NCBI GenBank assembly: GCA_905178155.1 | Contig: CAJINV010000001.1 | Coordinates: 8,029,599 to 8,093,598 of the forward strand | Source of the DNA: Amoebophrya sp. A120 | Lineage: Eukaryota; Protista; Dinoflagellata | Length of the DNA: 64,000 nucleotides | Reading direction: 5' to 3' | In this document: positions 1 to 64,000 of the stretch, in pieces | How the letters are laid out: each line of letters opens with the position of its first letter | How positions within the stretch are numbered: position 1 is the stretch's first letter | Notes under the pieces: generated by a model | Seen by the model: the letters and a program-made list of their open reading frames with translations, nothing else | What the model was told of the DNA's origin: nothing | Databases searched by the model: none | Translations under genes and position numbers: made by a program

Positions 1-590
1 GAAGTGTGTTTGCAGCACGTCCGCTCGTGTCCGTATCTGTACCCGACAAATGAAACATCGGCTTCGTGAACAGTATCGTACAACATAGTCGTGCAACATC
101 GTACTACGTGCACCGACTTGTAAGTAAGTAGTGATCTTAACCCGGTGAAGATTGTTGCTTGCGCAGATGTTGCTTTTTTCTAAATTTGCCTTGCAGGATT
201 TCGACGTAGCGACCCCCCTATATAGAAAAAGTGCGTAGATTCGGCCAGATTGCATCGAAGTAGGGTGAAGTATCACCGCATGCAACTGCACTAGTATACA
301 AGATAGAAGCCGATTGGTGTCTACATTTGCTGTATCAGTCTTTTCACCATGTATCAGTGGGTGCTTCTTACTTTCTATATTAGCTTTCGAAGCGTATCAT
401 GTGCCCGGTTGGCGGGTACTGGAGTAGATCTATTTGGCAGGGCGTGCTAAATTCTGACGCTACGCTCTGACATGCATCCTAAATATCACGGTGTAAACAT
501 ACAGTTTTGCTAGAAGTGTACCCACTGACTATATCAGTTTTGACTCTTCTGAACCAGGATCAACGTTTGAGAGCCACGCCCGCCGCAGCC

Positions 591-3500
591 ATGTTGTCTT
601 CACGTCCTGGCGCCCCCGTTGCTGTGGTTCAGCTCACGGAAGAGGACGAGCCACCGGGGACATCACGACCCCCATTTTCCGTGCCGAAACCCGTGCAGAT
701 TTCGAAGCGATCTTGGACTTACCCACTCCTTTTCGAGGACATTGCGGCTTTTACTGCCACCACAGACCTCCACCATCAAGGCCTCACCGCGGGAGCAGGT
801 GGCTCCTCTCCCCTTTCCGGCCCCGCCAGCCCGTCGGGCGATTTCAGGAGCGCGCAGCCGCATGGGATTTTGACCAGTGAAGACTTCTGTTGGGAGGATC
901 GGTTCGTGGACCTTGCTCCGTTGGCGCGGGGGGGCTTCGGTCGCGTGTACTCAGCGGTTGACACTTTAAACCGGAACCGAAAAGTCGCGCTGAAAATGGA
1001 GAGCATAGGCAGCCGCCACGCGGTGTTACTGGAGGAGGCCAAGGTGTTGCAGAAACTGCAGGGGCTGATTGGCGTGCCGAGGTTGTTTGGATACGGAGTG
1101 CAGGGGATCCAGAATGTCATGGTGATGGAGATGGTGGGGCCCAGCATGGCCCAGATGCTGGCCCGCCACGGCTCGAACGAGTTCGATGTGAAAACCTGGG
1201 TCCTGATTGCGCTGCAGATGCTCCGGATCCTGGAGGGGATTCACAAGGCGGGCTACGTGCACCGCGACGTGAAGCCCAGAAATTTCGCGTTGACGATGCC
1301 GGCCAGCAGCGAGCCAGGTGGATACAGTGGGGAGGCTGGAGCAGGTAAATATGGAGGCGGAGCGGACGACTACACCGTGACGGGACTTTTGTCGCATAAC
1401 ACGAGTACGGATGCGCAACAGGGCAGCAGCGAAGGTGACAGCCACACTTTGTCATTCTTCAGTGGGAGCGGGAGGGAGCTCGGACTGGGAGCGAAAAAAG
1501 AAGAGGAAACGGCTACAACGACGGCGTCGTCCCGACGGTTCGGTTTTACTTCACAGCGCACGGCATCGGGCTTTCGCGTCGGAGCCAAGGGCTGGGGCTT
1601 TCGGTACGGAAAGTGCATCATTTTGCTCGATTACGGGCTCGCCAAGCCGATCGAGCGACGAACCACGGGAAGTAATAGTGCGGGCGGTTCTGCGCTTCCC
1701 GGCTTGCCGGGCGACCTAGACGGGACGGCGCGAACCAAGACTGCCGGCGCAGTCCTAGTCACGAAGCAGTCCAATGCTTACAAGTCTCGGTCGCAGCAGT
1801 TTTCTCCCTCCCGAGGATCAAATACTCCGATGATCGCCGGGCCTCTTTCTAATTCTAACCGTGGTAATTATGTTGGCCGCCCGGCCTCGCGAGAGTTTGC
1901 GCCGCCTGCCCGGGGCGGGAGCAACTCGCCACTTCAAGGCGGCGGCAGCCCGGTGCTGGCCCGGCAACGCGGCAGAAGCAACGATCTTCCCTCCCCGCCC
2001 CTTGGTGGCGCAGGCCCGGTGCTTGCTCGGCAGCGCGGAAAACAGGATCAAAATCCAGCGTACGGAAGCCCGCTGAAGAAAGTGGTGTCGGGGCAAGAGT
2101 TTCTGGATCTCGACGGTGGCGATAATGTAATCGCACAGCTCTCTGGCGGAAGGAGAATAGCAAACATAGGCGGGAGCTCCGGCAGCACTCCATCTCCCGT
2201 TCCGGCCGCAAGATCGAAGAACAAGAATTCGGATTATGCGGTACAACAGCAACTTCCGGGGACGCGTCAGAATCTGCTTCTGCAACCAGCCAATAACCAA
2301 CCTCCGCAGCTCGAGCAATGCGCGATTGACATGCTGTGTGGAATGACGCACGAGATGGTTGTGGAGTTGCTAAAGCGCGGGGATTTGTTGGAAGATTTTG
2401 TACGGCAGGGAGTCAAGGAGGGTCTCGCCGTGGGCGTCGTGAATCTGAACTTCAACAATCCTGCCCCACCGCGACCGCAACTCGCGGTCTCGTCTTTTCC
2501 CACCGAGGCGAGCGAAACCGCAGAGATGTGGCCGGGCGGAGGCAAGGACCGCACGTCGACCTTCAGCCTGCTCCGGGAGGACTTCGACCTGCAATTCCCG
2601 CCGCAGAAGCGGGTGGATAGGGCGGTGATGCAGCGCAAACCGAGCATCAACCACGTATCGTCCCGGCGGGACCAGTTTTTGGCTGCCCTCACCGCGGACG
2701 GAGCGGTACCGGGGTCCATCCGCGGGGACTGGTTCCGGCAGGTGGGCACGCGTGAGGTGATCCAGGAGTTCGCGCTCTCCGCCGGCCGCTGGTACTTGGA
2801 CAGCATGGGCTCCTCCTTTCTGACCGGCAGCGCAATGGTAACTGACGAGCAAGCAATGCAACTCGCCAACAAGGACATACTACAGAACGAAGTGATCCCT
2901 GGGAGCATTCTCGACGTCCCCGGTGCGACAGGTAGTAGTCTTAAACTTTCGCGAAAAACGAGCAAGGACAGAGAGAAAAAGAAAAAAGCGACCATTGCCG
3001 CAGGGCCCCCGGTGGTCCGCAAGCAGTTCTCGCGGGAGGACTACCACGGCGTGGGTGCAGCAGGGCACTACCATGCACTAGACAACAATGCGTTCGTGGG
3101 TACGGTTGACTTCGCCTCACCCGGTGCGCACGATCGGGACAGCGTGCGCTACCTGGACGAAGTGGATGATCTTTACGGACTAGGATACACGCTCGTCGCC
3201 CTGATGAACAAGGGCAAGCTGCCGTGGTCCCGCCCCGATTCCATGGAACTCGAGGAACAGGTGGGCGTCGAAAAGCGCAACATTTCCGCACAGGCACTCT
3301 GTGCAAACTGCCCCCACAAGTTCCTCGATTTCTTCGACTACTTGCGGGAACTGCGCCCAGAGTACTGCGAATCTTCGGGAACTGGTGGAGGTTCTTACGG
3401 GAATAAAACGAAATCTTCCACGATCAAAGGTGTTCAGCCGGGTGTGAGGGACAGCCTTTCGACGACGATGTCCCGGGAAAGTTCTTCGTCGACCCCCGAG

Positions 3501-3689
3501 TTGAACATTGACTACCAGCGCATCTCGAAACTGTTCTTGGAAATCGCAGACGAGGAGGAAATCAATATCCAGGATGTGGGCTACTTCTGGGACCGCACCA
3601 AATCAACCTGGGGTGACCATCTATACGGAAAAAACTGCTATCCCCGATTGCTTGGGCAACTCGAGCAGAGGCGCCGGTTTGCGTCGTAG
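591..3689 (+). CDS. CK1: Casein kinase 1 (CK1/TTBK)-family protein kinase with very large inserts
   Basis: Motifs GGFGRVY, VALKME, MVMEMVGPS, HRDVKPRNF, LLDYGLAK, FVGTVDFAS, DDLYGLGY and LPW occur in order; there is no APE motif, as is typical of CK1. First ATG at 591; an upstream exon is possible. Confidence 0.85.
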   Translation: MLSSRPGAPVAVVQLTEEDEPPGTSRPPFSVPKPVQISKRSWTYPLLFEDIAAFTATTDLHHQGLTAGAGGSSPLSGPASPSGDFRSAQPHGILTSEDFCWEDRFVDLAPLARGGFGRVYSAVDTLNRNRKVALKMESIGSRHAVLLEEAKVLQKLQGLIGVPRLFGYGVQGIQNVMVMEMVGPSMAQMLARHGSNEFDVKTWVLIALQMLRILEGIHKAGYVHRDVKPRNFALTMPASSEPGGYSGEAGAGKYGGGADDYTVTGLLSHNTSTDAQQGSSEGDSHTLSFFSGSGRELGLGAKKEEETATTTASSRRFGFTSQRTASGFRVGAKGWGFRYGKCIILLDYGLAKPIERRTTGSNSAGGSALPGLPGDLDGTARTKTAGAVLVTKQSNAYKSRSQQFSPSRGSNTPMIAGPLSNSNRGNYVGRPASREFAPPARGGSNSPLQGGGSPVLARQRGRSNDLPSPPLGGAGPVLARQRGKQDQNPAYGSPLKKVVSGQEFLDLDGGDNVIAQLSGGRRIANIGGSSGSTPSPVPAARSKNKNSDYAVQQQLPGTRQNLLLQPANNQPPQLEQCAIDMLCGMTHEMVVELLKRGDLLEDFVRQGVKEGLAVGVVNLNFNNPAPPRPQLAVSSFPTEASETAEMWPGGGKDRTSTFSLLREDFDLQFPPQKRVDRAVMQRKPSINHVSSRRDQFLAALTADGAVPGSIRGDWFRQVGTREVIQEFALSAGRWYLDSMGSSFLTGSAMVTDEQAMQLANKDILQNEVIPGSILDVPGATGSSLKLSRKTSKDREKKKKATIAAGPPVVRKQFSREDYHGVGAAGHYHALDNNAFVGTVDFASPGAHDRDSVRYLDEVDDLYGLGYTLVALMNKGKLPWSRPDSMELEEQVGVEKRNISAQALCANCPHKFLDFFDYLRELRPEYCESSGTGGGSYGNKTKSSTIKGVQPGVRDSLSTTMSRESSSSTPELNIDYQRISKLFLEIADEEEINIQDVGYFWDRTKSTWGDHLYGKNCYPRLLGQLEQRRRFAS

Positions 3690-4527
3690 CGCGCAAAATG
3701 TAAACTGCGTTGCTCGTTCGAACGAGGGAACTCTGCTGTTGATTTTGCGGAGTTGGTGGACTTCGAATTTGATGGGCAAGAAAACGCGCCAATTGTAAAG
3801 TAACCTGTGTATAGAAATGTACCAATCAATCAAAAAAAGGAATGTCTCGTTCTCGACCGTGGTCTTGCGTGGCGCTTCACGACCGGTTCCGGTAGGAAAG
3901 TAGTGTTCTCGCCGAGCAAAGGCGTGTGGCAGATGATAGATAGAGTTCTGGTTAAAGTCGTCGCAGTTGCAATCTAGTAGTAGCGATCCTCTTTCGGTGG
4001 TTTCGCTTTCAGTCATGAGTTCGGTCGATGACACTGCTGTCGAGCAGTCTAGACGGTTTCTCGGTACTTCGGTAGATGCCCCCAAGTGGATGTTCGGTAA
4101 ACATTTATGTTGGTGGCTGCCAAGTACTTAGACGCTTCATGATTTCGGTACGTATGTAAATCGTCCAAGTCTATGACCGTCTGCAGTTATACCCGCCCTG
4201 GGCGGGGGGAGATTCGGTATGTGGAGCGCTGGCTCGAGTTTTCCATCTTTAGGTTTAGGATCCGCATCCGATCCTGACGGATTTGTCTACTTACGTTTAC
4301 CACAGGACCCCATTCTTGTTCTCTTGCGTGCGGCAAGAGCTTCCCCTTCAGGGTCGACAACCAAGCAATAAAGCATATGCCTTTGTACATTTTTTTGTTT
4401 TTTGACCTCTCTGAGGACTTTTTCTTTTACCATGGGATGCGTATAGTTTCACTGCTGCAGCTGCAGCCATGATTCGGGCGCCGCTCGAAAGAGAACCCGG
4501 CAGTCCGAACAGGAACACCCAGATTGG

Positions 4528-7500
4528 ATGTTGTCCCAACTCGCCAAGTTCCATCACCCGGAAAGCGAGCTCTTTGTCGGCAAACTTGAGTGGTCGGAAG
4601 AAAACCAGGATTACGTCCCGAGAAGGCTCATGGCAGCGCACGACCACGAGAGCGAGCTCCGCGACGACTATCTGCGAAACCGCGTACGCCACACGAGCGA
4701 CGTGGACGAGGTCGACCGGCAGGTGCGGCGGCTCGTCGGGCGCTACGATTCGCTGGAACACCTCGATCTGGTGGAAGCAGCAGTAGACCCGGGAAGTGAA
4801 GAAGGGAAGGCGGGGCTCGCACTCATTGGCAAGGCTCCGGATAAAAACGCCCCCGCGCGGCCCCTCTCTGGGGCCAAGCGGGTTTTGCTCCACGAAGATT
4901 GGGTGGACGCAAGAGAGGCAGCGGACGAACAGGCGGCGTCTTCATCAAAAAGCCGGCACTTGCTAGAAGAGGTTCATCGCGAGAGCGACCAGATCTTGCG
5001 CGAACTGCTAAGCGATGACGCGGTGCAGCATGTGATCTTCGGCGGAGTAAGTGACGACGTGAACAGACGGCTTGCTCTTGCAACGCCGTCCAGTGGTGCC
5101 GTGGGAGGGAATCAACAGCCACAGCACGACGATTTCGATGTCGAAGAATTCGTCGAGTTCGAGTTTCGTCGGCAGACGAAAGACGCGAATGGGAACCGCG
5201 CCCGCCCTCTGCTAGGCAACTGGGAGGAAATCGAGCAGTTCATGCAGCTCGGCCGGCAGTACAATTTCGCGCGGGCGCGCAACAGCCTGCATCGCTTTGT
5301 TCGAACACTGCTGGAGCACACGATACTTCTGCACGAAGGCGAAGTAGATGATGTGGTATCAGGACCGCATGATGTTGTTGAACAGCCAGCAGTGGTTCCG
5401 AATTATCGCGCAACTTCGGTTGTACAAGAACTACCGCAGACCGCGGAACTATCTTCCACCCACCACATTTCCCGTCGCGGCAAGTACTGGACCTTTGCGA
5501 GCCGGTCCTTCGATGCGTTGGATGCGGCGGCGGAAGTGTCGTTTGGATTCGAGAGCGAGAGACGGCGCCAACTCGAAGAACTTTCCGAAGAGGAGGCCGA
5601 GGCACTGGTTGCGGCCGAGACCGGCGGGACGGCAGCCAAAGACGGACCACCGATCACACTGTCGATTACGGTCGGTTTGGTCACGATGGAGCCGTCGAAG
5701 TTGCAGCAATTCTTCGGGGCCACGCCGGACGAGGTCGCCAGTGCGCTACTGACCGCGTTCGGCGGGACTGACACAAATGCCCGGCGGCGGTTGGCGGTGG
5801 ACCCCGCAAGCGTCAATCTTGGCGTCACCGAAGTTGGCTTTCAGGACCCCTCCATGACAACGGGCCTCTTAAACGCGACGCTGTACCCCATACCGGTACT
5901 GGCGCAGCCAGGCGGCACTGACGCGCCGGTGGTCGACCTGCCGACCGCCACGACAACAACGACGAGCACCAGCACCAGCACGTCGTCCACCACGACTGTC
6001 ACTTCTACGACGACCACAACAACAACCAGCTCGACGACATCCACCACGACGACAACCACAACGACTGTTGCGCTGGTAGAGGTCGAGGTGGAGGTGGTGG
6101 AAGTGACGGTCAGCGTGCCAACGGCAGTTCCCCTGGTTGTGACACCGGAACAGGAGGTCGCGATGGCTTCTTCACCGTCCGTGCAGGCGGGGCTGGAGGA
6201 TGCCTGCTTGGAAAAGTACGCAAGCGCCAGTTCGGATGTGACCGCCTGCGAAGTTAGTGACATAGCCTTTCAAGACGCGAGGGTTTTGATTGCTGAAGAT
6301 GAAGAAGAACCACAGCATGTGGCGGTCTTGTCTTATCCTGTCGTTCAAGGGGGACATCATCTTCAAAGCCCAGCACCGGCGCGCATGCTGAAGGTCGAAG
6401 CAGCGGGGCTGGGAGCAGAAAACGTTTTCGGCATCGATGAGATCCGAGGCAACATTGCGCGCTTGAAAAACGTTGAACCGACTGAAGACACGCCACGTCT
6501 GCTGCAGCTGTGGGAGCGGCGGCTATCCGCGTACGAAAAAGCCAGCGCCGAATCGCGCAAGCACCACCGTCGTTTCCCCTTGCTCACGGCGACGGACGCC
6601 AAAATCCTGACGCATTTGCACCGCGCACAGGCAGAGGATGCCGCGCGCAAGGGAAGAAGTCTTGGATACGGCACTTCTAGCGAGCACGCATTAAAAGTAG
6701 CGGAATGGGCGACCAGTACTAGCCAGCTTGCACACGACTCTACAACTCGGAGGAGGACTCAAGCCGTGTCAAAAGTGATGACGTCGAACAGCAACCTGAT
6801 CCTCCAGTCCTCCTCGGCCACCGCGGCAAATTCGGTCACAAGTGCGGTGACGGCGGCAGCGACTAACGCTGATCCCGCGGCTTTATCGGCGTTCACCGCA
6901 GCCGTAAAGTCCTCAATCGCCCAGAAAGTCGCGCAGGCCGCGGCGGCGGGCACTCCAGACCCGGTCACCGCGTTGCCGGCGAGTCAGCAGCTGTCCTCGG
7001 CGAACATCAATAACATGGTGCAACCGATCACACCGAACCTCCTACCCAATCCCGCCACCATCTCCGCCTCCGCGCCGGTGACAAAAACGGTGACGAAGGA
7101 GGTAGCTGTGACGGACACGACGACCACGGACGCGCCGACGAATTTTTTCAGCAGCATGACGGAGGAGGATGCGACGCTGATAACCGTGGTGATCGTGCTG
7201 CTGTCACTCGTTGGGGTCGGAGCGGGTTTTGCCTATTACCACCAACTGCAGCACCGGAAGGAGCTGAAGGGCGACATGCAGCACTTGAAGAACGTGCACG
7301 TGGAGCTCGCGGAGTCGCACAAAGAGCTGCACAAGCGGCACTCCGAGTTGCACGAGGTGCATTTGGACTTACAAAAAAGCCATAAGGAACTCTGCGAAAG
7401 CCACAAAGAGTTGCACGAGAAGCACAACGACCTGCACGACAAACACGACGAATTGCTCATGCTGTCAATCCGGAACTCGGGCGGGCTGCCGGGCGGGCCG

Positions 7501-8367
7501 GAGGATGTTGACCATGTCCCCGAGGGGAGTAAGAACAAAGTACTCGCAATTGAAGATGTGAACGTAGCAGGGGGCGGTCTTGACGTAGCGGACCGCCCCG
7601 CGGGCTCTCTAGCAGAGCCACCAACCGGGGAAGATCGAACGAGGCCGATCGAAAAACCGGGCAGGCATTCTGTCGAGTTAGCGCACCCTGCGAAGCTTGC
7701 GAGCCTGAAAAATGCTGTAGTACCAGATCCGGCGGAAAAATCGAAGGACGTGGCGCAACCGCACACACCGCGGAGGCAGGAGGCAGCAGCACACGTCGGA
7801 AAAACAAAAGGGCTGATGACGCATGGAAGTAAGCCCATGAAGGACTTTGAGAGTGACGTTGTCAAGGAAGTAGTAGAAGAGGGGAATAATCCGAATGCCT
7901 CGAGAGCAACCATTGCGCCCGACGAAGTTGCTGACCCAGCAGCGTCGAGGGCGACCATTGCGCCCGACGAAATCAAGCCTGCCGCTCCGAAAGCGACGGA
8001 GAAGAGAGCATCGCTAGAAAAAGCAGCAGTGGCTGCAGTGCCGCCGATTGCGATGGACAATGTTGCACGGGCTCCGATGGAAAAGCCGGCAGAGTTGAAG
8101 GGGCCGATTTCTCCGAGGGATAATTCTCCGATGTTGAAGGCGACAACCGCACAAGGAAGCGACATTTCGTCGCATTCTCCCGCGATGAAACAGGTGGAGA
8201 AACCTCCTTCGAAGCCAGCGGAAAGACCTCCTGCGAAGGCCGCACAAAATCCTCCTGCGGTTGTTCCGCTTGAACAAGCTAAGGCTACGCCTTCCCGCCC
8301 CCACAGCCCGCGCCACGTGAGCCCACGACACGCCCCCCCCTACAGCGGTATACAAGGACGTGCATAA
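4528..8367 (+). CDS. Large type-I membrane/mucin-like surface protein. The 5' end is probably in upstream exons and the true stop is probably at 8476.
   Basis: 1279-aa ORF with a Thr-rich stalk, one TM helix (LITVVIVLLSLVGVGAGFAYY), a His-rich heptad coiled coil and a Pro/Ala-rich tail. Confidence 0.7.
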   Translation: MLSQLAKFHHPESELFVGKLEWSEENQDYVPRRLMAAHDHESELRDDYLRNRVRHTSDVDEVDRQVRRLVGRYDSLEHLDLVEAAVDPGSEEGKAGLALIGKAPDKNAPARPLSGAKRVLLHEDWVDAREAADEQAASSSKSRHLLEEVHRESDQILRELLSDDAVQHVIFGGVSDDVNRRLALATPSSGAVGGNQQPQHDDFDVEEFVEFEFRRQTKDANGNRARPLLGNWEEIEQFMQLGRQYNFARARNSLHRFVRTLLEHTILLHEGEVDDVVSGPHDVVEQPAVVPNYRATSVVQELPQTAELSSTHHISRRGKYWTFASRSFDALDAAAEVSFGFESERRRQLEELSEEEAEALVAAETGGTAAKDGPPITLSITVGLVTMEPSKLQQFFGATPDEVASALLTAFGGTDTNARRRLAVDPASVNLGVTEVGFQDPSMTTGLLNATLYPIPVLAQPGGTDAPVVDLPTATTTTTSTSTSTSSTTTVTSTTTTTTTSSTTSTTTTTTTTVALVEVEVEVVEVTVSVPTAVPLVVTPEQEVAMASSPSVQAGLEDACLEKYASASSDVTACEVSDIAFQDARVLIAEDEEEPQHVAVLSYPVVQGGHHLQSPAPARMLKVEAAGLGAENVFGIDEIRGNIARLKNVEPTEDTPRLLQLWERRLSAYEKASAESRKHHRRFPLLTATDAKILTHLHRAQAEDAARKGRSLGYGTSSEHALKVAEWATSTSQLAHDSTTRRRTQAVSKVMTSNSNLILQSSSATAANSVTSAVTAAATNADPAALSAFTAAVKSSIAQKVAQAAAAGTPDPVTALPASQQLSSANINNMVQPITPNLLPNPATISASAPVTKTVTKEVAVTDTTTTDAPTNFFSSMTEEDATLITVVIVLLSLVGVGAGFAYYHQLQHRKELKGDMQHLKNVHVELAESHKELHKRHSELHEVHLDLQKSHKELCESHKELHEKHNDLHDKHDELLMLSIRNSGGLPGGPEDVDHVPEGSKNKVLAIEDVNVAGGGLDVADRPAGSLAEPPTGEDRTRPIEKPGRHSVELAHPAKLASLKNAVVPDPAEKSKDVAQPHTPRRQEAAAHVGKTKGLMTHGSKPMKDFESDVVKEVVEEGNNPNASRATIAPDEVADPAASRATIAPDEIKPAAPKATEKRASLEKAAVAAVPPIAMDNVARAPMEKPAELKGPISPRDNSPMLKATTAQGSDISSHSPAMKQVEKPPSKPAERPPAKAAQNPPAVVPLEQAKATPSRPHSPRHVSPRHAPPYSGIQGRA
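5944..6066 (+). repeat. Coding poly-Thr/Ser (ACN)n tract, mucin-like stalk
   Basis: About 40 consecutive, mostly T/S codons inside the 4528 ORF. Confidence 0.8.
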
Positions 8368-9490
8368 GCCGGACATCAAGCCGCAAGCGGAACCAGTTCG
8401 GAAACCAGATATCAAGCCGGAAGCGAAGGAGGGACGCAGGCTGGGCACCCGAAACTTCACCAGTGAAGAACTTTGATAGAAAAAGGAATATTTCATACGA
8501 GTTGAAACTTTAAAACCTCACTCGCTCTACTGCATTGAGGGGCGCCACGCGCCAGATGAAGAAAAAAAACGGAATGATCGGGCGGTAAATTTCCATCAAT
8601 TTTTTTTTTGTCGAGATGTATTCACGTACACTAAATGGGTCGGCGAAGTAGGCCTACTTATAACTTTTTTTTGTTTTATCCTGTACCATGCATTCAAGAG
8701 CTATACTCATATGTCATATGATTTATCTTCAGACGGTGTTATTTCCTTCTCCCTCGAGGTATTTCAACCTATCGGTCTCATATATTCAAGATATTTTTCA
8801 TTTTCGACTTTGAATGAGGGCATTGGCCTGCATTTATCGGAGCAACCTTTCCGGTCGTGTTTCTTCATCCTGTTTCCGGATTAAAGTCCCCGTACATGAT
8901 ACGATACAATAAAATATTCAAAGCCTGAAATTGTAGAATGACAGTGCCGGTTACGGTTTGCTTGTTCAATCACGAAGGAAAAGAAGAGCAGAAAAGAAAA
9001 TCCGAATAAAGAGAAATGCCGCAAGGTGCCGTGAAGACCAAGGTTCACTTGTGTGAAAAGCAGGGCTTCAACTGGCATGATAATGATCAACAAGAATCGT
9101 GATCATTGTTGGATTCGGATCAATCGTTTCGAAGATCCAGCCGGAGGGTGTGACAAGGAAGCGCAAAACCCAGGATCTGACAGTCGTATCCAGTAGCGAA
9201 CGTACCGGTACCGCTCTGATAGTGAGGTACTGTTTTGCTACAGATGCAATCTACGTCTTTTTACCTGCTTCTCGTGATCTCGCCTTGACATCGTCGTTCT
9301 TGTCCCATCACAGCGACAAAAAAATTGGGGTTTTACCGAATTTATATACGAATAATCTTTTAGATCGTTCTTTATCGTTTCGGTTTTGTTTACTTCACAA
9401 ATCGACTTCGTACGTTAACCGAAACAAACGACCTTTTTTTTCTCCCATCTCGACTTACCAAAACCCGAAAACTAAGCGACAGAGAATAAA

Positions 9491-10195
9491 ATGCAAGTCG
9501 ACGAGCAGGCAGCGTCGAGCTCTACTTTTCCGCAGCCTCCGACCTTGCGGCAGCTGTATGGAGGCGCATGCACCTGCGAGGTTTTCGGAGACTTTGATGA
9601 CGTCAGCGCAGTGCGCCAGGTTCCAGACGAGCAGGAGGTTTTCTGCAGTCGGAATTTCGGTGCGGATTCACTGATCATCGAGCTGCTTGCGGATGACGCG
9701 TTCAGCAAGTCGGACCCGCGCGACGCGGTGCGGTTCCACTTCGCCGACCTTGCAAAGGCAAACCAGGCCGCAGCCTCCGAGGTCCTGCAATGCCAAAGCC
9801 TCCCGCCGGTCAATTTTGCTGGCAAGCAGGACGAGCGCACCTTTTGCAGCGTCGCAGCCGGATGGCAGCAGTGCAGCAATCGCACCGGCCAGGTGGAAGA
9901 CAAGGTTTTCGTTTTGGTCGGTTGCGTCCGGTACGAAAAGTACAAAACGGATGTGCTGATAACTCTGAATTGTGGACCTCTCGGGGAGGATCATCAGAGG
10001 CGGGCGGACGACAGCAGTGCGGCGGAACAGCAAACGGGAACCGAAGCGGACAAAGACACGGTCGCTTTCTGGGGCGATGCGGTGGTTTCTTTCCTCAAGC
10101 AGGAGAAGCAAGCGCACGCTGTTTCCTATCTCAGAACATTTGCACAAATTCTTAACTCATTCCGCGTCGTGGACGACAACCTCTTTGTCATGTAG
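9491..10195 (+). CDS. MOG1: Ran guanine-nucleotide release factor Mog1 (Mog1p/PsbP-like fold)
   Basis: RQLYGGA...DDVSAVRQVPDEQEVF...DSLIIELL...VRFHFADLA...TDVLITLN matches the Mog1 consensus. Confidence 0.85.
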   Translation: MQVDEQAASSSTFPQPPTLRQLYGGACTCEVFGDFDDVSAVRQVPDEQEVFCSRNFGADSLIIELLADDAFSKSDPRDAVRFHFADLAKANQAAASEVLQCQSLPPVNFAGKQDERTFCSVAAGWQQCSNRTGQVEDKVFVLVGCVRYEKYKTDVLITLNCGPLGEDHQRRADDSSAAEQQTGTEADKDTVAFWGDAVVSFLKQEKQAHAVSYLRTFAQILNSFRVVDDNLFVM

Positions 10196-10710
10196 GTCGT
10201 AGCAGCGAATACAGTGGTGACCATGATGATCCATTAAGCATGTCAGCCACGACCCTGTTGTAGCGTCGGGAAAGAGGCGCGAGGCTGCTTCAGTGCTTTG
10301 TTCCAACGAGGGCATTGCCGCTGGGACGAGGCCTGGCGCCGCATTCGTGGCTATTTTCTGTTCTCCGTACTTGACGACTTTCCTTCGGCCGGCACTCCAC
10401 ACGGCAGAGAGCAATTCATATTCAGGCGAAGCGGCAAACCCTCTTGATGGTTTGATTTCGTTTCTGACTGCTCTACGCGATGCCTGGAATTTTTGAGCTG
10501 TGAGGTATTTTTGAGAGAATTGGTTGCAGCGTGGGGGCAAAGAAATGCAGGAAAGAAAGGGCCTCGATGTCTTCTATGTGCCCGTTTCTTTCATCGTTGT
10601 CCGTCGAGTCATTTTTGCAGTGAGTAACTCGAGCCCCTGTCGCCTATGTTTGACTCAAATTGTCAATTGGATGCGAAGATAGATTATTTACCAGCTGCAG
10701 CAGTTGCGTC

Positions 10711-11565
10711 ATGCTTGTGAGTCGTTACACTTGGGCAGTAGAGGGGCGGCGCCTGGCTACCGTTGGTTGCGTTCTTGTTCGTGGGCCGTCAGCAAGAAAA
10801 GTCACCGTGCAAAGACGACGACTGGGCAGCATACGGATAGACGCAAACACCTACCAGATACCTTACTCGGGCTGCACAATCGGTGCGATTTGTGAACAGA
10901 ACCACGTGCCGGGCGTGCGGTTCGATTGCCGCCGGGGTTCCTGCAAAAGTTGCCGCGTCATGGTTCGCATGGGGGAAGACGTTGAGGGGGAACCCGAACC
11001 AACCAAAGGAGCAAGCGATAGCGAGGCATCGGTGGAGACTGACGCAATGGGAGAAAATGAGTTGGAAATAGAAGTACTGGCCTGCCAGGAGGAAGCTGTG
11101 GAAGGTATGTGGGTCATTACACTCCAAGACTCTACTCCGAGCGCGTCGCCAGAGGGGCACGCGTCACAAGCGAGCCAGGGACAGGCACCAGCAGCCGGGC
11201 CAGCTGCGACGTCGCAGCTCCACCCTGAAAAGAAAAAGCAACGAAAAACCCGAAAAGTGAAAAGGTCCATGCCAGAGCTGAAGCAACTGCGCAGGAGGCT
11301 AGAAATACTGATCACGGAAGCGGAGCTGGCGCAGGCCATTGGCGACGCCCCGGGGTTGCTTGAAATTCTGCGCAAGGTGAGTGCCCTTTTCCAGGATGTG
11401 GATGCAGACGAGGTGCGCGAAGTGACCGCAATGCACGGAAATCGTGCCAACCTTGTCTCGGATTTCCTCATGCAGCTTTCCTTTTCTTCATGCAAGGACA
11501 TTCAGCACTGGGCGGCTGCGCATCGCGCGGCCTGGTTTGATGTGAAAAAGGGCGATGGATGTTGA
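10711..11565 (+). CDS. Hypothetical protein with a 2Fe-2S ferredoxin-type Cys motif and a C-terminal helical domain
   Basis: FDCRRGSCKSCRV (C-x4-C-x2-C) followed by a distal VLACQ; first ATG at 10711. Confidence 0.55.
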   Translation: MLVSRYTWAVEGRRLATVGCVLVRGPSARKVTVQRRRLGSIRIDANTYQIPYSGCTIGAICEQNHVPGVRFDCRRGSCKSCRVMVRMGEDVEGEPEPTKGASDSEASVETDAMGENELEIEVLACQEEAVEGMWVITLQDSTPSASPEGHASQASQGQAPAAGPAATSQLHPEKKKQRKTRKVKRSMPELKQLRRRLEILITEAELAQAIGDAPGLLEILRKVSALFQDVDADEVREVTAMHGNRANLVSDFLMQLSFSSCKDIQHWAAAHRAAWFDVKKGDGC

Positions 11566-12572
11566 ATTTTCTCAGAAGTAGGCCGAAAGAAAAACCTAAG
11601 TAACCCCCAAAACATCAAGCAACGTCGAGAGAAAAAGATAAAGAGCGTTTTGCGAGCTATAAAGCCCCTCGAGCTGCCTCCGTTCTATTGATGGACGCGA
11701 GACGCCAAGAGTACGCCTGAAATTGATTCGCTGCAGGAACGAACGAACAAAATTGAGTGGGTCTTTTCGCCCTGAGCCTGATGCGCACTGAGGTGCGGGC
11801 GCGGTCTGCGTGATTGAAAATTTTTTGAATAGACAATAGCCCAAGGATCTTTTCTGTACCCTGGTCCAGAGGGACGTGGATGATGTTCTGGAAAAAATGA
11901 GTTCACTTCACAAAATGATCGCTCAGTCGGTGCTAGCTTGGTTGTGCAAAAAGTGTGTGGCCGCGCTGGTACTAGTGGTTGAAATTTTTGGTTGGAATAC
12001 TGAGCGGTTTGGCTTTGGATCTGCACTGGTGCAACTACACGGATCCTCAAATCGATTCGCACATGGATCAGAATTTTGTCGTGGAGGGAGCGCAAAAAAC
12101 GATTCCGAATAAATGGAAGGACCGATTACGTCTTTTTCGTGGCTCGGGTGGTGGTGTTTTGCGCAGCAACATGTTCCTGGATATCTTCAAAAACATCGTA
12201 CATGCAACAGGCAGTTTTTTCTGGCGTGCGCCGGCTGATTCCTTGACATAATTACACCACGACTGTCCCTGTCTTAGCTTTTTCTGTCGCCACACGATCC
12301 ATTTAGTTGTAATTGCCTGCTCGGTCGCTTACTTTACATCGGTGGGACCACGACGTTGCGACGTCTGTACGAATTGAGACCTGGTATGTACGTTTACACT
12401 CACAATTAGACCACCAGTAGCACAAGTATGACCTCACTTCTTTCCTGTTTGGCTTTTCGGGTTCTGCTTGAAGATCGGCGAGTTTCGTAAAATTATTTTT
12501 GAGTAAGAAAAAAAAAGCTGTAATTCTGCTGCTGCTGTTGATCGTTTAGAAAGTTTAGAAAATACCAAGACC

Positions 12573-13103
12573 ATGGCAAGTAGCGGCGTGCCGCCGGCCG
12601 TGGGTGGTGGCGTTGGGAATGGCCTCGCCCCACCCGCCGGAAATGGACAAGCACCGAGGGCAGGAGCAGCCCCTCTCCCACAACTTCCACCCCGGCCTCC
12701 AGTAGCGCCCGCACCAGCCGCCGCTGCACTACCCGCCGCCGCACCAGCGCCGCCGCCGCGACCAGTTGCCGCGGCGCCTGCAGCTGGATCCGCGGCCCCA
12801 AGGGCGTTGAAGCCGGGGCAGGGAACCATGCCGACCGAGGCACAAGTGCGGGAGGCAGTGGGGAAGTGCAATCCCGCAACAAAGGCCAAGAACGAGGCGG
12901 CATCGATACTGACGCTGGAAATGATTATTCTCGAATTCGCTGCGCATCTGCAGCCGGTTCCGAAAAATGAAGCCGATTGCAAACAATTCTCCGACAAGCT
13001 TCGGACCCTTTGTCGTGACGACGAGGCTGCGGGTGTCATACCGTCGAGGGCGGACGGCAAGCAGGGAGGTACTTACTTACTTTTTTTAATAGAATACGGC
13101 TGA
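12573..13103 (+). CDS. Pro/Ala-rich hypothetical protein (first exon or truncated copy) paralogous to the N-terminus of the downstream kinase gene
   Basis: PTEAQVREA..K...NE...ILTL...DKLRT..RDDE..GVIP.R.D aligns with the 13835 exon. A GT donor lies at about 13069; no downstream exon was resolved. Confidence 0.5.
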   Translation: MASSGVPPAVGGGVGNGLAPPAGNGQAPRAGAAPLPQLPPRPPVAPAPAAAALPAAAPAPPPRPVAAAPAAGSAAPRALKPGQGTMPTEAQVREAVGKCNPATKAKNEAASILTLEMIILEFAAHLQPVPKNEADCKQFSDKLRTLCRDDEAAGVIPSRADGKQGGTYLLFLIEYG

Positions 13104-13834
13104 GCTGTTGCTGTTCAGGTCTTTGACTTCCGTCTCGGGTGGGTGAGGGGTGATGGCCTAGTAGGTGCGCTTTAGCAGAAAGTTTGCGCACATCGTTTTT
13201 CGTTTCCATCTTTGCACCAACACGGGCGCCGTCTTCAACCGCTGCAACTATGGGTAGCAGCGAGGCACCTGTTCGCGGCCCACGCCGGTTGCCGCATCTG
13301 ACCTCTTGCTTGTGGCGTTCCTCGAGGTGGGCCGCTTTCTGGGTTGGCTGTGGAATGCTGTTTTTGGCTCTCCGAGAAGCTTGCGGACTCTCTGAAATAC
13401 CACGCCAGGTCTCTGCGTGTCCGCTTTTTATCAGTCAACCAGACAAATAAGTGGGAGCTGCCTGAGAGTCGCGCCCTTTATTGTAGCTTTTTGGACACAG
13501 AAATCGAAGAAGTTTCATGGAGTTCCGAAAATTTTTTTTGTTATCCATCTCCTGACGTGTGCGATCAGAAAACTGCACGGCTACACGCGATCTGTGAGCT
13601 AACACCGAAAGAATTTTTTTCCGCTAGAACCGCACGAGATCCCCGAAAAAGTACAATACCGCTCGCGCGCAAGAAAGCCAGGCCGCGAAATTGATCAAGT
13701 CAGCATGATGATGCCCAACAAAGGCGTTGCCGATTTTTCAACTTTTTTTTTTCGCTATTGGCTCTACGTTTTGACATTCCCGACGCGCACAGGCCTAGAA
13801 AGAAAAGAAAAATAAAATGTAAAGTAAAAAAAAA

Positions 13835-16800
13835 ATGGGTAAAACCGCTGTTGGCGGAGATAAGGATAAGGGAAAAACTGCTCGGTCTCAGAGTCAGACA
13901 GCACCCACAGCCATGGAGATGAGCAGCAATGCGCCGAGTGGCTCCGGTCGTGACCGTGAGGACACGGCTGGCAGCGCTTCAGGAATTGGCAGCGATGCCA
14001 CGAAGCCAACGCCCGCGCAAGTGCAGGAAGCGATCGACAAGGGGGCGGCACTCACGCGGGAAGAAAACGAGCAGAGGGAGATTATAACGCTCGACGATCT
14101 CTGCCGGGAGTACTCCATCCAGAAGGACGAAGAGCATGGGCCGGGACTTCTTTCGACAAAAGGCGGACAGCAGTCCGTTTACGCCGATAGAATTCGCACA
14201 TTCCACGGCTGGCTCCGGGACGACGAAAAAGTTGGGGTCATTCCCAAAAGGAACACGGACTTAAGTAAGTGGCTCCGTTTCGTCCGTTTTCAGCTTTCTG
14301 GCTCCGGCGCCCGCGGCGCGCTCTCCTCGCTATTTCCTCGCCTTATTTTCTTTTCGTCGCGCAGGCAGGCCCCGGCTAGGCTCTTCCGCCCGCCGTCTTC
14401 GTTTTCCTAGGCCAAATACCCCTCGCCCCACCCGATTTTCGTCTCATAGTTGCCCAGAGACGAGGCGACATGGAGATGATTTCAAATAGAACAAAAATAC
14501 TTTTCAACCCAATAAAGCACGACTCTCACTACAGGTAAAAAGTGGCAATGGAAACGCGGCACGGACGTGAACAACGTGCGCCAACTGATCTACCAGAAGT
14601 TTATAAGTAAGCGGCCCCGTGGAAAGATACCCAAGGACCTGAAGCATGTGCGTTATGGCGAGCCCCGAGCGACAAAGCGTACCAACCCGGATGGATCGGC
14701 AAGAGAGCCAGCTGCGAAAAAGCCGAAACGGGAGGGGGCCAAAAGTAAAAAGCCCATGAAGAAGAAGCCCGCCAGACGGGCTGGAAGCTCCAGCTCCTCC
14801 GGCAGTAGCAGCAGCGACGTCTCGGTACTAACTTTCTGTTTTGAGCTTATCCATGAGTTGTATGAGTTTCCTTGGAGGATGCGATGTGGTGTACTTATTT
14901 ATTAGACCGAGAACTAAGTAGCGCTAGCGCACCACTCATGGATGAGATTTCTGCAGCAAAAATACTAGCCTAAGATGCTTGGTGATAGTTCGATAGAGAA
15001 GAAGCTGAAGATAGCTCCAGACGAGCCTCTTGGAAATAAATCAAACTATCAACTTTTCCAGTTATCTTCGTCGGAAAGCAAAGGGAAGAAAGAGAAGAAG
15101 AAACTGGAACACGAGAGAAAAGTCGCAGCACAGGCACGGGAAAAGGAGGAGCGCAGGCGAAAAGTAGAAGCAGAGAACCACGCCAGAAGAATGTACTTTT
15201 TTTGATTTTTATTCCGAAAAATTGCGAGGCACTGACGCAGCGGCTATTGACATGCACGATGAGACGTTTTCTTTGTCATTGTCTTACCAACCTAAACTCA
15301 ACGACTCCTCATTTCTTGCAGGCGCGAAAACCGCAAGAGACTGATCGATCAGGCGAATGACAAACTCACGAGGGACAAGCAGAACGCGCATGTGATGCAT
15401 ACGACGAAGGAGAACAAGGAGGCACCATTCTACCACGCAAAAGAGGAGTTTTTTTGGAGACAGAACGTGGAGTACAAGTACAAGGAGTGGATTCTACCCG
15501 GTAGAGGCAACAATCGCGCTAGCAATGTCGCCAGTGTGACGCCGGGCGCGGAAACGTCGCATGCCACGCCCGGACAGGCGGCCACGACCGCGAATCTTCT
15601 TTCCGGGTCCGCTGCCAGTGCCGAGAACAATACCTCACGTGCGGTCAACGCAGATCTATCCGCGACCCCGGCTAACGACCTACAGGAACAGAAGCGCGGC
15701 CCCGGGGACGAAGAAGAACAATACCGCGTCATACCGCCCACTGAAGAAATTACCAAGAAGGCGAAGATCGCCTACAAGTTCATCAGCGACCCCTTCACTT
15801 GCAAGGAGGGATCCAGCATATACAGGGTTCCAATTTTGGGGAAGGGCCAGTTTGGCACTGTGTACAAAGCCTGGAGGTGCGAGTACAATGATCAAGAGGA
15901 GCTTCTGACAGAGAAGGAGAGATGGTCCCAAGTGGCCCTGAAGGTGTCACGAAAAATGTGGGATAAGGGAACCTGGAAGCTCTCGCAGAAGATCAAGAAG
16001 GAGAAGCACTACCTCGAAACCCTGGATGCGGAGAAGAGAGAGCACATGGTGCGGTTTGTCATGTGGATGCGGAGGGCTCTCGATAGGCTGCAAAAGAAAT
16101 TGAAAGGGTACATAAAACTTGAAACTTGAACAGCAACCCCATTCTTGTTCCTGTCATGTGTGTACTTAATCTCTAAATTGATAATTTCATGAGGTGGACC
16201 GACGTCGAAAGATGATACATACTTAGCCATGACGAAAACAACTAAGACCGCTCAGGCCGGGAACAATGATGTCCCCATAAAGTACTGGCGCAGATCTTCA
16301 TCTTCTCTTTCACGTTTCCTCTTGAGTTTTTCTGTCCGTATCTTGTGCACCATGACTCAACCGTATAACCATAACAACTCAACCTCTACCTCTACTCATT
16401 TCAGGGAATTGGATGGGCAGCGATACCACGACATGCAACAGAAAATCTTATCTATGCGGAGTATGGCGCCAGATACTACCTGCTTGCTTTTGATGTACGG
16501 CGGGCTAGAATCCTTCACGTTTGACGAGCATTATTTCCAGGTTTTCGAACTGGCACAGGGAAACCTGCTCGCGCTGCAGACAAAATACTCGCAGCTTATA
16601 GCCGAGGACGCCCTGAAAGTCTTCAACAAAAATCCCACGCAGACGGAATTTGCGGTATAAACGCATTTGATACAACTACAGGAGACAAAATTAAGTAGTC
16701 GAACTGCGGCGCTACTGGTCGTGTTTTTTTTGGGTTTAGCTGAGTCTTGTGCTAGTACTATCAGGTTCTATAATTGCCGTAGTCGTAGAAAAGGTAGGAC

Positions 16801-19800
16801 ATCACAAGCGAAGAACTGGGAGGTATTTACAAGGGAACTATCAATGTGACATTTCTGATTGCTTAAAACCCTGTTACGCGACATCACCACAGGTCGACAT
16901 CGGCTCGGGTGTCACCGAATGGTACCAGCAGAGCCTGAACACAGTGAAACACAGCGGCCACCACAGCCAGTACAAGATATCAAAAGGAAAAATCCCCCCT
17001 CCCCATATCGAAATGGAAATCTGTGATGCGGGATTTGTGTACACAAACCAGCTTTGCCTTGCAGTGGAGGACTGCAGACAGATACAAAGCCGGATTAGGG
17101 CTGTTTCGGCGTAGGCGCCTAGCAAGGTAGGGACATTCTCTGTAGGCCAGACAGCATTACAAATTGCCTGCAGAACGCGGCGGGGTTTTTTTGTTTGTCT
17201 TCCTGCAATACAGTGACGATTTGTGACCTCAAATCAGCATCGCAAATTTTGAGAAGTATCCCGGTCTGGTATGGGGAGGGGGGATTTTTCCTTTTGATAC
17301 AAGAAGCTGGGACTTCCTGTGCACCTTGCGGGACGCTTGGCTTTTCATGTGCTCCAAGCAATGCGATTTCTGAAGCACATCGGGTACATCCATACGGACT
17401 TGAAGCCAGAAAACATCTGCTTGCATTTGGACACCAATGGATTCAAGAGACGCAACCCGGACAACCTTCACCTTTTTCCCCCGACCTGGCACGACGACGC
17501 GGTGCATGGCAATCTGACGCCAGAAAAGAAAGCAGCGTTACAAAAACTTCCGCCTGGCGTGCTAAATACATTGAAGGCCAGAGAAACCGACATCCGCAAC
17601 AACACGCATTTTACCGCTTCTCATGGCCTGAAATTGGGCGACCTGGAGTCGTATCAATTGCAAATATGTCTGAGTCTGGATTTTTTGTCATTGAGGCTTT
17701 GAAGGACGACGAGCACGAGATGAGGATCTGTGATGCATGGAAGGATAAGAGTAAGCAGTTTTGTTCTACTTTGGCTGGACATGAGTTTGTCACAGAAAAT
17801 AAGGTGGGATAGACTTCGCAACAATACCCGAGAAAATTGTTTTAACGGGTCCGTGCAGTATAAACAGCTGCCTTGATCATGTCATGTACATGTTTCACGA
17901 CTCAGCATGACAAGTGGCATGCTTTTAATATGCAGAAGCAGACTCAGACATTTTTTCATTTGACAAGTTTTACTTCGCGAACTGCACCGCAAAATTAGCA
18001 GATTTGGGAGAGATTCAAAAGGCTCCTATCAACGTGCCGTCGCAAAAGGATTCTATTCAGCCTCCGTGGTATAGAGCGCCCGAAGTGTACTTCGGCGATT
18101 GGCCGCTAACTCCGGCGATGGACATGTGGTCGATGGCGGTAACCATGCACAGTCTATGCACGGGCGGCGACATGCTGTTCCCCAGCCATACAAAGGACCA
18201 CGGCCAGCCGCCGCACGGATGTTGCACGTAATAGTGTGATTTTTACGCATTGTGTTGACACTTCTATTCTATCCCTATGTTCTGGATTTACTCGGATAAA
18301 GTGCGTGTTTTCCATCGGGCTTCGAGTGTATGAGCATTATGACCAAGTAGAAGATGACCTCCAAAACGGCAACGACAGCGATCTTGCGGCGCGGATCGTT
18401 TGGAGAAGATCTGCAGGTCTCGCTGGAGTTGTAGAGCATCATCAAAGATGGACACGGTGTCACAATCACAATGATTATTTTGTTAAAACAAAAAACAAAC
18501 AGGAAACGCTGGCACATGCAACGCATATTTGAGATAACCGGGCCATGTCCCAGATACCTCGTCGATCGGGCCGTGGAAGCGCACCACAAAGCTTATTTCC
18601 AGCATGACGAGCACGGTCAGCGAATTTTCGGCGAGAATGATATGCCAGTGCCGAAGGAGGGCGCTGCCGACAATCCAATGCGACCCAAGGCTTTGAAGGT
18701 ACTTCCTTATCTGGTGCGACGTAAGGATAAGCTTAAGCACGCTACATGACTCATGTAGCTTGCTTACGATGAGCTCTAACTCTATTTCTACCGTGGACAG
18801 AGAATTTGCAGAGTCATATTAAGGGGCTCTAGTGGCAATATTATCAAGAGGAACGACTCGTGGCGATTTCGGCTTGTGCGAAAGCGACTTCTAGATTTAT
18901 ATCATGCAGGATGTTGTAACCAAAATGGGACACGTGAAGATCGTGAGGGTCATTGTCATTCCATGAAATGAACATAACGCAGGCAAACGAGGGCCCCCTA
19001 ATCCAGGATTTCTTCAGTATGACAACGGACTTCACCAAAAACGAGTTACATCTCGCGAAGTGCTACGACTACCTGAAAAACCCGCGCGACGCGGGACCGG
19101 CGATTTGGGACCAAAAGAAAGTTTTCAAGCGGCAGCACAATCTGATGAGCATGTTTCAGTTGACTCGCATGCAATACCGACAGCTGGCAGTTCCGCTATC
19201 GCTGGCAAAAATCATGTTTGTGGAACCGGTTCGTGGAAAAACCGAGGTTGATGTACGGAAGTCGGACGAAATGCGGCACTTCATTTTCTCGCAGGGTGCG
19301 GTCACCACGAAACTGGAACACGCAGGGCTCCGGCAGTCGTTTAACTTCGACCCGGCTACCCTGATGGGTGTCTCTGAATTCACTACGAACGTGGAGCAAG
19401 ACTTCGAGGCAGAGATGGACGAAAATAAGTTCTACGAGTCCGAGACGATTCGGAAAACGGAGGAGGACATCAAGAAAGCCAGTCCCAGCCCCGACGATGA
19501 CGAGGACGAGGGTCCGGCGTTCGAGCCGATGCAGGATGACGGTGCGGCGCAGCCGGAGGAGCAGGCAAACAAGGAGCCGAACAGCCCGGAAGAGGCGCGC
19601 TCAGGCAAAGAAGACGACGACAACGACGATTCAAGCGATAGTGATAGTGGTTCCAGTGGCAGCAGCTCTGGTGAAGACGAGGACAGCGACAAAGATGAAG
19701 CTGCTGCCAGCCCGGCGGAAGGAGACTCGAATGTTGACGCAGCTGCCGATAAAGTTGCGGCCGGCCCGGATGGCGTGCCGGACCCGGAGCAGGCAGAGAA

Positions 19801-20254
19801 GGAAGCGGCTGATGCGGAGATGCCAGATGCAAACGGTGGCGTCGATGCGGCCAATGTTGCCGTCCCGGCAAAGGCCGCGGCGAGTTCGAGTAGCGCAAGC
19901 GCCAACTCGGGCGACGGCAATGCTGCAAAAGGATCAGCGGCTCAGCCAGACGAGTCCGATCGCACTCCGGCGGGTGCTGATGTCACGCCGGGTGGAGTGG
20001 CTGCACCGAAGAGAAGGCAGCCGCCAGCTCTCCCTCCGCAACCTGCTGCCCGGAGACCCACCGGCATGGACCTTAAGAGTGTGCAAGATCAGCTTCGCGC
20101 AAAGTTGGAGATTGAGTACTGCGACCTGATTTGGCAAATGATCACCCTCGACAAGGAATTGAGGATAACTCCCGAAAAGGCAATCAAGCATGAGTTTTTC
20201 CGCACCCTCCAGCGACTGAAGCCGGAGGCTTTCAAGACGGTCCATGATGCCTGA
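13835..20254 (+). CDS. CMGC-group (SRPK/DYRK/CLK-like) Ser/Thr kinase, 10 exons
   Basis: Phase-consistent exons: 13835-14264, 14535-14824, 15062-15192, 15322-16053, 16405-16654, 16893-16976, 17304-17649, 17969-18227, 18503-18698, 18983-20254. The join yields GKGQFGTV, VALK, HTDLKPEN, KLADLG, IQPPWYRAPE, DMWS and RITPEKAIKHEFF. Seven introns are GT-AG and two are non-canonical TIR introns. Confidence 0.8.
16978..17299. mobile_element. Introner/MITE-like element A (322 bp) forming a non-canonical intron
   Basis: Perfect 30-bp TIR TATCAAAAGGAAAAATCCCCCCTCCCCATA (16978-17007 / 17270-17299) and perfect 5-bp TSD CAAGA (16973-77 / 17300-04). Removing 327 nt joins HSQYK to KLGLPVHLAG, just before the HTDLKPEN region. 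Confidence 0.92.
17652..17965. mobile_element. Introner/MITE-like element B (314 bp) forming a non-canonical intron
   Basis: 27-bp TIR with 23/27 matches (TATCAATTGCAAATATGTCTGAGTCTG) and degenerate TSD AGTCG/AGTTT. Removing 319 nt gives LGDLE-FYFANCTAKLADLG. Same family as the fumarase element. Confidence 0.88.
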
Positions 20255-21302
20255 ACATGAGCAGCACCATCTCCATGTCAACCGGCGGTATAAGGGACTG
20301 CAGTCCGGCTCCCCTCCGGGCGACGCGTCATTTTCGACCTTTCTGCAGCATATGACTGCAATTTTCGAAATCAAAATCATGGCATTTTTCTAGAACGACT
20401 TGGCGTTAGCGCCCGCCATAAATGGAGAAGAACGATTCCCATTTTCGTATCTCTAAACTTTTTGAATATTCTCAGATAAGTAGAAAGATACATCGCGAGT
20501 AAAGTAGAATATGTAGCAAACAGCAAGCGACTGCGACACCGATAGCATACGCACCTATCTCTGATCATATCAGCATTATGTCTGAGAATCATCGAGGAGA
20601 AGTTATGATAATTGATGATCCTGCCCCTGATTTTTCCTCATCAACGCTTTGATGACTGTTCCGTCGCACAATATGCCCATTCCTTCTGTGTGTTTTTGTT
20701 TGGGTTTTGCATAAGTACTTCTGATGAGGTTCTTCAGCAGTGACTAAAGCATCATCCACTTCGTGTGGTGTCATGTTCGTTACACGAATGCAGCAGCAGT
20801 TGCAGCATCGTTGGAGGTTTTGCCATTGCTCACGTTTTCGTCCGAGAGAAATAAGTCGGCACGTCAAAGTGAAGATAGAGGTGTGCATGGTTATTTCGTC
20901 GTCCACGTTCCATTCTGTTTGTCTTTGCCGGAAACCCGAGTTGTTCCACCTGTCTTCCTGAGAGTGCGGTCGCGAGATGCAGCCTTCGACGAGAGTACTT
21001 CTTTGGTGGGACGAGAGGCAGATGATTGTACAACTTCCGGCAAAGAAATTTCTACTAGTATACTTTGCTGCAGCTCTTCTCTAGTTCAGTCGCAAGTTGT
21101 GACGTCGTCGCAAAGTAGTGCTTGTCCCTTATGCAGCAACAGAAATAGATGCATATCAGCTGATGGAGCAAAGCATTTTTATCACACTCACTAGTTGTTC
21201 ACTTTTGATTAAATCATGCGACACAAAATGATGTTGATGCGGAGATAACAAGCTCCTCTGCTTGTCTCTGGTAGTATTATTCCTCACGGTAGCTAGAGCA
21301 AG

Positions 21303-24300
21303 ATGGCTTTCCGTGCCGACGCTATCGCAAACCTGCCGCAAACAGAGCAGGAGGATGATCTGAATGTGTACAACCAGAGCCAACGGAATGGCCCGTCGCA
21401 GATTGGAACCTCGACCGAGTACAAATGGGACAAGGAGTATTGGGCCGAGAGTCGGGTGCATCCGGGAGACCGCAACGTGTGGTACGCGTTGAACCCACGG
21501 TTTTCGGACCTAGCGAAGTACTATGCGCGGCACGCACAGTGGGCGGAACGGCTGGTCCGCCGGCTGCTAGGGGAGGTGGAGAAGGAGGAGCGAAAAACGG
21601 CGGAGGTCGTAGACAATATGTACCAGTCCATGGCGGAGCGGATGGCACGTCGCTCGGCCGAGCTCGAGAATCAAATTTTCGTGCGGAACCCGTTCATGGA
21701 GGACCCCACCAGCCCGGCCACGTTCGCGAAACGCCTGCAGGAAACGCTAGACCAGCGCGGCGCCATCTTGCGTTCTCGAGCAATGGCCGCGAGTCGCAAG
21801 TATGCAAGCTTTTTCATTTATCGTGCGTTCGAGTACTTGTTGGAAGTTGATGAACCCCAGACAGTAATTATTAACGTCTGCGTGTTGACAAGTGATTTCC
21901 AAAAGATGTTGGTTTTTTTCATATAGTACTTTTTTTGCAATTTTGACGAGCCGCAACAGCCTTCTTCTACGCCATAAAATAGGGGCGGCGCAGTCGCTGG
22001 GCAAACGGGTGCAAAGCTGGGTGCGGATGCGCTGACCCTGCTCGCACGGTGGTTTGAGTTTCACGTAAAGGAGCCCGGGGGCAACCACGACAGCAAGGCG
22101 CGGATCCACCCCTTCACATGGCGGACGCCGTTCTTGACCGAGAACGAAATCAGCCAGGCCGACGTGTTGAAGATTCTCGGGGGTCTCTTCGGGGACAAGC
22201 TTGTCACGGCGGGCGTCGGCCATGCGATGTTGGGCGGTACTGCAGCCTCGGCGGTCATGGACGTGATGCCGGGAAAGAACAACTCGGAGCTGCCGAAAAA
22301 CGCGATGTGGTATGCGGAGGACGAGTCCCCCGTGAAGCCGTGCAACCAGATCAAAGATTTCGAGGAGTGCACGGCTGCGTGGAAGGACGACGACAAACGG
22401 TGCAAGTTTCTCAACACGGCAAAACCTGTATGAGAATGCACAACTCGACGTTTCCCTTTTTTCCCTCATTTGTTGAACAAGGGCACAAGCAACAACAGAA
22501 GGATCAGCGACGAACACGGAGCCCTGGCATAGAAGGCCACATGTTGCTGCGCCGAATTAGGTCGTATTGATTGAGTGTTTCCAGAATTATTTGTGATGCA
22601 ACCAGTAGGTACCAAAATAAATGCAGCAACTAGATTTGGCATTTTGTATGGCAAGCGAGGCCATCAAGGGGAAGTACTAGTTGTGCACTCCCATAACTCG
22701 GGGAGAAGCTCGACGGGGACGCGTACCTACAAAAGATCGACAAAGCCGGCGCCATGTCCGACGAAGCGAAGGCGGATGCGTTGAAAAAGTACAACATGCA
22801 CGGGCGGTGCCAGAAGGTGATGTGCCGCGACCACCTGAACGCCACGAGCTGCACGTCGGACGAGCATAACGAGTGCGTGTGGCAGGAGGGGGACCTGCGG
22901 AGCGTGCGGTCCAAACCGGAGAAGTATCGGGACTGGTTCGTGCAGACGCAGAGCAGCGAGGAAAACCTGAAAGAACTGGCGAAGCCGGAGAACGGGGTGG
23001 AGCGCCGGACGATACGGAACTTGCTCGGGGGAATGGAACTACCGCCCGACGCGGAAACGGACGACCCGCAGGCAGTCCGGCCCTGCCAGGAGCTGCGGCG
23101 CATGCTGGCGCTGAAACGGGTCTCGGAGAAGAAGCGCATGAAGCGGTGGGAACACTTACTCAACGCGGGCGTTTTAACCAAGGACGAGGTCACGTTGCAG
23201 CGGCGCGAGGGCGAGAAGGTGCTGATCGCGGGAGAAAACATCGTGAAGGAGTACTGCCCGAACGAACACTGCGAGGCCCGGCACGCCACGGTGCGGGCGT
23301 TGGACGACGAGCGGCAGTACAAGGAGTGGATGGAGCTGCGGAACGTGAAATTGCTCGGGGACGCGGAGAAGGCCAAGGAGGAGACGAAGACCAAAGTGAT
23401 TGAAGGCGGGCACGACGACCCGGAGGGCACCTACCTGGACGAGGAGTCGGGCCTGGATCTGCGGAAACACTTCAAAAGCGGGCTGGAATTCCACGATTTG
23501 GGGTACGAACCCGGAAAAGTGAACGTGATGGACGGGTATTCGAAGATGCTCGGAGTTCTGGACGGCAACTACGCCATGGACGACTTCAACGCAAAATTCG
23601 CGGAGGAAAAAAAGAAACTGGCCGGGCTGCAGGCCACGGACGAGGAGAAGGCGATGGAAGAGAAAAAGATGTTCGAGAAACTGCTGCACAAAGACCCCAG
23701 GTTTCGCCAGGACGGGGTCTTCAGCACGCGCCTGTTTCAGGAGGGCGCGGAGCCCGAGAAGTCGGACTTCGAAGAGCAGGAGGCCATGAGTACCAACCAA
23801 AACAGCGATACGGTCGCGATGGGGGCAGAGGCGGAACAAGCAAAAGCAGACCGGGAGCAGGCGGAGAAAGAAGCCGCGAATAAACCGCAGACGGAAAAAT
23901 CGGAAACTGGCGAACAAACGCTGACCACGAAAGAGACTGGCAGCACAAGCAGCAGTACAACAAGTCAACTCGAGGTGAACCGGGAGAAGGAGGCTGGTAC
24001 GAGGAAAAGCGGTTCCAAGCTGTTGAGAGGAATTGACAACGAAAGTAAAACAAAAAACTCGCCATCAAGAAGTTCCAAGACTGCTTACGACAAGTCGCAC
24101 TCTCAGGAAAGGCATTCGTCCAAGCGAAACAAGATTGAGGACTGGCACGATCATGTGAACGAGGGCCAAAAAAGGGCGCGCGCCGGGCTTGCAACTGTCA
24201 CACGTGGGAACCACCATGCGCCTGCTGCAGTGAACAGTTTCCGGAACTTTTCCCCTCCCCACGGACACGGACATCGCACAATAGCTGCGGCACGAAAGAC

Positions 24301-25780
24301 GCAACATGCGGCCAAGAAAATGATCAGAGGCCTACCAATGGACGCAAGATACTTTCCACCGAAGGAACGATTACAAAGGAGTAAGCAGCCATCCAGGATT
24401 ATTACGGAAATTGAGGGGGATGCGCTTTTCGCAAATCCAAATACCATTACTCCCAGTGCCAATAGAAAGTGGAGAAACAACCCGACGCATGTGACGGAGT
24501 TTTTGTCCGTCTCAGCCGATGATTCCGTTTCGGGAACGAGCGATCAAACACACCAGCAGCATCACGCCCGGCATCGCATTTCCAAGAAAGCATCCTCCAC
24601 GACGTCAAGGCATAACCCCACCGCGTTTGTCCTGTACCGAGACCGGGATCCCTCGTACCTGGAAGAAGGCAGCGACAAGGAAGGTTTCATCAGTCGTGTG
24701 CGGGAGGGGGAGATGCACGATGAGGACAAGACCGGAGCCTTTGAGTGCGCCGGTCCGAAAAAGCTGGAGCAACTGCACGAGGTGTACGACGCCGCGCTGC
24801 AGAACATCAAGAAGCACGCGTTTTCCCACCTCCCCGTCCGGTTTTGGGTGGACACGATGAAGAAGCTGAACGGGATCCCGAAGAGCTCCAAAGTCCGCAC
24901 GACCGAGATGACCGACCAGCAGCACTTCACGCTCGTGCGCGAGTCCCTTTCGTTGTACGACCGGGTGGTCGGGTTCGTGGGGAAGCTGCAGCGCAAAATC
25001 GGCATGGAACTGGTGGAACACGAAATCAACCCCGGGCTGTACAGCGAAATGCTCCACGACTCGAACACGCTGCGGGACGTCGCGAAGGAGCTGTTCGTCG
25101 AGCGGTACAAGTGCAAAGACGCACAAAAAATGAACCGGTTTGCGCGCTTCAGCGACGAAAGCAGGACCAGCATGTTTCTCGACATTGGCAGGAGTGGCGG
25201 GAGTTCAGTTTCTGCCTTTGGTCGTGATGAAGCCAAAAATGTTGCCACGCGTCACCTTGTCGGAAGGAAGCGACATCGAACGAGTTTCGGAAATACCGCC
25301 GTCCACGTCCACTACAGATCCGAGCCAGCGAGCGCACAGGATCCGGGCCGCAAGGTTCTGAAACCTTATGTCACGACGACTACCCAGTTCACCGGCACTC
25401 AGCAAAGCGATGCAGCATCTGGCTCTCTTAGTTTGAACAGACCAGAGGTGAAGCTGAAAATTATGGTCGAGGACGCGCCGCCGCTGCGAGCACGGGGATT
25501 CGGGTGGCATTTTTCTGCAAAAATGGCTGCCGCGATGGACCTCCACCAGAATCCTCGAAGCCAACCTCTACTAGGAGCCTCTGGCGTGGACGGGCTGCTA
25601 GACTTGTCCCGAGTCGAAAGGGAGACGCACTTGTTTCCGCACGGCGTCACATCCTTCGTCGCAGACAGCGACTACGATCCGTTCACGAAAACAGGCGGAG
25701 TAGACACGGGAGCTACAACTTGTGGCCCTGAGGTAGAGGCTGGCGCGCCGTGCAGTTTCCGCGTCCCATTCGGGGGCTAG
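21303..25780 (+). CDS. Large hypothetical protein, 3 exons
   Basis: Exons 21303-21799, 21983-~22424 and ~22697-25780. The first intron is GT-AG, phase 2 (21800-21982); the second is a TIR element. Contains Cys clusters and coiled coils; no family recognised. Confidence 0.6.
22429..22695. mobile_element. Introner/MITE-like element C (267 bp)
   Basis: TIR TATGAGAATGCACAACT / AGTTGTGCACTCCCATA (15/17; 23/30 when extended) with flanks ACCTG/ACTCG. Removing 272 nt joins the 22134 and 22754 frames. Confidence 0.75.
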
Positions 25781-26547
25781 CGCGAAGACAGCCCGATCTA
25801 CGAAGAAAGAGTTGTATAAGTATGCGAACTCCGCCTGTAAAGGTGAAGCCATTTCTGGTTACCACTTTATCCTGCAATCCCATGCTGAACTCTTTTTGTG
25901 TTGCATAGTACGTACTAATAAATGCTGCACAGCAGCACGACTTTCAATGTACAATTCAAAATTCCATCTGTTTCGACGGTTTTTTGGAGGAACGGAAAAC
26001 AAACGTACAATGAATTTCACCTTGCTTATTTTGCATTATCTAAGCATGCAGCCACTTCTTTTCGATCAAGTGAGTCAGGTGCGTTCGCCGCCTGACTGGA
26101 CCTGCGACAGGAAAGTTCGTCGTCTGCTACAGCAAATAGAAAACTGTTCTCAAACGGATCGCTGCAGGTACGGCGGGCGCTCACTCAATTTATACTTCGA
26201 GAGACCAAACTGCAACAAGGGGAGACGAAGAGTGAGCTTCTCGGCGTGGGAGGGTGTATTGCTCACTGTCGATTACTTATTCGTTTTTGCACAGCACTCT
26301 CACAGTTCCTGGCTCACCGGATAGCATACCTCCACCATCATAGAAGCTTTCTTGGCATTGCCTTTCTGTTTGTAAATTCTTTTTTAGCTTGCTTACGATT
26401 TTTTTAACATCATCTCTGGAAATTCATAGAGCGTATGTTCGTGAGCCGGCACCATGTCAGTTACAAGCACGTGGTCGATGAAGAAGTGAATTTTGTCAGC
26501 CTGCTGCCGCGACCGACATTACTTGATCGGATCCGTCGACATTCTCT

Positions 26548-28134
26548 ATGGCAGAGGTTGAAGAAGGCCCCCCTGCTGTCGACTACACGCAACGGCCGAG
26601 CGAGCCCGTGCGCATCCAGTCGTTTCTTCAACTTGCTTCGTTCCATGTCGGGAAAGACCCGGGCGACGAGTCGGAGCTCGTGGGCGGGCGCGTCCGTCTC
26701 TGGCTGTACTGGATCGACCCCCGTATGGCGAATTGGCCGGAGGGCACGCCCCTGCCCACGACACTTTGGCGCCCGGAGTGCGGCATCATGTGGCGCCTGA
26801 AGCGGATCCTCGATGACGACGAAAAGAAGAAAACGACCGCCTCCACCACGGTGGTCCTTACGGAGAAGGAGCACACCGCCGCGGCAGGTTTCCAGCACAT
26901 GCCACAACCGCAGATCTGGAACGGCCAGGACGCCAGGAAGCGGGGTCTGGTGTTCATAAAGGTCTTGCTGGAAGTCACGGACGTGGACATGCTGGAGGAT
27001 GAGTACCGTTTGAAAGTTTTCCCCTTCGACGTGCTGAGGATAGACTGCGCGATCTGGATGAGCGGGCAGCAGCGTATGGAAAGCACGGACAAAGTGGACG
27101 TGGAATTTTTTCCGATGCAACTCGGCGGGCCGAATGGTATCAAAGAGGATGGAATAAAGAAGGACCACTTGGAAAACGACCATGAAGATGTGAAAAACCA
27201 GTTTTACCCGCTTCTGATCAGCACGGGAAAGCCGTCAGAAACTAGTATCGACAATGCTGCCGGCGCGGCCGAATCGGTTGCTCTGGAGCTCGATCCACAA
27301 AAGGGAAACCGCATAGCGGTCGGCTGTCGAACGAAGGCGGGGGAGCTGGAGCTGAGCGGCATCACCTTTGCTGGCAACACGCACACCTCCATGATGACGG
27401 GAGTGCAATACTCCGATGTGATCTTCTCGTTCCACTTGAAACGCCGCCCGCAGCTCTATCTGTGGAAGGGCGTTGTCCCGTTGTCCCTCTGCTTTCTGTA
27501 CGGCCTTCTCACTACGTTTTTGCACCCACAGGAGCTTGGCGGGAGGTTGCAGACGCACACGGCGTTGTTCCTCACCGTCTTCGCGATTCAATGGGTGCTC
27601 GCGGAGCGGGTGCCCAAAATCTGCTACCTGACTTTGCTTGACCATTTAGTGTTCGCCGTAGTTGCGGCCCTGACGATACTAGTTTTCGGTAGCTGCGCAG
27701 CGTACGCTTTTGGCCTCGGCGCGGCAGGGATTATCGGGACAGATGACAATAGCGAGTCATTCGACCTGAAAGGGGCAAGGATGGTGGATTTCGTGACGTT
27801 GTTGGTTGTTCTGATGACCTTTGCCGCACATTTCACGTACGTGGCTAGGACACGATCGCTGCGAAGCGTGATCTGGGGCGGTGGGCGCAGCGGACCGTTG
27901 AGTGGTATCAAAGTGGGACCGAGCAGTGGCGCCGCACAGGCATCGGCCACGCCTGAAAGCGATATAACGGTGTTCGGCACGCGATCATGGAAGAAAGGGA
28001 CGCATATTATCAATGGTGTGTGCGTGCCAAAACCTGGTAATACCTTCGTCTTAGACGCTGAAAACTTTGGAACGTCGAAACAGAAGCGGCTAGGCGTTTC
28101 CGGGCGCGGCTTACGGGTTGGAGAGGCCTTTTGA
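26548..28134 (+). CDS. Pentameric ligand-gated ion channel subunit, Cys-less (Pro-loop, ELIC/GLIC-like)
   Basis: LWRP, FPFD Pro-loop, YSDVIFSFHLKRRPQLYLWKGVVP (pre-M1/M1), M2-M3 loop VPKICYLTLLD and four TM segments. Confidence 0.82.
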   Translation: MAEVEEGPPAVDYTQRPSEPVRIQSFLQLASFHVGKDPGDESELVGGRVRLWLYWIDPRMANWPEGTPLPTTLWRPECGIMWRLKRILDDDEKKKTTASTTVVLTEKEHTAAAGFQHMPQPQIWNGQDARKRGLVFIKVLLEVTDVDMLEDEYRLKVFPFDVLRIDCAIWMSGQQRMESTDKVDVEFFPMQLGGPNGIKEDGIKKDHLENDHEDVKNQFYPLLISTGKPSETSIDNAAGAAESVALELDPQKGNRIAVGCRTKAGELELSGITFAGNTHTSMMTGVQYSDVIFSFHLKRRPQLYLWKGVVPLSLCFLYGLLTTFLHPQELGGRLQTHTALFLTVFAIQWVLAERVPKICYLTLLDHLVFAVVAALTILVFGSCAAYAFGLGAAGIIGTDDNSESFDLKGARMVDFVTLLVVLMTFAAHFTYVARTRSLRSVIWGGGRSGPLSGIKVGPSSGAAQASATPESDITVFGTRSWKKGTHIINGVCVPKPGNTFVLDAENFGTSKQKRLGVSGRGLRVGEAF

Positions 28135-28575
28135 GGAAGCGACGTGCAGGGGTGTTGCCTTACTTTGCAAGTTGTGTGAACAAATGTGCTGGGTCCTTGC
28201 ATAATTGCGCTCTACTTTGCGGGTACGTAGCCCTAAGTACATTCGCACCGACATTTTGATCGCCTTCATTTCGACCAGCGATTGGTCACAACTACTGTCG
28301 CTGTGAAGTGTTAGTCTGTCGTGTCTCGTCAGTTTCCTTTGTTTCTTTCGCTCGGAGAGCGAGGCCAAACTGGAACTGCAAAAGGGAAAGAGACTTTTCA
28401 AAAGTGCTTAGCGACGTGAGGCCGCGAGTGTCATCGATTTTTCGGATCCCCCTTCGTTTCGGATCGGATTCCCTTTTTGCTTCATCAATCTGACAGAATC
28501 AAACTCAAAACTACGCTCGAAGTGGTGGAAATATAAAGTGGATGAATCGGTAGGATTCATGGACTCTCAACAAAT

Positions 28576-30015
28576 GTGAAGAGATCTTTGTCATGTTGTG
28601 GATTTGATCTTCTTCGCGTTTTGCCACAGCGACTGTACCAGCCTGGTCCATTACAAGGAAAAAGTTTCTTTCTGTTGTTCGTCGTTTCTGCTCTGGTGGA
28701 GGATCCTGAAAAGCCACAACTTGAGTCCTTTCAACCTGTCGTCCCCGCCACGATGGTGTTAACGTCTGACCTGTTGAACACCAATCAGCAGGCCGAGCTG
28801 CGGCTTCACCTGGATGAGCCGAGTTTTTTTCTGCCGACGATGCACCGCGTGCAGATTCCGAACAGTGGCGTGCCTCTTCCTTTACCGGCGAAAGCCGCCG
28901 TCTTTGCCAAGCTGGCGGAGCGAACGCGGGACGACATGGCGGTGTTGGTAAAGCAAATGGACCGCGACCTAGACCACATGCGCGCGAACGCCGTGGAAGC
29001 CAACGTGCTGTACGCTACAGCGAAAGCAGCGGCGAAAGCCGGGGAGCAGGCGCACCTGGCCAGCTTGCCGCTGAAGGAATTCAACGAGCTAAAACAGCTC
29101 GTGGACCAATTGGAATTAAAAGGCGCAGGGGAGCCGGAGGAAGGTGCGGTGGCGGCTGAAATAAGTCCAACGAATGCAGAAGGAGATCAGCAGCAAGGAA
29201 CTAGTACACATCCGTCTTCCACAAACGCTTCTTTCCTTTCCAACTCCTTGCTGGAGCACAACAAGGAGGTGAGAGACCTGGAGCGAGCGAGAGAGGCGGC
29301 GCGCACGCTGCTGGAGAAGGGAAAAGTGGACGCAGGATTTGAGGAAAAGGTCCTGAAGCCGCTGGAGGAGGAGCTGCAGGAGCTGAAAAACCTGTACGAG
29401 GACCTGGACCAGCAACGCGTGCTCGACGCGTTGCCGCCCAGCCTCGGACAAGCGCACGCCACCGCAATTTTCGAAAGCGGGGGCGATCGCCAAGTTCTCA
29501 AGGAGAAGCTCGCGGAGCTGAGCGACTCCCTCTGGCCCTTCGACCTGGTGCCCAAAGAGTCCATGGTGCCTTTGAAGGCGGTTTCGAGGGACGCGTTTGG
29601 GAATTTCGATACCGTCAGGCTGCCAGGCCTGCCACTGCAGAAAACGGTCGCGGTGGATTCGAATCAGCCGGCCGCGTTTTCCGCGCGAAGACCGACGTAC
29701 GGTGTGGAGAGGGTGGAAGACTTCGAAAACTTGTTGCAAAAAGACAAAGCGAGAAAAGAACCCTCTCCGGAGCAGCAGAAGGAGCAGGCGGAGCAGTGGA
29801 ATCCGTTTGTCATGGCGAATAAGGAACGGGAGAAAGAGGACAAGTATCTGCAGGAGAAAAGCGATTCGATGCGCGAGCATTTGAATATGAGCCCGGAGGA
29901 ACTGGCGAAAGCCGATCCTCTCATGCGGAACGCACTGCAGGTCGCCTCACCGGCAGACAGTTTCAGAAACGAGTTCGACACTGCAAAACACTTGCTCGTA
30001 GAAAAGTTTCTGTAA
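28576..30015 (+). CDS. Hypothetical coiled-coil protein (start uncertain; first ATG 28753)
   Basis: 479-codon ORF with GC-rich third codon positions and heptad-rich E/K/L segments. Confidence 0.6.
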   Translation: MKRSLSCCGFDLLRVLPQRLYQPGPLQGKSFFLLFVVSALVEDPEKPQLESFQPVVPATMVLTSDLLNTNQQAELRLHLDEPSFFLPTMHRVQIPNSGVPLPLPAKAAVFAKLAERTRDDMAVLVKQMDRDLDHMRANAVEANVLYATAKAAAKAGEQAHLASLPLKEFNELKQLVDQLELKGAGEPEEGAVAAEISPTNAEGDQQQGTSTHPSSTNASFLSNSLLEHNKEVRDLERAREAARTLLEKGKVDAGFEEKVLKPLEEELQELKNLYEDLDQQRVLDALPPSLGQAHATAIFESGGDRQVLKEKLAELSDSLWPFDLVPKESMVPLKAVSRDAFGNFDTVRLPGLPLQKTVAVDSNQPAAFSARRPTYGVERVEDFENLLQKDKARKEPSPEQQKEQAEQWNPFVMANKEREKEDKYLQEKSDSMREHLNMSPEELAKADPLMRNALQVASPADSFRNEFDTAKHLLVEKFL

Positions 30016-30286
30016 GATAGGAGTGTAGTTTCGATATCTGTTGGTGCTGCTAGCTGTGCCACCAGCTGTTTCCGTAGCTGCGAAAGGCGTTTCTGACTCG
30101 ATCACGGAGGTGTTCTGTGAATACGAAAGTACGAAATGGAAATAAGTACCTAAGTAGTTACAGTTCCCTTTTATCTTCTGATACGATTCAATGATACGCT
30201 CCGCTTCGCAAAGAGCGAATTTTTTGTTCTGCTGGGAGACTTCTACGGCTAGTCCTCCTCCCGGAGGGGCAGGAGTTTCTGAAGCC

Positions 30287-32480
30287 ATGACAGCGCTCTT
30301 GTCCGTGATCGTGTTTTCGTTGCTTTCTGCAGCGCGCGCTGCCGTGACGATCCAGTTAGGCGACAGCCCGCTGCCAGAATGGCTGTTCCACTGCGATCCG
30401 CGGAATTACGTGCGGTCGATCCTGACGCCGGACTTCCACCACCGCGATATGATTTTCCAGCCGGACCGAGACTGCCTGCACAAGGAAGCCCGAGCGGTCT
30501 TCCACCTCTGCGCAGAGCGAATGAATTCGGTAAAACAGGAGAACATCGCGCATCTGTATTCTGCTTTCGCAGCCCAAAGGCAATCAATGTTGTTCTTGAT
30601 CGAGGGGCTTTGAGTATTTCTTTTTCTACTTTTTTACAATCCCCGACTTTCAGGTCCGCGCTCTGGCAGTGCAGCAGGCGGAGAAAAGTGAATGCCGGAC
30701 ACCGCGGGCGCTAGAGGCTTTGGACGACGAAGAGGCAGAGTTCATAGGAGAAGGCCCGGGCAGGAGCAGAGCAGCACCAGCAGCTGGAAAGAACGAAGAG
30801 CCGACGTCGGACTCGACTACGACAACGCGGGCTTCTTCCTGTCAAATGCGCACGTTTTTCACTTCCACGGCCACGACCGGGGGGAGTAGCTACGCCTTCG
30901 GCCTGCAGGCGGAGGACCAGATTAATCCTACAAGAAGCAGTGGAAAAAATAACCAACTTTCCACTTCGAGGACCGAGCTTGCGATTAACACGGAATTTTT
31001 CCGGCGTCAGCAGGCGCTAGCGACGAGAAGGGCATCGCCTGGAGGTGCAGCGGCACCGCGCGGTCGGAATTCGTTCTACGACAGTAGCTCTGGAAAAAAG
31101 AATGAGACGAGTTGTTTTTTTTCCGTGTACGATTTCCACCGCGATTTTCTTTTGCACGGGGGCACGTCGCACTTCGTTGAAAAGAATCTCTTTCGCCTGT
31201 CTGTCGAGCCTGACATCGAGAAACACCTCCCCTACATGCCGACGTTGTGGCGAGACACGTTTTCCGAGGTCAGCGGGAAGCTGATGCTTCTGCACGACAT
31301 CCGCTGGGACGTGATGCACTTTTTCACGAGAACCAAACTGGACAAGTGGACCAACGAAGAGGTGCACTTGCCCTTCCGTCGCGGGGACAGGGAGGTGTTG
31401 GTCCAAAACCTATTCCGCCTGCCGCCAGACTGGTCCCTGCACCCGCGCACGCGGCGGTGGCACGTGGTGTGCGCGTTGTGCCGGAAGGTGGCGACCGAGA
31501 ACCCGGACCTGGAGGTCTTGCGGATTGCGGAAATCGGGGTCTTCGCGGGCGAGACGACGCTGCACATGCTGGAAAACTGCACGAATGCCGATGGTATGAT
31601 CGAACCCTTTCCGGAGGGACGCGTGAGCCCGCCGGAAGATAGCAGCGGGGGCCTGAATCAGGAGTACGACTTGCCGTTGGGGAGTCAGTACGAACTAGAG
31701 AAAACCACTGGTAGTTTTTCATCGTCGAGAAGTAGTACAAAAGGACGACAAAAAGGAGCAGCAGCAGCGTCCGAGGGAGCAGGAGAAAACGGCGTCGACG
31801 AAGAAGAGGACAAATCGGCCCCACTTCGTGACTTTTTCGCGAAGCAGAGAAAAGATTTGGAGCGGGACAACAGTATGTTGGGGCGAACAGTACGGTCAAA
31901 TTCAAAAGCAGCGACGCGCAAGTTACGCACGAAACCTGTGAAGATCCAGTACAATCTGATAGACCCCTGGGAGCTGCCCGCCGCGGGCTTCCAGATCATG
32001 GTGGACTGGTACAAGGAGCACGAGTCGTGGAAAATAAATGATGGCAACGACGGGAACGACGTGTACAAAAACCTGCTGAGGAGGATAAAAGAGGTGGAAA
32101 GGCAAAAGAACAATCAACCCTTCCCGATCACCGAGATGCGGCTGGACGAGGTCGTGCCAAGCCACCAGCCGGGGATTTTCACGCACAAGCGAACCTCCGA
32201 CCTAGCCGCGCGGTCCGTGACCGAAATCGACTTTTTGTTCGTGGACGGCGACCACTCGTACCAAGGCTGCCATGACGACATGCGGTTTTTCTACCCGAAG
32301 ACGAAAATCCTGGCGGCAGGGCATGATTTCCGGTACTGGGACTTCCACGGCATCGTCCTCGCCGTGTTGAACATGCGCAGGCCCGGAACGCCAGCACATG
32401 CGGACTACGGGCACCGGTGCGAGGGACCTGTCTACCTAGACTCCGAAAACATCCACTGGAGCTACATAAAACAGGAATGA
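30287..32480 (+). CDS. Signal-peptide-bearing class I SAM-dependent methyltransferase (Methyltransf_24-like), 2 exons
   Basis: Leader MTALLSVIVFSLLSAARA; phase-0 GT-AG intron 30530-30653; motifs IAEIGVFAGET, LIDPW, DFLFVDGDHSY and AGHDF. Confidence 0.78.
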
Positions 32481-32934
32481 TGTAGTTCGCAATTGTAATG
32501 CAGCAGAAGCTGCTGCGGCTGCGCACTTGGAATTGGATCCGTTTGAAATAAAGAAGAACGAGAAATACATCCTGTGCAGTCGCATGGAACGGAATACAAG
32601 GGAGATGACTGTGCTTGCGGCCAGTCCCTTGTTCACGTTCGCCTGTTGTTGTTTCTGGTTGTGCCTAGGATCCGCGTTGTTCGCAGAATCGCTGATCACT
32701 GGCTAAAATCTCGGAGTTGATGAAACTCGATGGCAGCAGATCTTTTTCTCTACTTTTGGTGGACATCAAGACTGCATCAGGTTCTTGATATCATGAAAGA
32801 CACATTTGCATGCGTTTTCACTTCTAATCTTTACTTTGTGCGAAAATCAAAGTCGCGAGCTAATGTTTAAGTGAGTACGTTATTGGCATTCTTTTCATGC
32901 CGCTAGTAGTGCAAGTGCTAAGTTTTGTTTCAAA

Positions 32935-33486
32935 ATGTCGGGCGCATCACCGGAAATAGTGGTCACGCGTGCAATGAAGGCTTTGCAGACTGGGGTGCAG
33001 CGGCTCCAGGCGCCAGTGGCGAAGGGATTTCAGCGGGGTTCGAAGATGCTCGGTTTTCCGACGGCAAACATGGAAATTATGTGGGACCTCGAGGGCCAAC
33101 CGGGCCAGCTTACGCCCGCGCAAAAAACGCTGCTCGACTTCATGAACACACACCCGTGCGGAATATACTACGGGTGGTGCCAAGTGCCTGACGTAGACGA
33201 GACAGTACACAAGGCCGCAGTTTCGATTGGTTGGAATCCGACGTTTAAGGACGTGAAACAGAAGGTAATCGAGCCTTGGATTTTGCACGAGTTTGACCGC
33301 GACTTTTACGGGGCGGAATTGCGCCTGTTGCTGTGCGGGTATGTGCGGGAGGAAATCGATTTTCAAGGCAACTTTGAACTTTTGGTTAAAGCAATCAAAG
33401 AAGACGGCGAGTTCTGTGCACAGGCATTGGATTCGTGTCTGGAAGCGAAAAACGACGCTTTTTTTCTTAACAGTGGAAATAGCTGA
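32935..33486 (+). CDS. RFK: Riboflavin kinase
   Basis: GFQRGSKMLGFPTAN, GIYYGW, SIGWNP, IEPWILHEFDRDFYG and GYVREE form the monofunctional eukaryotic RFK signature. Confidence 0.95.
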   Translation: MSGASPEIVVTRAMKALQTGVQRLQAPVAKGFQRGSKMLGFPTANMEIMWDLEGQPGQLTPAQKTLLDFMNTHPCGIYYGWCQVPDVDETVHKAAVSIGWNPTFKDVKQKVIEPWILHEFDRDFYGAELRLLLCGYVREEIDFQGNFELLVKAIKEDGEFCAQALDSCLEAKNDAFFLNSGNS

Positions 33487-33907
33487 CACTGCAACCGCAG
33501 GCTTTTTACTGTATGGGCAACATATCAACAGGAGCATGGGAATTCAGTTCTTCTTGTTTATCTCTCTTGGTTCGCCATTTCGATGGATTTTTCCTCATGT
33601 TCAAATCGAATACCGTTCTACCTCGGCGGCGTTGGTTCGCGTCGTCGGTCGACTTTTTGCGAATGATCGCTTAGTAGACACCAGTGCAGACTTCCTTCTC
33701 CTTTGGCGTCCGGAATGAATGCTTCGCCATTCGTCCAAAAGTGTTGAAATGAGGATCGCTTTCTGTTTTGGAAGGCTAAGCCAACGGATCAGAGGTTCCC
33801 GCTTCAGTTTATCGCTACGGACATAGAAGATCCATGTTCACATTAGAGACAGAAAAATCGAAAGAAATCTACTAACTTTTTGTTTGGTGAAGGTTCTGGT
33901 ACGTCCA

Positions 33908-34511
33908 CTACTCAGAGGTCCTTTGTCTTGACGTTTGGGATTTGTGATGTAGCTCTGTTTCTGATTCAGATCCACTTGTGCTGTCATTTTTGACGTCGTT
34001 GAGCAAGGCTAGGCAGCTGCAGCAACGGAACCGGCACGATGTTGAGCTCGGGAGGGAAAAGAGAGGGACAGGCGGAGGACTGTAGCGAAGCGGCGTCCCC
34101 GGACCACAAATTGCGGAAGACCTGCTCAGACGCGGGAGAAGGGGTGAGTAGTTCTTGTCACCTTTTGTCTGTGTGTTTTTTGTGAGCGGATTCATTGGAA
34201 GTGGTAGTTGGCATAGGAACAAAACATAATGTAACACAGGGCCGATCGTCTTCATTCTGCGGCGCTGACAACAAGATTCCTGTGGATCCTTCTAAGTTTG
34301 GCATAGCGTCTGCTTCCGCGTCGTCCTCTTCTTGCTTCTCCGACCAAAACAAAATTTTGTTGAATGGGACAAATGGTAATGGCAGTTGCAGTGCCGGCGC
34401 TGCCTCTCGGGATTCGCCACCGGCAGTTCCCAATCCCATTGAAGGGTCTAGGGACTTCGAGGAGAAGAGAGCAAGAGTTGTACTTTCTTGTTGCCGACGA
34501 TCGATGTTCAC
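33908..34511 (-). CDS. Possible small minus-strand spliced hypothetical gene
   Basis: Minus ORFs 34158-34511 and 33908-34255 join in frame through a phase-2 GT-AG intron (about 34161 to 34080). No homology recognised. Confidence 0.25.
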
Positions 34512-34610
34512 TTCCGTGTATTGCCCTACATACTAGAATGACAAGTAGATGCATCGCAGGAAGCACAAGCGGGACATTGCAAAATGGAAAATGTATTCTT
34601 CTAAATAACA

Positions 34611-35711
34611 TTGTGTACTATCAATCTCGAACAGGATTCAGCGGGTCCGTCTGAGTTTTCGGAATCGGAATTTTTTCTCGACCCGTATGCGTTTTCTCAT
34701 GCGCCGCGGGGATTTTTCCCTGCTCCGGGTGGCTTAGGGCAGCAACAGCAAGAACAGCATGAACTCAACGACCTCAACGAGCAGCAAGCGCCGTGTCCCA
34801 ACAAAACGTACGAGAAGGGGGCATTGTCGATGTTCTACGACCGGGCTGCGCTGGAGGTCGACGGAGCGCTGAACACGTGGAAAAAAGGCAGCGTGCGGCT
34901 GATCCGGATCTCGCACGCGTTGCCTGGCATCGAAGAGATTTTTCCGTACCTGAAAAAGGATGAACGGTTTTTCGCAGAAAACGGCCAGCCCCGCCGCAAG
35001 GTCGACGGAACCGCCTTGGCCGAAGCTATGTGGGAGCACGCGGGAGACACTACGAAGGAGGGCATGCGGAAAGACGAGTTTTGGTCGGGAAAAAGCAAAG
35101 AGAAAAACGTCAGAGAGTGCTGTAGTAAAATTCCGCGGGGCAGTGTGAACTGGCGGGACTCGGCCGAGTTCAAAAAGCTCGCGGAGTACCAGCGCAGCTT
35201 CTGGCGCGAGTTCTCGCAACCCGTGGGCAGTTACGTGCTGGTCAAAGTGCCCAAGGACGTCGGGGAAAGCCCCGCGTGGCTGTGCCGCGTAGCCGTGGCC
35301 GAGCCGGTCTACAAGTTTTTGCCGCACTTTAAAGCTAACAAAGATCGGAATAAGAACGTAAGCAAAAAAGTGTATTCTCGGGCGTTTCGGGTGGTCAAGG
35401 TGGTCGCAGAAGTCGATGTGGCGTTTTCCCGGGACCTTGTGACCCACCTACAGACCAACTGGAACCTGGACGACGCTAGGCTGGCCAAGCTGCTCGACCA
35501 CTGTGGAATTACCGGGGGAAAAATGGAAGGAGGAAGCGCAATTGGCGATGGCGATTTAACGAGTTCTTCGTCGTCTTTGGAAGAAGTGCAGGCTGAGGAA
35601 TCGCCCGAGGATTATGAGAAGGATGTTGAAACGGGCACAAGCGACAATGAGCAGGAAAAACGCGGCCCTCACAGCATCCTTGATGATGTAGACGAGGATC
35701 TTTTTCTGTAA
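34611..35711 (+). CDS. Hypothetical protein (5' end uncertain; likely acceptor at about 34634)
   Basis: 366-codon ORF with coding-like composition and an acidic C-terminal tail. Confidence 0.6.
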   Translation: MCTINLEQDSAGPSEFSESEFFLDPYAFSHAPRGFFPAPGGLGQQQQEQHELNDLNEQQAPCPNKTYEKGALSMFYDRAALEVDGALNTWKKGSVRLIRISHALPGIEEIFPYLKKDERFFAENGQPRRKVDGTALAEAMWEHAGDTTKEGMRKDEFWSGKSKEKNVRECCSKIPRGSVNWRDSAEFKKLAEYQRSFWREFSQPVGSYVLVKVPKDVGESPAWLCRVAVAEPVYKFLPHFKANKDRNKNVSKKVYSRAFRVVKVVAEVDVAFSRDLVTHLQTNWNLDDARLAKLLDHCGITGGKMEGGSAIGDGDLTSSSSSLEEVQAEESPEDYEKDVETGTSDNEQEKRGPHSILDDVDEDLFL

Positions 35712-35881
35712 ATGCGGATGTCACTTATAGATACGTAGCGGTTTGGTTTGTGATTGAGATTTCAAGAAAATGAATCTAAAACGTAGAGTGATAAAAAAAT
35801 ACCTGTACTACACTGCTACGATGTAGACCGAGGCGATCCATTCTTCTTTGTTTTTCCGAAACCAATGTCAGAGCCAACGCC

Positions 35882-36484
35882 ATGGAAAAGTTTGGCGACA
35901 TCAAAACAGGTCTACGATCTGCCATCCTTTTCCTTGTTCGCAAAAATGCCTGCAAATCCACATACTTTATCTCCTTAGGCTCGGCGCGCCGGGTCGAAGA
36001 CGAACTGAGGGAGAAAACCCCATGGGGCAGGCAGGCGCAGGAAGATCTCGATTTTTTCGGGATCCCGTTCCAAGTACTAAAGGACACCAAGCCTACGGGC
36101 ATAGCAATTCGAGCAACACTAGAGAAGAGCAAAACTGTCCAGCCCGTGCGGAAAAAGCGCGGGGCGCCAGCAGGCAGACCCAAGACAGCGAAGCGGACCG
36201 CGATGGAGGAAGAAAGACGACAGCGACTAGACAAGCAGCGGGAAGAAAACGCGGAGCGGGAAAAGACGATACTAGTGCAAATAAACGGCAAGGCGTGGCA
36301 CAGGAGGCCGCGGTCCACATACAATTACTCAGTGGAAACAGATGGCGGCGAAGCAATAACCTTCCGCATAAGCAATTTTTACTTTTGTGAGAACAGCGGC
36401 ATGGAAGAGGCGACGGTCTACGGCAGGGTTTTCCGGCAAGACCAACAGGACAAAACCTGGACCGCTGTCGACCCCATTGCCTGA
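35882..36484 (+). CDS. Hypothetical basic protein with an AT-hook-like GRPK motif
   Basis: 200-aa ATG-initiated ORF containing KKRGAPAGRPK and a short coiled coil. Confidence 0.5.
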   Translation: MEKFGDIKTGLRSAILFLVRKNACKSTYFISLGSARRVEDELREKTPWGRQAQEDLDFFGIPFQVLKDTKPTGIAIRATLEKSKTVQPVRKKRGAPAGRPKTAKRTAMEEERRQRLDKQREENAEREKTILVQINGKAWHRRPRSTYNYSVETDGGEAITFRISNFYFCENSGMEEATVYGRVFRQDQQDKTWTAVDPIA

Positions 36485-37006
36485 GGAAGAGGAGGAAGAA
36501 GAATGAGGAAACGAGAGGAGCAATCCTCTGGCACCTAGATAACAGAACGCTGCACATCTGAAAGAGTTTCTTGAAAAATTTCGAAGAACAAAAACGTAGT
36601 CAGATTTAAAGCAGAAGTTCAGTCAGTTCAGTCAATGACGATGGCAAAGGGGACATCGTGGGATCCAGGTGATGCAAAGACTAATGGCAAACTGAAACTC
36701 CAACGCCAACCCAATCGAAAAGTGCGTAATGCTCAGAAAGCACAAGTCTGAAACGCGGTCGGGCTCCCACATCTTTCTCTCTTTTCAAAGTCAACGACTC
36801 ATGTTTTTTGATTCTACACAGTGCCAGATAAAAGTAACATATTCACAAATACATAGAAGTCGTCAACAACACCATGTTCTCGTCAATTAAGACCCTAAGA
36901 ATTTTCCTCCCCCACCCCTCGCTTTTTCGGTGACCACTGTAGCCCCAAAAAACTTGTTATCCACATAGTTGGCACATCAATCTCAATTAGCACTAGCACC
37001 ACCACC

Positions 37007-38347
37007 ATGGCAACCGGGCGTCAGCAGCAGGCCGGTATCGGTCTGGGGATTGTCGGGGACGGCAAGGGCTGGTCCGGCGCGGCGACGCGATCGGATGGTC
37101 TCGCGAACCGGTCGGACAAGATCAACAGACTCCGGCCGCAAGTCTACCTGGACATCACCGTGAACGGGGACAAACTCGGGCGGGTCACCTTCGAACTCTT
37201 CGCCGACGTGACGCCAAGAACTGCAGAAAACTTCCGGCAGCTGTGTCTCGGGGTCACCGGGCGCGTGACCAAGAAGAAATCCCGGCCCTTGGGCTACAAG
37301 GGCACGAAGTTTCACCGCATGATTCCGGATTTCTGCCTGCAGGGAGGGGATTTAGACCACCTCTCCGGGCGCGGCGGGGAATCCATCTACGGCGAGAAGT
37401 TCGACGACGAGAACTTCCAGATGAAGCACGACAAGTCCTTCCTGCTCTCCATGGCAAACAGCGGGCGGAACACGAACGGGTCGCAGTTCTTCATCACCAG
37501 TAAAGCGTTACCCTCGTTGGACGGCAAGCACGTGGTGTTCGGCGAGGCGATCGCGGGGATGGACCTGCTGCTCAAAATGGAGGGGTACGGGTCGCGGAGC
37601 GGCGCGCCATCCCGAGAGGTGGTCATCGCGGACTGCGGCGAAGTGTCGGGCACGGCGGCCTGGCAGTTCCGGGAGCGAAATCGGGCGGTCACGAAGGACG
37701 AGAAGCTGGTGGATGCGCAGGGAAATCCTTTGCCGCCAAATTGGATCAAGTTGGAGTCGCGCTCGAAGCCCGGATTGTTTTACTACCAGCACGTAAGGAA
37801 CGGAAACACGCAGTTCGAGATCCCTCTAGCAAGTACGAGCACCGGTAGGGTGGAAAGCTTGAAGCGCGCAATCGCAGACCGGGACGGCGGGGCGGAAAAT
37901 GACAAGCAGCTGGCCGGCACGGATCTGAAAAAGCCGAAAACGGGAGATTCAAACCGCGCCTGTCGGAAAGACGAGATCAGGATTCTGGTTTTCGAAAAGA
38001 GACACAGGAACTTTTTCGGCAAGCCCTCGAAATCCTGGCGGGACAAAAACATCACGTTGTCACAGGAGGAGGCGAAGCAGAAGCTGGAGTTTTTGCGGGA
38101 GAAAATGAAGAACGCCCGAATCGGGGGCGGCGACACAGCGCTCCGGACAAAGTGGCTCAATTTCTCCTCGCTGGAAAACGACTGCGACAAAGCCAACTGG
38201 ACCATTGGGCCGGTCAAGCGGGGAGGGTTGATAAGTCTGGGTTACGACAAAAAGATCGAGGAACTCGCCTTCTCGCTGAAGAAGGGCGATCTCAGCGAGT
38301 GCACCGACATGTTTAACGCACAGATTATGATGTTTAGGATCGAATAG
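37007..38347 (+). CDS. Cyclophilin PPIase fused to a WW domain and a degenerate parvulin (Pin1-like) domain
   Basis: Cyclophilin: [54 protein letters not shown]: [21 protein letters not shown]...TQFEIP. Parvulin-like: [17 protein letters not shown]...ENDC...[14 protein letters not shown]. Confidence 0.88.
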
Positions 38348-38591
38348 GTTGCAGCTTCTGCGCTCATTTTAACGTCCATCGCGTATAACGGCGAGGCAGG
38401 CTGTGTCCTGCGTTCTTTCTCAACGACAACAAAAAGAAAAACAGCAAACAGATAAGACAGAAGCAGGCGCGGCGCTGACTCGTGTTCGTGGATTTGGTTT
38501 AGTTGTTGCACTCCGGGTAAAGTCTTAGGTGAGAGAGAAGAATTCCTTTCCTGATTTATGAGACAGTTACCGGAACGAAGCCGATTCTCGT

Positions 38592-41108
38592 ATGGCAATG
38601 GCGATCGCGGAAGTCGCCGAAGAGAGATTGATCAGCATCTTTGCGGACGCTCTTGCGCCGAAATCAAAGACTTGCTTCCGTCTGGTCCGTTGTTTCAGTT
38701 TAACTCAGTTTACTTTGCTCTTTGTGCTTGGTTTTTGTGTAGCAGAGTTTCGTGTAATTCGAGCGCATACTACAATATCAACTTCGCAAGCATTTTTTGT
38801 TCTCGACAGGATGCTGTTTATTCCGCGCGGTCGGGGCTGGCAGCAGCCCGAGCAGAACGACCAAGTGGACCCGCAGCGGCGGCGCTACAGCGGTGTGATC
38901 TCCTTCTTGTTGATGATGATGTTCCTGTCGCTGCTCTTCAACCGCGACAAGCGCGGCCCCGACGGGAGGAACGGCAGCAGTAACGACCGGGAGGGGTGGG
39001 CCCGGAATCCGCCACCGGAGGAGATGAAGAACCTGGTTTACCCCTGGGACGCAGCGGGTTTGCCGGCCGAGGCACGGCTGCTGTACGTCGGGCCCGCGAG
39101 CACGACGGAGCCATTGATCGCGGAACACGATCGAGTTCTTGCGCCGCAGAATGCACGAAGACTCGTATGTAGTCCCGCAGTGGCGAAAAAGGACGCTTCG
39201 TCAAAGTCTGCCGGTGCGAACTCAGGAAAGGATAACAAGGAGGAACGAGAAAGTAATACTCGGCCAAGCGAGCCTGGGTGCGGCGAAAGCAGTAAGACCT
39301 GCCGACAACGTATGCTACAGGCCAACGACAAGTGGGCGTGTGAGACTCTGGTTCCGAAGTGGGGGAGGAACCTGCTCGTAACGGCAATAACACCGCCGAA
39401 AACTGTGCCGGAGGAAAGTAAAGGCGATGCGAAAAAAAGCGCACCAAACAAGCCGACGATATTACTGAACAGCACAAGCGCGCCGGACACCACGGGCCAG
39501 GCGGCACAGCGCGACTTTGAATTTCTTCTGGGCACGTTTTCCGCGTCGCGTCCAAAGTTACAAGAAATGAACAAGAAGTTGATGCAAAGTAGCTCTAAGG
39601 CAAGAACAGAGAAAATTACGCGCCGTCTGCCGACTAGTAGTGCCGGGGGCACTAGCACTCCTATCGCGATACCAAATACTAATAAAACCACTATCGTGTG
39701 GTCGCCGCGTTTAAAAATGCTCCTGAAAACGTCTCACGTGCTGGTAGAGCCACCGGGAAACGCGGTCTCTGCGGACGAAGATGACTACGTCGCCGACTAT
39801 GAGCCGAAACTTCTCCCCGTCCGGGTTGATGGAGGTGCAGCTTCCGAAGCTGCCGACTCAGCACCAATCTTCGGCGACTTTTTTAGGAAAAGGCACGATT
39901 CAACATCCACTTCAGGAGAAGACGCCACAGGGAGTAGCTCGTCGAAAGTACAACCAGGTCACGACGACGCAGAGCTGACTTTGAAGGTCAACAAGCGGAG
40001 CTATTTCACGGATGGTACGTTGCTGGGGACCGTGCTATCCACGATTTTCAGTCCGGACGTTCGCGGGGCCGCGCTCGTGGGAGCAAAGTGGCTCGACGTC
40101 GGAGCAAGCTTGCTGCAGCAGCAGTTGAGACTGGGAGGTTCGTCGGAGGCAGGAGCTGATGATTCGGAGGACACTTCGTCAAAAAGCACGAGTGTAGTGC
40201 AGGAAGTAGTGCGGAAGTCAGAAGACGGCGCCGACACCACGCTGCCCGAATTTCGAGCTCTTGACCAGCAGACTCGCTCCCCAAGAAATACCGATCTTGT
40301 TCGACCTCCCACTGGGAACGAAATAAGCATTGCTCGCGAGGATGCCGTCGTTCCCGGGCCGCAGCTTGGTGCTGGAAGAAGCATGCTCGAAAAAACCGAG
40401 GAACTTCGGCCGAAGGAGAGCTTTCTGTGCTTTGTGGACCTTGCGAAGAAGAGATTGCGAGGGCAGATTTCCCAAAGTGTGGTCGGAACGCTTGTGCACG
40501 CTTTTTTTGATGCAGACACGCGAAAACTAGTCTTGGTCTTCCGAAACGCCGACCGCATCGAGGTTCTCACCATAGACGCAGAGAAGATGAACAGAGCGAC
40601 CGGGAAGGCGTTCACTAGTAAAATAACCAGGAGCAGAAGCTTATTACCAGTGGCGCTCACCGCAAAAACAGATAGGAAAAACGACGATGATGCCAACGCA
40701 ATAGCTGCGCTTGATGAAGAACCCTCAAGGCAAGTAGCGGACGATCAATCGCAAGAATCTCATATGTCATCTTCGCCTACAGCAGCAGTCGCTTCTGGAA
40801 GAAAATTGGCACAACCAGAGGACGAGAATTCCCCCGTTCGCCGGTTTTTCTTCCGGTCCACACAGAGTCTGTATCTGGTGCAGGCGCCGGTAACTTCTGG
40901 ATACGTGGTTTTTGTGTCCGGGCAGCGCGTGGCAATGGTGCTTTCCCTTCGCGAGAATAAGCTCATCGAAGAGCGGTATCTGCCCTGGAGCTTTCTGAGC
41001 CAGGACCTGGCTCGGGTGCGGCGAAGAATACCGGACCGCTACGTGCAGAGTTCGGTAGCAACTGAAGAAGTTCTGAAACCCTGCCCGAAGTGCTGCGGAA
41101 TGGAGTAG
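38592..41108 (+). CDS. Hypothetical membrane-anchored protein (start 38592 or 38811)
   Basis: 838-codon ORF with a hydrophobic helix GVISFLLMMMFLSLLF near the N-terminus, low-complexity linkers and C-terminal CPKCC. Confidence 0.6.
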   Translation: MAMAIAEVAEERLISIFADALAPKSKTCFRLVRCFSLTQFTLLFVLGFCVAEFRVIRAHTTISTSQAFFVLDRMLFIPRGRGWQQPEQNDQVDPQRRRYSGVISFLLMMMFLSLLFNRDKRGPDGRNGSSNDREGWARNPPPEEMKNLVYPWDAAGLPAEARLLYVGPASTTEPLIAEHDRVLAPQNARRLVCSPAVAKKDASSKSAGANSGKDNKEERESNTRPSEPGCGESSKTCRQRMLQANDKWACETLVPKWGRNLLVTAITPPKTVPEESKGDAKKSAPNKPTILLNSTSAPDTTGQAAQRDFEFLLGTFSASRPKLQEMNKKLMQSSSKARTEKITRRLPTSSAGGTSTPIAIPNTNKTTIVWSPRLKMLLKTSHVLVEPPGNAVSADEDDYVADYEPKLLPVRVDGGAASEAADSAPIFGDFFRKRHDSTSTSGEDATGSSSSKVQPGHDDAELTLKVNKRSYFTDGTLLGTVLSTIFSPDVRGAALVGAKWLDVGASLLQQQLRLGGSSEAGADDSEDTSSKSTSVVQEVVRKSEDGADTTLPEFRALDQQTRSPRNTDLVRPPTGNEISIAREDAVVPGPQLGAGRSMLEKTEELRPKESFLCFVDLAKKRLRGQISQSVVGTLVHAFFDADTRKLVLVFRNADRIEVLTIDAEKMNRATGKAFTSKITRSRSLLPVALTAKTDRKNDDDANAIAALDEEPSRQVADDQSQESHMSSSPTAAVASGRKLAQPEDENSPVRRFFFRSTQSLYLVQAPVTSGYVVFVSGQRVAMVLSLRENKLIEERYLPWSFLSQDLARVRRRIPDRYVQSSVATEEVLKPCPKCCGME

Positions 41109-41362
41109 GGGTCCTGTTCAGGGCGGGCATTTCTATTGTGTACGCTTGTTAATGTTAAAGTTAATCTTCTCTCATGCATTGTTGTGGAAGTTAGTATAGT
41201 GCGAAGGCGAAGGGACAGGGAGTGCATTTTGCAGTGAGTGCAAAAATTCGTTGATGCACAGAAGTAGAAGTAGTAAAGAGTCTTGGAATACAACAATCCC
41301 GAGCACGCTGTGGGTACGCATTCGCATTGTTCTTTCAAAGATTTGGTATTGGTTCTCGTGCC

Positions 41363-41414
41363 TGTCGTCTTTCGTGTTTATTCTTATTGTGTCGTCTTTC
41401 GTGTTTATTCTTAT
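41363..41414. repeat. Intergenic tandem duplication, 2 x 25 bp, period 27
   Basis: TGTCGTCTTTCGTGTTTATTCTTAT at 41363 and 41390. Confidence 0.85.
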
Positions 41415-41875
41415 ATATGGCGTCAATCTTTTCACGAAAATGCGTCCATTTCATTGAATTCGTCGTCCTGAAATCGTCGTTCTTGAATCGTGTGTTTTGT
41501 CGTCCATCAAACAATCTTTATGGGTAGAAATATCCACGATCCTCATGATCATTTCCTCGTGCTGGGAGTATCGTGCCGACAGAAGTCGTCCACCTTATTA
41601 ATATGCGTGATTCTGCGTGTAGGTTTACAGGAGATGCGTAAGAACTTTCAACCCAGCCGCTGCAATAAGGAGCGTCTTCACTACTCTTCCCAGAGTTGCA
41701 CCCTCTGTTTCTACTGCTTACATCACCCCCAGAGCGACGTTTCTTCGAATTGCGTTTTCATCATGCAATTGTAAAACGAAATCGAAATCGAATGGATATG
41801 GAAAACCATACATGATCTATCTTCATCTCTAGAAGCATGGTTTATTGCTAGACTCCTTTCATAAATTCATTCTCG

Positions 41876-44800
41876 ATGATCTTGTTGCGCCCGCGACCAG
41901 GCCGTCGCAAGGACGGCAGTGCGTCTACCTTTTCCGGCTTCGTGCACACGTTTTCTGAGGAAACACTTAGATTTATGTACGTGGCGACTGTCTTCCTGCA
42001 CTTTTGTGATTGGGGGCTGCTGCGCACAGCCACAGCGTCTTCGTTGATCAATGACAAGAGAACCGCCGACTCGCAAACGAGTATTTTGCGGGGCAGGAAG
42101 AGGAACAGCCGGGAGAGCAGCAGCCGTGATGGAAGTATGGCATCACGTAGATCAGGTGGTTATGCTCGACCTCTGCGAGATCGAGATGAGGAAAATAAAA
42201 GTGCCTTACTAGGCTCTCCCCGAGCGCGAAATCGTTCTCGGGGCCAGGAGTTGCTGGTTCCGTCACAAGAGACATCGACCGAGGAAGAGACCACACGGGC
42301 TTCCCCTGGTGGAAAGGGCAATCAGACTGATGGTGATGATACCGCAAAAGTTTGCAAGCTCAGCAGCACTGGTGTGGTAACAAAAAAAATGCGGAAACCC
42401 ACGAAGAAGGTCTTGCGTGCTTCCGACGACGCGCAAGAGAGACTAAGGCACATGTTTGGAGAGCATTCCTGGCGCAGTTGCAAGTGCTACGATCGTATGA
42501 ATTGCAAATATCGTCGTGCCCGGGTCCTGAAACTGGTGATGCGGAATTGTGGATGGTTGGATAGGAACAGTTCTAAGTGCATCCAAGCATGATAAATTTT
42601 TCAAACGACCCTTTCGCCGGCGCAGCGCTCACAAAGAAGGTGCGCTATTGTGGGTTGTGCAACACTTTCATCTGGTCCTTTGAAAGGAATCATGCAAGTT
42701 AAGCTGTGTATTTGCAAGCTCAACTTTTCCGGAGACGGAGATATTTGCATTGCATAGGCCGACCACGCAGCGATGAGGCAGAGCAGCGCAGACTCAACAA
42801 CGAAAGCTCGTTGACTTCTTCCTTTTCAATTGACGGCACCGCGGACTGCGGCACTTCGACAGCAGTGCGGCAGGCATGTAGTGTTTGCAAGGAGTGGTCT
42901 GCAAGCAGTGACAGCACAGGCTGTGGAGGTTTCGCGCTGAAACAAGAAAACGGAAAGTGTGTAGGACGAGTGTATCCGCAACCGCGGCAGCTTCTGACTG
43001 CATCATCCTCGGCAGCCGGTCATACGAAGGGCAGTTTTCTGGAAATGTTTCAACGTAAATCTAAATATTTGGCGTCCGCGACCACTTCTGGAAACGAAAA
43101 GGCAAAGTCGAACCTCGGCGCCGCCAAAAGGCACCAGCAGGATACCACTGCAGACAAGGAGGCGGACGGTATCCATAGCTCCGGGACGTGCGCGGTTAAT
43201 CGGCGGGGTCTGACTGCCGCCATGTCGAAAACTTTTTCCGTTCTGGACACAAAGATCTCCAAGGAAGACCAGGAGCGGATGAACGACGCTGAACTGAGTT
43301 CGAATGCCGAAAACGATGTTGAGAGTCTTGGAAATAGAATCCAAACTGCCGCACTGCCGAACAAGAATGCGGGTACCGGTGTCGTGTACGACACAGTGAA
43401 GTGGGTTCTGGAGCGATCGGCACTCGCAAGTTCGAGCGAGAGCGCTGCCGCGATTCCGGACCTCGCGCATTCGGTTGTTAACGCGACGTTCCAGGAAGCG
43501 ACGAACGGTGCGATCGATGAGCCGCCCGCTCGTCTGCAGAGTGCCATCGTCCTAATCGAACTCGAAGTCGCTGTAGTCACGTCAGTCCCGACGGGCGCCT
43601 ATGTTGGTCGTGACCCCGCAGACACCGCAATGAGAGCAGCGAAGGAAGTGCTCGTAAGACGTGACGTCGAAGCGACGGAGGCCGGCTGGCTGGCGAAACG
43701 CTATGTCGAGAGCTACTTCAAGCTTGGCGCTGCGGATGAACTGATAAAAGCAAATATTTTGGGGGCTTTGGGGCTTCCTGTACTGACACCTCTTCCCAAA
43801 AACGCGCTCAGGGACGCGGCGTTCGCGCGGCTGCAGAGGGTTGTGAAGAGCAATGTCGGCGATGAAGACAGAGGTGCCGTGGTGGCAGCCTTGACGCGGA
43901 CGATACTTGGGATCGTTGACGGAGCGAGCATTGATGAAGCGACGGTCACCACGGACGCTGAAGCGATTGCGGACGCGGCTATCGTGTGGCATTCGGATCG
44001 GAATGACACAACCCTTGCAGCCGTCCACCACGCCATCAAAACCGCTCTCCTCGCCGCCGGGTTTACGTGGCCAGATCAAATGGAGCATAACACGGAAAAC
44101 ACCGCTGCGGCAGACACGATTGCGGACGGTAATTCTACTGCGCTACCCAGCGCCGCTTCTGCAGAAGCACGGATTCGCGCATACGTGCGAGATAACGAAG
44201 GGACGCATCACCGAGACTTTGTGCGCAACCTAAGACCGATTCTACAGACTGCAGGTCTGCCGCAAACCGGCTCACCACCACGGGATCTTTTTCACGCGAC
44301 TACCATCGCTGACGCCGTTTGCGGCGTAGATTCATCATGGGTTCTTCCAAAAGAGGATATCAACGTGGACGGTCTTTCCGCTGCGATCACGGCGGCGCTC
44401 ACCGAGGCTCAGACCTTTGCAGACACAGATGAAACCTCCACCGTGGTCTCGTCCTTTCTATTGAAGCTTGACGCACCAGAACACCAAGACAGGGCGTCGC
44501 TCGAAAAGCTCGAAGATGTGGTACTCGAGGTCTACGGCGGTTTGGAATCGACAGAGAAAGAAACCGTACGCGTAGCAGAGCTCTACGAAGCGGTCGAGCA
44601 AAAACGCTGGTGCGAACACGGCACCCATGAGGACGAGTGTACGCCTTTTGTGTGCACTTTCACGCCAAGAAGCGAGCTCACCACGACTGAGCAACCAGTA
44701 GAACGACCCGACCGGCACAACGACGCGGACGCGTGGAGATGGCTCGCAACCGTAGACGGCGACATTGATCTAAATTTGCGTGTTCCGTATCTTACGAATG

Positions 44801-46008
44801 CACAAATTGAGCTCGCAGGACTTGCGAATGGCACGGAAATAGTCGCGCAACAGATCTTATACCACTGGTATTGCACGACCAGCACCAGTGAAGAGGTTGA
44901 GGGGGAGGACGCAGGGTTGCAATCTCGAGCGCATCAAGAAGGGAAGCCAGATACCGATGAGCAGTGGACGTTCTGGGTGCGAAGACAGTTCGACACCGCA
45001 TTGGATTGCGGAGAAGTTCCGGGTTCACGACCCGCAACGGCTAGCGCCTCCAGCGAAAACGGCACAGCGGATTCACTGGCAATCCCGTCAGATGAGAGCA
45101 ATAAAGGTACCGATCCGGCGAACGGAACTATTTCAGCGGCCCTGTCCTCCAGCAGGACTGCGCTGACGCCGGACGGCGCTTCGGGGCCGGCCCTGTTTCT
45201 CGCGTTGTGCGGCGGCTTCCTCGGGATGTCAGCGCTTGTGTCGGTAATTTACGTGTGTTGCTGCATGGGCGGCGGGCGCAATGCAGCTGGTAATCTGTCC
45301 GATCCCTACTCCGCGGGCGGGCACTACTCACATTTGGATCGGAATTTCGTTGACCTAGCGCTGAACCGAACGTCTGAGGCAGACGACTTCGCGCGTGTCT
45401 CCGACGAGGAATTTCCCACGGGTGAGTACACGGGTCCAAGGATAATTTCCTCTCCAAAGAAACACCAAGAGGGTAGTACTGGCGCTTCTGCCATGTTGGA
45501 CGACACGGTAGATAAGAAAGCACGCAAGGTCAAGAAAGCCCAATCTAAGGTCACTTTCCTGGAGCAAGGATATGTGGCTATAACAACTAAAGCATCAGGA
45601 TCGACGCAGGCCAAAAAGCAGCGTTCGGGCAAAAGCAGCGAGGATCGAGCTCTAGTAGTTGAAGCGGCAATGGATTTACTGACGCCGCGCGGCCCCTCGG
45701 AGGATTACAATGCGGCCGATTTGGCGCAACGGGGCAGATCTGAATCCGCGGGCTACGACGGATCAACATTCCTAAATCCCGCGGTTGACTACGACAACGT
45801 TGGAGCCCAGAGCACCGATGGCTTCAAGGGAGGCCGAATGTCGACCGGGTCTGGACTGGAGGCAGTGGCTTCGGGACTCGAGCGAGCTGCGAAAACGCCC
45901 GAGCAGGTCATTCAAGAGAAGTTCGCCACCAAGCAAATTCCCGGACCACCTCCCGCTCCGCGCATCAGGACCGACGCGGCTTTGCAGAAGGCGCCCATTC
46001 CAAGGTGA
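41876..46008 (+). CDS. Large type-I membrane surface protein, split into ORFs 41876-42592 and 42706-46008
   Basis: Hydrophobic leader at 41975 (MYVATVFLHFCDWGLL), Cys-rich segments and a TM helix ALFLALCGGFLGMSALVSVIYVCCCM. The junction between the two ORFs is unresolved. Confidence 0.55.
42588..42694. mobile_element. Candidate short TIR introner (107 bp)
   Basis: Imperfect TIR CATGATAAATTTTTCAAACGACC / GGTCCTTTGAAAGGAATCATG flanked by the direct repeat CAAG (42584-87 / 42695-98), located exactly where the upstream ORF stops. Confidence 0.5.
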
Positions 46009-46673
46009 AGCAGCTTACGCGTGCTGCGTCGATGCGTTAGCTCGATACGCACGACCTGTAGTTAGATGAAATTAAGACAGAAGTAGAAACTGTCCCCGTA
46101 ATAGCTACCTAGCAGGTAGAATTTTTGACAACGACAAGAAATCTACCCCATTCATCATCCCATAGGATAGATACCCATTCTTTCAGATAAAAAAGAACGC
46201 ACGATGACAAAAAGAGGAGGAAACACCGATGCTTCCACCTTTGATGCATATGCAAGTACAGTCTCACTTCTTTGCTGCTGGTAGATGGGCATCACCAGGT
46301 GCCGCTGTTCGATGTCTAGCCAACGCTGATCCAGAACATTGAGTAGGTAAGTCGGTACAAAGATCACCAAACGTCGCCTTTCGGTAAAACGAAAAGACCA
46401 CATACTAAGTTCTAGATCGTGAATTTTTGTTCGACCACAAGTGGCCTTCCTCTGTCCCAAGACGCATGCGCAATTAAGTAGTTTCACCCCTTTGTGTCTT
46501 CATGATTGAGCAGGAGCAGCGATCCCGAAGATAAGATGAAAATCAGTTATGCAGAAAGGATCATCTAAACGAGTACAGGTTTGTGTATGATGAAATCATA
46601 ACCCGGACTACGACCCGCTCACCTCTCGAATTCTGTTGTTTTGCAGTGCTGCTGTTGGCAGAAGTTCTTCACG

Positions 46674-48963
46674 ATGCCGTTCATCAGCCTTCGAAGTTGC
46701 CTTTTCCCCCAGCACCTACTTCTTGGGGCCCTAGTACAGCTCAACAGTCTCTTCGCGGCCGGCGAGCGACCGGATTTCCGGTGCACCGCCGACTGCCGCG
46801 TCGAGAAGGACACCATGGGGGAAATCCAAGTGCCGGCCGCCGCGTTGTGGGGGGCGCAGACGCAGCGCAGCTTGGAAAATTTCGTTATCGGGGACGACGA
46901 AATGCCCACCGAATTGATCCGGGCGTTCGGGGTACAGAAGAAGGCGTGCGCGCTGGCGAATCGCAAAGCGTTGGGCGACAAAATTTCTGACGCGATCCAG
47001 CAGGCGGCGGACCAGGTTTTGGCCGGCAAGTACGCGGACCAGTTTCCGCTTGTCGTGTACCAGACCGGGAGTGGCACGCAGACCAATATGAACGTGAACG
47101 AGGTGTTGGCCAACCTCGCAAACGAATACCTCGGGGAGACCGATCGCAGCAAGAAGGCGCCAGTGCACCCGAACGACCACGTGAACCGCGGGCAGTCGAC
47201 CAACGACGCGTTCCCGACCGCGATGCACATCGCCGCGGTTCTGTCCGTCCAGCGCAAGTTGCTCCCCGCCCTGGAGAAATTGCACATGGCGCTGAACAAA
47301 AAAGCGAAGGAGTTCGCCGACGTGGTGAAGATTGGGCGCACCCACATGCAGGACGCGACGCCGCTGACCCTGGGCCAGGAGTTCGGCGCCTGGGCGGAGC
47401 AGGTGAAGCTGTCCAAGAACCGGCTGCAAGCCGCGCTCCCGCGGCTCTACGCGCTGCCCCAGGGCGGCACCGCGGTCGGAACGGGGCTGAATCAGGTCGA
47501 GGGCTTCGACAAGAAATTTGCGGAGTACGTCGGCAGCATCGTCGAAATTCCCGGGTTCCGGACGAACGAGAACAAGTTCGAAGGCATCGCGGCGCACGAC
47601 GCTTTATGGATTGTAAAAATGTCTGGGTCTGGAAGAATGCAAGATTTGTCATGCTTGTCTGGCATGACTCTTAAATCTGTCATGCACATGGCCCAAGAGA
47701 CGTTTTTTTCTGTCATGCGGAGACGCAGCTTGTCATGCAGAATAGGCAACACCTACAAGCTCAGAAATTTGTCATGCTGAGCCAGCACTTGTGGCCTCCT
47801 CATGCTACGCCACTCAGCATCACAAGTTTCCAGACCCAGACATTTTTACATTTGATACGCGTTCGTGGAGCTCGCCGGTGTGCAGAATACCATCGCGGGC
47901 ACCTTCATGAAGCTGGCCAACGATCTGCGGCTGCTGTCCTCGGGCCCGACGGGGGGCTTGGCGGAACTTTGGTTGCCCGCCAACGAACCGGGGTCCTCCA
48001 TCATGCCGGGGAAAGTCAACCCGACGCAGGCCGAGGCCATGAGCATGGTGGCAGCCCAGGTAATGGGCAACGCGGTGGCGGTCAGCGTCGCGAACTCCCA
48101 CGGCCACCTGGATCTGCAGGCGTTTAAACCTGTCATCATTTTCAACATTTTGAAATCGAACAACCTACTCGCGGACGTCGCCGTGTCTTTCGCAGACAAG
48201 TGCGTGTCTGGCATTCAGCCCAACTTGCCCAAAATTCAGGAACACCTGGACAAAAACCTCATGCTGGTCACGGCCCTGAACCCAACGATAGGTACATAGT
48301 AGTAGTACTTTTTGTTCTGACAATGAATCGAGCGACCGGTAAGGTTAGTCGAGGCAAGTGACAAATCATGATCATCTTCGTTCTTCAAGATCCAATGCTA
48401 CACACGATCCAAGCGAAAATTTGTAAACGGATCATGGAGGTAGAGGAGCTATGTATGGAACGAACGACCATGAAAAATGATGACAATTACCTAAACCTAA
48501 TTCTCCACGGAGCCGCTCATGCGGCTTTGATGAGACCTTTAATAAATCGTATTCGTACTGTCTGAAAAATGTGAAGACGTCATTAGATCACAAGAATGAA
48601 AAACCTGATGAGAAACTTCAACCATAGAATCACTCCACGCCGAGGCGAAATGCTTTGCTGGTGACGATTCCTGCGAAACACATGCACTACCATCTGACAA
48701 AGAGCAAGTAAACGATCAACTTCGTAAAAGATTAGAGAATGATCGCGCCAAAAGGCTTCGATGAAACAAATTTCAATCATGATCCTACAGGTTACGAAAA
48801 GGCCGCAGATGTAGCGAAGACTGCTTTGAAGGAGGGGAAAACGTTGAAGCAGGTCGCTGTGTTTGAAAAGAAATACTTGACTGCAGCGCAATTTGACGCC
48901 GCCGTCGTACCTGCAAAGATGGTTCGGCCCGCACCTGCCAGCGGCGCAAAATCCGAATTATGA
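46674..48963 (+). CDS. fumC: Class II fumarate hydratase, 3 exons
   Basis: [42 protein letters not shown] and [13 protein letters not shown]. Exons 46674-47602, 47861-48291 and 48791-48963; intron 1 is a TIR element and intron 2 is GT-AG, phase 1. Confidence 0.95.
47605..47857. mobile_element. Introner/MITE-like element D (253 bp) forming a non-canonical intron in fumarase
   Basis: 30-bp TIR with 27/30 matches, including a perfect 23-bp core TGTAAAAATGTCTGGGTCTGGAA (47612-34 / 47828-50); TSD CGCTT/CGCGT. Removing 258 nt restores conserved AAHDA-FVELAG. Confidence 0.93.
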
Positions 48964-49621
48964 TGAAAAAATGTTGACGGTAAGGCATACCTGGTTGGCA
49001 AGGAGCCACTGACGTTGTATTCGTTTCACTTACTTAAATAAACAGTACCTAACGCTAACACTAGAATTCTCTTTGGATGACGCAGGACGAAAGAGTCAGT
49101 GCCATTTCAGTCTCACAACTAACCCCTTTGCTCTTTGCGCTAAAAGTAAAGGCGGATGAATTCAGGGAAACGGAAACGAAATCATGCGGGGCGTTCCAAC
49201 AGGAACCTAGTAAGACCGCAGCTCAAAGCTTCCTGTGGTGTTCCAAACTTTTTCACAATTGTTCAAATCAAAGTTTGCCGTACGATCCCGCTCGAGCCAG
49301 TTCGTTGGATGTAAGTTTGATGACGATCATGCTTTTGTGATGCCGACGCGTAGAGGTGACAGTTCTTCCCAGTAAGCCGAAGGATCGTTGCATTTTGACC
49401 GCGTATACCGTGTCTTTTTTGACTGGCAAAATGGAAAAAAAGAGTGGTACATAGGGTCGTGTTTGCAAAACAACAGAGCCGATGTAAAGGTCGTCCCGCA
49501 GCTCTTCTGTGTTTTGAGTTGCATGTTGACCAAGTAAGTTCAAGTTCTACTTAACCGTAACTGCAACTAAGTCAAAGACACACCCTGCGTATCTGCAGAA
49601 GTGACAGGCTACATAAACACG

Positions 49622-50242
49622 ATGTCGGCAGGGGCAGCGAGAAAGCAGGAGCAGCCCGATGAGAAGGAGACACTCCTTCCTAGGGACGACGAAGATGCGA
49701 GGAACGCGAGCTTCAGTGGAGGTAAAGACGAAAAATCGAAATGCTCTAGCATGGGTATTTTGGAAGGTTCCACGATCTTGGAGGACGATAGTGAGAAGGG
49801 GTCCGCTAACTCCTCGGGCCTTGGAAATAGTTTCGTCTTGTCGGCGGGAGCTGATGCCGACACTGGGAGCAACAAGCGAAGAAAATCAAGTAAAAAGACA
49901 GGCAAAACAACAACCAGTAGTCACAGGAACGGAACTGCGACTGTCGCTGCTTCAGACGGAAGGAAATTGAAAAGAGCCCGGACCTCCGTAGCAGACAGAC
50001 CCCCTTTCGACGTTTTGCTTGCAAGCCTGGCGGCTGAGGGATGCACTCCGGTAGTGCCGATACAGAAGCAGCCACCCGAGGGCCGTTGGGAGTACCGCGG
50101 AAAGAGGTCAGAACAGGTGGACAAGTGTAATTGGCCTTACGAGTACTGCTCCTGTGCGTCCAAGCTGTGGTTTGTCAAAAGTGCTGCGCCGGAAAGGGAA
50201 CGCCGGTCCAAGGGAGTTTTTGATGGCACGAAATGGCGATGA
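49622..50242 (+). CDS. Hypothetical protein
   Basis: ATG ORF of about 206 aa with a low-complexity N-terminal half and a Cys/Trp-rich C-terminus. Confidence 0.45.
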   Translation: MSAGAARKQEQPDEKETLLPRDDEDARNASFSGGKDEKSKCSSMGILEGSTILEDDSEKGSANSSGLGNSFVLSAGADADTGSNKRRKSSKKTGKTTTSSHRNGTATVAASDGRKLKRARTSVADRPPFDVLLASLAAEGCTPVVPIQKQPPEGRWEYRGKRSEQVDKCNWPYEYCSCASKLWFVKSAAPERERRSKGVFDGTKWR

Positions 50243-51115
50243 TGTGGCACTGCGCTCTCTGTCGAAGGAGACGGATAGTTGTAAGTATGTCTACAATCTT
50301 TTCCCGTAAAGCAGGAGAAACCGGAGGCGGAGTCCTTGTAATTCCATAAGTAACGCTGTTGCTGCTCTGTGTGTTGCTATTAGATACAAAATCACAACGA
50401 AAAGTTTTCTTCATTTTCGACAACGTACACGCAGTAAGTCAAAGTCTCGTCGTATGTAGGTATGCAAGTCAAGAAGACCTATATCCAAGAATTTCAGCCA
50501 GCTGCTTTGTTTGCATTTCAGCAACTTTTCTTCTCTGTTTTGCCTGCTTCCTCCGTTAGGTCGTCTGCTTCTTAGAGTCGTCATTTTCACCAGGGCCACA
50601 TGCATCTGCGCACTAGGATTTCCATTTCCGAATGCCCTTCGTACAACGTAGGCACCGCTTCTGTTGTGATATACTATCGTGAACAACATTTCGCTGTCGT
50701 CGGAAAATCATGTGAAGAAAAACAAATAGGGACGTCGTATTGGCTTGTTGCTTTTTTTTGAAGGATCCACGGCACTTTTTTTCCATTTTTTCCTTTTTCA
50801 TGATTCACCCGTATTCTTTTCCTGTCGTAGTCGTTGCTCTGTCGTCAAACAATGTACTCAAAAATCGTCAACGCTGTTGATAAACGATTTACTTCCGATG
50901 CAAAGCGTGCCTTTCCTCTATGAACTCAGCTGATTTTTTTTCGTGCTCGGCGTGCTCTATGGCACGTGGGTGGCATGCGCAGGCCATTGTAGCAGAGCGA
51001 CCGTACATAGATGAATCTGCCAATTCTGTGGACGCTTGGTTTGCGCCTACATAATTTCTCGGCAGTAGTATGTAGTTCTGGTTGTGCGGTTTGATCCACG
51101 AAAGAAAACGAAACC

Positions 51116-54100
51116 ATGAGTGAGGATCTTCGCGTAGCAGGTTCCCAGGCAACTGAGCTGGAGGACATGCACCCACACAGACCCCCACCGGGTCTGAAGA
51201 AGCTTCCCGCAAGCATGTTGCAAAGGATAACCTCGCCCACGCACCGGCAGAAAGTCAACAATCAGACACAGCAGCTGGCCACAACGACATCACCGTCCCG
51301 CGGCGCAGCGCAACTGCCTGCGAGCTGTCGGTCCTCGCCACAGAAGCTCATGGGAAAGTCCTTTATTCCCGATCTGGCGACCAGCTTTCGACGTTCTTTA
51401 TCACCCTCAGCGCAGCAGGCTGCGTCATCGTCCCTGGCGATTATCACTTCTACAATGCCGCAATCTAAAGACGGATCGGAAGCAGTGGAGCCGACCTACA
51501 GTGCTGTGGCTGCTGCGCACACGGGCTTGTTTAAAATTGGGTGTGGAGGCGCTGCTCCGTCATCAGCTTCATCCGCCCTGTCGGGAAACAAAATCCTCCG
51601 CAAGCCTCTGCATGTGTATCGAAATCTGGGCAAGGTAACCGGGGGGACCCCTTTTGCTTTTTCTGATGATTTGAAATAAAAACGACCCGCACCAGTGTAG
51701 TTTAACGTTGCGGCATATGCTTGCGGCCGATGGCGTGGTGTTCTTGTCTCTCGTATGATGAACGTGATTAAGTAGCATGATACAATTCAGAACTTCTTTT
51801 TTCGACAGGGCCCCCCTTCTACCGTGAGCCTGACACATTCGGTGCTGACCAGCAGTGAGGCCTCACCGAGCAAAGAAGCACAAGACATTATGCAGCGGGA
51901 CGCCCCTGAATCTCAAAGAGAGAAAATTAGTGATGCTCTCGCCGAAGAGCTGGGGCCGAAAACCAAAGCGCAGACCAGTCTCCCCAGCTCGGTTCGCACG
52001 CGATCACGAGCAGGCTCGAGTCCGCGAGATCATGAAGATCTTGCTCCAGACGATTGGAGAAAAAGCAACACGGACTCGACTACAAGAAAAGCTGACGCAG
52101 AACCAATCCACCTGTTTTACGAGGAGCGCTCGGTAGTTGGACGGCGGCCACAAGGGTCGCAGTCAAGCTTTGCCGCCAGCAGGAGCAGCCCAGTAGCTTT
52201 CGCAAAGACAAAGAGCAGGAGCAAAAAGTCAGAAAGTACGCAGAGGCCCTTCGACCGCGTTTTTTCCCCTGGTGATGCCAGCTACGCGAATCGCAAAAGT
52301 CTGGAATACGAACCCATGCCACGAAATCAAGGTGCTGACACTGCCACAGCAGCGGCCGACCGGACCTACAATCCGACCACTAGTACAGAGACAACTAAGG
52401 CTAAGGAAGGCGATGAGCAGGTTGAAAAGCAAGGCCTCGACAAGAACCGGCTAACAACCGACTATGGGACAATTCGCGGCAGCACGCCCACCGACGCAGT
52501 GCTTCTCGGCGCGGTTCCAGCACCGCCACAGCGGAAAAGCAGGTTGGCGCCCTTGAGATCGTCCACTCTCGACATGACCAAACACCACGAGGAGCTGCAT
52601 GTACCGGTGTTGCAGCTGATACCGCCTGACGGTCCTCCAGGAAGTGGAGCTCCGGAGCCGATGTTAAACATCAAGACGCATTCCTGGTCGTCTTTCGGCG
52701 CAGCAAGTAGTATACCGGACGAGAACAATCACAATTCCACACCTTCGAAGAACAAAAAAACCTTTCATGTTGACCAACACCAGCATATGAATAACTCCCG
52801 CACGAGTCCTGCAGGTGCGAACAGTTTGTTCGCCGGCTCTTCGTCCGGTTCCTCCGAATTCTATCGCATGACGCCCGAGGTGCGGTTCGCGAGCCAGATG
52901 AGCGAGCACGATCAGGCGCACTACTACGACGCGTATTTTGAGGACGGGCGGCCCATTCCCCACGTCGACACCACGGAGAGGATCGAGAAACTAGCAATGC
53001 GGCAAAGCGTGCTGACGCAGGAGCAAGCGGACGCCCGGGCGCGGGATTTGATTATCGAGGAGTTGGTATCGGGCGAGGGCTTTGTTGACCACATGGAAAT
53101 GAAAAATGGAAACATAAAAAGTTTGCTCCACAATCCGATCAGCGCGTCGTCTGGGAGCGATGTCTCTGCGATTTACCGCGACTCGGACAAAGAATTACAT
53201 ATGGAAATAGCTGACTGGAAGAAACAACTGAAGGACAAAAACACGAGAAACAAATCGCCGTCCCTGCGGAGTGCGTCCGCGTCGCCAATCGCCAGTAGCG
53301 GTGGTGGCAAGGGGAGAAAAAACGAGGCACAGAGTAACATCCTTTCTGCGTCCAAAAAGTCTTCTTCAAAGAACAGCGCGACTGTATCCGTTCGATTCAC
53401 CGGTACCGCCACGACGAAAGTTGCGAGCAAAACGACCGCCGGCGCGGCTGCTGTAACCGGTGCGACAGTCAAGAAAGTAGCGAACGCAGATCCATCTCGA
53501 AACAAGGATGTTAAAACCAGTACACGAGACTTTGAAAATAGAAACCGAAACACCCAGGCTCTCATTGAGGAGGCTGAGACGGTGCTCGCGAACGTGAAAG
53601 GCGTGTTGCGTATCAGGGAAGAGGAAAGTCGAAGCAAGGAAGCGAAAAGCCCTAGCACGGGAACAACTGTGGTAGCTTCCAAATACGATCTCTCCGCAAT
53701 GGTCCGGCCTCCTGTTGTGGTGCAGCCAATTGCTTCTTCGGGAAAACAAGCGAGGGAGAAAAATATGCAGAAACAGCAGACGTGGAGCCCCGGACAGCAC
53801 GAGAAAGCGAGCGCCCGGGAGTTGCAGAGGCGCCTTTTTTCCCCCGATGGCCGAACCTCGAAGAGCCCTTCGGCGAGTCCAAATCGGGCTGCGACAATCG
53901 GAGGGGCAACAAATGCAGTTCCACCATCAAAGAAGCCCGCCACAAGTGGTAAGGCGAAAAAAATGGAAGAGATTCGGGAACTGCTGGCCATTCAAGAGCA
54001 GGAGCTCCAGACTTTTTTGCGAACAGACGACGAATCTGGAAGGACCTTGCAGGAGTTTGAACAACAAGTGACTGAGTTGCAACAGCGGTTGGCTGGTTAC

Positions 54101-57100
54101 ACCAACACGACCGGCTTCCGACGGCAGCCACGTGCGCAGCGAGCGGCAGCTTCGTTTCGAGACACACGCGTGGAGCCAGGCTCGATACCGGACACGCTTC
54201 TGAAGGACAAAATGCGTGCGGCATCTAAGGACGAAAAAGCAAATCAAAATAAGCCAGCGGCGTCGGTGCCGAAAAGTTCAGGTTCATCTTCTCGCCGGAC
54301 TATAATTGATGTGGATCAGGAGGACGTGAGGAGCGACATGAACAACGATCTCGAGAACGACAACGAGAGCAAGAGACCCGTGAAGCACTACGCCATGCCA
54401 CTGGACCGTACGGCGCGACAATCTGCCCGCGGTCGCGAAGAGCAGAGCATATCGAAAGGGACAGCGACGTCCACATCGCAACCCCCAATCAGCATCCCAG
54501 TTGCGTCCCCCTTTGTCGACAACGGCAACCGTATCTCCGCGCTGGAGAAGGAACTTTTTCAGACCAAATCGAAACTGCGGCTGCAGGAGATGAGCGAGCG
54601 AGAGTCCACGAAACGCAACAGGCTCCAAGTGTTGAACTTGAAAAAGGAACTGCAGAAGGTTAGCATCCGGCCACCTCGTACTTGGAAATTTGTTCAAAAG
54701 GAGTTCAAAGATGAGTTCAAAGCGAGTTCAGAACGAGTTCAAAGCGAGTTCAATAATTTGGACCAAGTCAATTGACCTATCGCAAAAATCGCAATGAGCC
54801 AGCTACCTTTTGTCGAAAGTCAATTGCCTTTGCGTGGAGTTTGCGATAAGTCAATTGTCTTTGTTCGGAATTTGCATAAAGTCAAGTGCCTTCATCCAAA
54901 TTTCAAGAAAAGTCAACTGACTTCTCCTGAAGTCGGCTCATTTCACAAACGGGCAGCAAAGCTTTGAAGTATGTGCGCGCTTTTTTTTGCTAGGGCTCCG
55001 AAACGACCAGAGGCGCGCGCCGTTGGTTTGCGTTTTCCCGTGCCGCCCTGCGATTTCGAGAACGGCCCGAAGACACGGGGACGACAAGACGCAAAAAGGG
55101 GCGCAAAGCCGCACAACAGAGGCTCCCGTCTGCCTTCTCCACCCTCAGATCTGTTCCCGGCGACTTCGCGACGGGATTCAAGGGTGGGGAAACGGGGCGG
55201 GCGCCACTGCATCTGCAGGAGAAGCAGAAACTGAGCGGCTGGGGCCCAACAAGTCGGACAGGCATAGTAGTCCGTTGGCTTCCCCGCGATTGAGTAGGTG
55301 CAGGGGCGTTGCTTGCAAAAAAGTCAATTGTCTTTTTCAAAAATTCGCAAAGAGTCAATTGTCTTTTTCAAAAATTCCCAATAAGTCAAGTGCCTTCTTG
55401 CGGAATTGGAGGGTCTTCTTGGTTGACTTTTATTGCGAAAGACAGAAGTCAGTTGACTTTTCTGGAAAAGGCTTGCAGAAGTCAATTGACTTCTCATTGA
55501 CTTTGCTCAGAAACGAGAACGCCACTGACGTCGCTCGGAATCACGCGAACGCGAGGGGTCATTTGACCTTGCTCGGAAGTCGCCAAAAGTCTTTTGACGA
55601 TTGCAATTTTTTTAGGTCAACTGATAATGGGCAAATTATTGAACTCGTAATGAACTCGGAATGAACTCGCTTTTGAACTCGTGTTCCAGTCTTTTTGAAA
55701 ACTATGAAAGTACGAGGTGGTCCCGTGCTAAAGAAGGTCCAAACCGCATTGACGGGCACTGGGCAAACTCGCGCGACAAAAAATTCTGCAGCGATGGGCG
55801 ATACTGTTAATACCAACGAAAGTGATCAAATGGAAAGAAAAACAGCCGGGCCCACCACGCTGGAAGATAGTCCTGCTAAATTTTCGGAGGCCAACATGCG
55901 AAGAACGTCGACCACTTCTGCGTCGCCAGGCGCGCTTGCTGCACAGCAGGTGGCTCTCACGATGGATGAGGAGTTGAAAGATTTGACTTCTACTATTGCA
56001 GCACTCGAGGACCAGGCAAAGGATTTGGAAAAGGCTGCGACGCAAGTCAACTACGTCATTCAGCAAAAGCCATTTGCAAAGCGAGCATTTTCCGCCATCG
56101 ATCCCGTGGCGCGTCGCGATCGAGGGCGTCGGACGACGCAAAGATCGCCGTCGAGTAGTCCGCCTCGCACGAGCGGTAAACAAGGAGTGCGAAGCAAATC
56201 AGGGGGGCGGTCCACTTCTCCCGCCTCCCCCACAGGAGGACGGGGACGCAGATACGCTGAGCCAAGAGGCCGGAGCCGGGCAACGAAGTCTCAAAGCAGA
56301 GCAGCTTCGTCGAAAGGGGAACGACGTGGCAGCGAGGGGAAAATAAACAAAGAAAAGAACAGCACGTCGATTCATGACATCTTCAACAAGAACGATCAGA
56401 AGGCGAAGGCAAAGGAAGATCCGTCCCAGCACTCACCAAACTTGCTCATGCCGGTCAGCAACCAGCCGTTTTCGCTCGAGGCCGCGATTGAGGCACTGCG
56501 GCGCTCCACGTCGCCCCTGTCCGAGAGCAAGAACGTGAAGTTTCTGCAGCAGGTCCGCCTCACGTCGCCGAGCGATGAGCTGTTCCTGTACCGTCAGCGG
56601 GAAGCGGCCCGGGAAGCTTTGAAGCGGGTGCGGGATGCCATCGAGGAGAAGAAGGCCCGGATTCGATTTCTGAAATCCGATGCGTATCGCCGAAAGTCTG
56701 AGGAGGACTTGGCGCGGCTGGAAGCGGTGTCCTCCATGATGTTTGCGAACCAGGAGCGTGCCAGGCCCAGCTACGCGCGGGCTACCGAGTCGTCCCGATC
56801 GCGGAGCGTCTCCCCGCGGCAGCGACAGCAGGACGTGAGTCCAACGGATTCGAACGCAGTTTGGCGAGGTTCCTTGCGCCACGAAGTTGCGGCCTCCCCT
56901 GCATCACCAACTGCAGAGAAGCGGAAAGAGGTGCGCACTTCTTCCACTAGCAGACCACTTCTGACGACAGCCACAACCTCTGAAAATGATCAGCAGCAGC
57001 CTAGTACCTTTACCCGAAATAACGAGTTTTCACTGGCTATCAGCAGCAGCGCTGACCAGCAAAGTAGGTCGGAACATGCTCGTGCGCCGTCCGGGCCGCC

Positions 57101-60100
57101 TCTGGGACAGGGGCTTGACCCTGCAACTGTGGATCAGGACGAGGAAACCAGTCGCCTGACTGCGCAGTCCAGACAAAACATCCGTTCCCCTCCGGTAAAG
57201 AAAAACATTGTGTACAAGGATACAGCTACAACAAGTTCTGCGAGTAAACCAAGTCCGTCGCGGGCACGAAGTTTTCCAGCGGCGACGCCGTCCGGCGCGC
57301 ATGCGGACACTGTACTAAAGATGAAGACGGGGAATGACACGTCGACTTCGGCAGGCGCGCCTTCCGCGGCTTCGGAACCAGATAAGGATGTCGCTTTTCT
57401 CTTTGAGCAGAAGTTGCAGACGCAGAAGAAACTGATCGAGCAGAAAAGTGCCTGGTTCCAGCGGCAAATTGAGGAGACGGAAACCGAGCGCGCTCGGCTG
57501 GAGATGGAGAAAGATAAACTTGCAGTCGAATTGATCGAGGTACTTCTAATTTCTTGTGTCTCAGTTGCTGTGACTGGCTCATCGTTGAAAGTCATGATTT
57601 GCCATTATTTGGCGTTTGCCGGCAGTGCATAGCGCGATGAAGAAGTTTTGACATTGTTTGCATTCTGTACCTTTCGTGCAATTTACTAAAGAGCTGGGTA
57701 GATATTCTTTCGACGCACGGTTCGAAGCTCCAAGCAGAGCCATTTCCTAGGACGTTTCTGCGCTTCTCGGCAGTACGTAGCACAACGAAGTTTTGATATT
57801 TCCACGATTTCCAGGTAAAGCGGCGCGCACTGTTAGCAGCCGAGCGGGAGCTGGAGGATTTCAAGCGCCGTGTCACCGCTGAACAAGACGAGATGAAAGC
57901 TCTGCATGCAGAGCAGGTCGCCGACGTGCAGCGCCAGGTCGACGTAGTTCAGCAGGCAGCGGATTTGTACGGAAAACTTTGTGAGCACGTCGTGGAAACG
58001 CTTACTGCAAAGGGTGCTGCAGCCGCAGCAGGGATGGATAACAGCACAACGGCAGCCGGCGCCGACTTGGAGACGTTGCTCGCCTACACGCAGAAAAACG
58101 ACCTATTCACCGTTACAGAGGAACGAGGTTCAACATCCGCGCAGTCTCGCGCGACGCTTGATAGCCCCGCACTGAAGCAAAAATTTTCCGGTATAGTTGA
58201 CTCGAACAGAGTAGACTCAGCCCGGTTATTTCGCGATTTGGCGAAGCTGAGCCAGAGCGCGCGTTACTCTGACGCCGTGCAGCGCGTGAATTTGACCGCA
58301 CCGGACTCCACTGCGCAAGAGCGGTTTGTCGCTTTCGAGAAGACCGTGGAGAGCTTTCAGCAGTTTTTTCAGGCGGACATCAGCGCCATGGAGTTGGCCG
58401 ACCGTGTCCGGACCAAACTCGCGGTGGCGGTGAACGAGTACCAAAAGGTAAACAAGAATGCAGATCTTCTAGGGAGCAATGTCGCAATGACCAATCAGAA
58501 GCAGGTCCGGCTCGAATTGCCAGGAGAGGCCTTCCAGTTGCTTCTGTCCGCGGATTCTGCCATTGAAGTAGCTGCGTTCTACGAGTTCAAGCTATTCCGC
58601 TTGAAAAAGTACATGGAGTATTGCGGCATGCTGCAAACGGATCTGGACACCACAAATCTGCGCGCGGAAGCCGCAGCGAAGGAACGCGACGACGAATTTC
58701 GTGGGCTCGAGGATTTGATGTGGGATCTAAAGGTCAAGCATGAAAAATCAATGCGTGATCTGGAACAGAAGCACCAATTGGAACTCACCCAGCTAAATAC
58801 CTCCTGGGAACAAGAGTTTTACGCAATGTCAAGTCAAGTTCAGGAGCTTCAGCAACAGGCCGCAGCGGCGGTATACAATGCAGCGTATCAAGCTGCGCAA
58901 CCCGCGGAGGAGGAGGTCAACGAACAGATGGAAGACGACACTGCGGAACAGGAAACTGCGCTCCTGGACGAAGATGCGCCAGAAGACGAGCAGTTGCTGG
59001 GACAAACAGACGTCAAACCTCGACACTTGGAACTTGAGCAGCAGTTGACTTCCTTGCAAGCGCAATTGGCGGATGGTCCGTTTCGCGCACTAGTTGAAGA
59101 TGCGAATCAGCGCGGCTCACTAGCAATTTTTCTTCAGCAGGTTTTGGACGGCGACGTGGAGCTTCCGGGAGCTAGTCCCGGGCCTTTCGTGGAGCCAGGT
59201 GAGCAGATGTTGGACATGACTGACGGTCAAACGAGCAACAAGGTCGTAGTTGTCACGAGCAATATTGCGCCGCAGCAGCGGGAGGCGCAAGCTCAAGAAG
59301 TCGCGAGATTTCTCGCCGCACAGGACGCTGTGGCAGCCCCTGCGGAGGATGTTGAGCAACGCGCACCTTCCAAGAGCCGAACGTCGACCAGTCCCGCAAC
59401 AGAGCTGAAGCTGCAGGAGAAGGAGAGACTGCGGTTGGAAAAACAGCAGCTGGAAGAGGAACTAGCTGCAGTGAAAGAGGAGCGGTCGGAAATCGAAGAG
59501 CAGCGCGCATCGCAAATGCGCAGTCGGTTGACAAAGCGGGACCCGCGCGTGGGCTTCAGTCGCAGCACGTCCTTCTCGCCCGCCTCGAGGAGCCTGGTGG
59601 ACGGGAACGCCCCTCCGGGGACAGCTGGCGCAAAGAAATTTGACGCTCCCGCCCCAAGTACGGCGGAGCTGGCGAAGGAGCGCGCCGAGCTGGAGCGCAC
59701 AAAAGTCGAGATTCAGAAGCAGCGCGTCAGTGTGGAGAGAATGCGTCGTTTGTACGAACGCAGTAAGGAAGACGCGAACAATCAGAGGTGTGCTCCTGCA
59801 CCGGCTGCGAACTACAAGCTGGAACAAAAATCCCAGGGGCAAAGTTTCATTCGTAATTCCGCGGAACAAGTTGATGGCGACCTGGAGTCGCAGCTACTGC
59901 AGAGCTACAACGAGCGTACCGCGAAAGACGGGCTGCTGGACGAAAGTAGATCGAAAAAGGTCAGCGGAACCGTGCCGAATAGCTGGACTGCACAAAAATC
60001 GCCCGGAGAAGTGCCGGTGAATATCAAGGTTTCTCAACAAGAACAACCGACGCAAATAACTCCACTGAAGCAAACCGAGCGGTTCCAAGGTAGCACCCAG

Positions 60101-61351
60101 CAGATGCTTTACGAGGAGGAGGGAAATCAACAAGCAGAGTCTCCGGAAGTAGAGAAATCCCTGCACAGTTCGACGACCAAGGCGTGGCGAGCTCGTCGAG
60201 GTTTGCTAAGCCAGGATGAGATCGAGGAAACCCGGAACAAAACAAAGTTTTCAACCACCTCTGTCGAAAGCAGAAGCACGAAGCCGCCCAGGACGCCAGT
60301 AGTAGAAAACCCGAACACGACTACACTCATCAGAAGCCCGTTGGACAACACGAACAAGGAGAAGCTCGCGGCTGATGCCACGAAAAACCGAGGCATCCCG
60401 ATGTGGGGCTCCGCGGACCGGCGGATGGCCGCTTTGAAGGAACGGGCGCGTCAGTACGCCTCGGAAGTGGTGAAGCGGAATAAGGAGGAATTCATTCAGC
60501 AGCGTTCCGCGGTGTCTTCACCCGGCGACATGTTTTACTACGCAGACTACAAGTCGTCCGCAACGTCGACGCAAGCGATACCCACTCCTGCAGCCGTGTC
60601 AGCGCGGGTAAACGAGACTACTGCCGGTGGAAAAGCAGATGCTGAATCTAGTAATTCCGCGGAGGACGGCGCACCAGCACAGGCAGAGATACAATTGTCG
60701 GACGCTCCTGCAGAAGCGACACATCAGGTCCCACTTACGGACGATGCAGATGAGCGAATCACAGAAGCTGTTGCTGTGGACCAGATCGAAAAGTCAGAGC
60801 AGGAGGCCTCAGGAGAAAATGAATTTGCGCAACAAGAAGATGTTGAAGGTCTCGACTCATATGCAGCAGAACCAGGAGCGAATGCGTACCAGCAGGGAAG
60901 AACGAGTGTTGCTGGGACCGGGGAGCAAGTGCCGTTGAATTCAAAGTCCTCCGTCGCTGCGTCCTCGACCGCCGCCGCTGCCCCGACTACAACAGCAGCC
61001 GCGAAGGCCCCCGCACCGCTGCAGCTTCGGTCGCCGGTGCGCGCTGCTCGCACGCAGGCACAACTGTCCGCACTGGAGCAGGAGGCCGGGGCTTTGCGAC
61101 GCGGGCTCACGCGATTAAGCGTCACGGGGCTGGAGCAGCAAACCGAGACGCTACGGGAGAACGTACACCGGCTTTCAATGATGGATCCGCTTACACACGC
61201 GCTGACCGATGCACTGCACAAGGCGTACCTGGCCCAAAGTTCTTCCTCAAACAACGTGGCTCAGCAGGACGAAATCGTGATAGAAGCGACCGCAGGCAAC
61301 GCTGGCAGCATCGATGTCACAATTGACACGTCCCCTACGGATAAGAAGTAA
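51116..61351 (+). CDS. Giant (~2900 aa) low-complexity/coiled-coil protein, 4 exons
   Basis: Exons 51116-51634, 51809-54658, 55737-57539 and 57815-61351, all joined in phase 0 by GT-AG introns. Ser/Pro/Arg-rich disordered regions alternate with long heptad stretches. Confidence 0.72.
54660..55731. mobile_element. 1072-bp MITE/foldback-like element acting as a GT-AG intron
   Basis: TIR TTAGCA-n5-CCACCTCGTACTT, 6-bp TSD AGAAGG (54654-59 / 55732-37), mirrored GAGTTCA/TGAACTC arrays and AAGTCAATTG arrays. Intron 54659-55736 joins ELQK to VQTALT. Confidence 0.9.
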
Positions 61352-61971
61352 GTGAGGATACCATAACATAATTCGAACTTGAACCGTTCCTGTGGGAGCG
61401 GTCCTTTCCTCATTGACCATTTTAGTGCTACTTTTTTTACCAGTTTTCTACAAAAAAGTTTGATTCAGATTCTAGTACGACTGATGTTTTGGCATTTAAG
61501 TAATATTACTTCTTTTTCTGCAAATGTACAGGCCCACTTTTGCTGATAGTTTGCACACGAGCAACTTTCATCTGTGTCAGGCTTCATTTTGATTTAGTAT
61601 TCACTGTTATTTCACAAGTTTGAGTTTCAAGTTTTCCAAGTATCGCCTGAAGATTTTTGTGTACACCACTTTTGTAATGATCACGACTGTAGTTTCCAGT
61701 ATTGGTTTCAAATTTATAATGTCCAAAACCGCAGATTGGTATGATTGCTACGCCACACTCACAAGATACGTAATCTAAAGCGTTGCTGCTCTCTTGGAGA
61801 TGGAGTATCACTCTTGTTGTGCCGCAAAGTTGTTCCGAGAAGATAGGCGGTTTCTAGGAAGCAAGTCTTCAAGCAGCTTACCAGTATACGGCAAAAGCTC
61901 CGTACACGGTTTTCCCATCCTGCGCTTGTCGAGCAAAGGACCCAAAAAGTTACTTACTTAAAAGGGCAAAC

Positions 61972-62307
61972 ATGGGAGTCGTCTCGTATTTTGGTCAACG
62001 CACCGTCCTGCTTGCTTTTGCTGTCGCAAACACAGCCCTCGCTGTCCAGCTCCAGTTTCAGACCGGAGAAACGGCGAAGAAAACCGCTGCGAGCACGCTT
62101 GCCGACACGTCTTTCCAAGACATTATGCGCAACGCGATGAAGGACGCAGACGATATTGACATGGACTCGGCCGAATACCAGGAGTCCGCGGCAGCGCTGT
62201 CGGCTTCCCTGGGCTCAGATTGGAACGGCGCGGAAATCGAACGTCGTGCGGATCAAGCAAATCACGCGTTGCTGGACGGAATCGCGAATCCGAGACAGGT
62301 CCTTTGA
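61972..62307 (+). CDS. Small secreted hypothetical protein
   Basis: 111 aa with a signal-peptide-like leader (RTVLLAFAVANTALA) and an acidic helical remainder. Confidence 0.65.
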   Translation: MGVVSYFGQRTVLLAFAVANTALAVQLQFQTGETAKKTAASTLADTSFQDIMRNAMKDADDIDMDSAEYQESAAALSASLGSDWNGAEIERRADQANHALLDGIANPRQVL

Positions 62308-63448
62308 TAGCGTTGTTTGGTTGCTTAGCCTTGTTTCTTCTGTTACGGGAGCAGTTTCTTGCTACTCTCGTTTGCATTGATGATTGTGTTTGTGATATCA
62401 CAATCTGTAAAACATCATTTCGCAGGTGTCCGCCTTGACGCAGATGTTGGGTGCACTTGCCGGCGGCCTGGGGCACTAGAACTAGACGGCAGCTGGGCGC
62501 GGAGCCACTGCAGCTTGCCGAAACAAATGACTTCTTCCACAGCTGCAAACAAATTTGTTTTCCTGACTGGTGATTCTGATTAGCAAAAAATGCAGAGTGT
62601 AAATATCTTGTCGCATGCAAAACGACAAGAATAAGAAAAGCAGTGCAGAATTTTGCGACAGCTCGAAAGCCAGGAGGCTTTGATCATTTGTGGTGTGTGG
62701 AAAGTTGGTTGACGAGGTGTCTTCGCTTAGGCTCTGACAGAGCATCAGTCCTGGAAGATCTATCAAGGTCATTCTGCTAAGCAAGTAGAGCAAGAAGATC
62801 CTCTGCTATCTAGTGATCATGCACGACATGGTGGTCCTGATCCTGCTCGTGTCCAAGTTGAATCCCTTGCTTCGAAGCTTGTGACCTCTGTACGCAGTGC
62901 AGCGTTCGTGCAATTGTCGTGTCACCGTAGTTCCTGTATAGTACATCCACATCTTTCGTTTTCCAGGGCGATATGTTGATAATCTTTCAACACGAGGAGG
63001 ATTCTTTATCCGCTCGAAAATCTTGATTTAGATTTATTCTTTGAAATGAACTTGCGATTGAATTTCATTTAGAAAGCGACATTCTCTCCCATCGCCAACT
63101 AGCTTTTCGTGAAGCTGCTCTACCCAACGACAAAAAGAAAGTATGTTTGAGTTAGAAAGAAAAGTAAAAGATTCGACGCCCCAAGATTAATGTACTAGTA
63201 CATCGCAAATGTACTACAACAAGAGAACTGAGCTAGAGCTTTTCACGTTGACTACCGATCGGCAAGTTCCGTTTGCTTGCTTTAGAATTGTGCAGCTGAA
63301 TAGAAATACGACTAAAGTACTTGAGCAAGAGAAATAGGAACTAGAAAGTCACTTAGCGACACCAGATTTCACTCAAGAAAGTTGCCAATAATTTTTTCCA
63401 ACAATAGAAGTTGAAGTTTACGTTTAGTACAAATCTTTTTGTGGCAGT

Positions 63449-64000
63449 ATGGCGCCAAAACGGAAGGATGGAACCAAGGCACCCCAAGCAAGGGGTGCCA
63501 ACAAGGCGAAAGCAGACCCAGCAGAGAAGGCTGGCGAAGCGCTTTTGCCAAACGGGAAAAAGCGGAAGCAGTCGGTGAATGTGGAGGCTGTAGTTGGGGT
63601 GATGAAGAAAAAAGGCCGGGGTAAAGGGAAGGCCAAGCCAGAGCCTCAACCGTCAGCGTCATCTTCATCTTCCTCGTCGTCGTCCCATGATCAGACGGGT
63701 AAGAATGAAAAGCAAGGCGTTCTCGCAGCGGCTATGAAGAAGCGGAAGGCGGTATCCGAGAAGAAAACCCGCGGCCGGCCGAAGGCTTCAGCAAAGGACG
63801 CTAAGTCTTCGAAAACCACAGGCAAATCCCGCAAAGTAATGAAGCAGGACGTTAAGCCTAAGCCGCGCAAGGTCAAGGAAAAGGCCGCGAAAGAGTCCAA
63901 GGACGCGGATAATCGAAAGGAGAAACGTGACACGAGCGTGAAAGGCGAAAAAGTAAAAAGCGCTCGGAACAAGGCCGGGCAGGAGCGCCAGGACCCCAAG
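63449..64000 (+). CDS. Lys-rich basic, probably nuclear, protein; 3' end runs out of the window
   Basis: Open frame from ATG 63449 (MAPKRKDG...VMKKKGRGKGK...AAMKKRK...KTRGRPK...) to the window end. It is absent from the ORF track because it has no stop. Confidence 0.7.
   Translation, partial: MAPKRKDGTKAPQARGANKAKADPAEKAGEALLPNGKKRKQSVNVEAVVGVMKKKGRGKGKAKPEPQPSASSSSSSSSSHDQTGKNEKQGVLAAAMKKRKAVSEKKTRGRPKASAKDAKSSKTTGKSRKVMKQDVKPKPRKVKEKAAKESKDADNRKEKRDTSVKGEKVKSARNKAGQERQDPK

Follow-up and report, generated by a model that had tools for sequence, protein, structure and literature searches.

Within the window, a 64,000-nt stretch of genomic DNA from Amoebophrya sp. A120, four genes on the + strand are interrupted by five short elements with terminal inverted repeats (TIRs), which we designated E1 to E5. 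The first gene (12573..20254) codes for a 1369-aa protein kinase-like protein with a Pkinase match, and mapping of protein P0122 divided it into 10 exons, separated by seven GT-AG introns and the two elements E1 and E2. E3 lies in a gene (21303..25780; P0123 and P0124) for a 1340-aa protein of no Pfam family, whose A25 counterpart is 34% identical and aligns gap-free across the element site. The gene containing E5 (41876..46008; P0125) codes for a 1288-aa protein, also of no Pfam family, and that containing E4 (46674..48963; P0002) for a class II fumarate hydratase of 510 aa with 78% identity to the A25 protein. The window proteins P0002, P0122 and P0123 are 100% identical to deposited proteins of Amoebophrya sp. 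A120. All nine canonical donors in these host genes read GTA, sharing T at +2 and A at +3 with the N-TAT left boundary of the elements.

E1 (16978..17299, 322 bp) carries arms matching at 30 of 30 positions (TATCAAAAGGAAAAATCCCC...) and is flanked by a perfect duplication, CAAGA, at 16973-16977 and 17300-17304; the implied intron of 327 nt (16977-17303) has the ends AT-AG in the register common to all sites. E2 (17652..17965, 314 bp; about 22/25 arm matches) belongs to the same TIR family as E4 and is flanked by AGTCG/AGTTT (3/5 matches), with an implied intron of 319 nt at 17651-17969 (GT-TT). E3 (22429..22695, 267 bp) has a degenerate TIR (70% over 44 nt) and the duplication ACCTG/ACTCG (3/5), implying an intron of 272 nt at 22428-22699 (GT-TC). 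E4 (47605..47857, 253 bp; arms 27/30) is flanked by CGCTT/CGCGT (4/5) and implies an intron of 258 nt at 47604-47861 (TT-CG). These four had been recognised in the initial annotation, and their positions and inverted repeats were confirmed. A fifth TAT...ATA element within the same span, E5 (42496..42756, 261 bp), had been overlooked; it is flanked by GATCG/GGCCG (3/5), and its implied intron covers 266 nt at 42495-42760 (GT-CC). A scan of the window for pairs of T[AG]T...A[TC]A ends with at least 16/20 arm matches yielded seven pairs, namely the five elements and two nested offsets, compared to 0-1 pairs in each of 10 shuffled controls.

The single architecture proposed for the first four elements holds as far as the presence of TIRs is concerned, but they do not form one family: only E2 and E4 have a common TIR, and the interiors of E1 and E3 are unrelated. 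The arms begin with TAT as described, except for the right arm of E2 (TGT), and the proposed 5-bp flanking repeats are perfect in E1 only; even so, 15 of the 20 duplication positions of E1-E4 match (binomial p ~6e-6). As initially noted, the elements lack coding capacity, their longest internal ATG-started frames covering 34-58 aa. The motif TAT-N7-AAA (TAT followed by seven variable bases and three or more A) is present in both arms of E1, E4 and E5 and in the left arm of E2. The arms of E3 start with TAT but read TAT-N7-CAC, lacking AAA at positions 11-13, and E3 was filed under the broader class of repeat-bounded introns only. The predicted terminal stems gave folding z-scores of -8.3 (E1), -3.7 (E2), -3.3 (E3) and -7.0 (E4), and the inverted repeats pair both intron ends over the 8-20 nt or more by which A120 introners are recognised. 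Because an Rfam scan of the window returned no match at gathering score, there is no sign of group I/II or other catalogued RNA.

E1-E5 are almost certainly introner elements of Amoebophrya sp. A120, which have been described as TAT-starting inverted repeats with 3-5-nt direct repeats in 29,850 copies (Farhat 2021, PMC7789003) and were later sorted into 58 families (PMC12130899); these two papers also settle the question, left open initially, of whether such families are already catalogued. The elements are real, and because the phenomenon is already published for strain A120 and the introns are already inside deposited gene models, the finding itself adds little. New here are the 5-bp duplication statistics, the frame fit of the plus-5 deletion, the occurrence of both orientations and a single register fitting five junctions. 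A term search of PMC13326754 and PMC13149111 gave no mention of Amoebophrya in either text.

The deposited proteins imply introns of 327 (E1), 319 (E2), 272 (E3) and 258 nt (E4), each corresponding to the element plus 5 nt, and of 266 nt for E5. The four lengths predicted in the initial annotation were therefore matched exactly, removal of element plus 5 nt reproduces the deposited proteins at all four sites, and the reading of these copies as non-autonomous TIR DNA transposons behaving as non-GT-AG introns is supported. In the fumarase, deleting element plus 2 nt would add one residue to the HDA-x-V-E spacing, and deleting element plus 8 nt would remove one. The elements are likely removed from the pre-mRNA, as judged from deposited gene-model predictions whose intron boundaries were taken from transcript alignments (PMC7789003, section 25). 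According to the same section, genes were annotated with a preference for the longest open frame, as would suit the view that the insertions simply break their genes and that the deposited proteins are annotation constructs. We consider this very unlikely, since the boundaries derive from transcripts and 65% of the 66,565 RNA-supported introns of A120 are published as non-canonical; moreover, the flanking frames are open, the fumarase is well conserved in A25, and a chaperonin gene is also split in frame by a copy. Somatic excision of the elements from DNA, also offered in the initial annotation, is less probable still and found no support. Internal eliminated sequences of ciliates likewise have TA termini and leave one copy of the duplication exactly restored, but the elements are present in the assembled genomic DNA and absent from the transcript-built models, and we know of no germline/soma split in Syndiniales.

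Only two registers fit all five junctions, namely -1/+4 (1 nt before TAT and 4 nt after ATA) and 0/+5, as determined from five sites and chiefly from the mismatched duplications of E2, E3 and E5. At the E3 junction, the A120 model encodes P-G, compared to L-G in the A25 protein, and the other duplication copy would encode L-G. In the shared register, the acceptors read AG, TT, TC, CG and CC and have nothing in common. The initial claim that no register gives GT...AG applies to protein-compatible registers, among which GT-AG is absent at all five sites, but not to E4 as a whole: a GT-AG register of the same 258 nt exists at 47613-47870, shifted 8 nt into E4, which would change HDAFVEL to HDALWIL. 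Further GT-AG pairs are found near E3 (22428-22705) and, in frame, at E5 (42495-42757), where the deposited protein nevertheless implies 266 nt. When compared to the deposited proteins, the GT-AG alternatives were rejected at E2 (+3/+6, out of frame) and at E3 (+11), E4 (shifted, +5) and E5 (+2), which are in frame but mismatched. Use of a nearby GT-AG pair, named initially as a refuting outcome, is thus not seen in the deposited proteins, which bypass in-frame pairs at E3, E4 and E5. The cut is probably placed at a fixed distance measured from the terminal hairpin.

A loose spliceosome, bound to no particular register and using in each copy whichever near-canonical dinucleotides the duplication or its vicinity offers, would agree with the splice positions relative to the hairpin being called variable in the legend to Fig. 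3 of Farhat et al. (PMC7789003). It would also fit the mixed ends published for 11,945 introns of 13 large A120 families (GT 27%, AT 17%, AG 27%, AC 20%). We regard it as unlikely, since one register is common to all five sites and three of them ignore a nearby GT-AG pair. Spliced aligners slide junctions towards GT-AG or CT-AC, and a simulation in which random 5-bp duplications were placed around TAT...ATA and the junctions slid in this way, under an assumed aligner scoring rule, gave 26% GT, 13% AT, 26% AG and 24% AC. Because these figures are so similar, the published dinucleotide spread may be an artefact of junction placement, and we dropped the dinucleotide tables as a guide to the register.

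Relatives were collected from 158 loci, picked by the E2/E4 motif, within one assembly. E4 matched 49 of these loci (best ~96-97%), and relatives of E1 at 71-78% occurred in three (L058, L060 and L125); for E2, E3 and E5, no full-length relative was present among these motif-selected loci. The 5-bp target-site duplication, which the initial annotation had suggested checking, was perfect in 103 of 128 related copies, with other lengths at chance level. The termini were TAT/ATA in 122 of the 128, one arm being fixed by the search pattern. A target-site preference was rejected because the composition was flat over the 103 sites, and no transposase was found among the fetched loci, whose paired copies reached at most 623 bp. 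Deletions of element plus 2 nt modulo 3 fit the frame at 52/83, 27/34 and 17/17 sites with rising coding confidence. The plus-5 deletion misfits seven of the 34 confident coding sites, as judged by a codon model which miscalled two of six window controls. Pfam profiles matched only six of 68 flank peptides, and in both split domains (L089 and L108) they continue exactly across element plus 5 nt. Relative to the sense strand of the host, copies point both ways (10 vs. 7 and 6 vs. 3), as determined from strict global alignments with 0/113 inconsistent edges, which replaced a first orientation graph with 204 of 3008 edges inconsistent. An exact GT-AG register is available in 13 of the 103 copies with perfect duplications, counting either strand, and in one of 27 coding sites on the sense strand.

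Our preferred explanation, which we hold with moderate confidence, is a hairpin-measured spliceosomal removal of A120 introners together with one duplication's worth of bases. A putative DDE transposase would insert the element and duplicate 5 bp without sequence preference, the duplication and the lack of preference both being evident from the copies. The transcript would then fold into a predicted stem of ~25-35 bp joining both ends; as these ends are symmetric, it would form with the element on either strand. On the 5' side, the cut would lie 1 nt upstream of TAT, so that N-TAT resembles the host donor G-TA(C/T); on the 3' side, it would lie 4 nt downstream of ATA regardless of the bases present, although a register one base later fits the five deposited proteins equally well. 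Removal between these points would restore the host codon sequence exactly. The spliceosome is the somewhat more probable catalyst: published data show that A120 retains 83 of 89 spliceosomal proteins as well as U2, U4, U5 and U6, U1 not being detected, and that 15% of the canonical introns show the same repeat layout.

The same elements and the same hairpin-measured cut may instead involve a cut-and-ligate machinery distinct from the spliceosome, of the kind proposed for nonconventional introns of euglenids. Those introns are released as circles, with no lariats, and their release depends on the distance to paired motifs at the ends (PMC11282704, PMC12501133). The non-spliceosomal alternative is plausible but less probable; it would suit the undetected U1, the lack of a common acceptor and the bypassed GT-AG pairs. 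That copies work in either orientation speaks against a polar branch site and fits a non-spliceosomal enzyme as well. On the other side, N-TAT agrees with the host GTA donor at +2 and +3, the repeat-bounded introns of A120 grade into canonical ones, and in a tunicate, comparable non-canonical introns derived from transposons are removed by the spliceosome. We know of no candidate enzyme for a non-spliceosomal removal.

One rule may underlie the 'unprecedented variability' of splice sites in A120, a suggestion we make tentatively: any TAT...ATA copy, in any orientation and between any flanks, would be cut 1 nt ahead of its hairpin and 4 nt behind it, even with an in-frame GT-AG pair adjoining. 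If true, this would be a structure-ruler splicing code without acceptor sequence, making exon insertion neutral wherever it occurs; the published dinucleotide list would then largely be an alignment artefact. If splicing followed RNA structure and nothing else, this would account for the harmless entry of transposon copies into exons by the tens of thousands. Removal can be tested cheaply at copies with mismatched duplications and at E3, E4 and E5, where GT-AG and hairpin products differ, and near-identical copies in opposite orientation offer a further handle on the mechanism.

Among known systems, the A120 introners of PMC7789003 agree with E1-E5 in organism, the TAT + 7 nt + AAA inverted-repeat motif, 3-5-nt direct repeats, non-canonical ends, a mean length of ~240 nt, the lack of an internal transposase and the proposed hairpin model. 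They differ in that the paper gives 8-20-nt repeats and variable positions, compared to arms of 25-35 nt and one register fitting five sites here; moreover, the E2/E4 family has duplications of strictly 5 bp, and the AAA of the motif is missing from E3. Most of the 56 rows examined in Dataset S2 of PMC12130899 are TIR DNA elements of unknown superfamily, many of them of 200-320 bp with ~30-bp TIRs; automated duplication lengths range from 2 to 11, and family 38, listed with '5-bp TSD, TA/TA termini', is filed near Ginger. Ginger2/TDD elements (PMC2836005) likewise carry TIRs, and TDD-4 and TDD-5 produce 5-bp duplications, but most Ginger families have 4-bp duplications and their termini read TGTNR, unlike the TAT/ATA of the relatives described above; among the window elements, TGT occurs solely at the right arm of E2. 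The euglenid nonconventional introns (PMC11282704, PMC12501133) share terminal pairing that joins the ends, free junction dinucleotides, a proposed MITE origin and the importance of spacing, but belong to an unrelated lineage, leave as circles and show a purine exon start and a CAG-like...CTG-like signature a few bases inside. That signature (5'-N3CDG...CH'G-N5-6) is absent from E1-E4, whose introns in the shared register start with ATATCA, GTATCA, GTATGA and TTATGG and have no CDG at +4 to +6. The TIR introners of Micromonas and Aureococcus and the introners of Polarella likewise originate as MITE-like insertions that duplicate their target and turn into introns, but their splice sites, carried along or co-opted, are canonical or near-canonical, whereas an exact GT-AG register occurs in one of 27 coding copies here.

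The initial annotation placed four TAT...ATA elements at 16978–17299 (E1), 17652–17965 (E2), 22429–22695 (E3) and 47605–47857 (E4), and all four were found there, conspicuous among the inverted repeats of the window; E1 and E2 lie in a kinase-like gene and E4 in the fumarase gene. A fifth, absent from that list, lies at 42496–42756 (E5). Searching for pairs of T[AG]T...A[TC]A ends with at least 16/20 arm matches returned seven in the window (the five elements plus two nested offsets) versus 0–1 in each of ten block shuffles. The lack of coding capacity was borne out by internal frames of at most 58 aa, Rfam gave no matches in the window, and RNA folding yielded terminal-stem z-scores of −8.3 (E1), −3.7 (E2), −3.3 (E3) and −7.0 (E4). 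The elements are not one family: E2 and E4 have a common terminal inverted repeat (TIR) whose first 16 bases recur in E5, and E1 and E3 each stand apart. The 5-bp flanking direct repeats are perfect in E1 (5/5) but imperfect in E2 (3/5), E3 (3/5) and E4 (4/5), amounting to 15/20 matches together (p about 6e-6); those of E5 match at 3/5. TGTCATG-like heptamers occur six times in E4 (47647–47824), three times in E2 and once each in E1 and E3; those in E4 are possibly subterminal repeats for transposase binding.

The reconstructed fumarase, kinase and E3-host frames are 100% identical to proteins labelled Amoebophrya sp. A120, and the E5-host frame is 100% identical to the deposited protein P0125, which we infer to come from the same annotation. 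Mapping these four deposited proteins onto the window gave introns of 327 (E1), 319 (E2), 272 (E3) and 258 nt (E4), exactly the deletions predicted, and of 266 nt at E5; the intron thus equals the element plus 5 nt at 5/5 sites, the junctions being those of deposited gene models, themselves built on transcript alignments. All nine other introns in these genes have GT-AG ends, their donors reading GTAC, GTAT or GTAA. The fumarase HDA-x-V/L/I-E spacing seen in homologues (among the 69 sequences listed of 80 matched, out of 120) is kept by plus 5, as had been claimed, while plus 2 leaves one residue more and plus 8 one fewer. The first kinase intron (13069–14534; 1466 nt, GT-AG) contains a 195-codon open frame (13823–14410) with no Pfam match, possibly a missed exon or an insertion.

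Counted from the first T of each element, the protein-compatible cut registers are −8 to 0 for E1, −1 to +3 for E2, −2 to 0 for E3, −6 to +1 for E4 and −3 to +1 for E5, and only −1 and 0 are common to all. At register −1, the intron ends are AT-AG, GT-TT, GT-TC, TT-CG and GT-CC, respectively. In-frame GT-AG alternatives at E3 (+11), E4 (equal length) and E5 (+2) were rejected for the deposited proteins because the sequences mismatch. The earlier statement that no register gives GT...AG therefore holds for protein-compatible registers but not for E4 as a whole, where a same-length GT-AG register exists at an 8-nt shift. Counting against the common register, the A25 counterpart of the E3-host protein (34% identical) has L-G against P-G in the A120 model, and the right-hand duplication copy would encode L-G, a single residue in a divergent alignment. 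In the portion of the published A120 data consulted, intron ends summed over 13 large families are GT 27%, AT 17%, AG 27% and AC 20%. Because simulated junction sliding in random 5-bp duplications, under a scoring rule of our own assumption, gives similar values (GT 26, AT 13, AG 26 and AC 24%), this spread does not settle the register.

A search for the arm motif of E2 and E4 in metagenome contigs yielded 158 loci (about 510 estimated in the collection), all from the accession series JACKZZ01, which includes copies 95–97% identical to E4. Forty of the 198 arm matches had no partner arm in the DNA retrieved, and the rest gave 128 distinct elements with flanks, mostly 250–280 bp in size. The 5-bp target-site duplication was confirmed on these relatives, being perfect in 103/128 (mean identity 0.93), with lengths of 1–4 and 6–10 near chance (0.24–0.32); the search pattern excluded the flanks in which duplications were scored. 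With 80% perfect duplications versus 1/5, the JACKZZ01 copies look younger than those of the window. Target-site composition is flat, and no sequence preference was found there. An exact GT-AG register occurs in 13/103 copies on either strand and in 1/27 on the sense strand, and a terminal stem of at least 20 bp was present in 102/102 predicted folds (51 elements, both strands). At three loci (L028, 701–1260; L038, 701–1273; L125), 40–50 nt separate two neighbouring elements that are each flanked by a duplication; with both removed as hairpin introns, a micro-exon would remain between them.

Frame was called separately on each side of 83 elements with sufficient flank, using a codon model for which the window exons served as training set and which was wrong on 2/6 window controls. 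The deletion needed was element+2 modulo 3, which fits plus 5, in 52/83 cases, rising to 27/34 at moderate and 17/17 at the highest confidence (chance one third). A Pfam search of flank peptides, with any match in 6/68, revealed two split domains that become continuous in profile position at exactly plus 5, DAGAT (L089) and Cpn60 (L108). From these sequence features, the JACKZZ01 elements would also be removed as introns. Orientation was compared for 26 coding copies together with E1, E2 and E4, a copy of 481 bp being excluded and L039, E1 and E2 staying unlinked. Two subfamilies divided 10 versus 7 and 6 versus 3, with an opposite pair 92% identical; L078 is opposite to L089 and L108, on Pfam-supported strands.

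The observed set comprises symmetric TAT ends, a 5-bp duplication, no target preference, both orientations in coding frames and element+5 introns in deposited proteins. A terminal stem is predicted between the element ends, and cuts measured from it would fall 1 nt upstream of TAT and 4 nt downstream of ATA. That any TAT...ATA copy is cut in this way, in either orientation, with any flanking bases and even beside an in-frame GT-AG pair, seems to us just short of an even chance. As the remover, we favour with slightly better than even confidence a relaxed spliceosome, because N-TAT retains +2T and +3A of the host GTA donor and because, in the parts of PMC7789003 consulted, A120 retains 83/89 spliceosomal proteins with U2, U4, U5 and U6, U1 being undetected, and 15% of its canonical introns have the same repeat layout. 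The absence of a common acceptor and of space for a polar internal signal makes a close rival, which we rate as less likely than not, of a hairpin nuclease-ligase distinct from the spliceosome, of the kind considered for euglenid introns in sections of PMC11282704 and PMC12501133.

A different 1070-bp element at 54661–55730 is bounded by TAGCA...TGCTA, carries long imperfect TIRs and, in its interior, AAGTCAATTG repeats, and has an 8-bp duplication with a 7/8 match (CAGAAGGT/AAGAAGGT). When 54659–55736, a GT...AG interval of 1078 nt, is deleted, two long frames meet exactly (…LQKVQT…), and the element is a candidate canonical introner from a MITE that we take to be hAT-like by its 8-bp duplication; it has no relative among the 158 loci, selected by the E2/E4 arm motif. 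An exact 25-nt tandem duplication (spacing 27) lies at 41363–41414. In a scan of + strand frames, the longest frames and all Pfam matches (kinases, Mog1, ferredoxin, riboflavin kinase, cyclophilin and fumarase) were on that strand, and GC skew is steadily positive, both resembling the unidirectional gene clusters of Amoebophrya.

In the parts consulted of the literature compared, which also includes PMC11282704, PMC12005148, PMC11453091, PMC2836005 and PMC12501133, we did not find the fixed register, the orientation independence or the neglect of adjacent GT-AG sites stated; Figs 3 and S19–S25 of Farhat et al. may show part of this. Ginger membership was rejected because the termini mismatch (cf. 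the portion of PMC2836005 consulted); among the paired copies retrieved, of at most 623 bp, no transposase was found. The phenomenon of A120 introner elements is already known: the sections consulted of Farhat et al. 2021 (PMC7789003) describe 29,850 copies in 1,954 families, with TIRs starting TAT + 7 nt + AAA and 3–5-nt direct repeats, and propose a hairpin model. Dataset S2 of Gozashti et al. 2025 (PMC12130899) gives TIR DNA of unknown superfamily for most A120 families among 56 of its 58 A120 rows, and for family 38 it records '5-bp TSD, TA/TA termini'.

What the first reader, a model, noticed from the sequence alone, without database searches (positions are those of the whole stretch)
17647..17970. 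Elements B and D are dispersed copies of one family, 30 kb apart in unrelated genes
Seen: right ends CAGACTCAGACATTTTTTCATTTGACA (B) and CAGACCCAGACATTTTTACATTTGATA (D); left arms TTGCAAATATGTCTGAGTCTGGA and TTGTAAAAATGTCTGGGTCTGGA; shared internal CTCAGCAT(G/C)ACAAGT and ATCTGT(G/C)ATGCA. Within each copy both arms carry the same variant (GAGTC in B, GGGTC in D). Inference: transposition created both introns, and the arm-to-arm covariation suggests base pairing is maintained.
Basis: partly seen in the sequence, partly recalled or inferred. Interest (0 to 1): 0.8.

Follow-up and report, generated by a model that had tools for sequence, protein, structure and literature searches.

The report
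Transposon-born hairpin introns in parasitic dinoflagellate
Two related 250-310-base stretches with matching inverted ends interrupt a kinase gene and a fumarase gene of the marine parasite Amoebophrya A120, are missing exactly from what are likely its messenger RNAs, and are likely old transposon insertions of the 'introner' kind already described in this genome, so the finding is real but mostly known.

Summary
Observation confirmed. B (17652-17965) and D (47605-47857) are related inverted-repeat elements in a kinase gene and a fumarase gene. The fumarase is 100% identical to an Amoebophrya sp. A120 protein, and the arms carry the TAT-N7-AAA motif that Farhat 2021 described for A120 introners. 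The class is therefore already known. Transcript-type contigs skip each element plus exactly 5 nt. In 121 full copies from another assembly, 102 have an exact 5-bp target-site duplication, which supports transposition. B belongs only to the broad family: D has a 96% identical copy, whereas B's interior is heavily decayed, and neighbours C and A are also related. The covariation claim is mostly unsupported. Rare arm changes are one-sided 77 times and compensated once, and transcribed strands show no G-U bias. Two arm positions do covary modestly. A small new point: B's decayed duplication pins the cut to 1 nt before and 4 nt after the hairpin. This is the only register that fits all four elements, and it makes the donor read N-TAT, like the host's GTAY donors. 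The scan noted a similar intron in another genome before.

The parts
17652..17965 (+). Element B: 314-nt terminal-inverted-repeat (TIR) introner, decayed member of the family, inside a protein-kinase gene
   Evidence: arms 17654-17678 / 17939-17963; family profile 58 bits
17651..17969 (+). Intron B as spliced: 319 nt, GT..TT, no positional ambiguity (1 nt before the TIR, 4 nt after)
   Evidence: joint 17650 to 17970 in contigs of X3, X5, X6, both=0; not in X1; registers
17647..17651 (+). Left target-site copy of B (AGTCG); 3 of 5 match the right copy
17966..17970 (+). Right target-site copy of B (AGTTT)
47605..47857 (+). Element D: 253-nt TIR introner of a young subfamily, inside the class II fumarase gene
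   Evidence: arms 47605-47634 / 47828-47857; 244 of 253 identical to L042; profile 189 bits
47604..47861 (+). Intron D as spliced: 258 nt, TT..CG (placements +1 and +2 fit equally)
   Evidence: joint 47603 to 47862 in X3 and X5, not in X1
47600..47604 (+). Left target-site copy of D (CGCTT); 4 of 5 match the right copy
47858..47862 (+). Right target-site copy of D (CGCGT)
14533..20254 (+). Host gene of B and A: multi-exon protein kinase (5' end lies further upstream); open 1204-codon frame after the transcript joints
   Evidence: Pfam PF00069 positions 100-132 before B and 137-202 after it, each piece below the curated cut-off
46674..48963 (+). Host gene of D: class II fumarate hydratase, 510 aa, three exons
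   Evidence: Pfam PF00206 positions 1-244 before D and 246-312 after it; P0001
42496..42756 (+). Element C: more distant relative in the same broad family (profile match on the - strand); 261 nt, skip 266, duplication 3 of 5
   Evidence: one X3 contig, table 8
16978..17299 (+). Element A: same outer end motif and internal repeat, different inner arm; 322 nt, skip 327, perfect duplication CAAGA

Best explanation
B and D are related non-coding elements with inverted ends that sit inside a kinase exon run and a fumarase exon run of Amoebophrya A120 and are skipped, together with exactly 5 extra bases, in likely transcript contigs; they likely arose by insertion of a non-autonomous DNA transposon (introner) that duplicates 5 bases of target, and are likely removed by the host spliceosome at a fixed position set by the element ends. 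Shown: relatedness, 5-bp duplication, either orientation in genes, exact skipping, restored reading frames. Inferred: a DDE-type transposase in trans makes a 5-nt staggered cut. Splicing cuts 1 nt before the left TIR and 4 nt after the right TIR, so one full target copy leaves with the intron and the mRNA is restored at any site. The donor then reads N-TAT, like the host's GTAY donors, and because both ends are alike it works in either orientation. The arms probably pair loosely in the pre-mRNA and bring the ends together, but their similarity is explained mainly by descent from a TIR element, not by compensatory change.
For: Organism: exon 1 of the fumarase is 100% identical over 262 aa to P0001, named Amoebophrya sp. 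A120, and P0001 reads through with D removed. Splicing: joints; skip = element + 5 for A, B, C and D. Duplication: 5 nt exact in 102 of 121 copies, other lengths 2-9 exact in 0-10. Orientation to the gene 30 vs 25. Register -1/+4 is the only one common to all four and is unique for B. All 7 canonical donors seen start GTA, 6 of them GTAY. No GT or AG enrichment at that register in 65 copies (GT 14, AG 7). The A120 motif TAT-N7-AAA of PMC7789003 (section 11) is met by A, B, C and D. Hairpins fold: D z -7.5, B z -2.25.
Against: The register is pinned by one element only (B; three runs, two samples); the other three are merely compatible. The runs are guessed to be RNA and are assembled contigs, not reads. 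No transposase or empty site was found. B's interior alone does not reach significance against the family profile (E 0.11). The role of the spliceosome was not tested; PMC7789003 reports U1 snRNA as undetected in this genome. Positions 10 and 14 covary more than within-subfamily shuffles give (31 and 3 of 3000), so some selection or conversion on pairing is not excluded.
Confidence: 0.85

Rival explanations
1. One reading: arm-to-arm pairing is under purifying selection in the pre-mRNA, with compensatory changes, and B's A-U pair at position 22 is one of them.
For: B has A22 on both arms where 121 of 121 left arms and 119 of 121 right arms have G. Positions 10 and 14 agree more than shuffles (80 vs 62.3, 95 vs 74.9) and partly so within subfamilies. 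Total agreement 3248 vs 3227.9 +/- 9.6, 45 of 2000 shuffles.
Against: 77 one-sided vs 1 compensated rare change; 212 one-sided vs 17 complementary and 7 non-complementary two-sided departures from subfamily consensus; G-U 29 vs A-C 41, p 0.19. Only 11 of 121 copies have perfect 28-nt arms, median 3 mismatches. Position 4 shows no covariation (73 vs 73.4). On 18 sequences: 3 pairs with two-sided change vs 2.8 shuffled, 315 of 500. The A22 variant exists elsewhere (1 of 253 arm matches, L076; an X1 loose end of 4 contigs), so B may have inherited it. Caveat: most copies are young, so compensation may not have had time.
Confidence: 0.2
2. The hairpin is cut out by a spliceosome-independent endonuclease/ligase, as proposed for Euglena nonconventional introns, with cut positions measured from the stem.
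For: No GT or AG requirement; fixed spacing from a stem; U1 undetected in A120 (PMC7789003, passage). Euglena uses fixed spacers around a paired motif (PMC12501133, abstract).
Against: The donor at this register reads N-TAT, matching +2 to +4 of the host's GTAY donors. Nearly all spliceosomal proteins and U2, U4, U5, U6 are reported in A120 (PMC7789003). Stem mismatches are freely tolerated. The Euglena signature N3CDG is not met by B (GTATCA) or D (TTATGG).
Confidence: 0.2
3. B and D are unrelated introns or separate families that only share a host splicing signal at their ends.
For: By blastn, B's interior hits 1 of the other 124 interiors (30 nt) and joins no cluster. In the interior-only profile B scores 5.4 bits, below A at 13.9. 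A shares the outer end motif with another inner arm.
Against: B and D share the inner arm TGTCTG.GTCTG that A lacks. The whole-element profile covers B end to end (E 1.7e-17). B aligns collinearly with family interiors in a multiple alignment. B-D interior score exceeds all 1000 shuffles.
Confidence: 0.08
4. The copies spread by intron transposition through RNA (reverse splicing) rather than by a DNA transposase.
For: PMC7789003 (section 16) found no transposase in A120 and doubted general transposase mobilisation.
Against: Constant 5-bp duplication with fixed element ends. Near-equal insertion in both orientations. The conserved unit is the TIR-bounded element, not the spliced intron, whose first 1 and last 4 bases vary with the target. 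PMC12130899 (passage) reports an A120 TIR-flanked family with integrase-like ORFs.
Confidence: 0.07

Closest known systems
Introner elements (IEs) of Amoebophrya sp. A120 (Farhat et al. 2021, PMC7789003; abstract, passages, sections 11, 12, 16 and supplement text passages read; figures not seen)
   Same: Same genome; non-GT-AG intron near the reported mean of 240 nt; inverted ends starting TAT-N7-AAA; 3-5 nt direct repeat over the junction; repeated families.
   Different: Nothing in kind. Here the direct repeat is resolved to exactly 5 bp, the arms run 25-30 nt (paper: 8-20), and a fixed -1/+4 cut is proposed where the paper's Fig. 3 legend calls the border variable or unknown.
A120 'TIR DNA, family unknown' introner families of Gozashti et al. 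2025 (PMC12130899; passages and parts 1, 15, 16 of Dataset S2 read)
   Same: Short TIR elements of 250-320 bp with mixed splice ends. Family 12 (331 copies, 252-260 bp) fits D by size. Family 19 is given a 5-bp duplication by manual inspection.
   Different: No sequences were seen, so B and D could not be assigned to a numbered family. Duplication lengths in the rows read vary from 2 to 6 or are missing.
Introners of Micromonas and Aureococcus (as summarised in PMC11282704, passages, and PMC7789003 section 16)
   Same: MITE-like elements whose target duplication lets splicing restore the mRNA.
   Different: Those end up with canonical splice sites, one co-opted from the duplication. Here no canonical dinucleotide is needed.
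Euglena nonconventional introns (PMC12501133, abstract) and Fritillaria non-canonical introns (PMC13326754, abstract)
   Same: Splicing without GT-AG; in Euglena a paired motif at fixed spacing from the junctions.
   Different: Different signature and spacing. In Fritillaria divergent U2AF and U1 m6A are implicated, whereas A120 is reported to lack detectable U1.

Membership tests
Amoebophrya A120 introner elements (Farhat 2021) | Lies in the A120 genome | tested here: met
   fumarase exon 100% identical to P0001, named Amoebophrya sp. A120; A25 ortholog 78%
Amoebophrya A120 introner elements (Farhat 2021) | Transcript-supported intron without GT-AG ends | tested here: met
   B GT..TT, D TT..CG in contigs of runs guessed to be RNA, which also skip seven GT-AG introns; X1 does not join across them
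Amoebophrya A120 introner elements (Farhat 2021) | Inverted repeat joining the two intron ends, starting TAT, seven bases, three or more A | tested here: met
   left arms of A, B, C, D; B's right arm has one change in the terminal triplet
Amoebophrya A120 introner elements (Farhat 2021) | Direct repeat of 3-5 nt over the exon/intron boundary | tested here: met
   B 3 of 5, D 4 of 5; family 5 of 5 in 102 of 121
Amoebophrya A120 introner elements (Farhat 2021) | Repeated, member of a dispersed family | tested here: met
   158 loci listed; D 96% identical to L042; B profile E 1.7e-17
D's young subfamily | Interior sequence clearly similar to D's (B tested) | tested here: not met
   13 of 121 copies are 84-96% identical to D; B has no blastn interior hit to them and 5.4 bits on the interior profile
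Non-autonomous TIR DNA transposon (MITE) | Short, non-coding, terminal inverted repeats, constant-length target duplication, either orientation | tested here: met
Non-autonomous TIR DNA transposon (MITE) | Cognate autonomous element or transposase with the same ends | tested here: inconclusive
   no long ORF (longest 143 codons) behind unpaired arms in 38 loci, but at most 627 nt were in view; genome not held
Non-autonomous TIR DNA transposon (MITE) | Empty orthologous site with one target copy | not testable with these tools
   only the A25 protein, not its DNA, was available
Canonical-site introners (Micromonas, Aureococcus) | GT-AG ends, one co-opted from the duplication | tested here: not met
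   B lacks AG, D lacks both; GT..AG in 2 of 65 copies at this register
Euglena nonconventional introns | Signature N3CDG ... CH'GN5-6|R | tested here: not met
   B starts GTATCA, D starts TTATGG (signature from the abstract)
Conserved RNA structure with compensatory change | Two-sided complementary changes beyond descent | tested here: inconclusive
   absent at 22 near-invariant positions (1 vs 77) and at position 4; modest at positions 10 and 14
Spliceosomal intron | Lariat and branch point, snRNP dependence | not testable with these tools
   needs reads or experiments

The most novel reading that the evidence does not exclude
The 'highly variable' splice sites of A120 introners are one fixed code: donor 1 nt before the terminal TAT, acceptor 4 nt after the terminal ATA. 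The spliceosome reads N-TAT as a degenerate GTAY donor without U1 and finds the acceptor by distance from the element end, not by AG. This 1+4 geometry matches the 5-bp target duplication exactly, so every insertion at any site, in either orientation, is a perfect intron from birth.
Probability: 0.55. Interest if true: 0.5.

Novelty: already known. Interest (0 to 1): 0.22.

Why it matters
As found, this re-detects a published class in the genome where it was described, so it matters little on its own. The useful residue is a sharper, testable rule. How A120 splices tens of thousands of non-canonical introns with no detected U1 snRNA is stated as open in PMC7789003. A fixed -1/+4 register, read from copies whose duplications have decayed, would turn that question into a simple genome-wide count and would correct the junction annotation. 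The negative result also matters: matching arms in a TIR-derived intron are not evidence of selection on RNA pairing.

Tried and rejected
No whole genome is held for the window or for the assembly behind the family loci, so no genome-wide A120 count was possible. A 19-letter arm pattern in viral contigs gave 21 single-arm matches with no second arm and no internal motif; rejected as chance. A 3- or 4-bp duplication, suggested by B and D alone, and a TA duplication (Tc1/mariner-like) were rejected by the family test. Enrichment of NNAGG targets or GT/AG ends: not found (2 of 65). G-U bias on the transcribed strand: not found. A closer-to-consensus 5' arm: 30 vs 21, p 0.26, not significant. Search for an autonomous partner behind unpaired arms: nothing within the short flanks. 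Run X16 (2026 raw RNA reads, same species label) laid only 77 reads, all on D's right arm with foreign flanks and none on exons, so it gave no read-level junction evidence. Summed contig depth on D (about 2e5 vs 43 on flanks) points to many copies but is not a copy number. No earlier notes exist for this genome.

Full report
Observation. The eight quoted motifs are all present at the stated places. B is 17652-17965 (314 nt) and D is 47605-47857 (253 nt); each is bounded by inverted arms of 25-30 nt. Their global alignment score exceeds all 1000 dinucleotide shuffles, with and without the arms; the local interior score is reached by 2 of 1000.

Organism and host genes. Exon 1 of the gene around D is 100% identical over 262 aa to P0001, which its sources name Amoebophrya sp. 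A120; the A25 ortholog is 78% identical (best 120 of 8000 scored candidates listed). P0001 reads through the D site as AHDAFVE, the same as my translation from the transcript joints. Pfam Lyase_1 positions 1-244 lie before D and 246-312 after it. Pkinase positions 100-132 lie before B and 137-202 after it, each piece below the curated cut-off. Long ORFs are mostly on the + strand (12345 vs 3086 codons), as reported for the unidirectional gene clusters of this genus (PMC7789003 abstract).

Splicing. Contigs of X3 and X5 join 47603 to 47862. Contigs of X3, X5 and X6 (two samples) join 17650 to 17970 and 16970 to 17298. One X3 contig has contiguous pieces ending at 42493 and starting at 42760 (table 8). 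X1 shows none of these joints. These runs are only guessed to be RNA, but they also skip seven GT-AG introns; X1 may be the window's own source and is not independent. In all four elements the skip equals element + 5 nt. Equivalent placements relative to the left TIR are -7 to 0 for A, -2 to 0 for C, -1 to +1 for D and only -1 for B, so -1/+4 is the single shared register. With the joints the kinase frame is open for 1204 codons. All 7 canonical donors seen start GTA, 6 of them GTAY; at -1 the four introners start ATAT, GTAT, GTAT and TTAT.

Family. One degenerate arm pattern, with positions 22 and 24 left free, gave 158 loci in metagenome contigs, all from contigs of accession JACKZZ01; the scan stopped at its limit and estimated about 520 stretches. 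129 arm pairs were found in 120 of the 158 loci. I dropped 8 (5 longer than 340 nt, 3 off-register), leaving 121 of 240-324 nt. A 5-bp duplication is exact in 102 of 121 (mean identity 0.95); lengths 2-4 and 6-9 are exact in 0-10 (0.24-0.32). Removing element + 5 gave the best coding score in 89 of 120 scored copies, a figure biased upward because the strand was chosen under that removal. In 65 copies with a confident coding strand, 55 had a clear orientation, 30 like D and 25 reversed; donors at -1 were AT 24, CT 15, GT 14, TT 12, and 7 acceptors were AG. D is 244 of 253 identical to L042, and 13 copies are 84-96% identical to it. B's interior has one 30-nt blastn hit. A profile from the 121 copies scores D 189 bits, B 58 (E 1.7e-17, end to end), C 32 (E 1.7e-9) and A 7.6. 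The interior-only profile scores D 126, A 13.9, C 6.2 and B 5.4 (E 0.11). B does align collinearly with family interiors (B, D and 16 of the 121 copies). B lies inside one 30-kb X1 contig, whereas X1 contigs break at D and A, which fits B being old and unique and D being young. So B and D are one family in the broad, TIR-defined sense; B is a decayed member and not a close copy of D.

Covariation. For: both arms of B carry A22. Arm agreement exceeds shuffles at position 10 (80 vs 62.3; 1 of 2000) and 14 (95 vs 74.9; 0 of 2000), in total 45 of 2000, and partly survives within-subfamily shuffling (31 and 3 of 3000 at one threshold, 151 and 31 at another). Against: position 4 shows none (73 vs 73.4). 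Positions 5, 7 and 15 fall at or below expectation, though my search pattern biases these downward. At the 22 near-invariant positions changes are one-sided 77 times and complementary once. Departures from paired subfamily consensus are 212 one-sided, 17 complementary and 7 not. G-U versus A-C mismatches on the transcribed strand are 29 vs 41. Only 11 of 121 copies have perfect arms. The pair-count tool on 18 sequences, whose 16 family rows match the pattern on both arms, gives 3 two-sided pairs vs 2.8 shuffled and a covariation score reached by 31 of 500 shuffles. B has four uncompensated mismatches. The A22 variant occurs in 1 of 253 arm matches and in an X1 loose end. Inheritance from a parent with A on both arms, arm-to-arm conversion and true compensation cannot be told apart from one copy. 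The hairpins do fold (D z -7.5, B z -2.25), as any TIR element would.

Mechanism. Shown: fixed ends, 5-bp duplication, both orientations, exact removal of element plus one target length. Inferred: insertion by a transposase in trans with a 5-nt stagger (general knowledge of DDE enzymes; none found here), and splicing at -1/+4, which restores the target sequence whatever it is. Least certain: that the spliceosome does it, reading N-TAT as a weak donor.

What is known. Farhat et al. 2021 (PMC7789003; abstract, passages, sections 11, 12, 16, supplement text passages) describe these elements in this genome: 29,850 repeated introns in A120, IR motif TAT-N7-AAA, direct repeats of 3-5 nt, U1 not detected, and borders called variable or unknown in the Fig. 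3 legend. Gozashti et al. 2025 (PMC12130899; passages, Dataset S2 parts 1, 15, 16) list 58 A120 families, many 'TIR DNA, unknown', one with a manual 5-bp duplication. PMC11282704 (passages) reviews them. PMC12005148 (passages) finds them confined to part of the genus. PMC12501133 and PMC13326754 were seen as abstracts. I found no statement of a fixed -1/+4 register in the texts read from seven searches, but figures, unread supplement parts and Roy et al. 2023 (seen only in reference lists) were not available to me. An earlier scan note (e1-7695377) reports a similar intron in another dinoflagellate and cites the same paper; I did not test it.

Verdict. Real and correctly read as transposon-born introns, but already known; covariation claim mostly unsupported; interest 0.22. 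The fixed-register reading (probability 0.55) is the part worth following up.

Noticed in passing
L023-L179 (121 copies) and window 47605-47857: The six variable positions in the outer 15 nt of the arms are nearly decoupled from the interior. In 32 disjoint close pairs they differ at 0.35 per site against 0.11 for equally variable interior columns; random pairs give 0.39 and 0.43. The same few end variants recur across subfamilies. This suggests end exchange or hypermutable ends, but chimeric paths in a short-contig assembly are not excluded.
   Followed up: partly
window 54660-55731: A different 1072-nt TIR element (ends TTAGCA...TGCTAA) with internal AAGTCAATTG and GAGTTCAAA repeats and a 6-nt duplication AGAAGG. 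Removing element + 6 leaves an open frame, and a cut 1 nt before the TIR gives GT..AG. X1 holds variant copies. Splicing was not seen.
   Followed up: partly
window 16978-17299: Element A has perfect 30-nt arms and a perfect duplication, a different inner arm but the same outer motif and internal repeat; very many X1 contigs lie on it. It sits in the same kinase gene as B, 350 nt upstream.
   Followed up: partly
window 47828-47857: Run X16 (2026, same species label) has 77 reads matching D's right arm with foreign flanks and none on the exons: either another strain that shares the family or one retained copy in an abundant RNA.
   Followed up: no
L095 601 (+) and L096 601-627 (-), same contig: The two arms bound a roughly 970-nt element with matching 5-nt flanks (CGCCG); possibly nested copies. 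No long ORF in the parts seen.
   Followed up: no
window 46674-48963: Apart from Amoebophrya and one unnamed eukaryote protein, the best-scoring relatives of the fumarase piece are mostly bacterial class II fumarases at 61-66%; no tree was built.
   Followed up: no
window 15391-15453: A weak match to the family interior (E 0.18-0.33) inside a kinase exon; probably chance.
   Followed up: no
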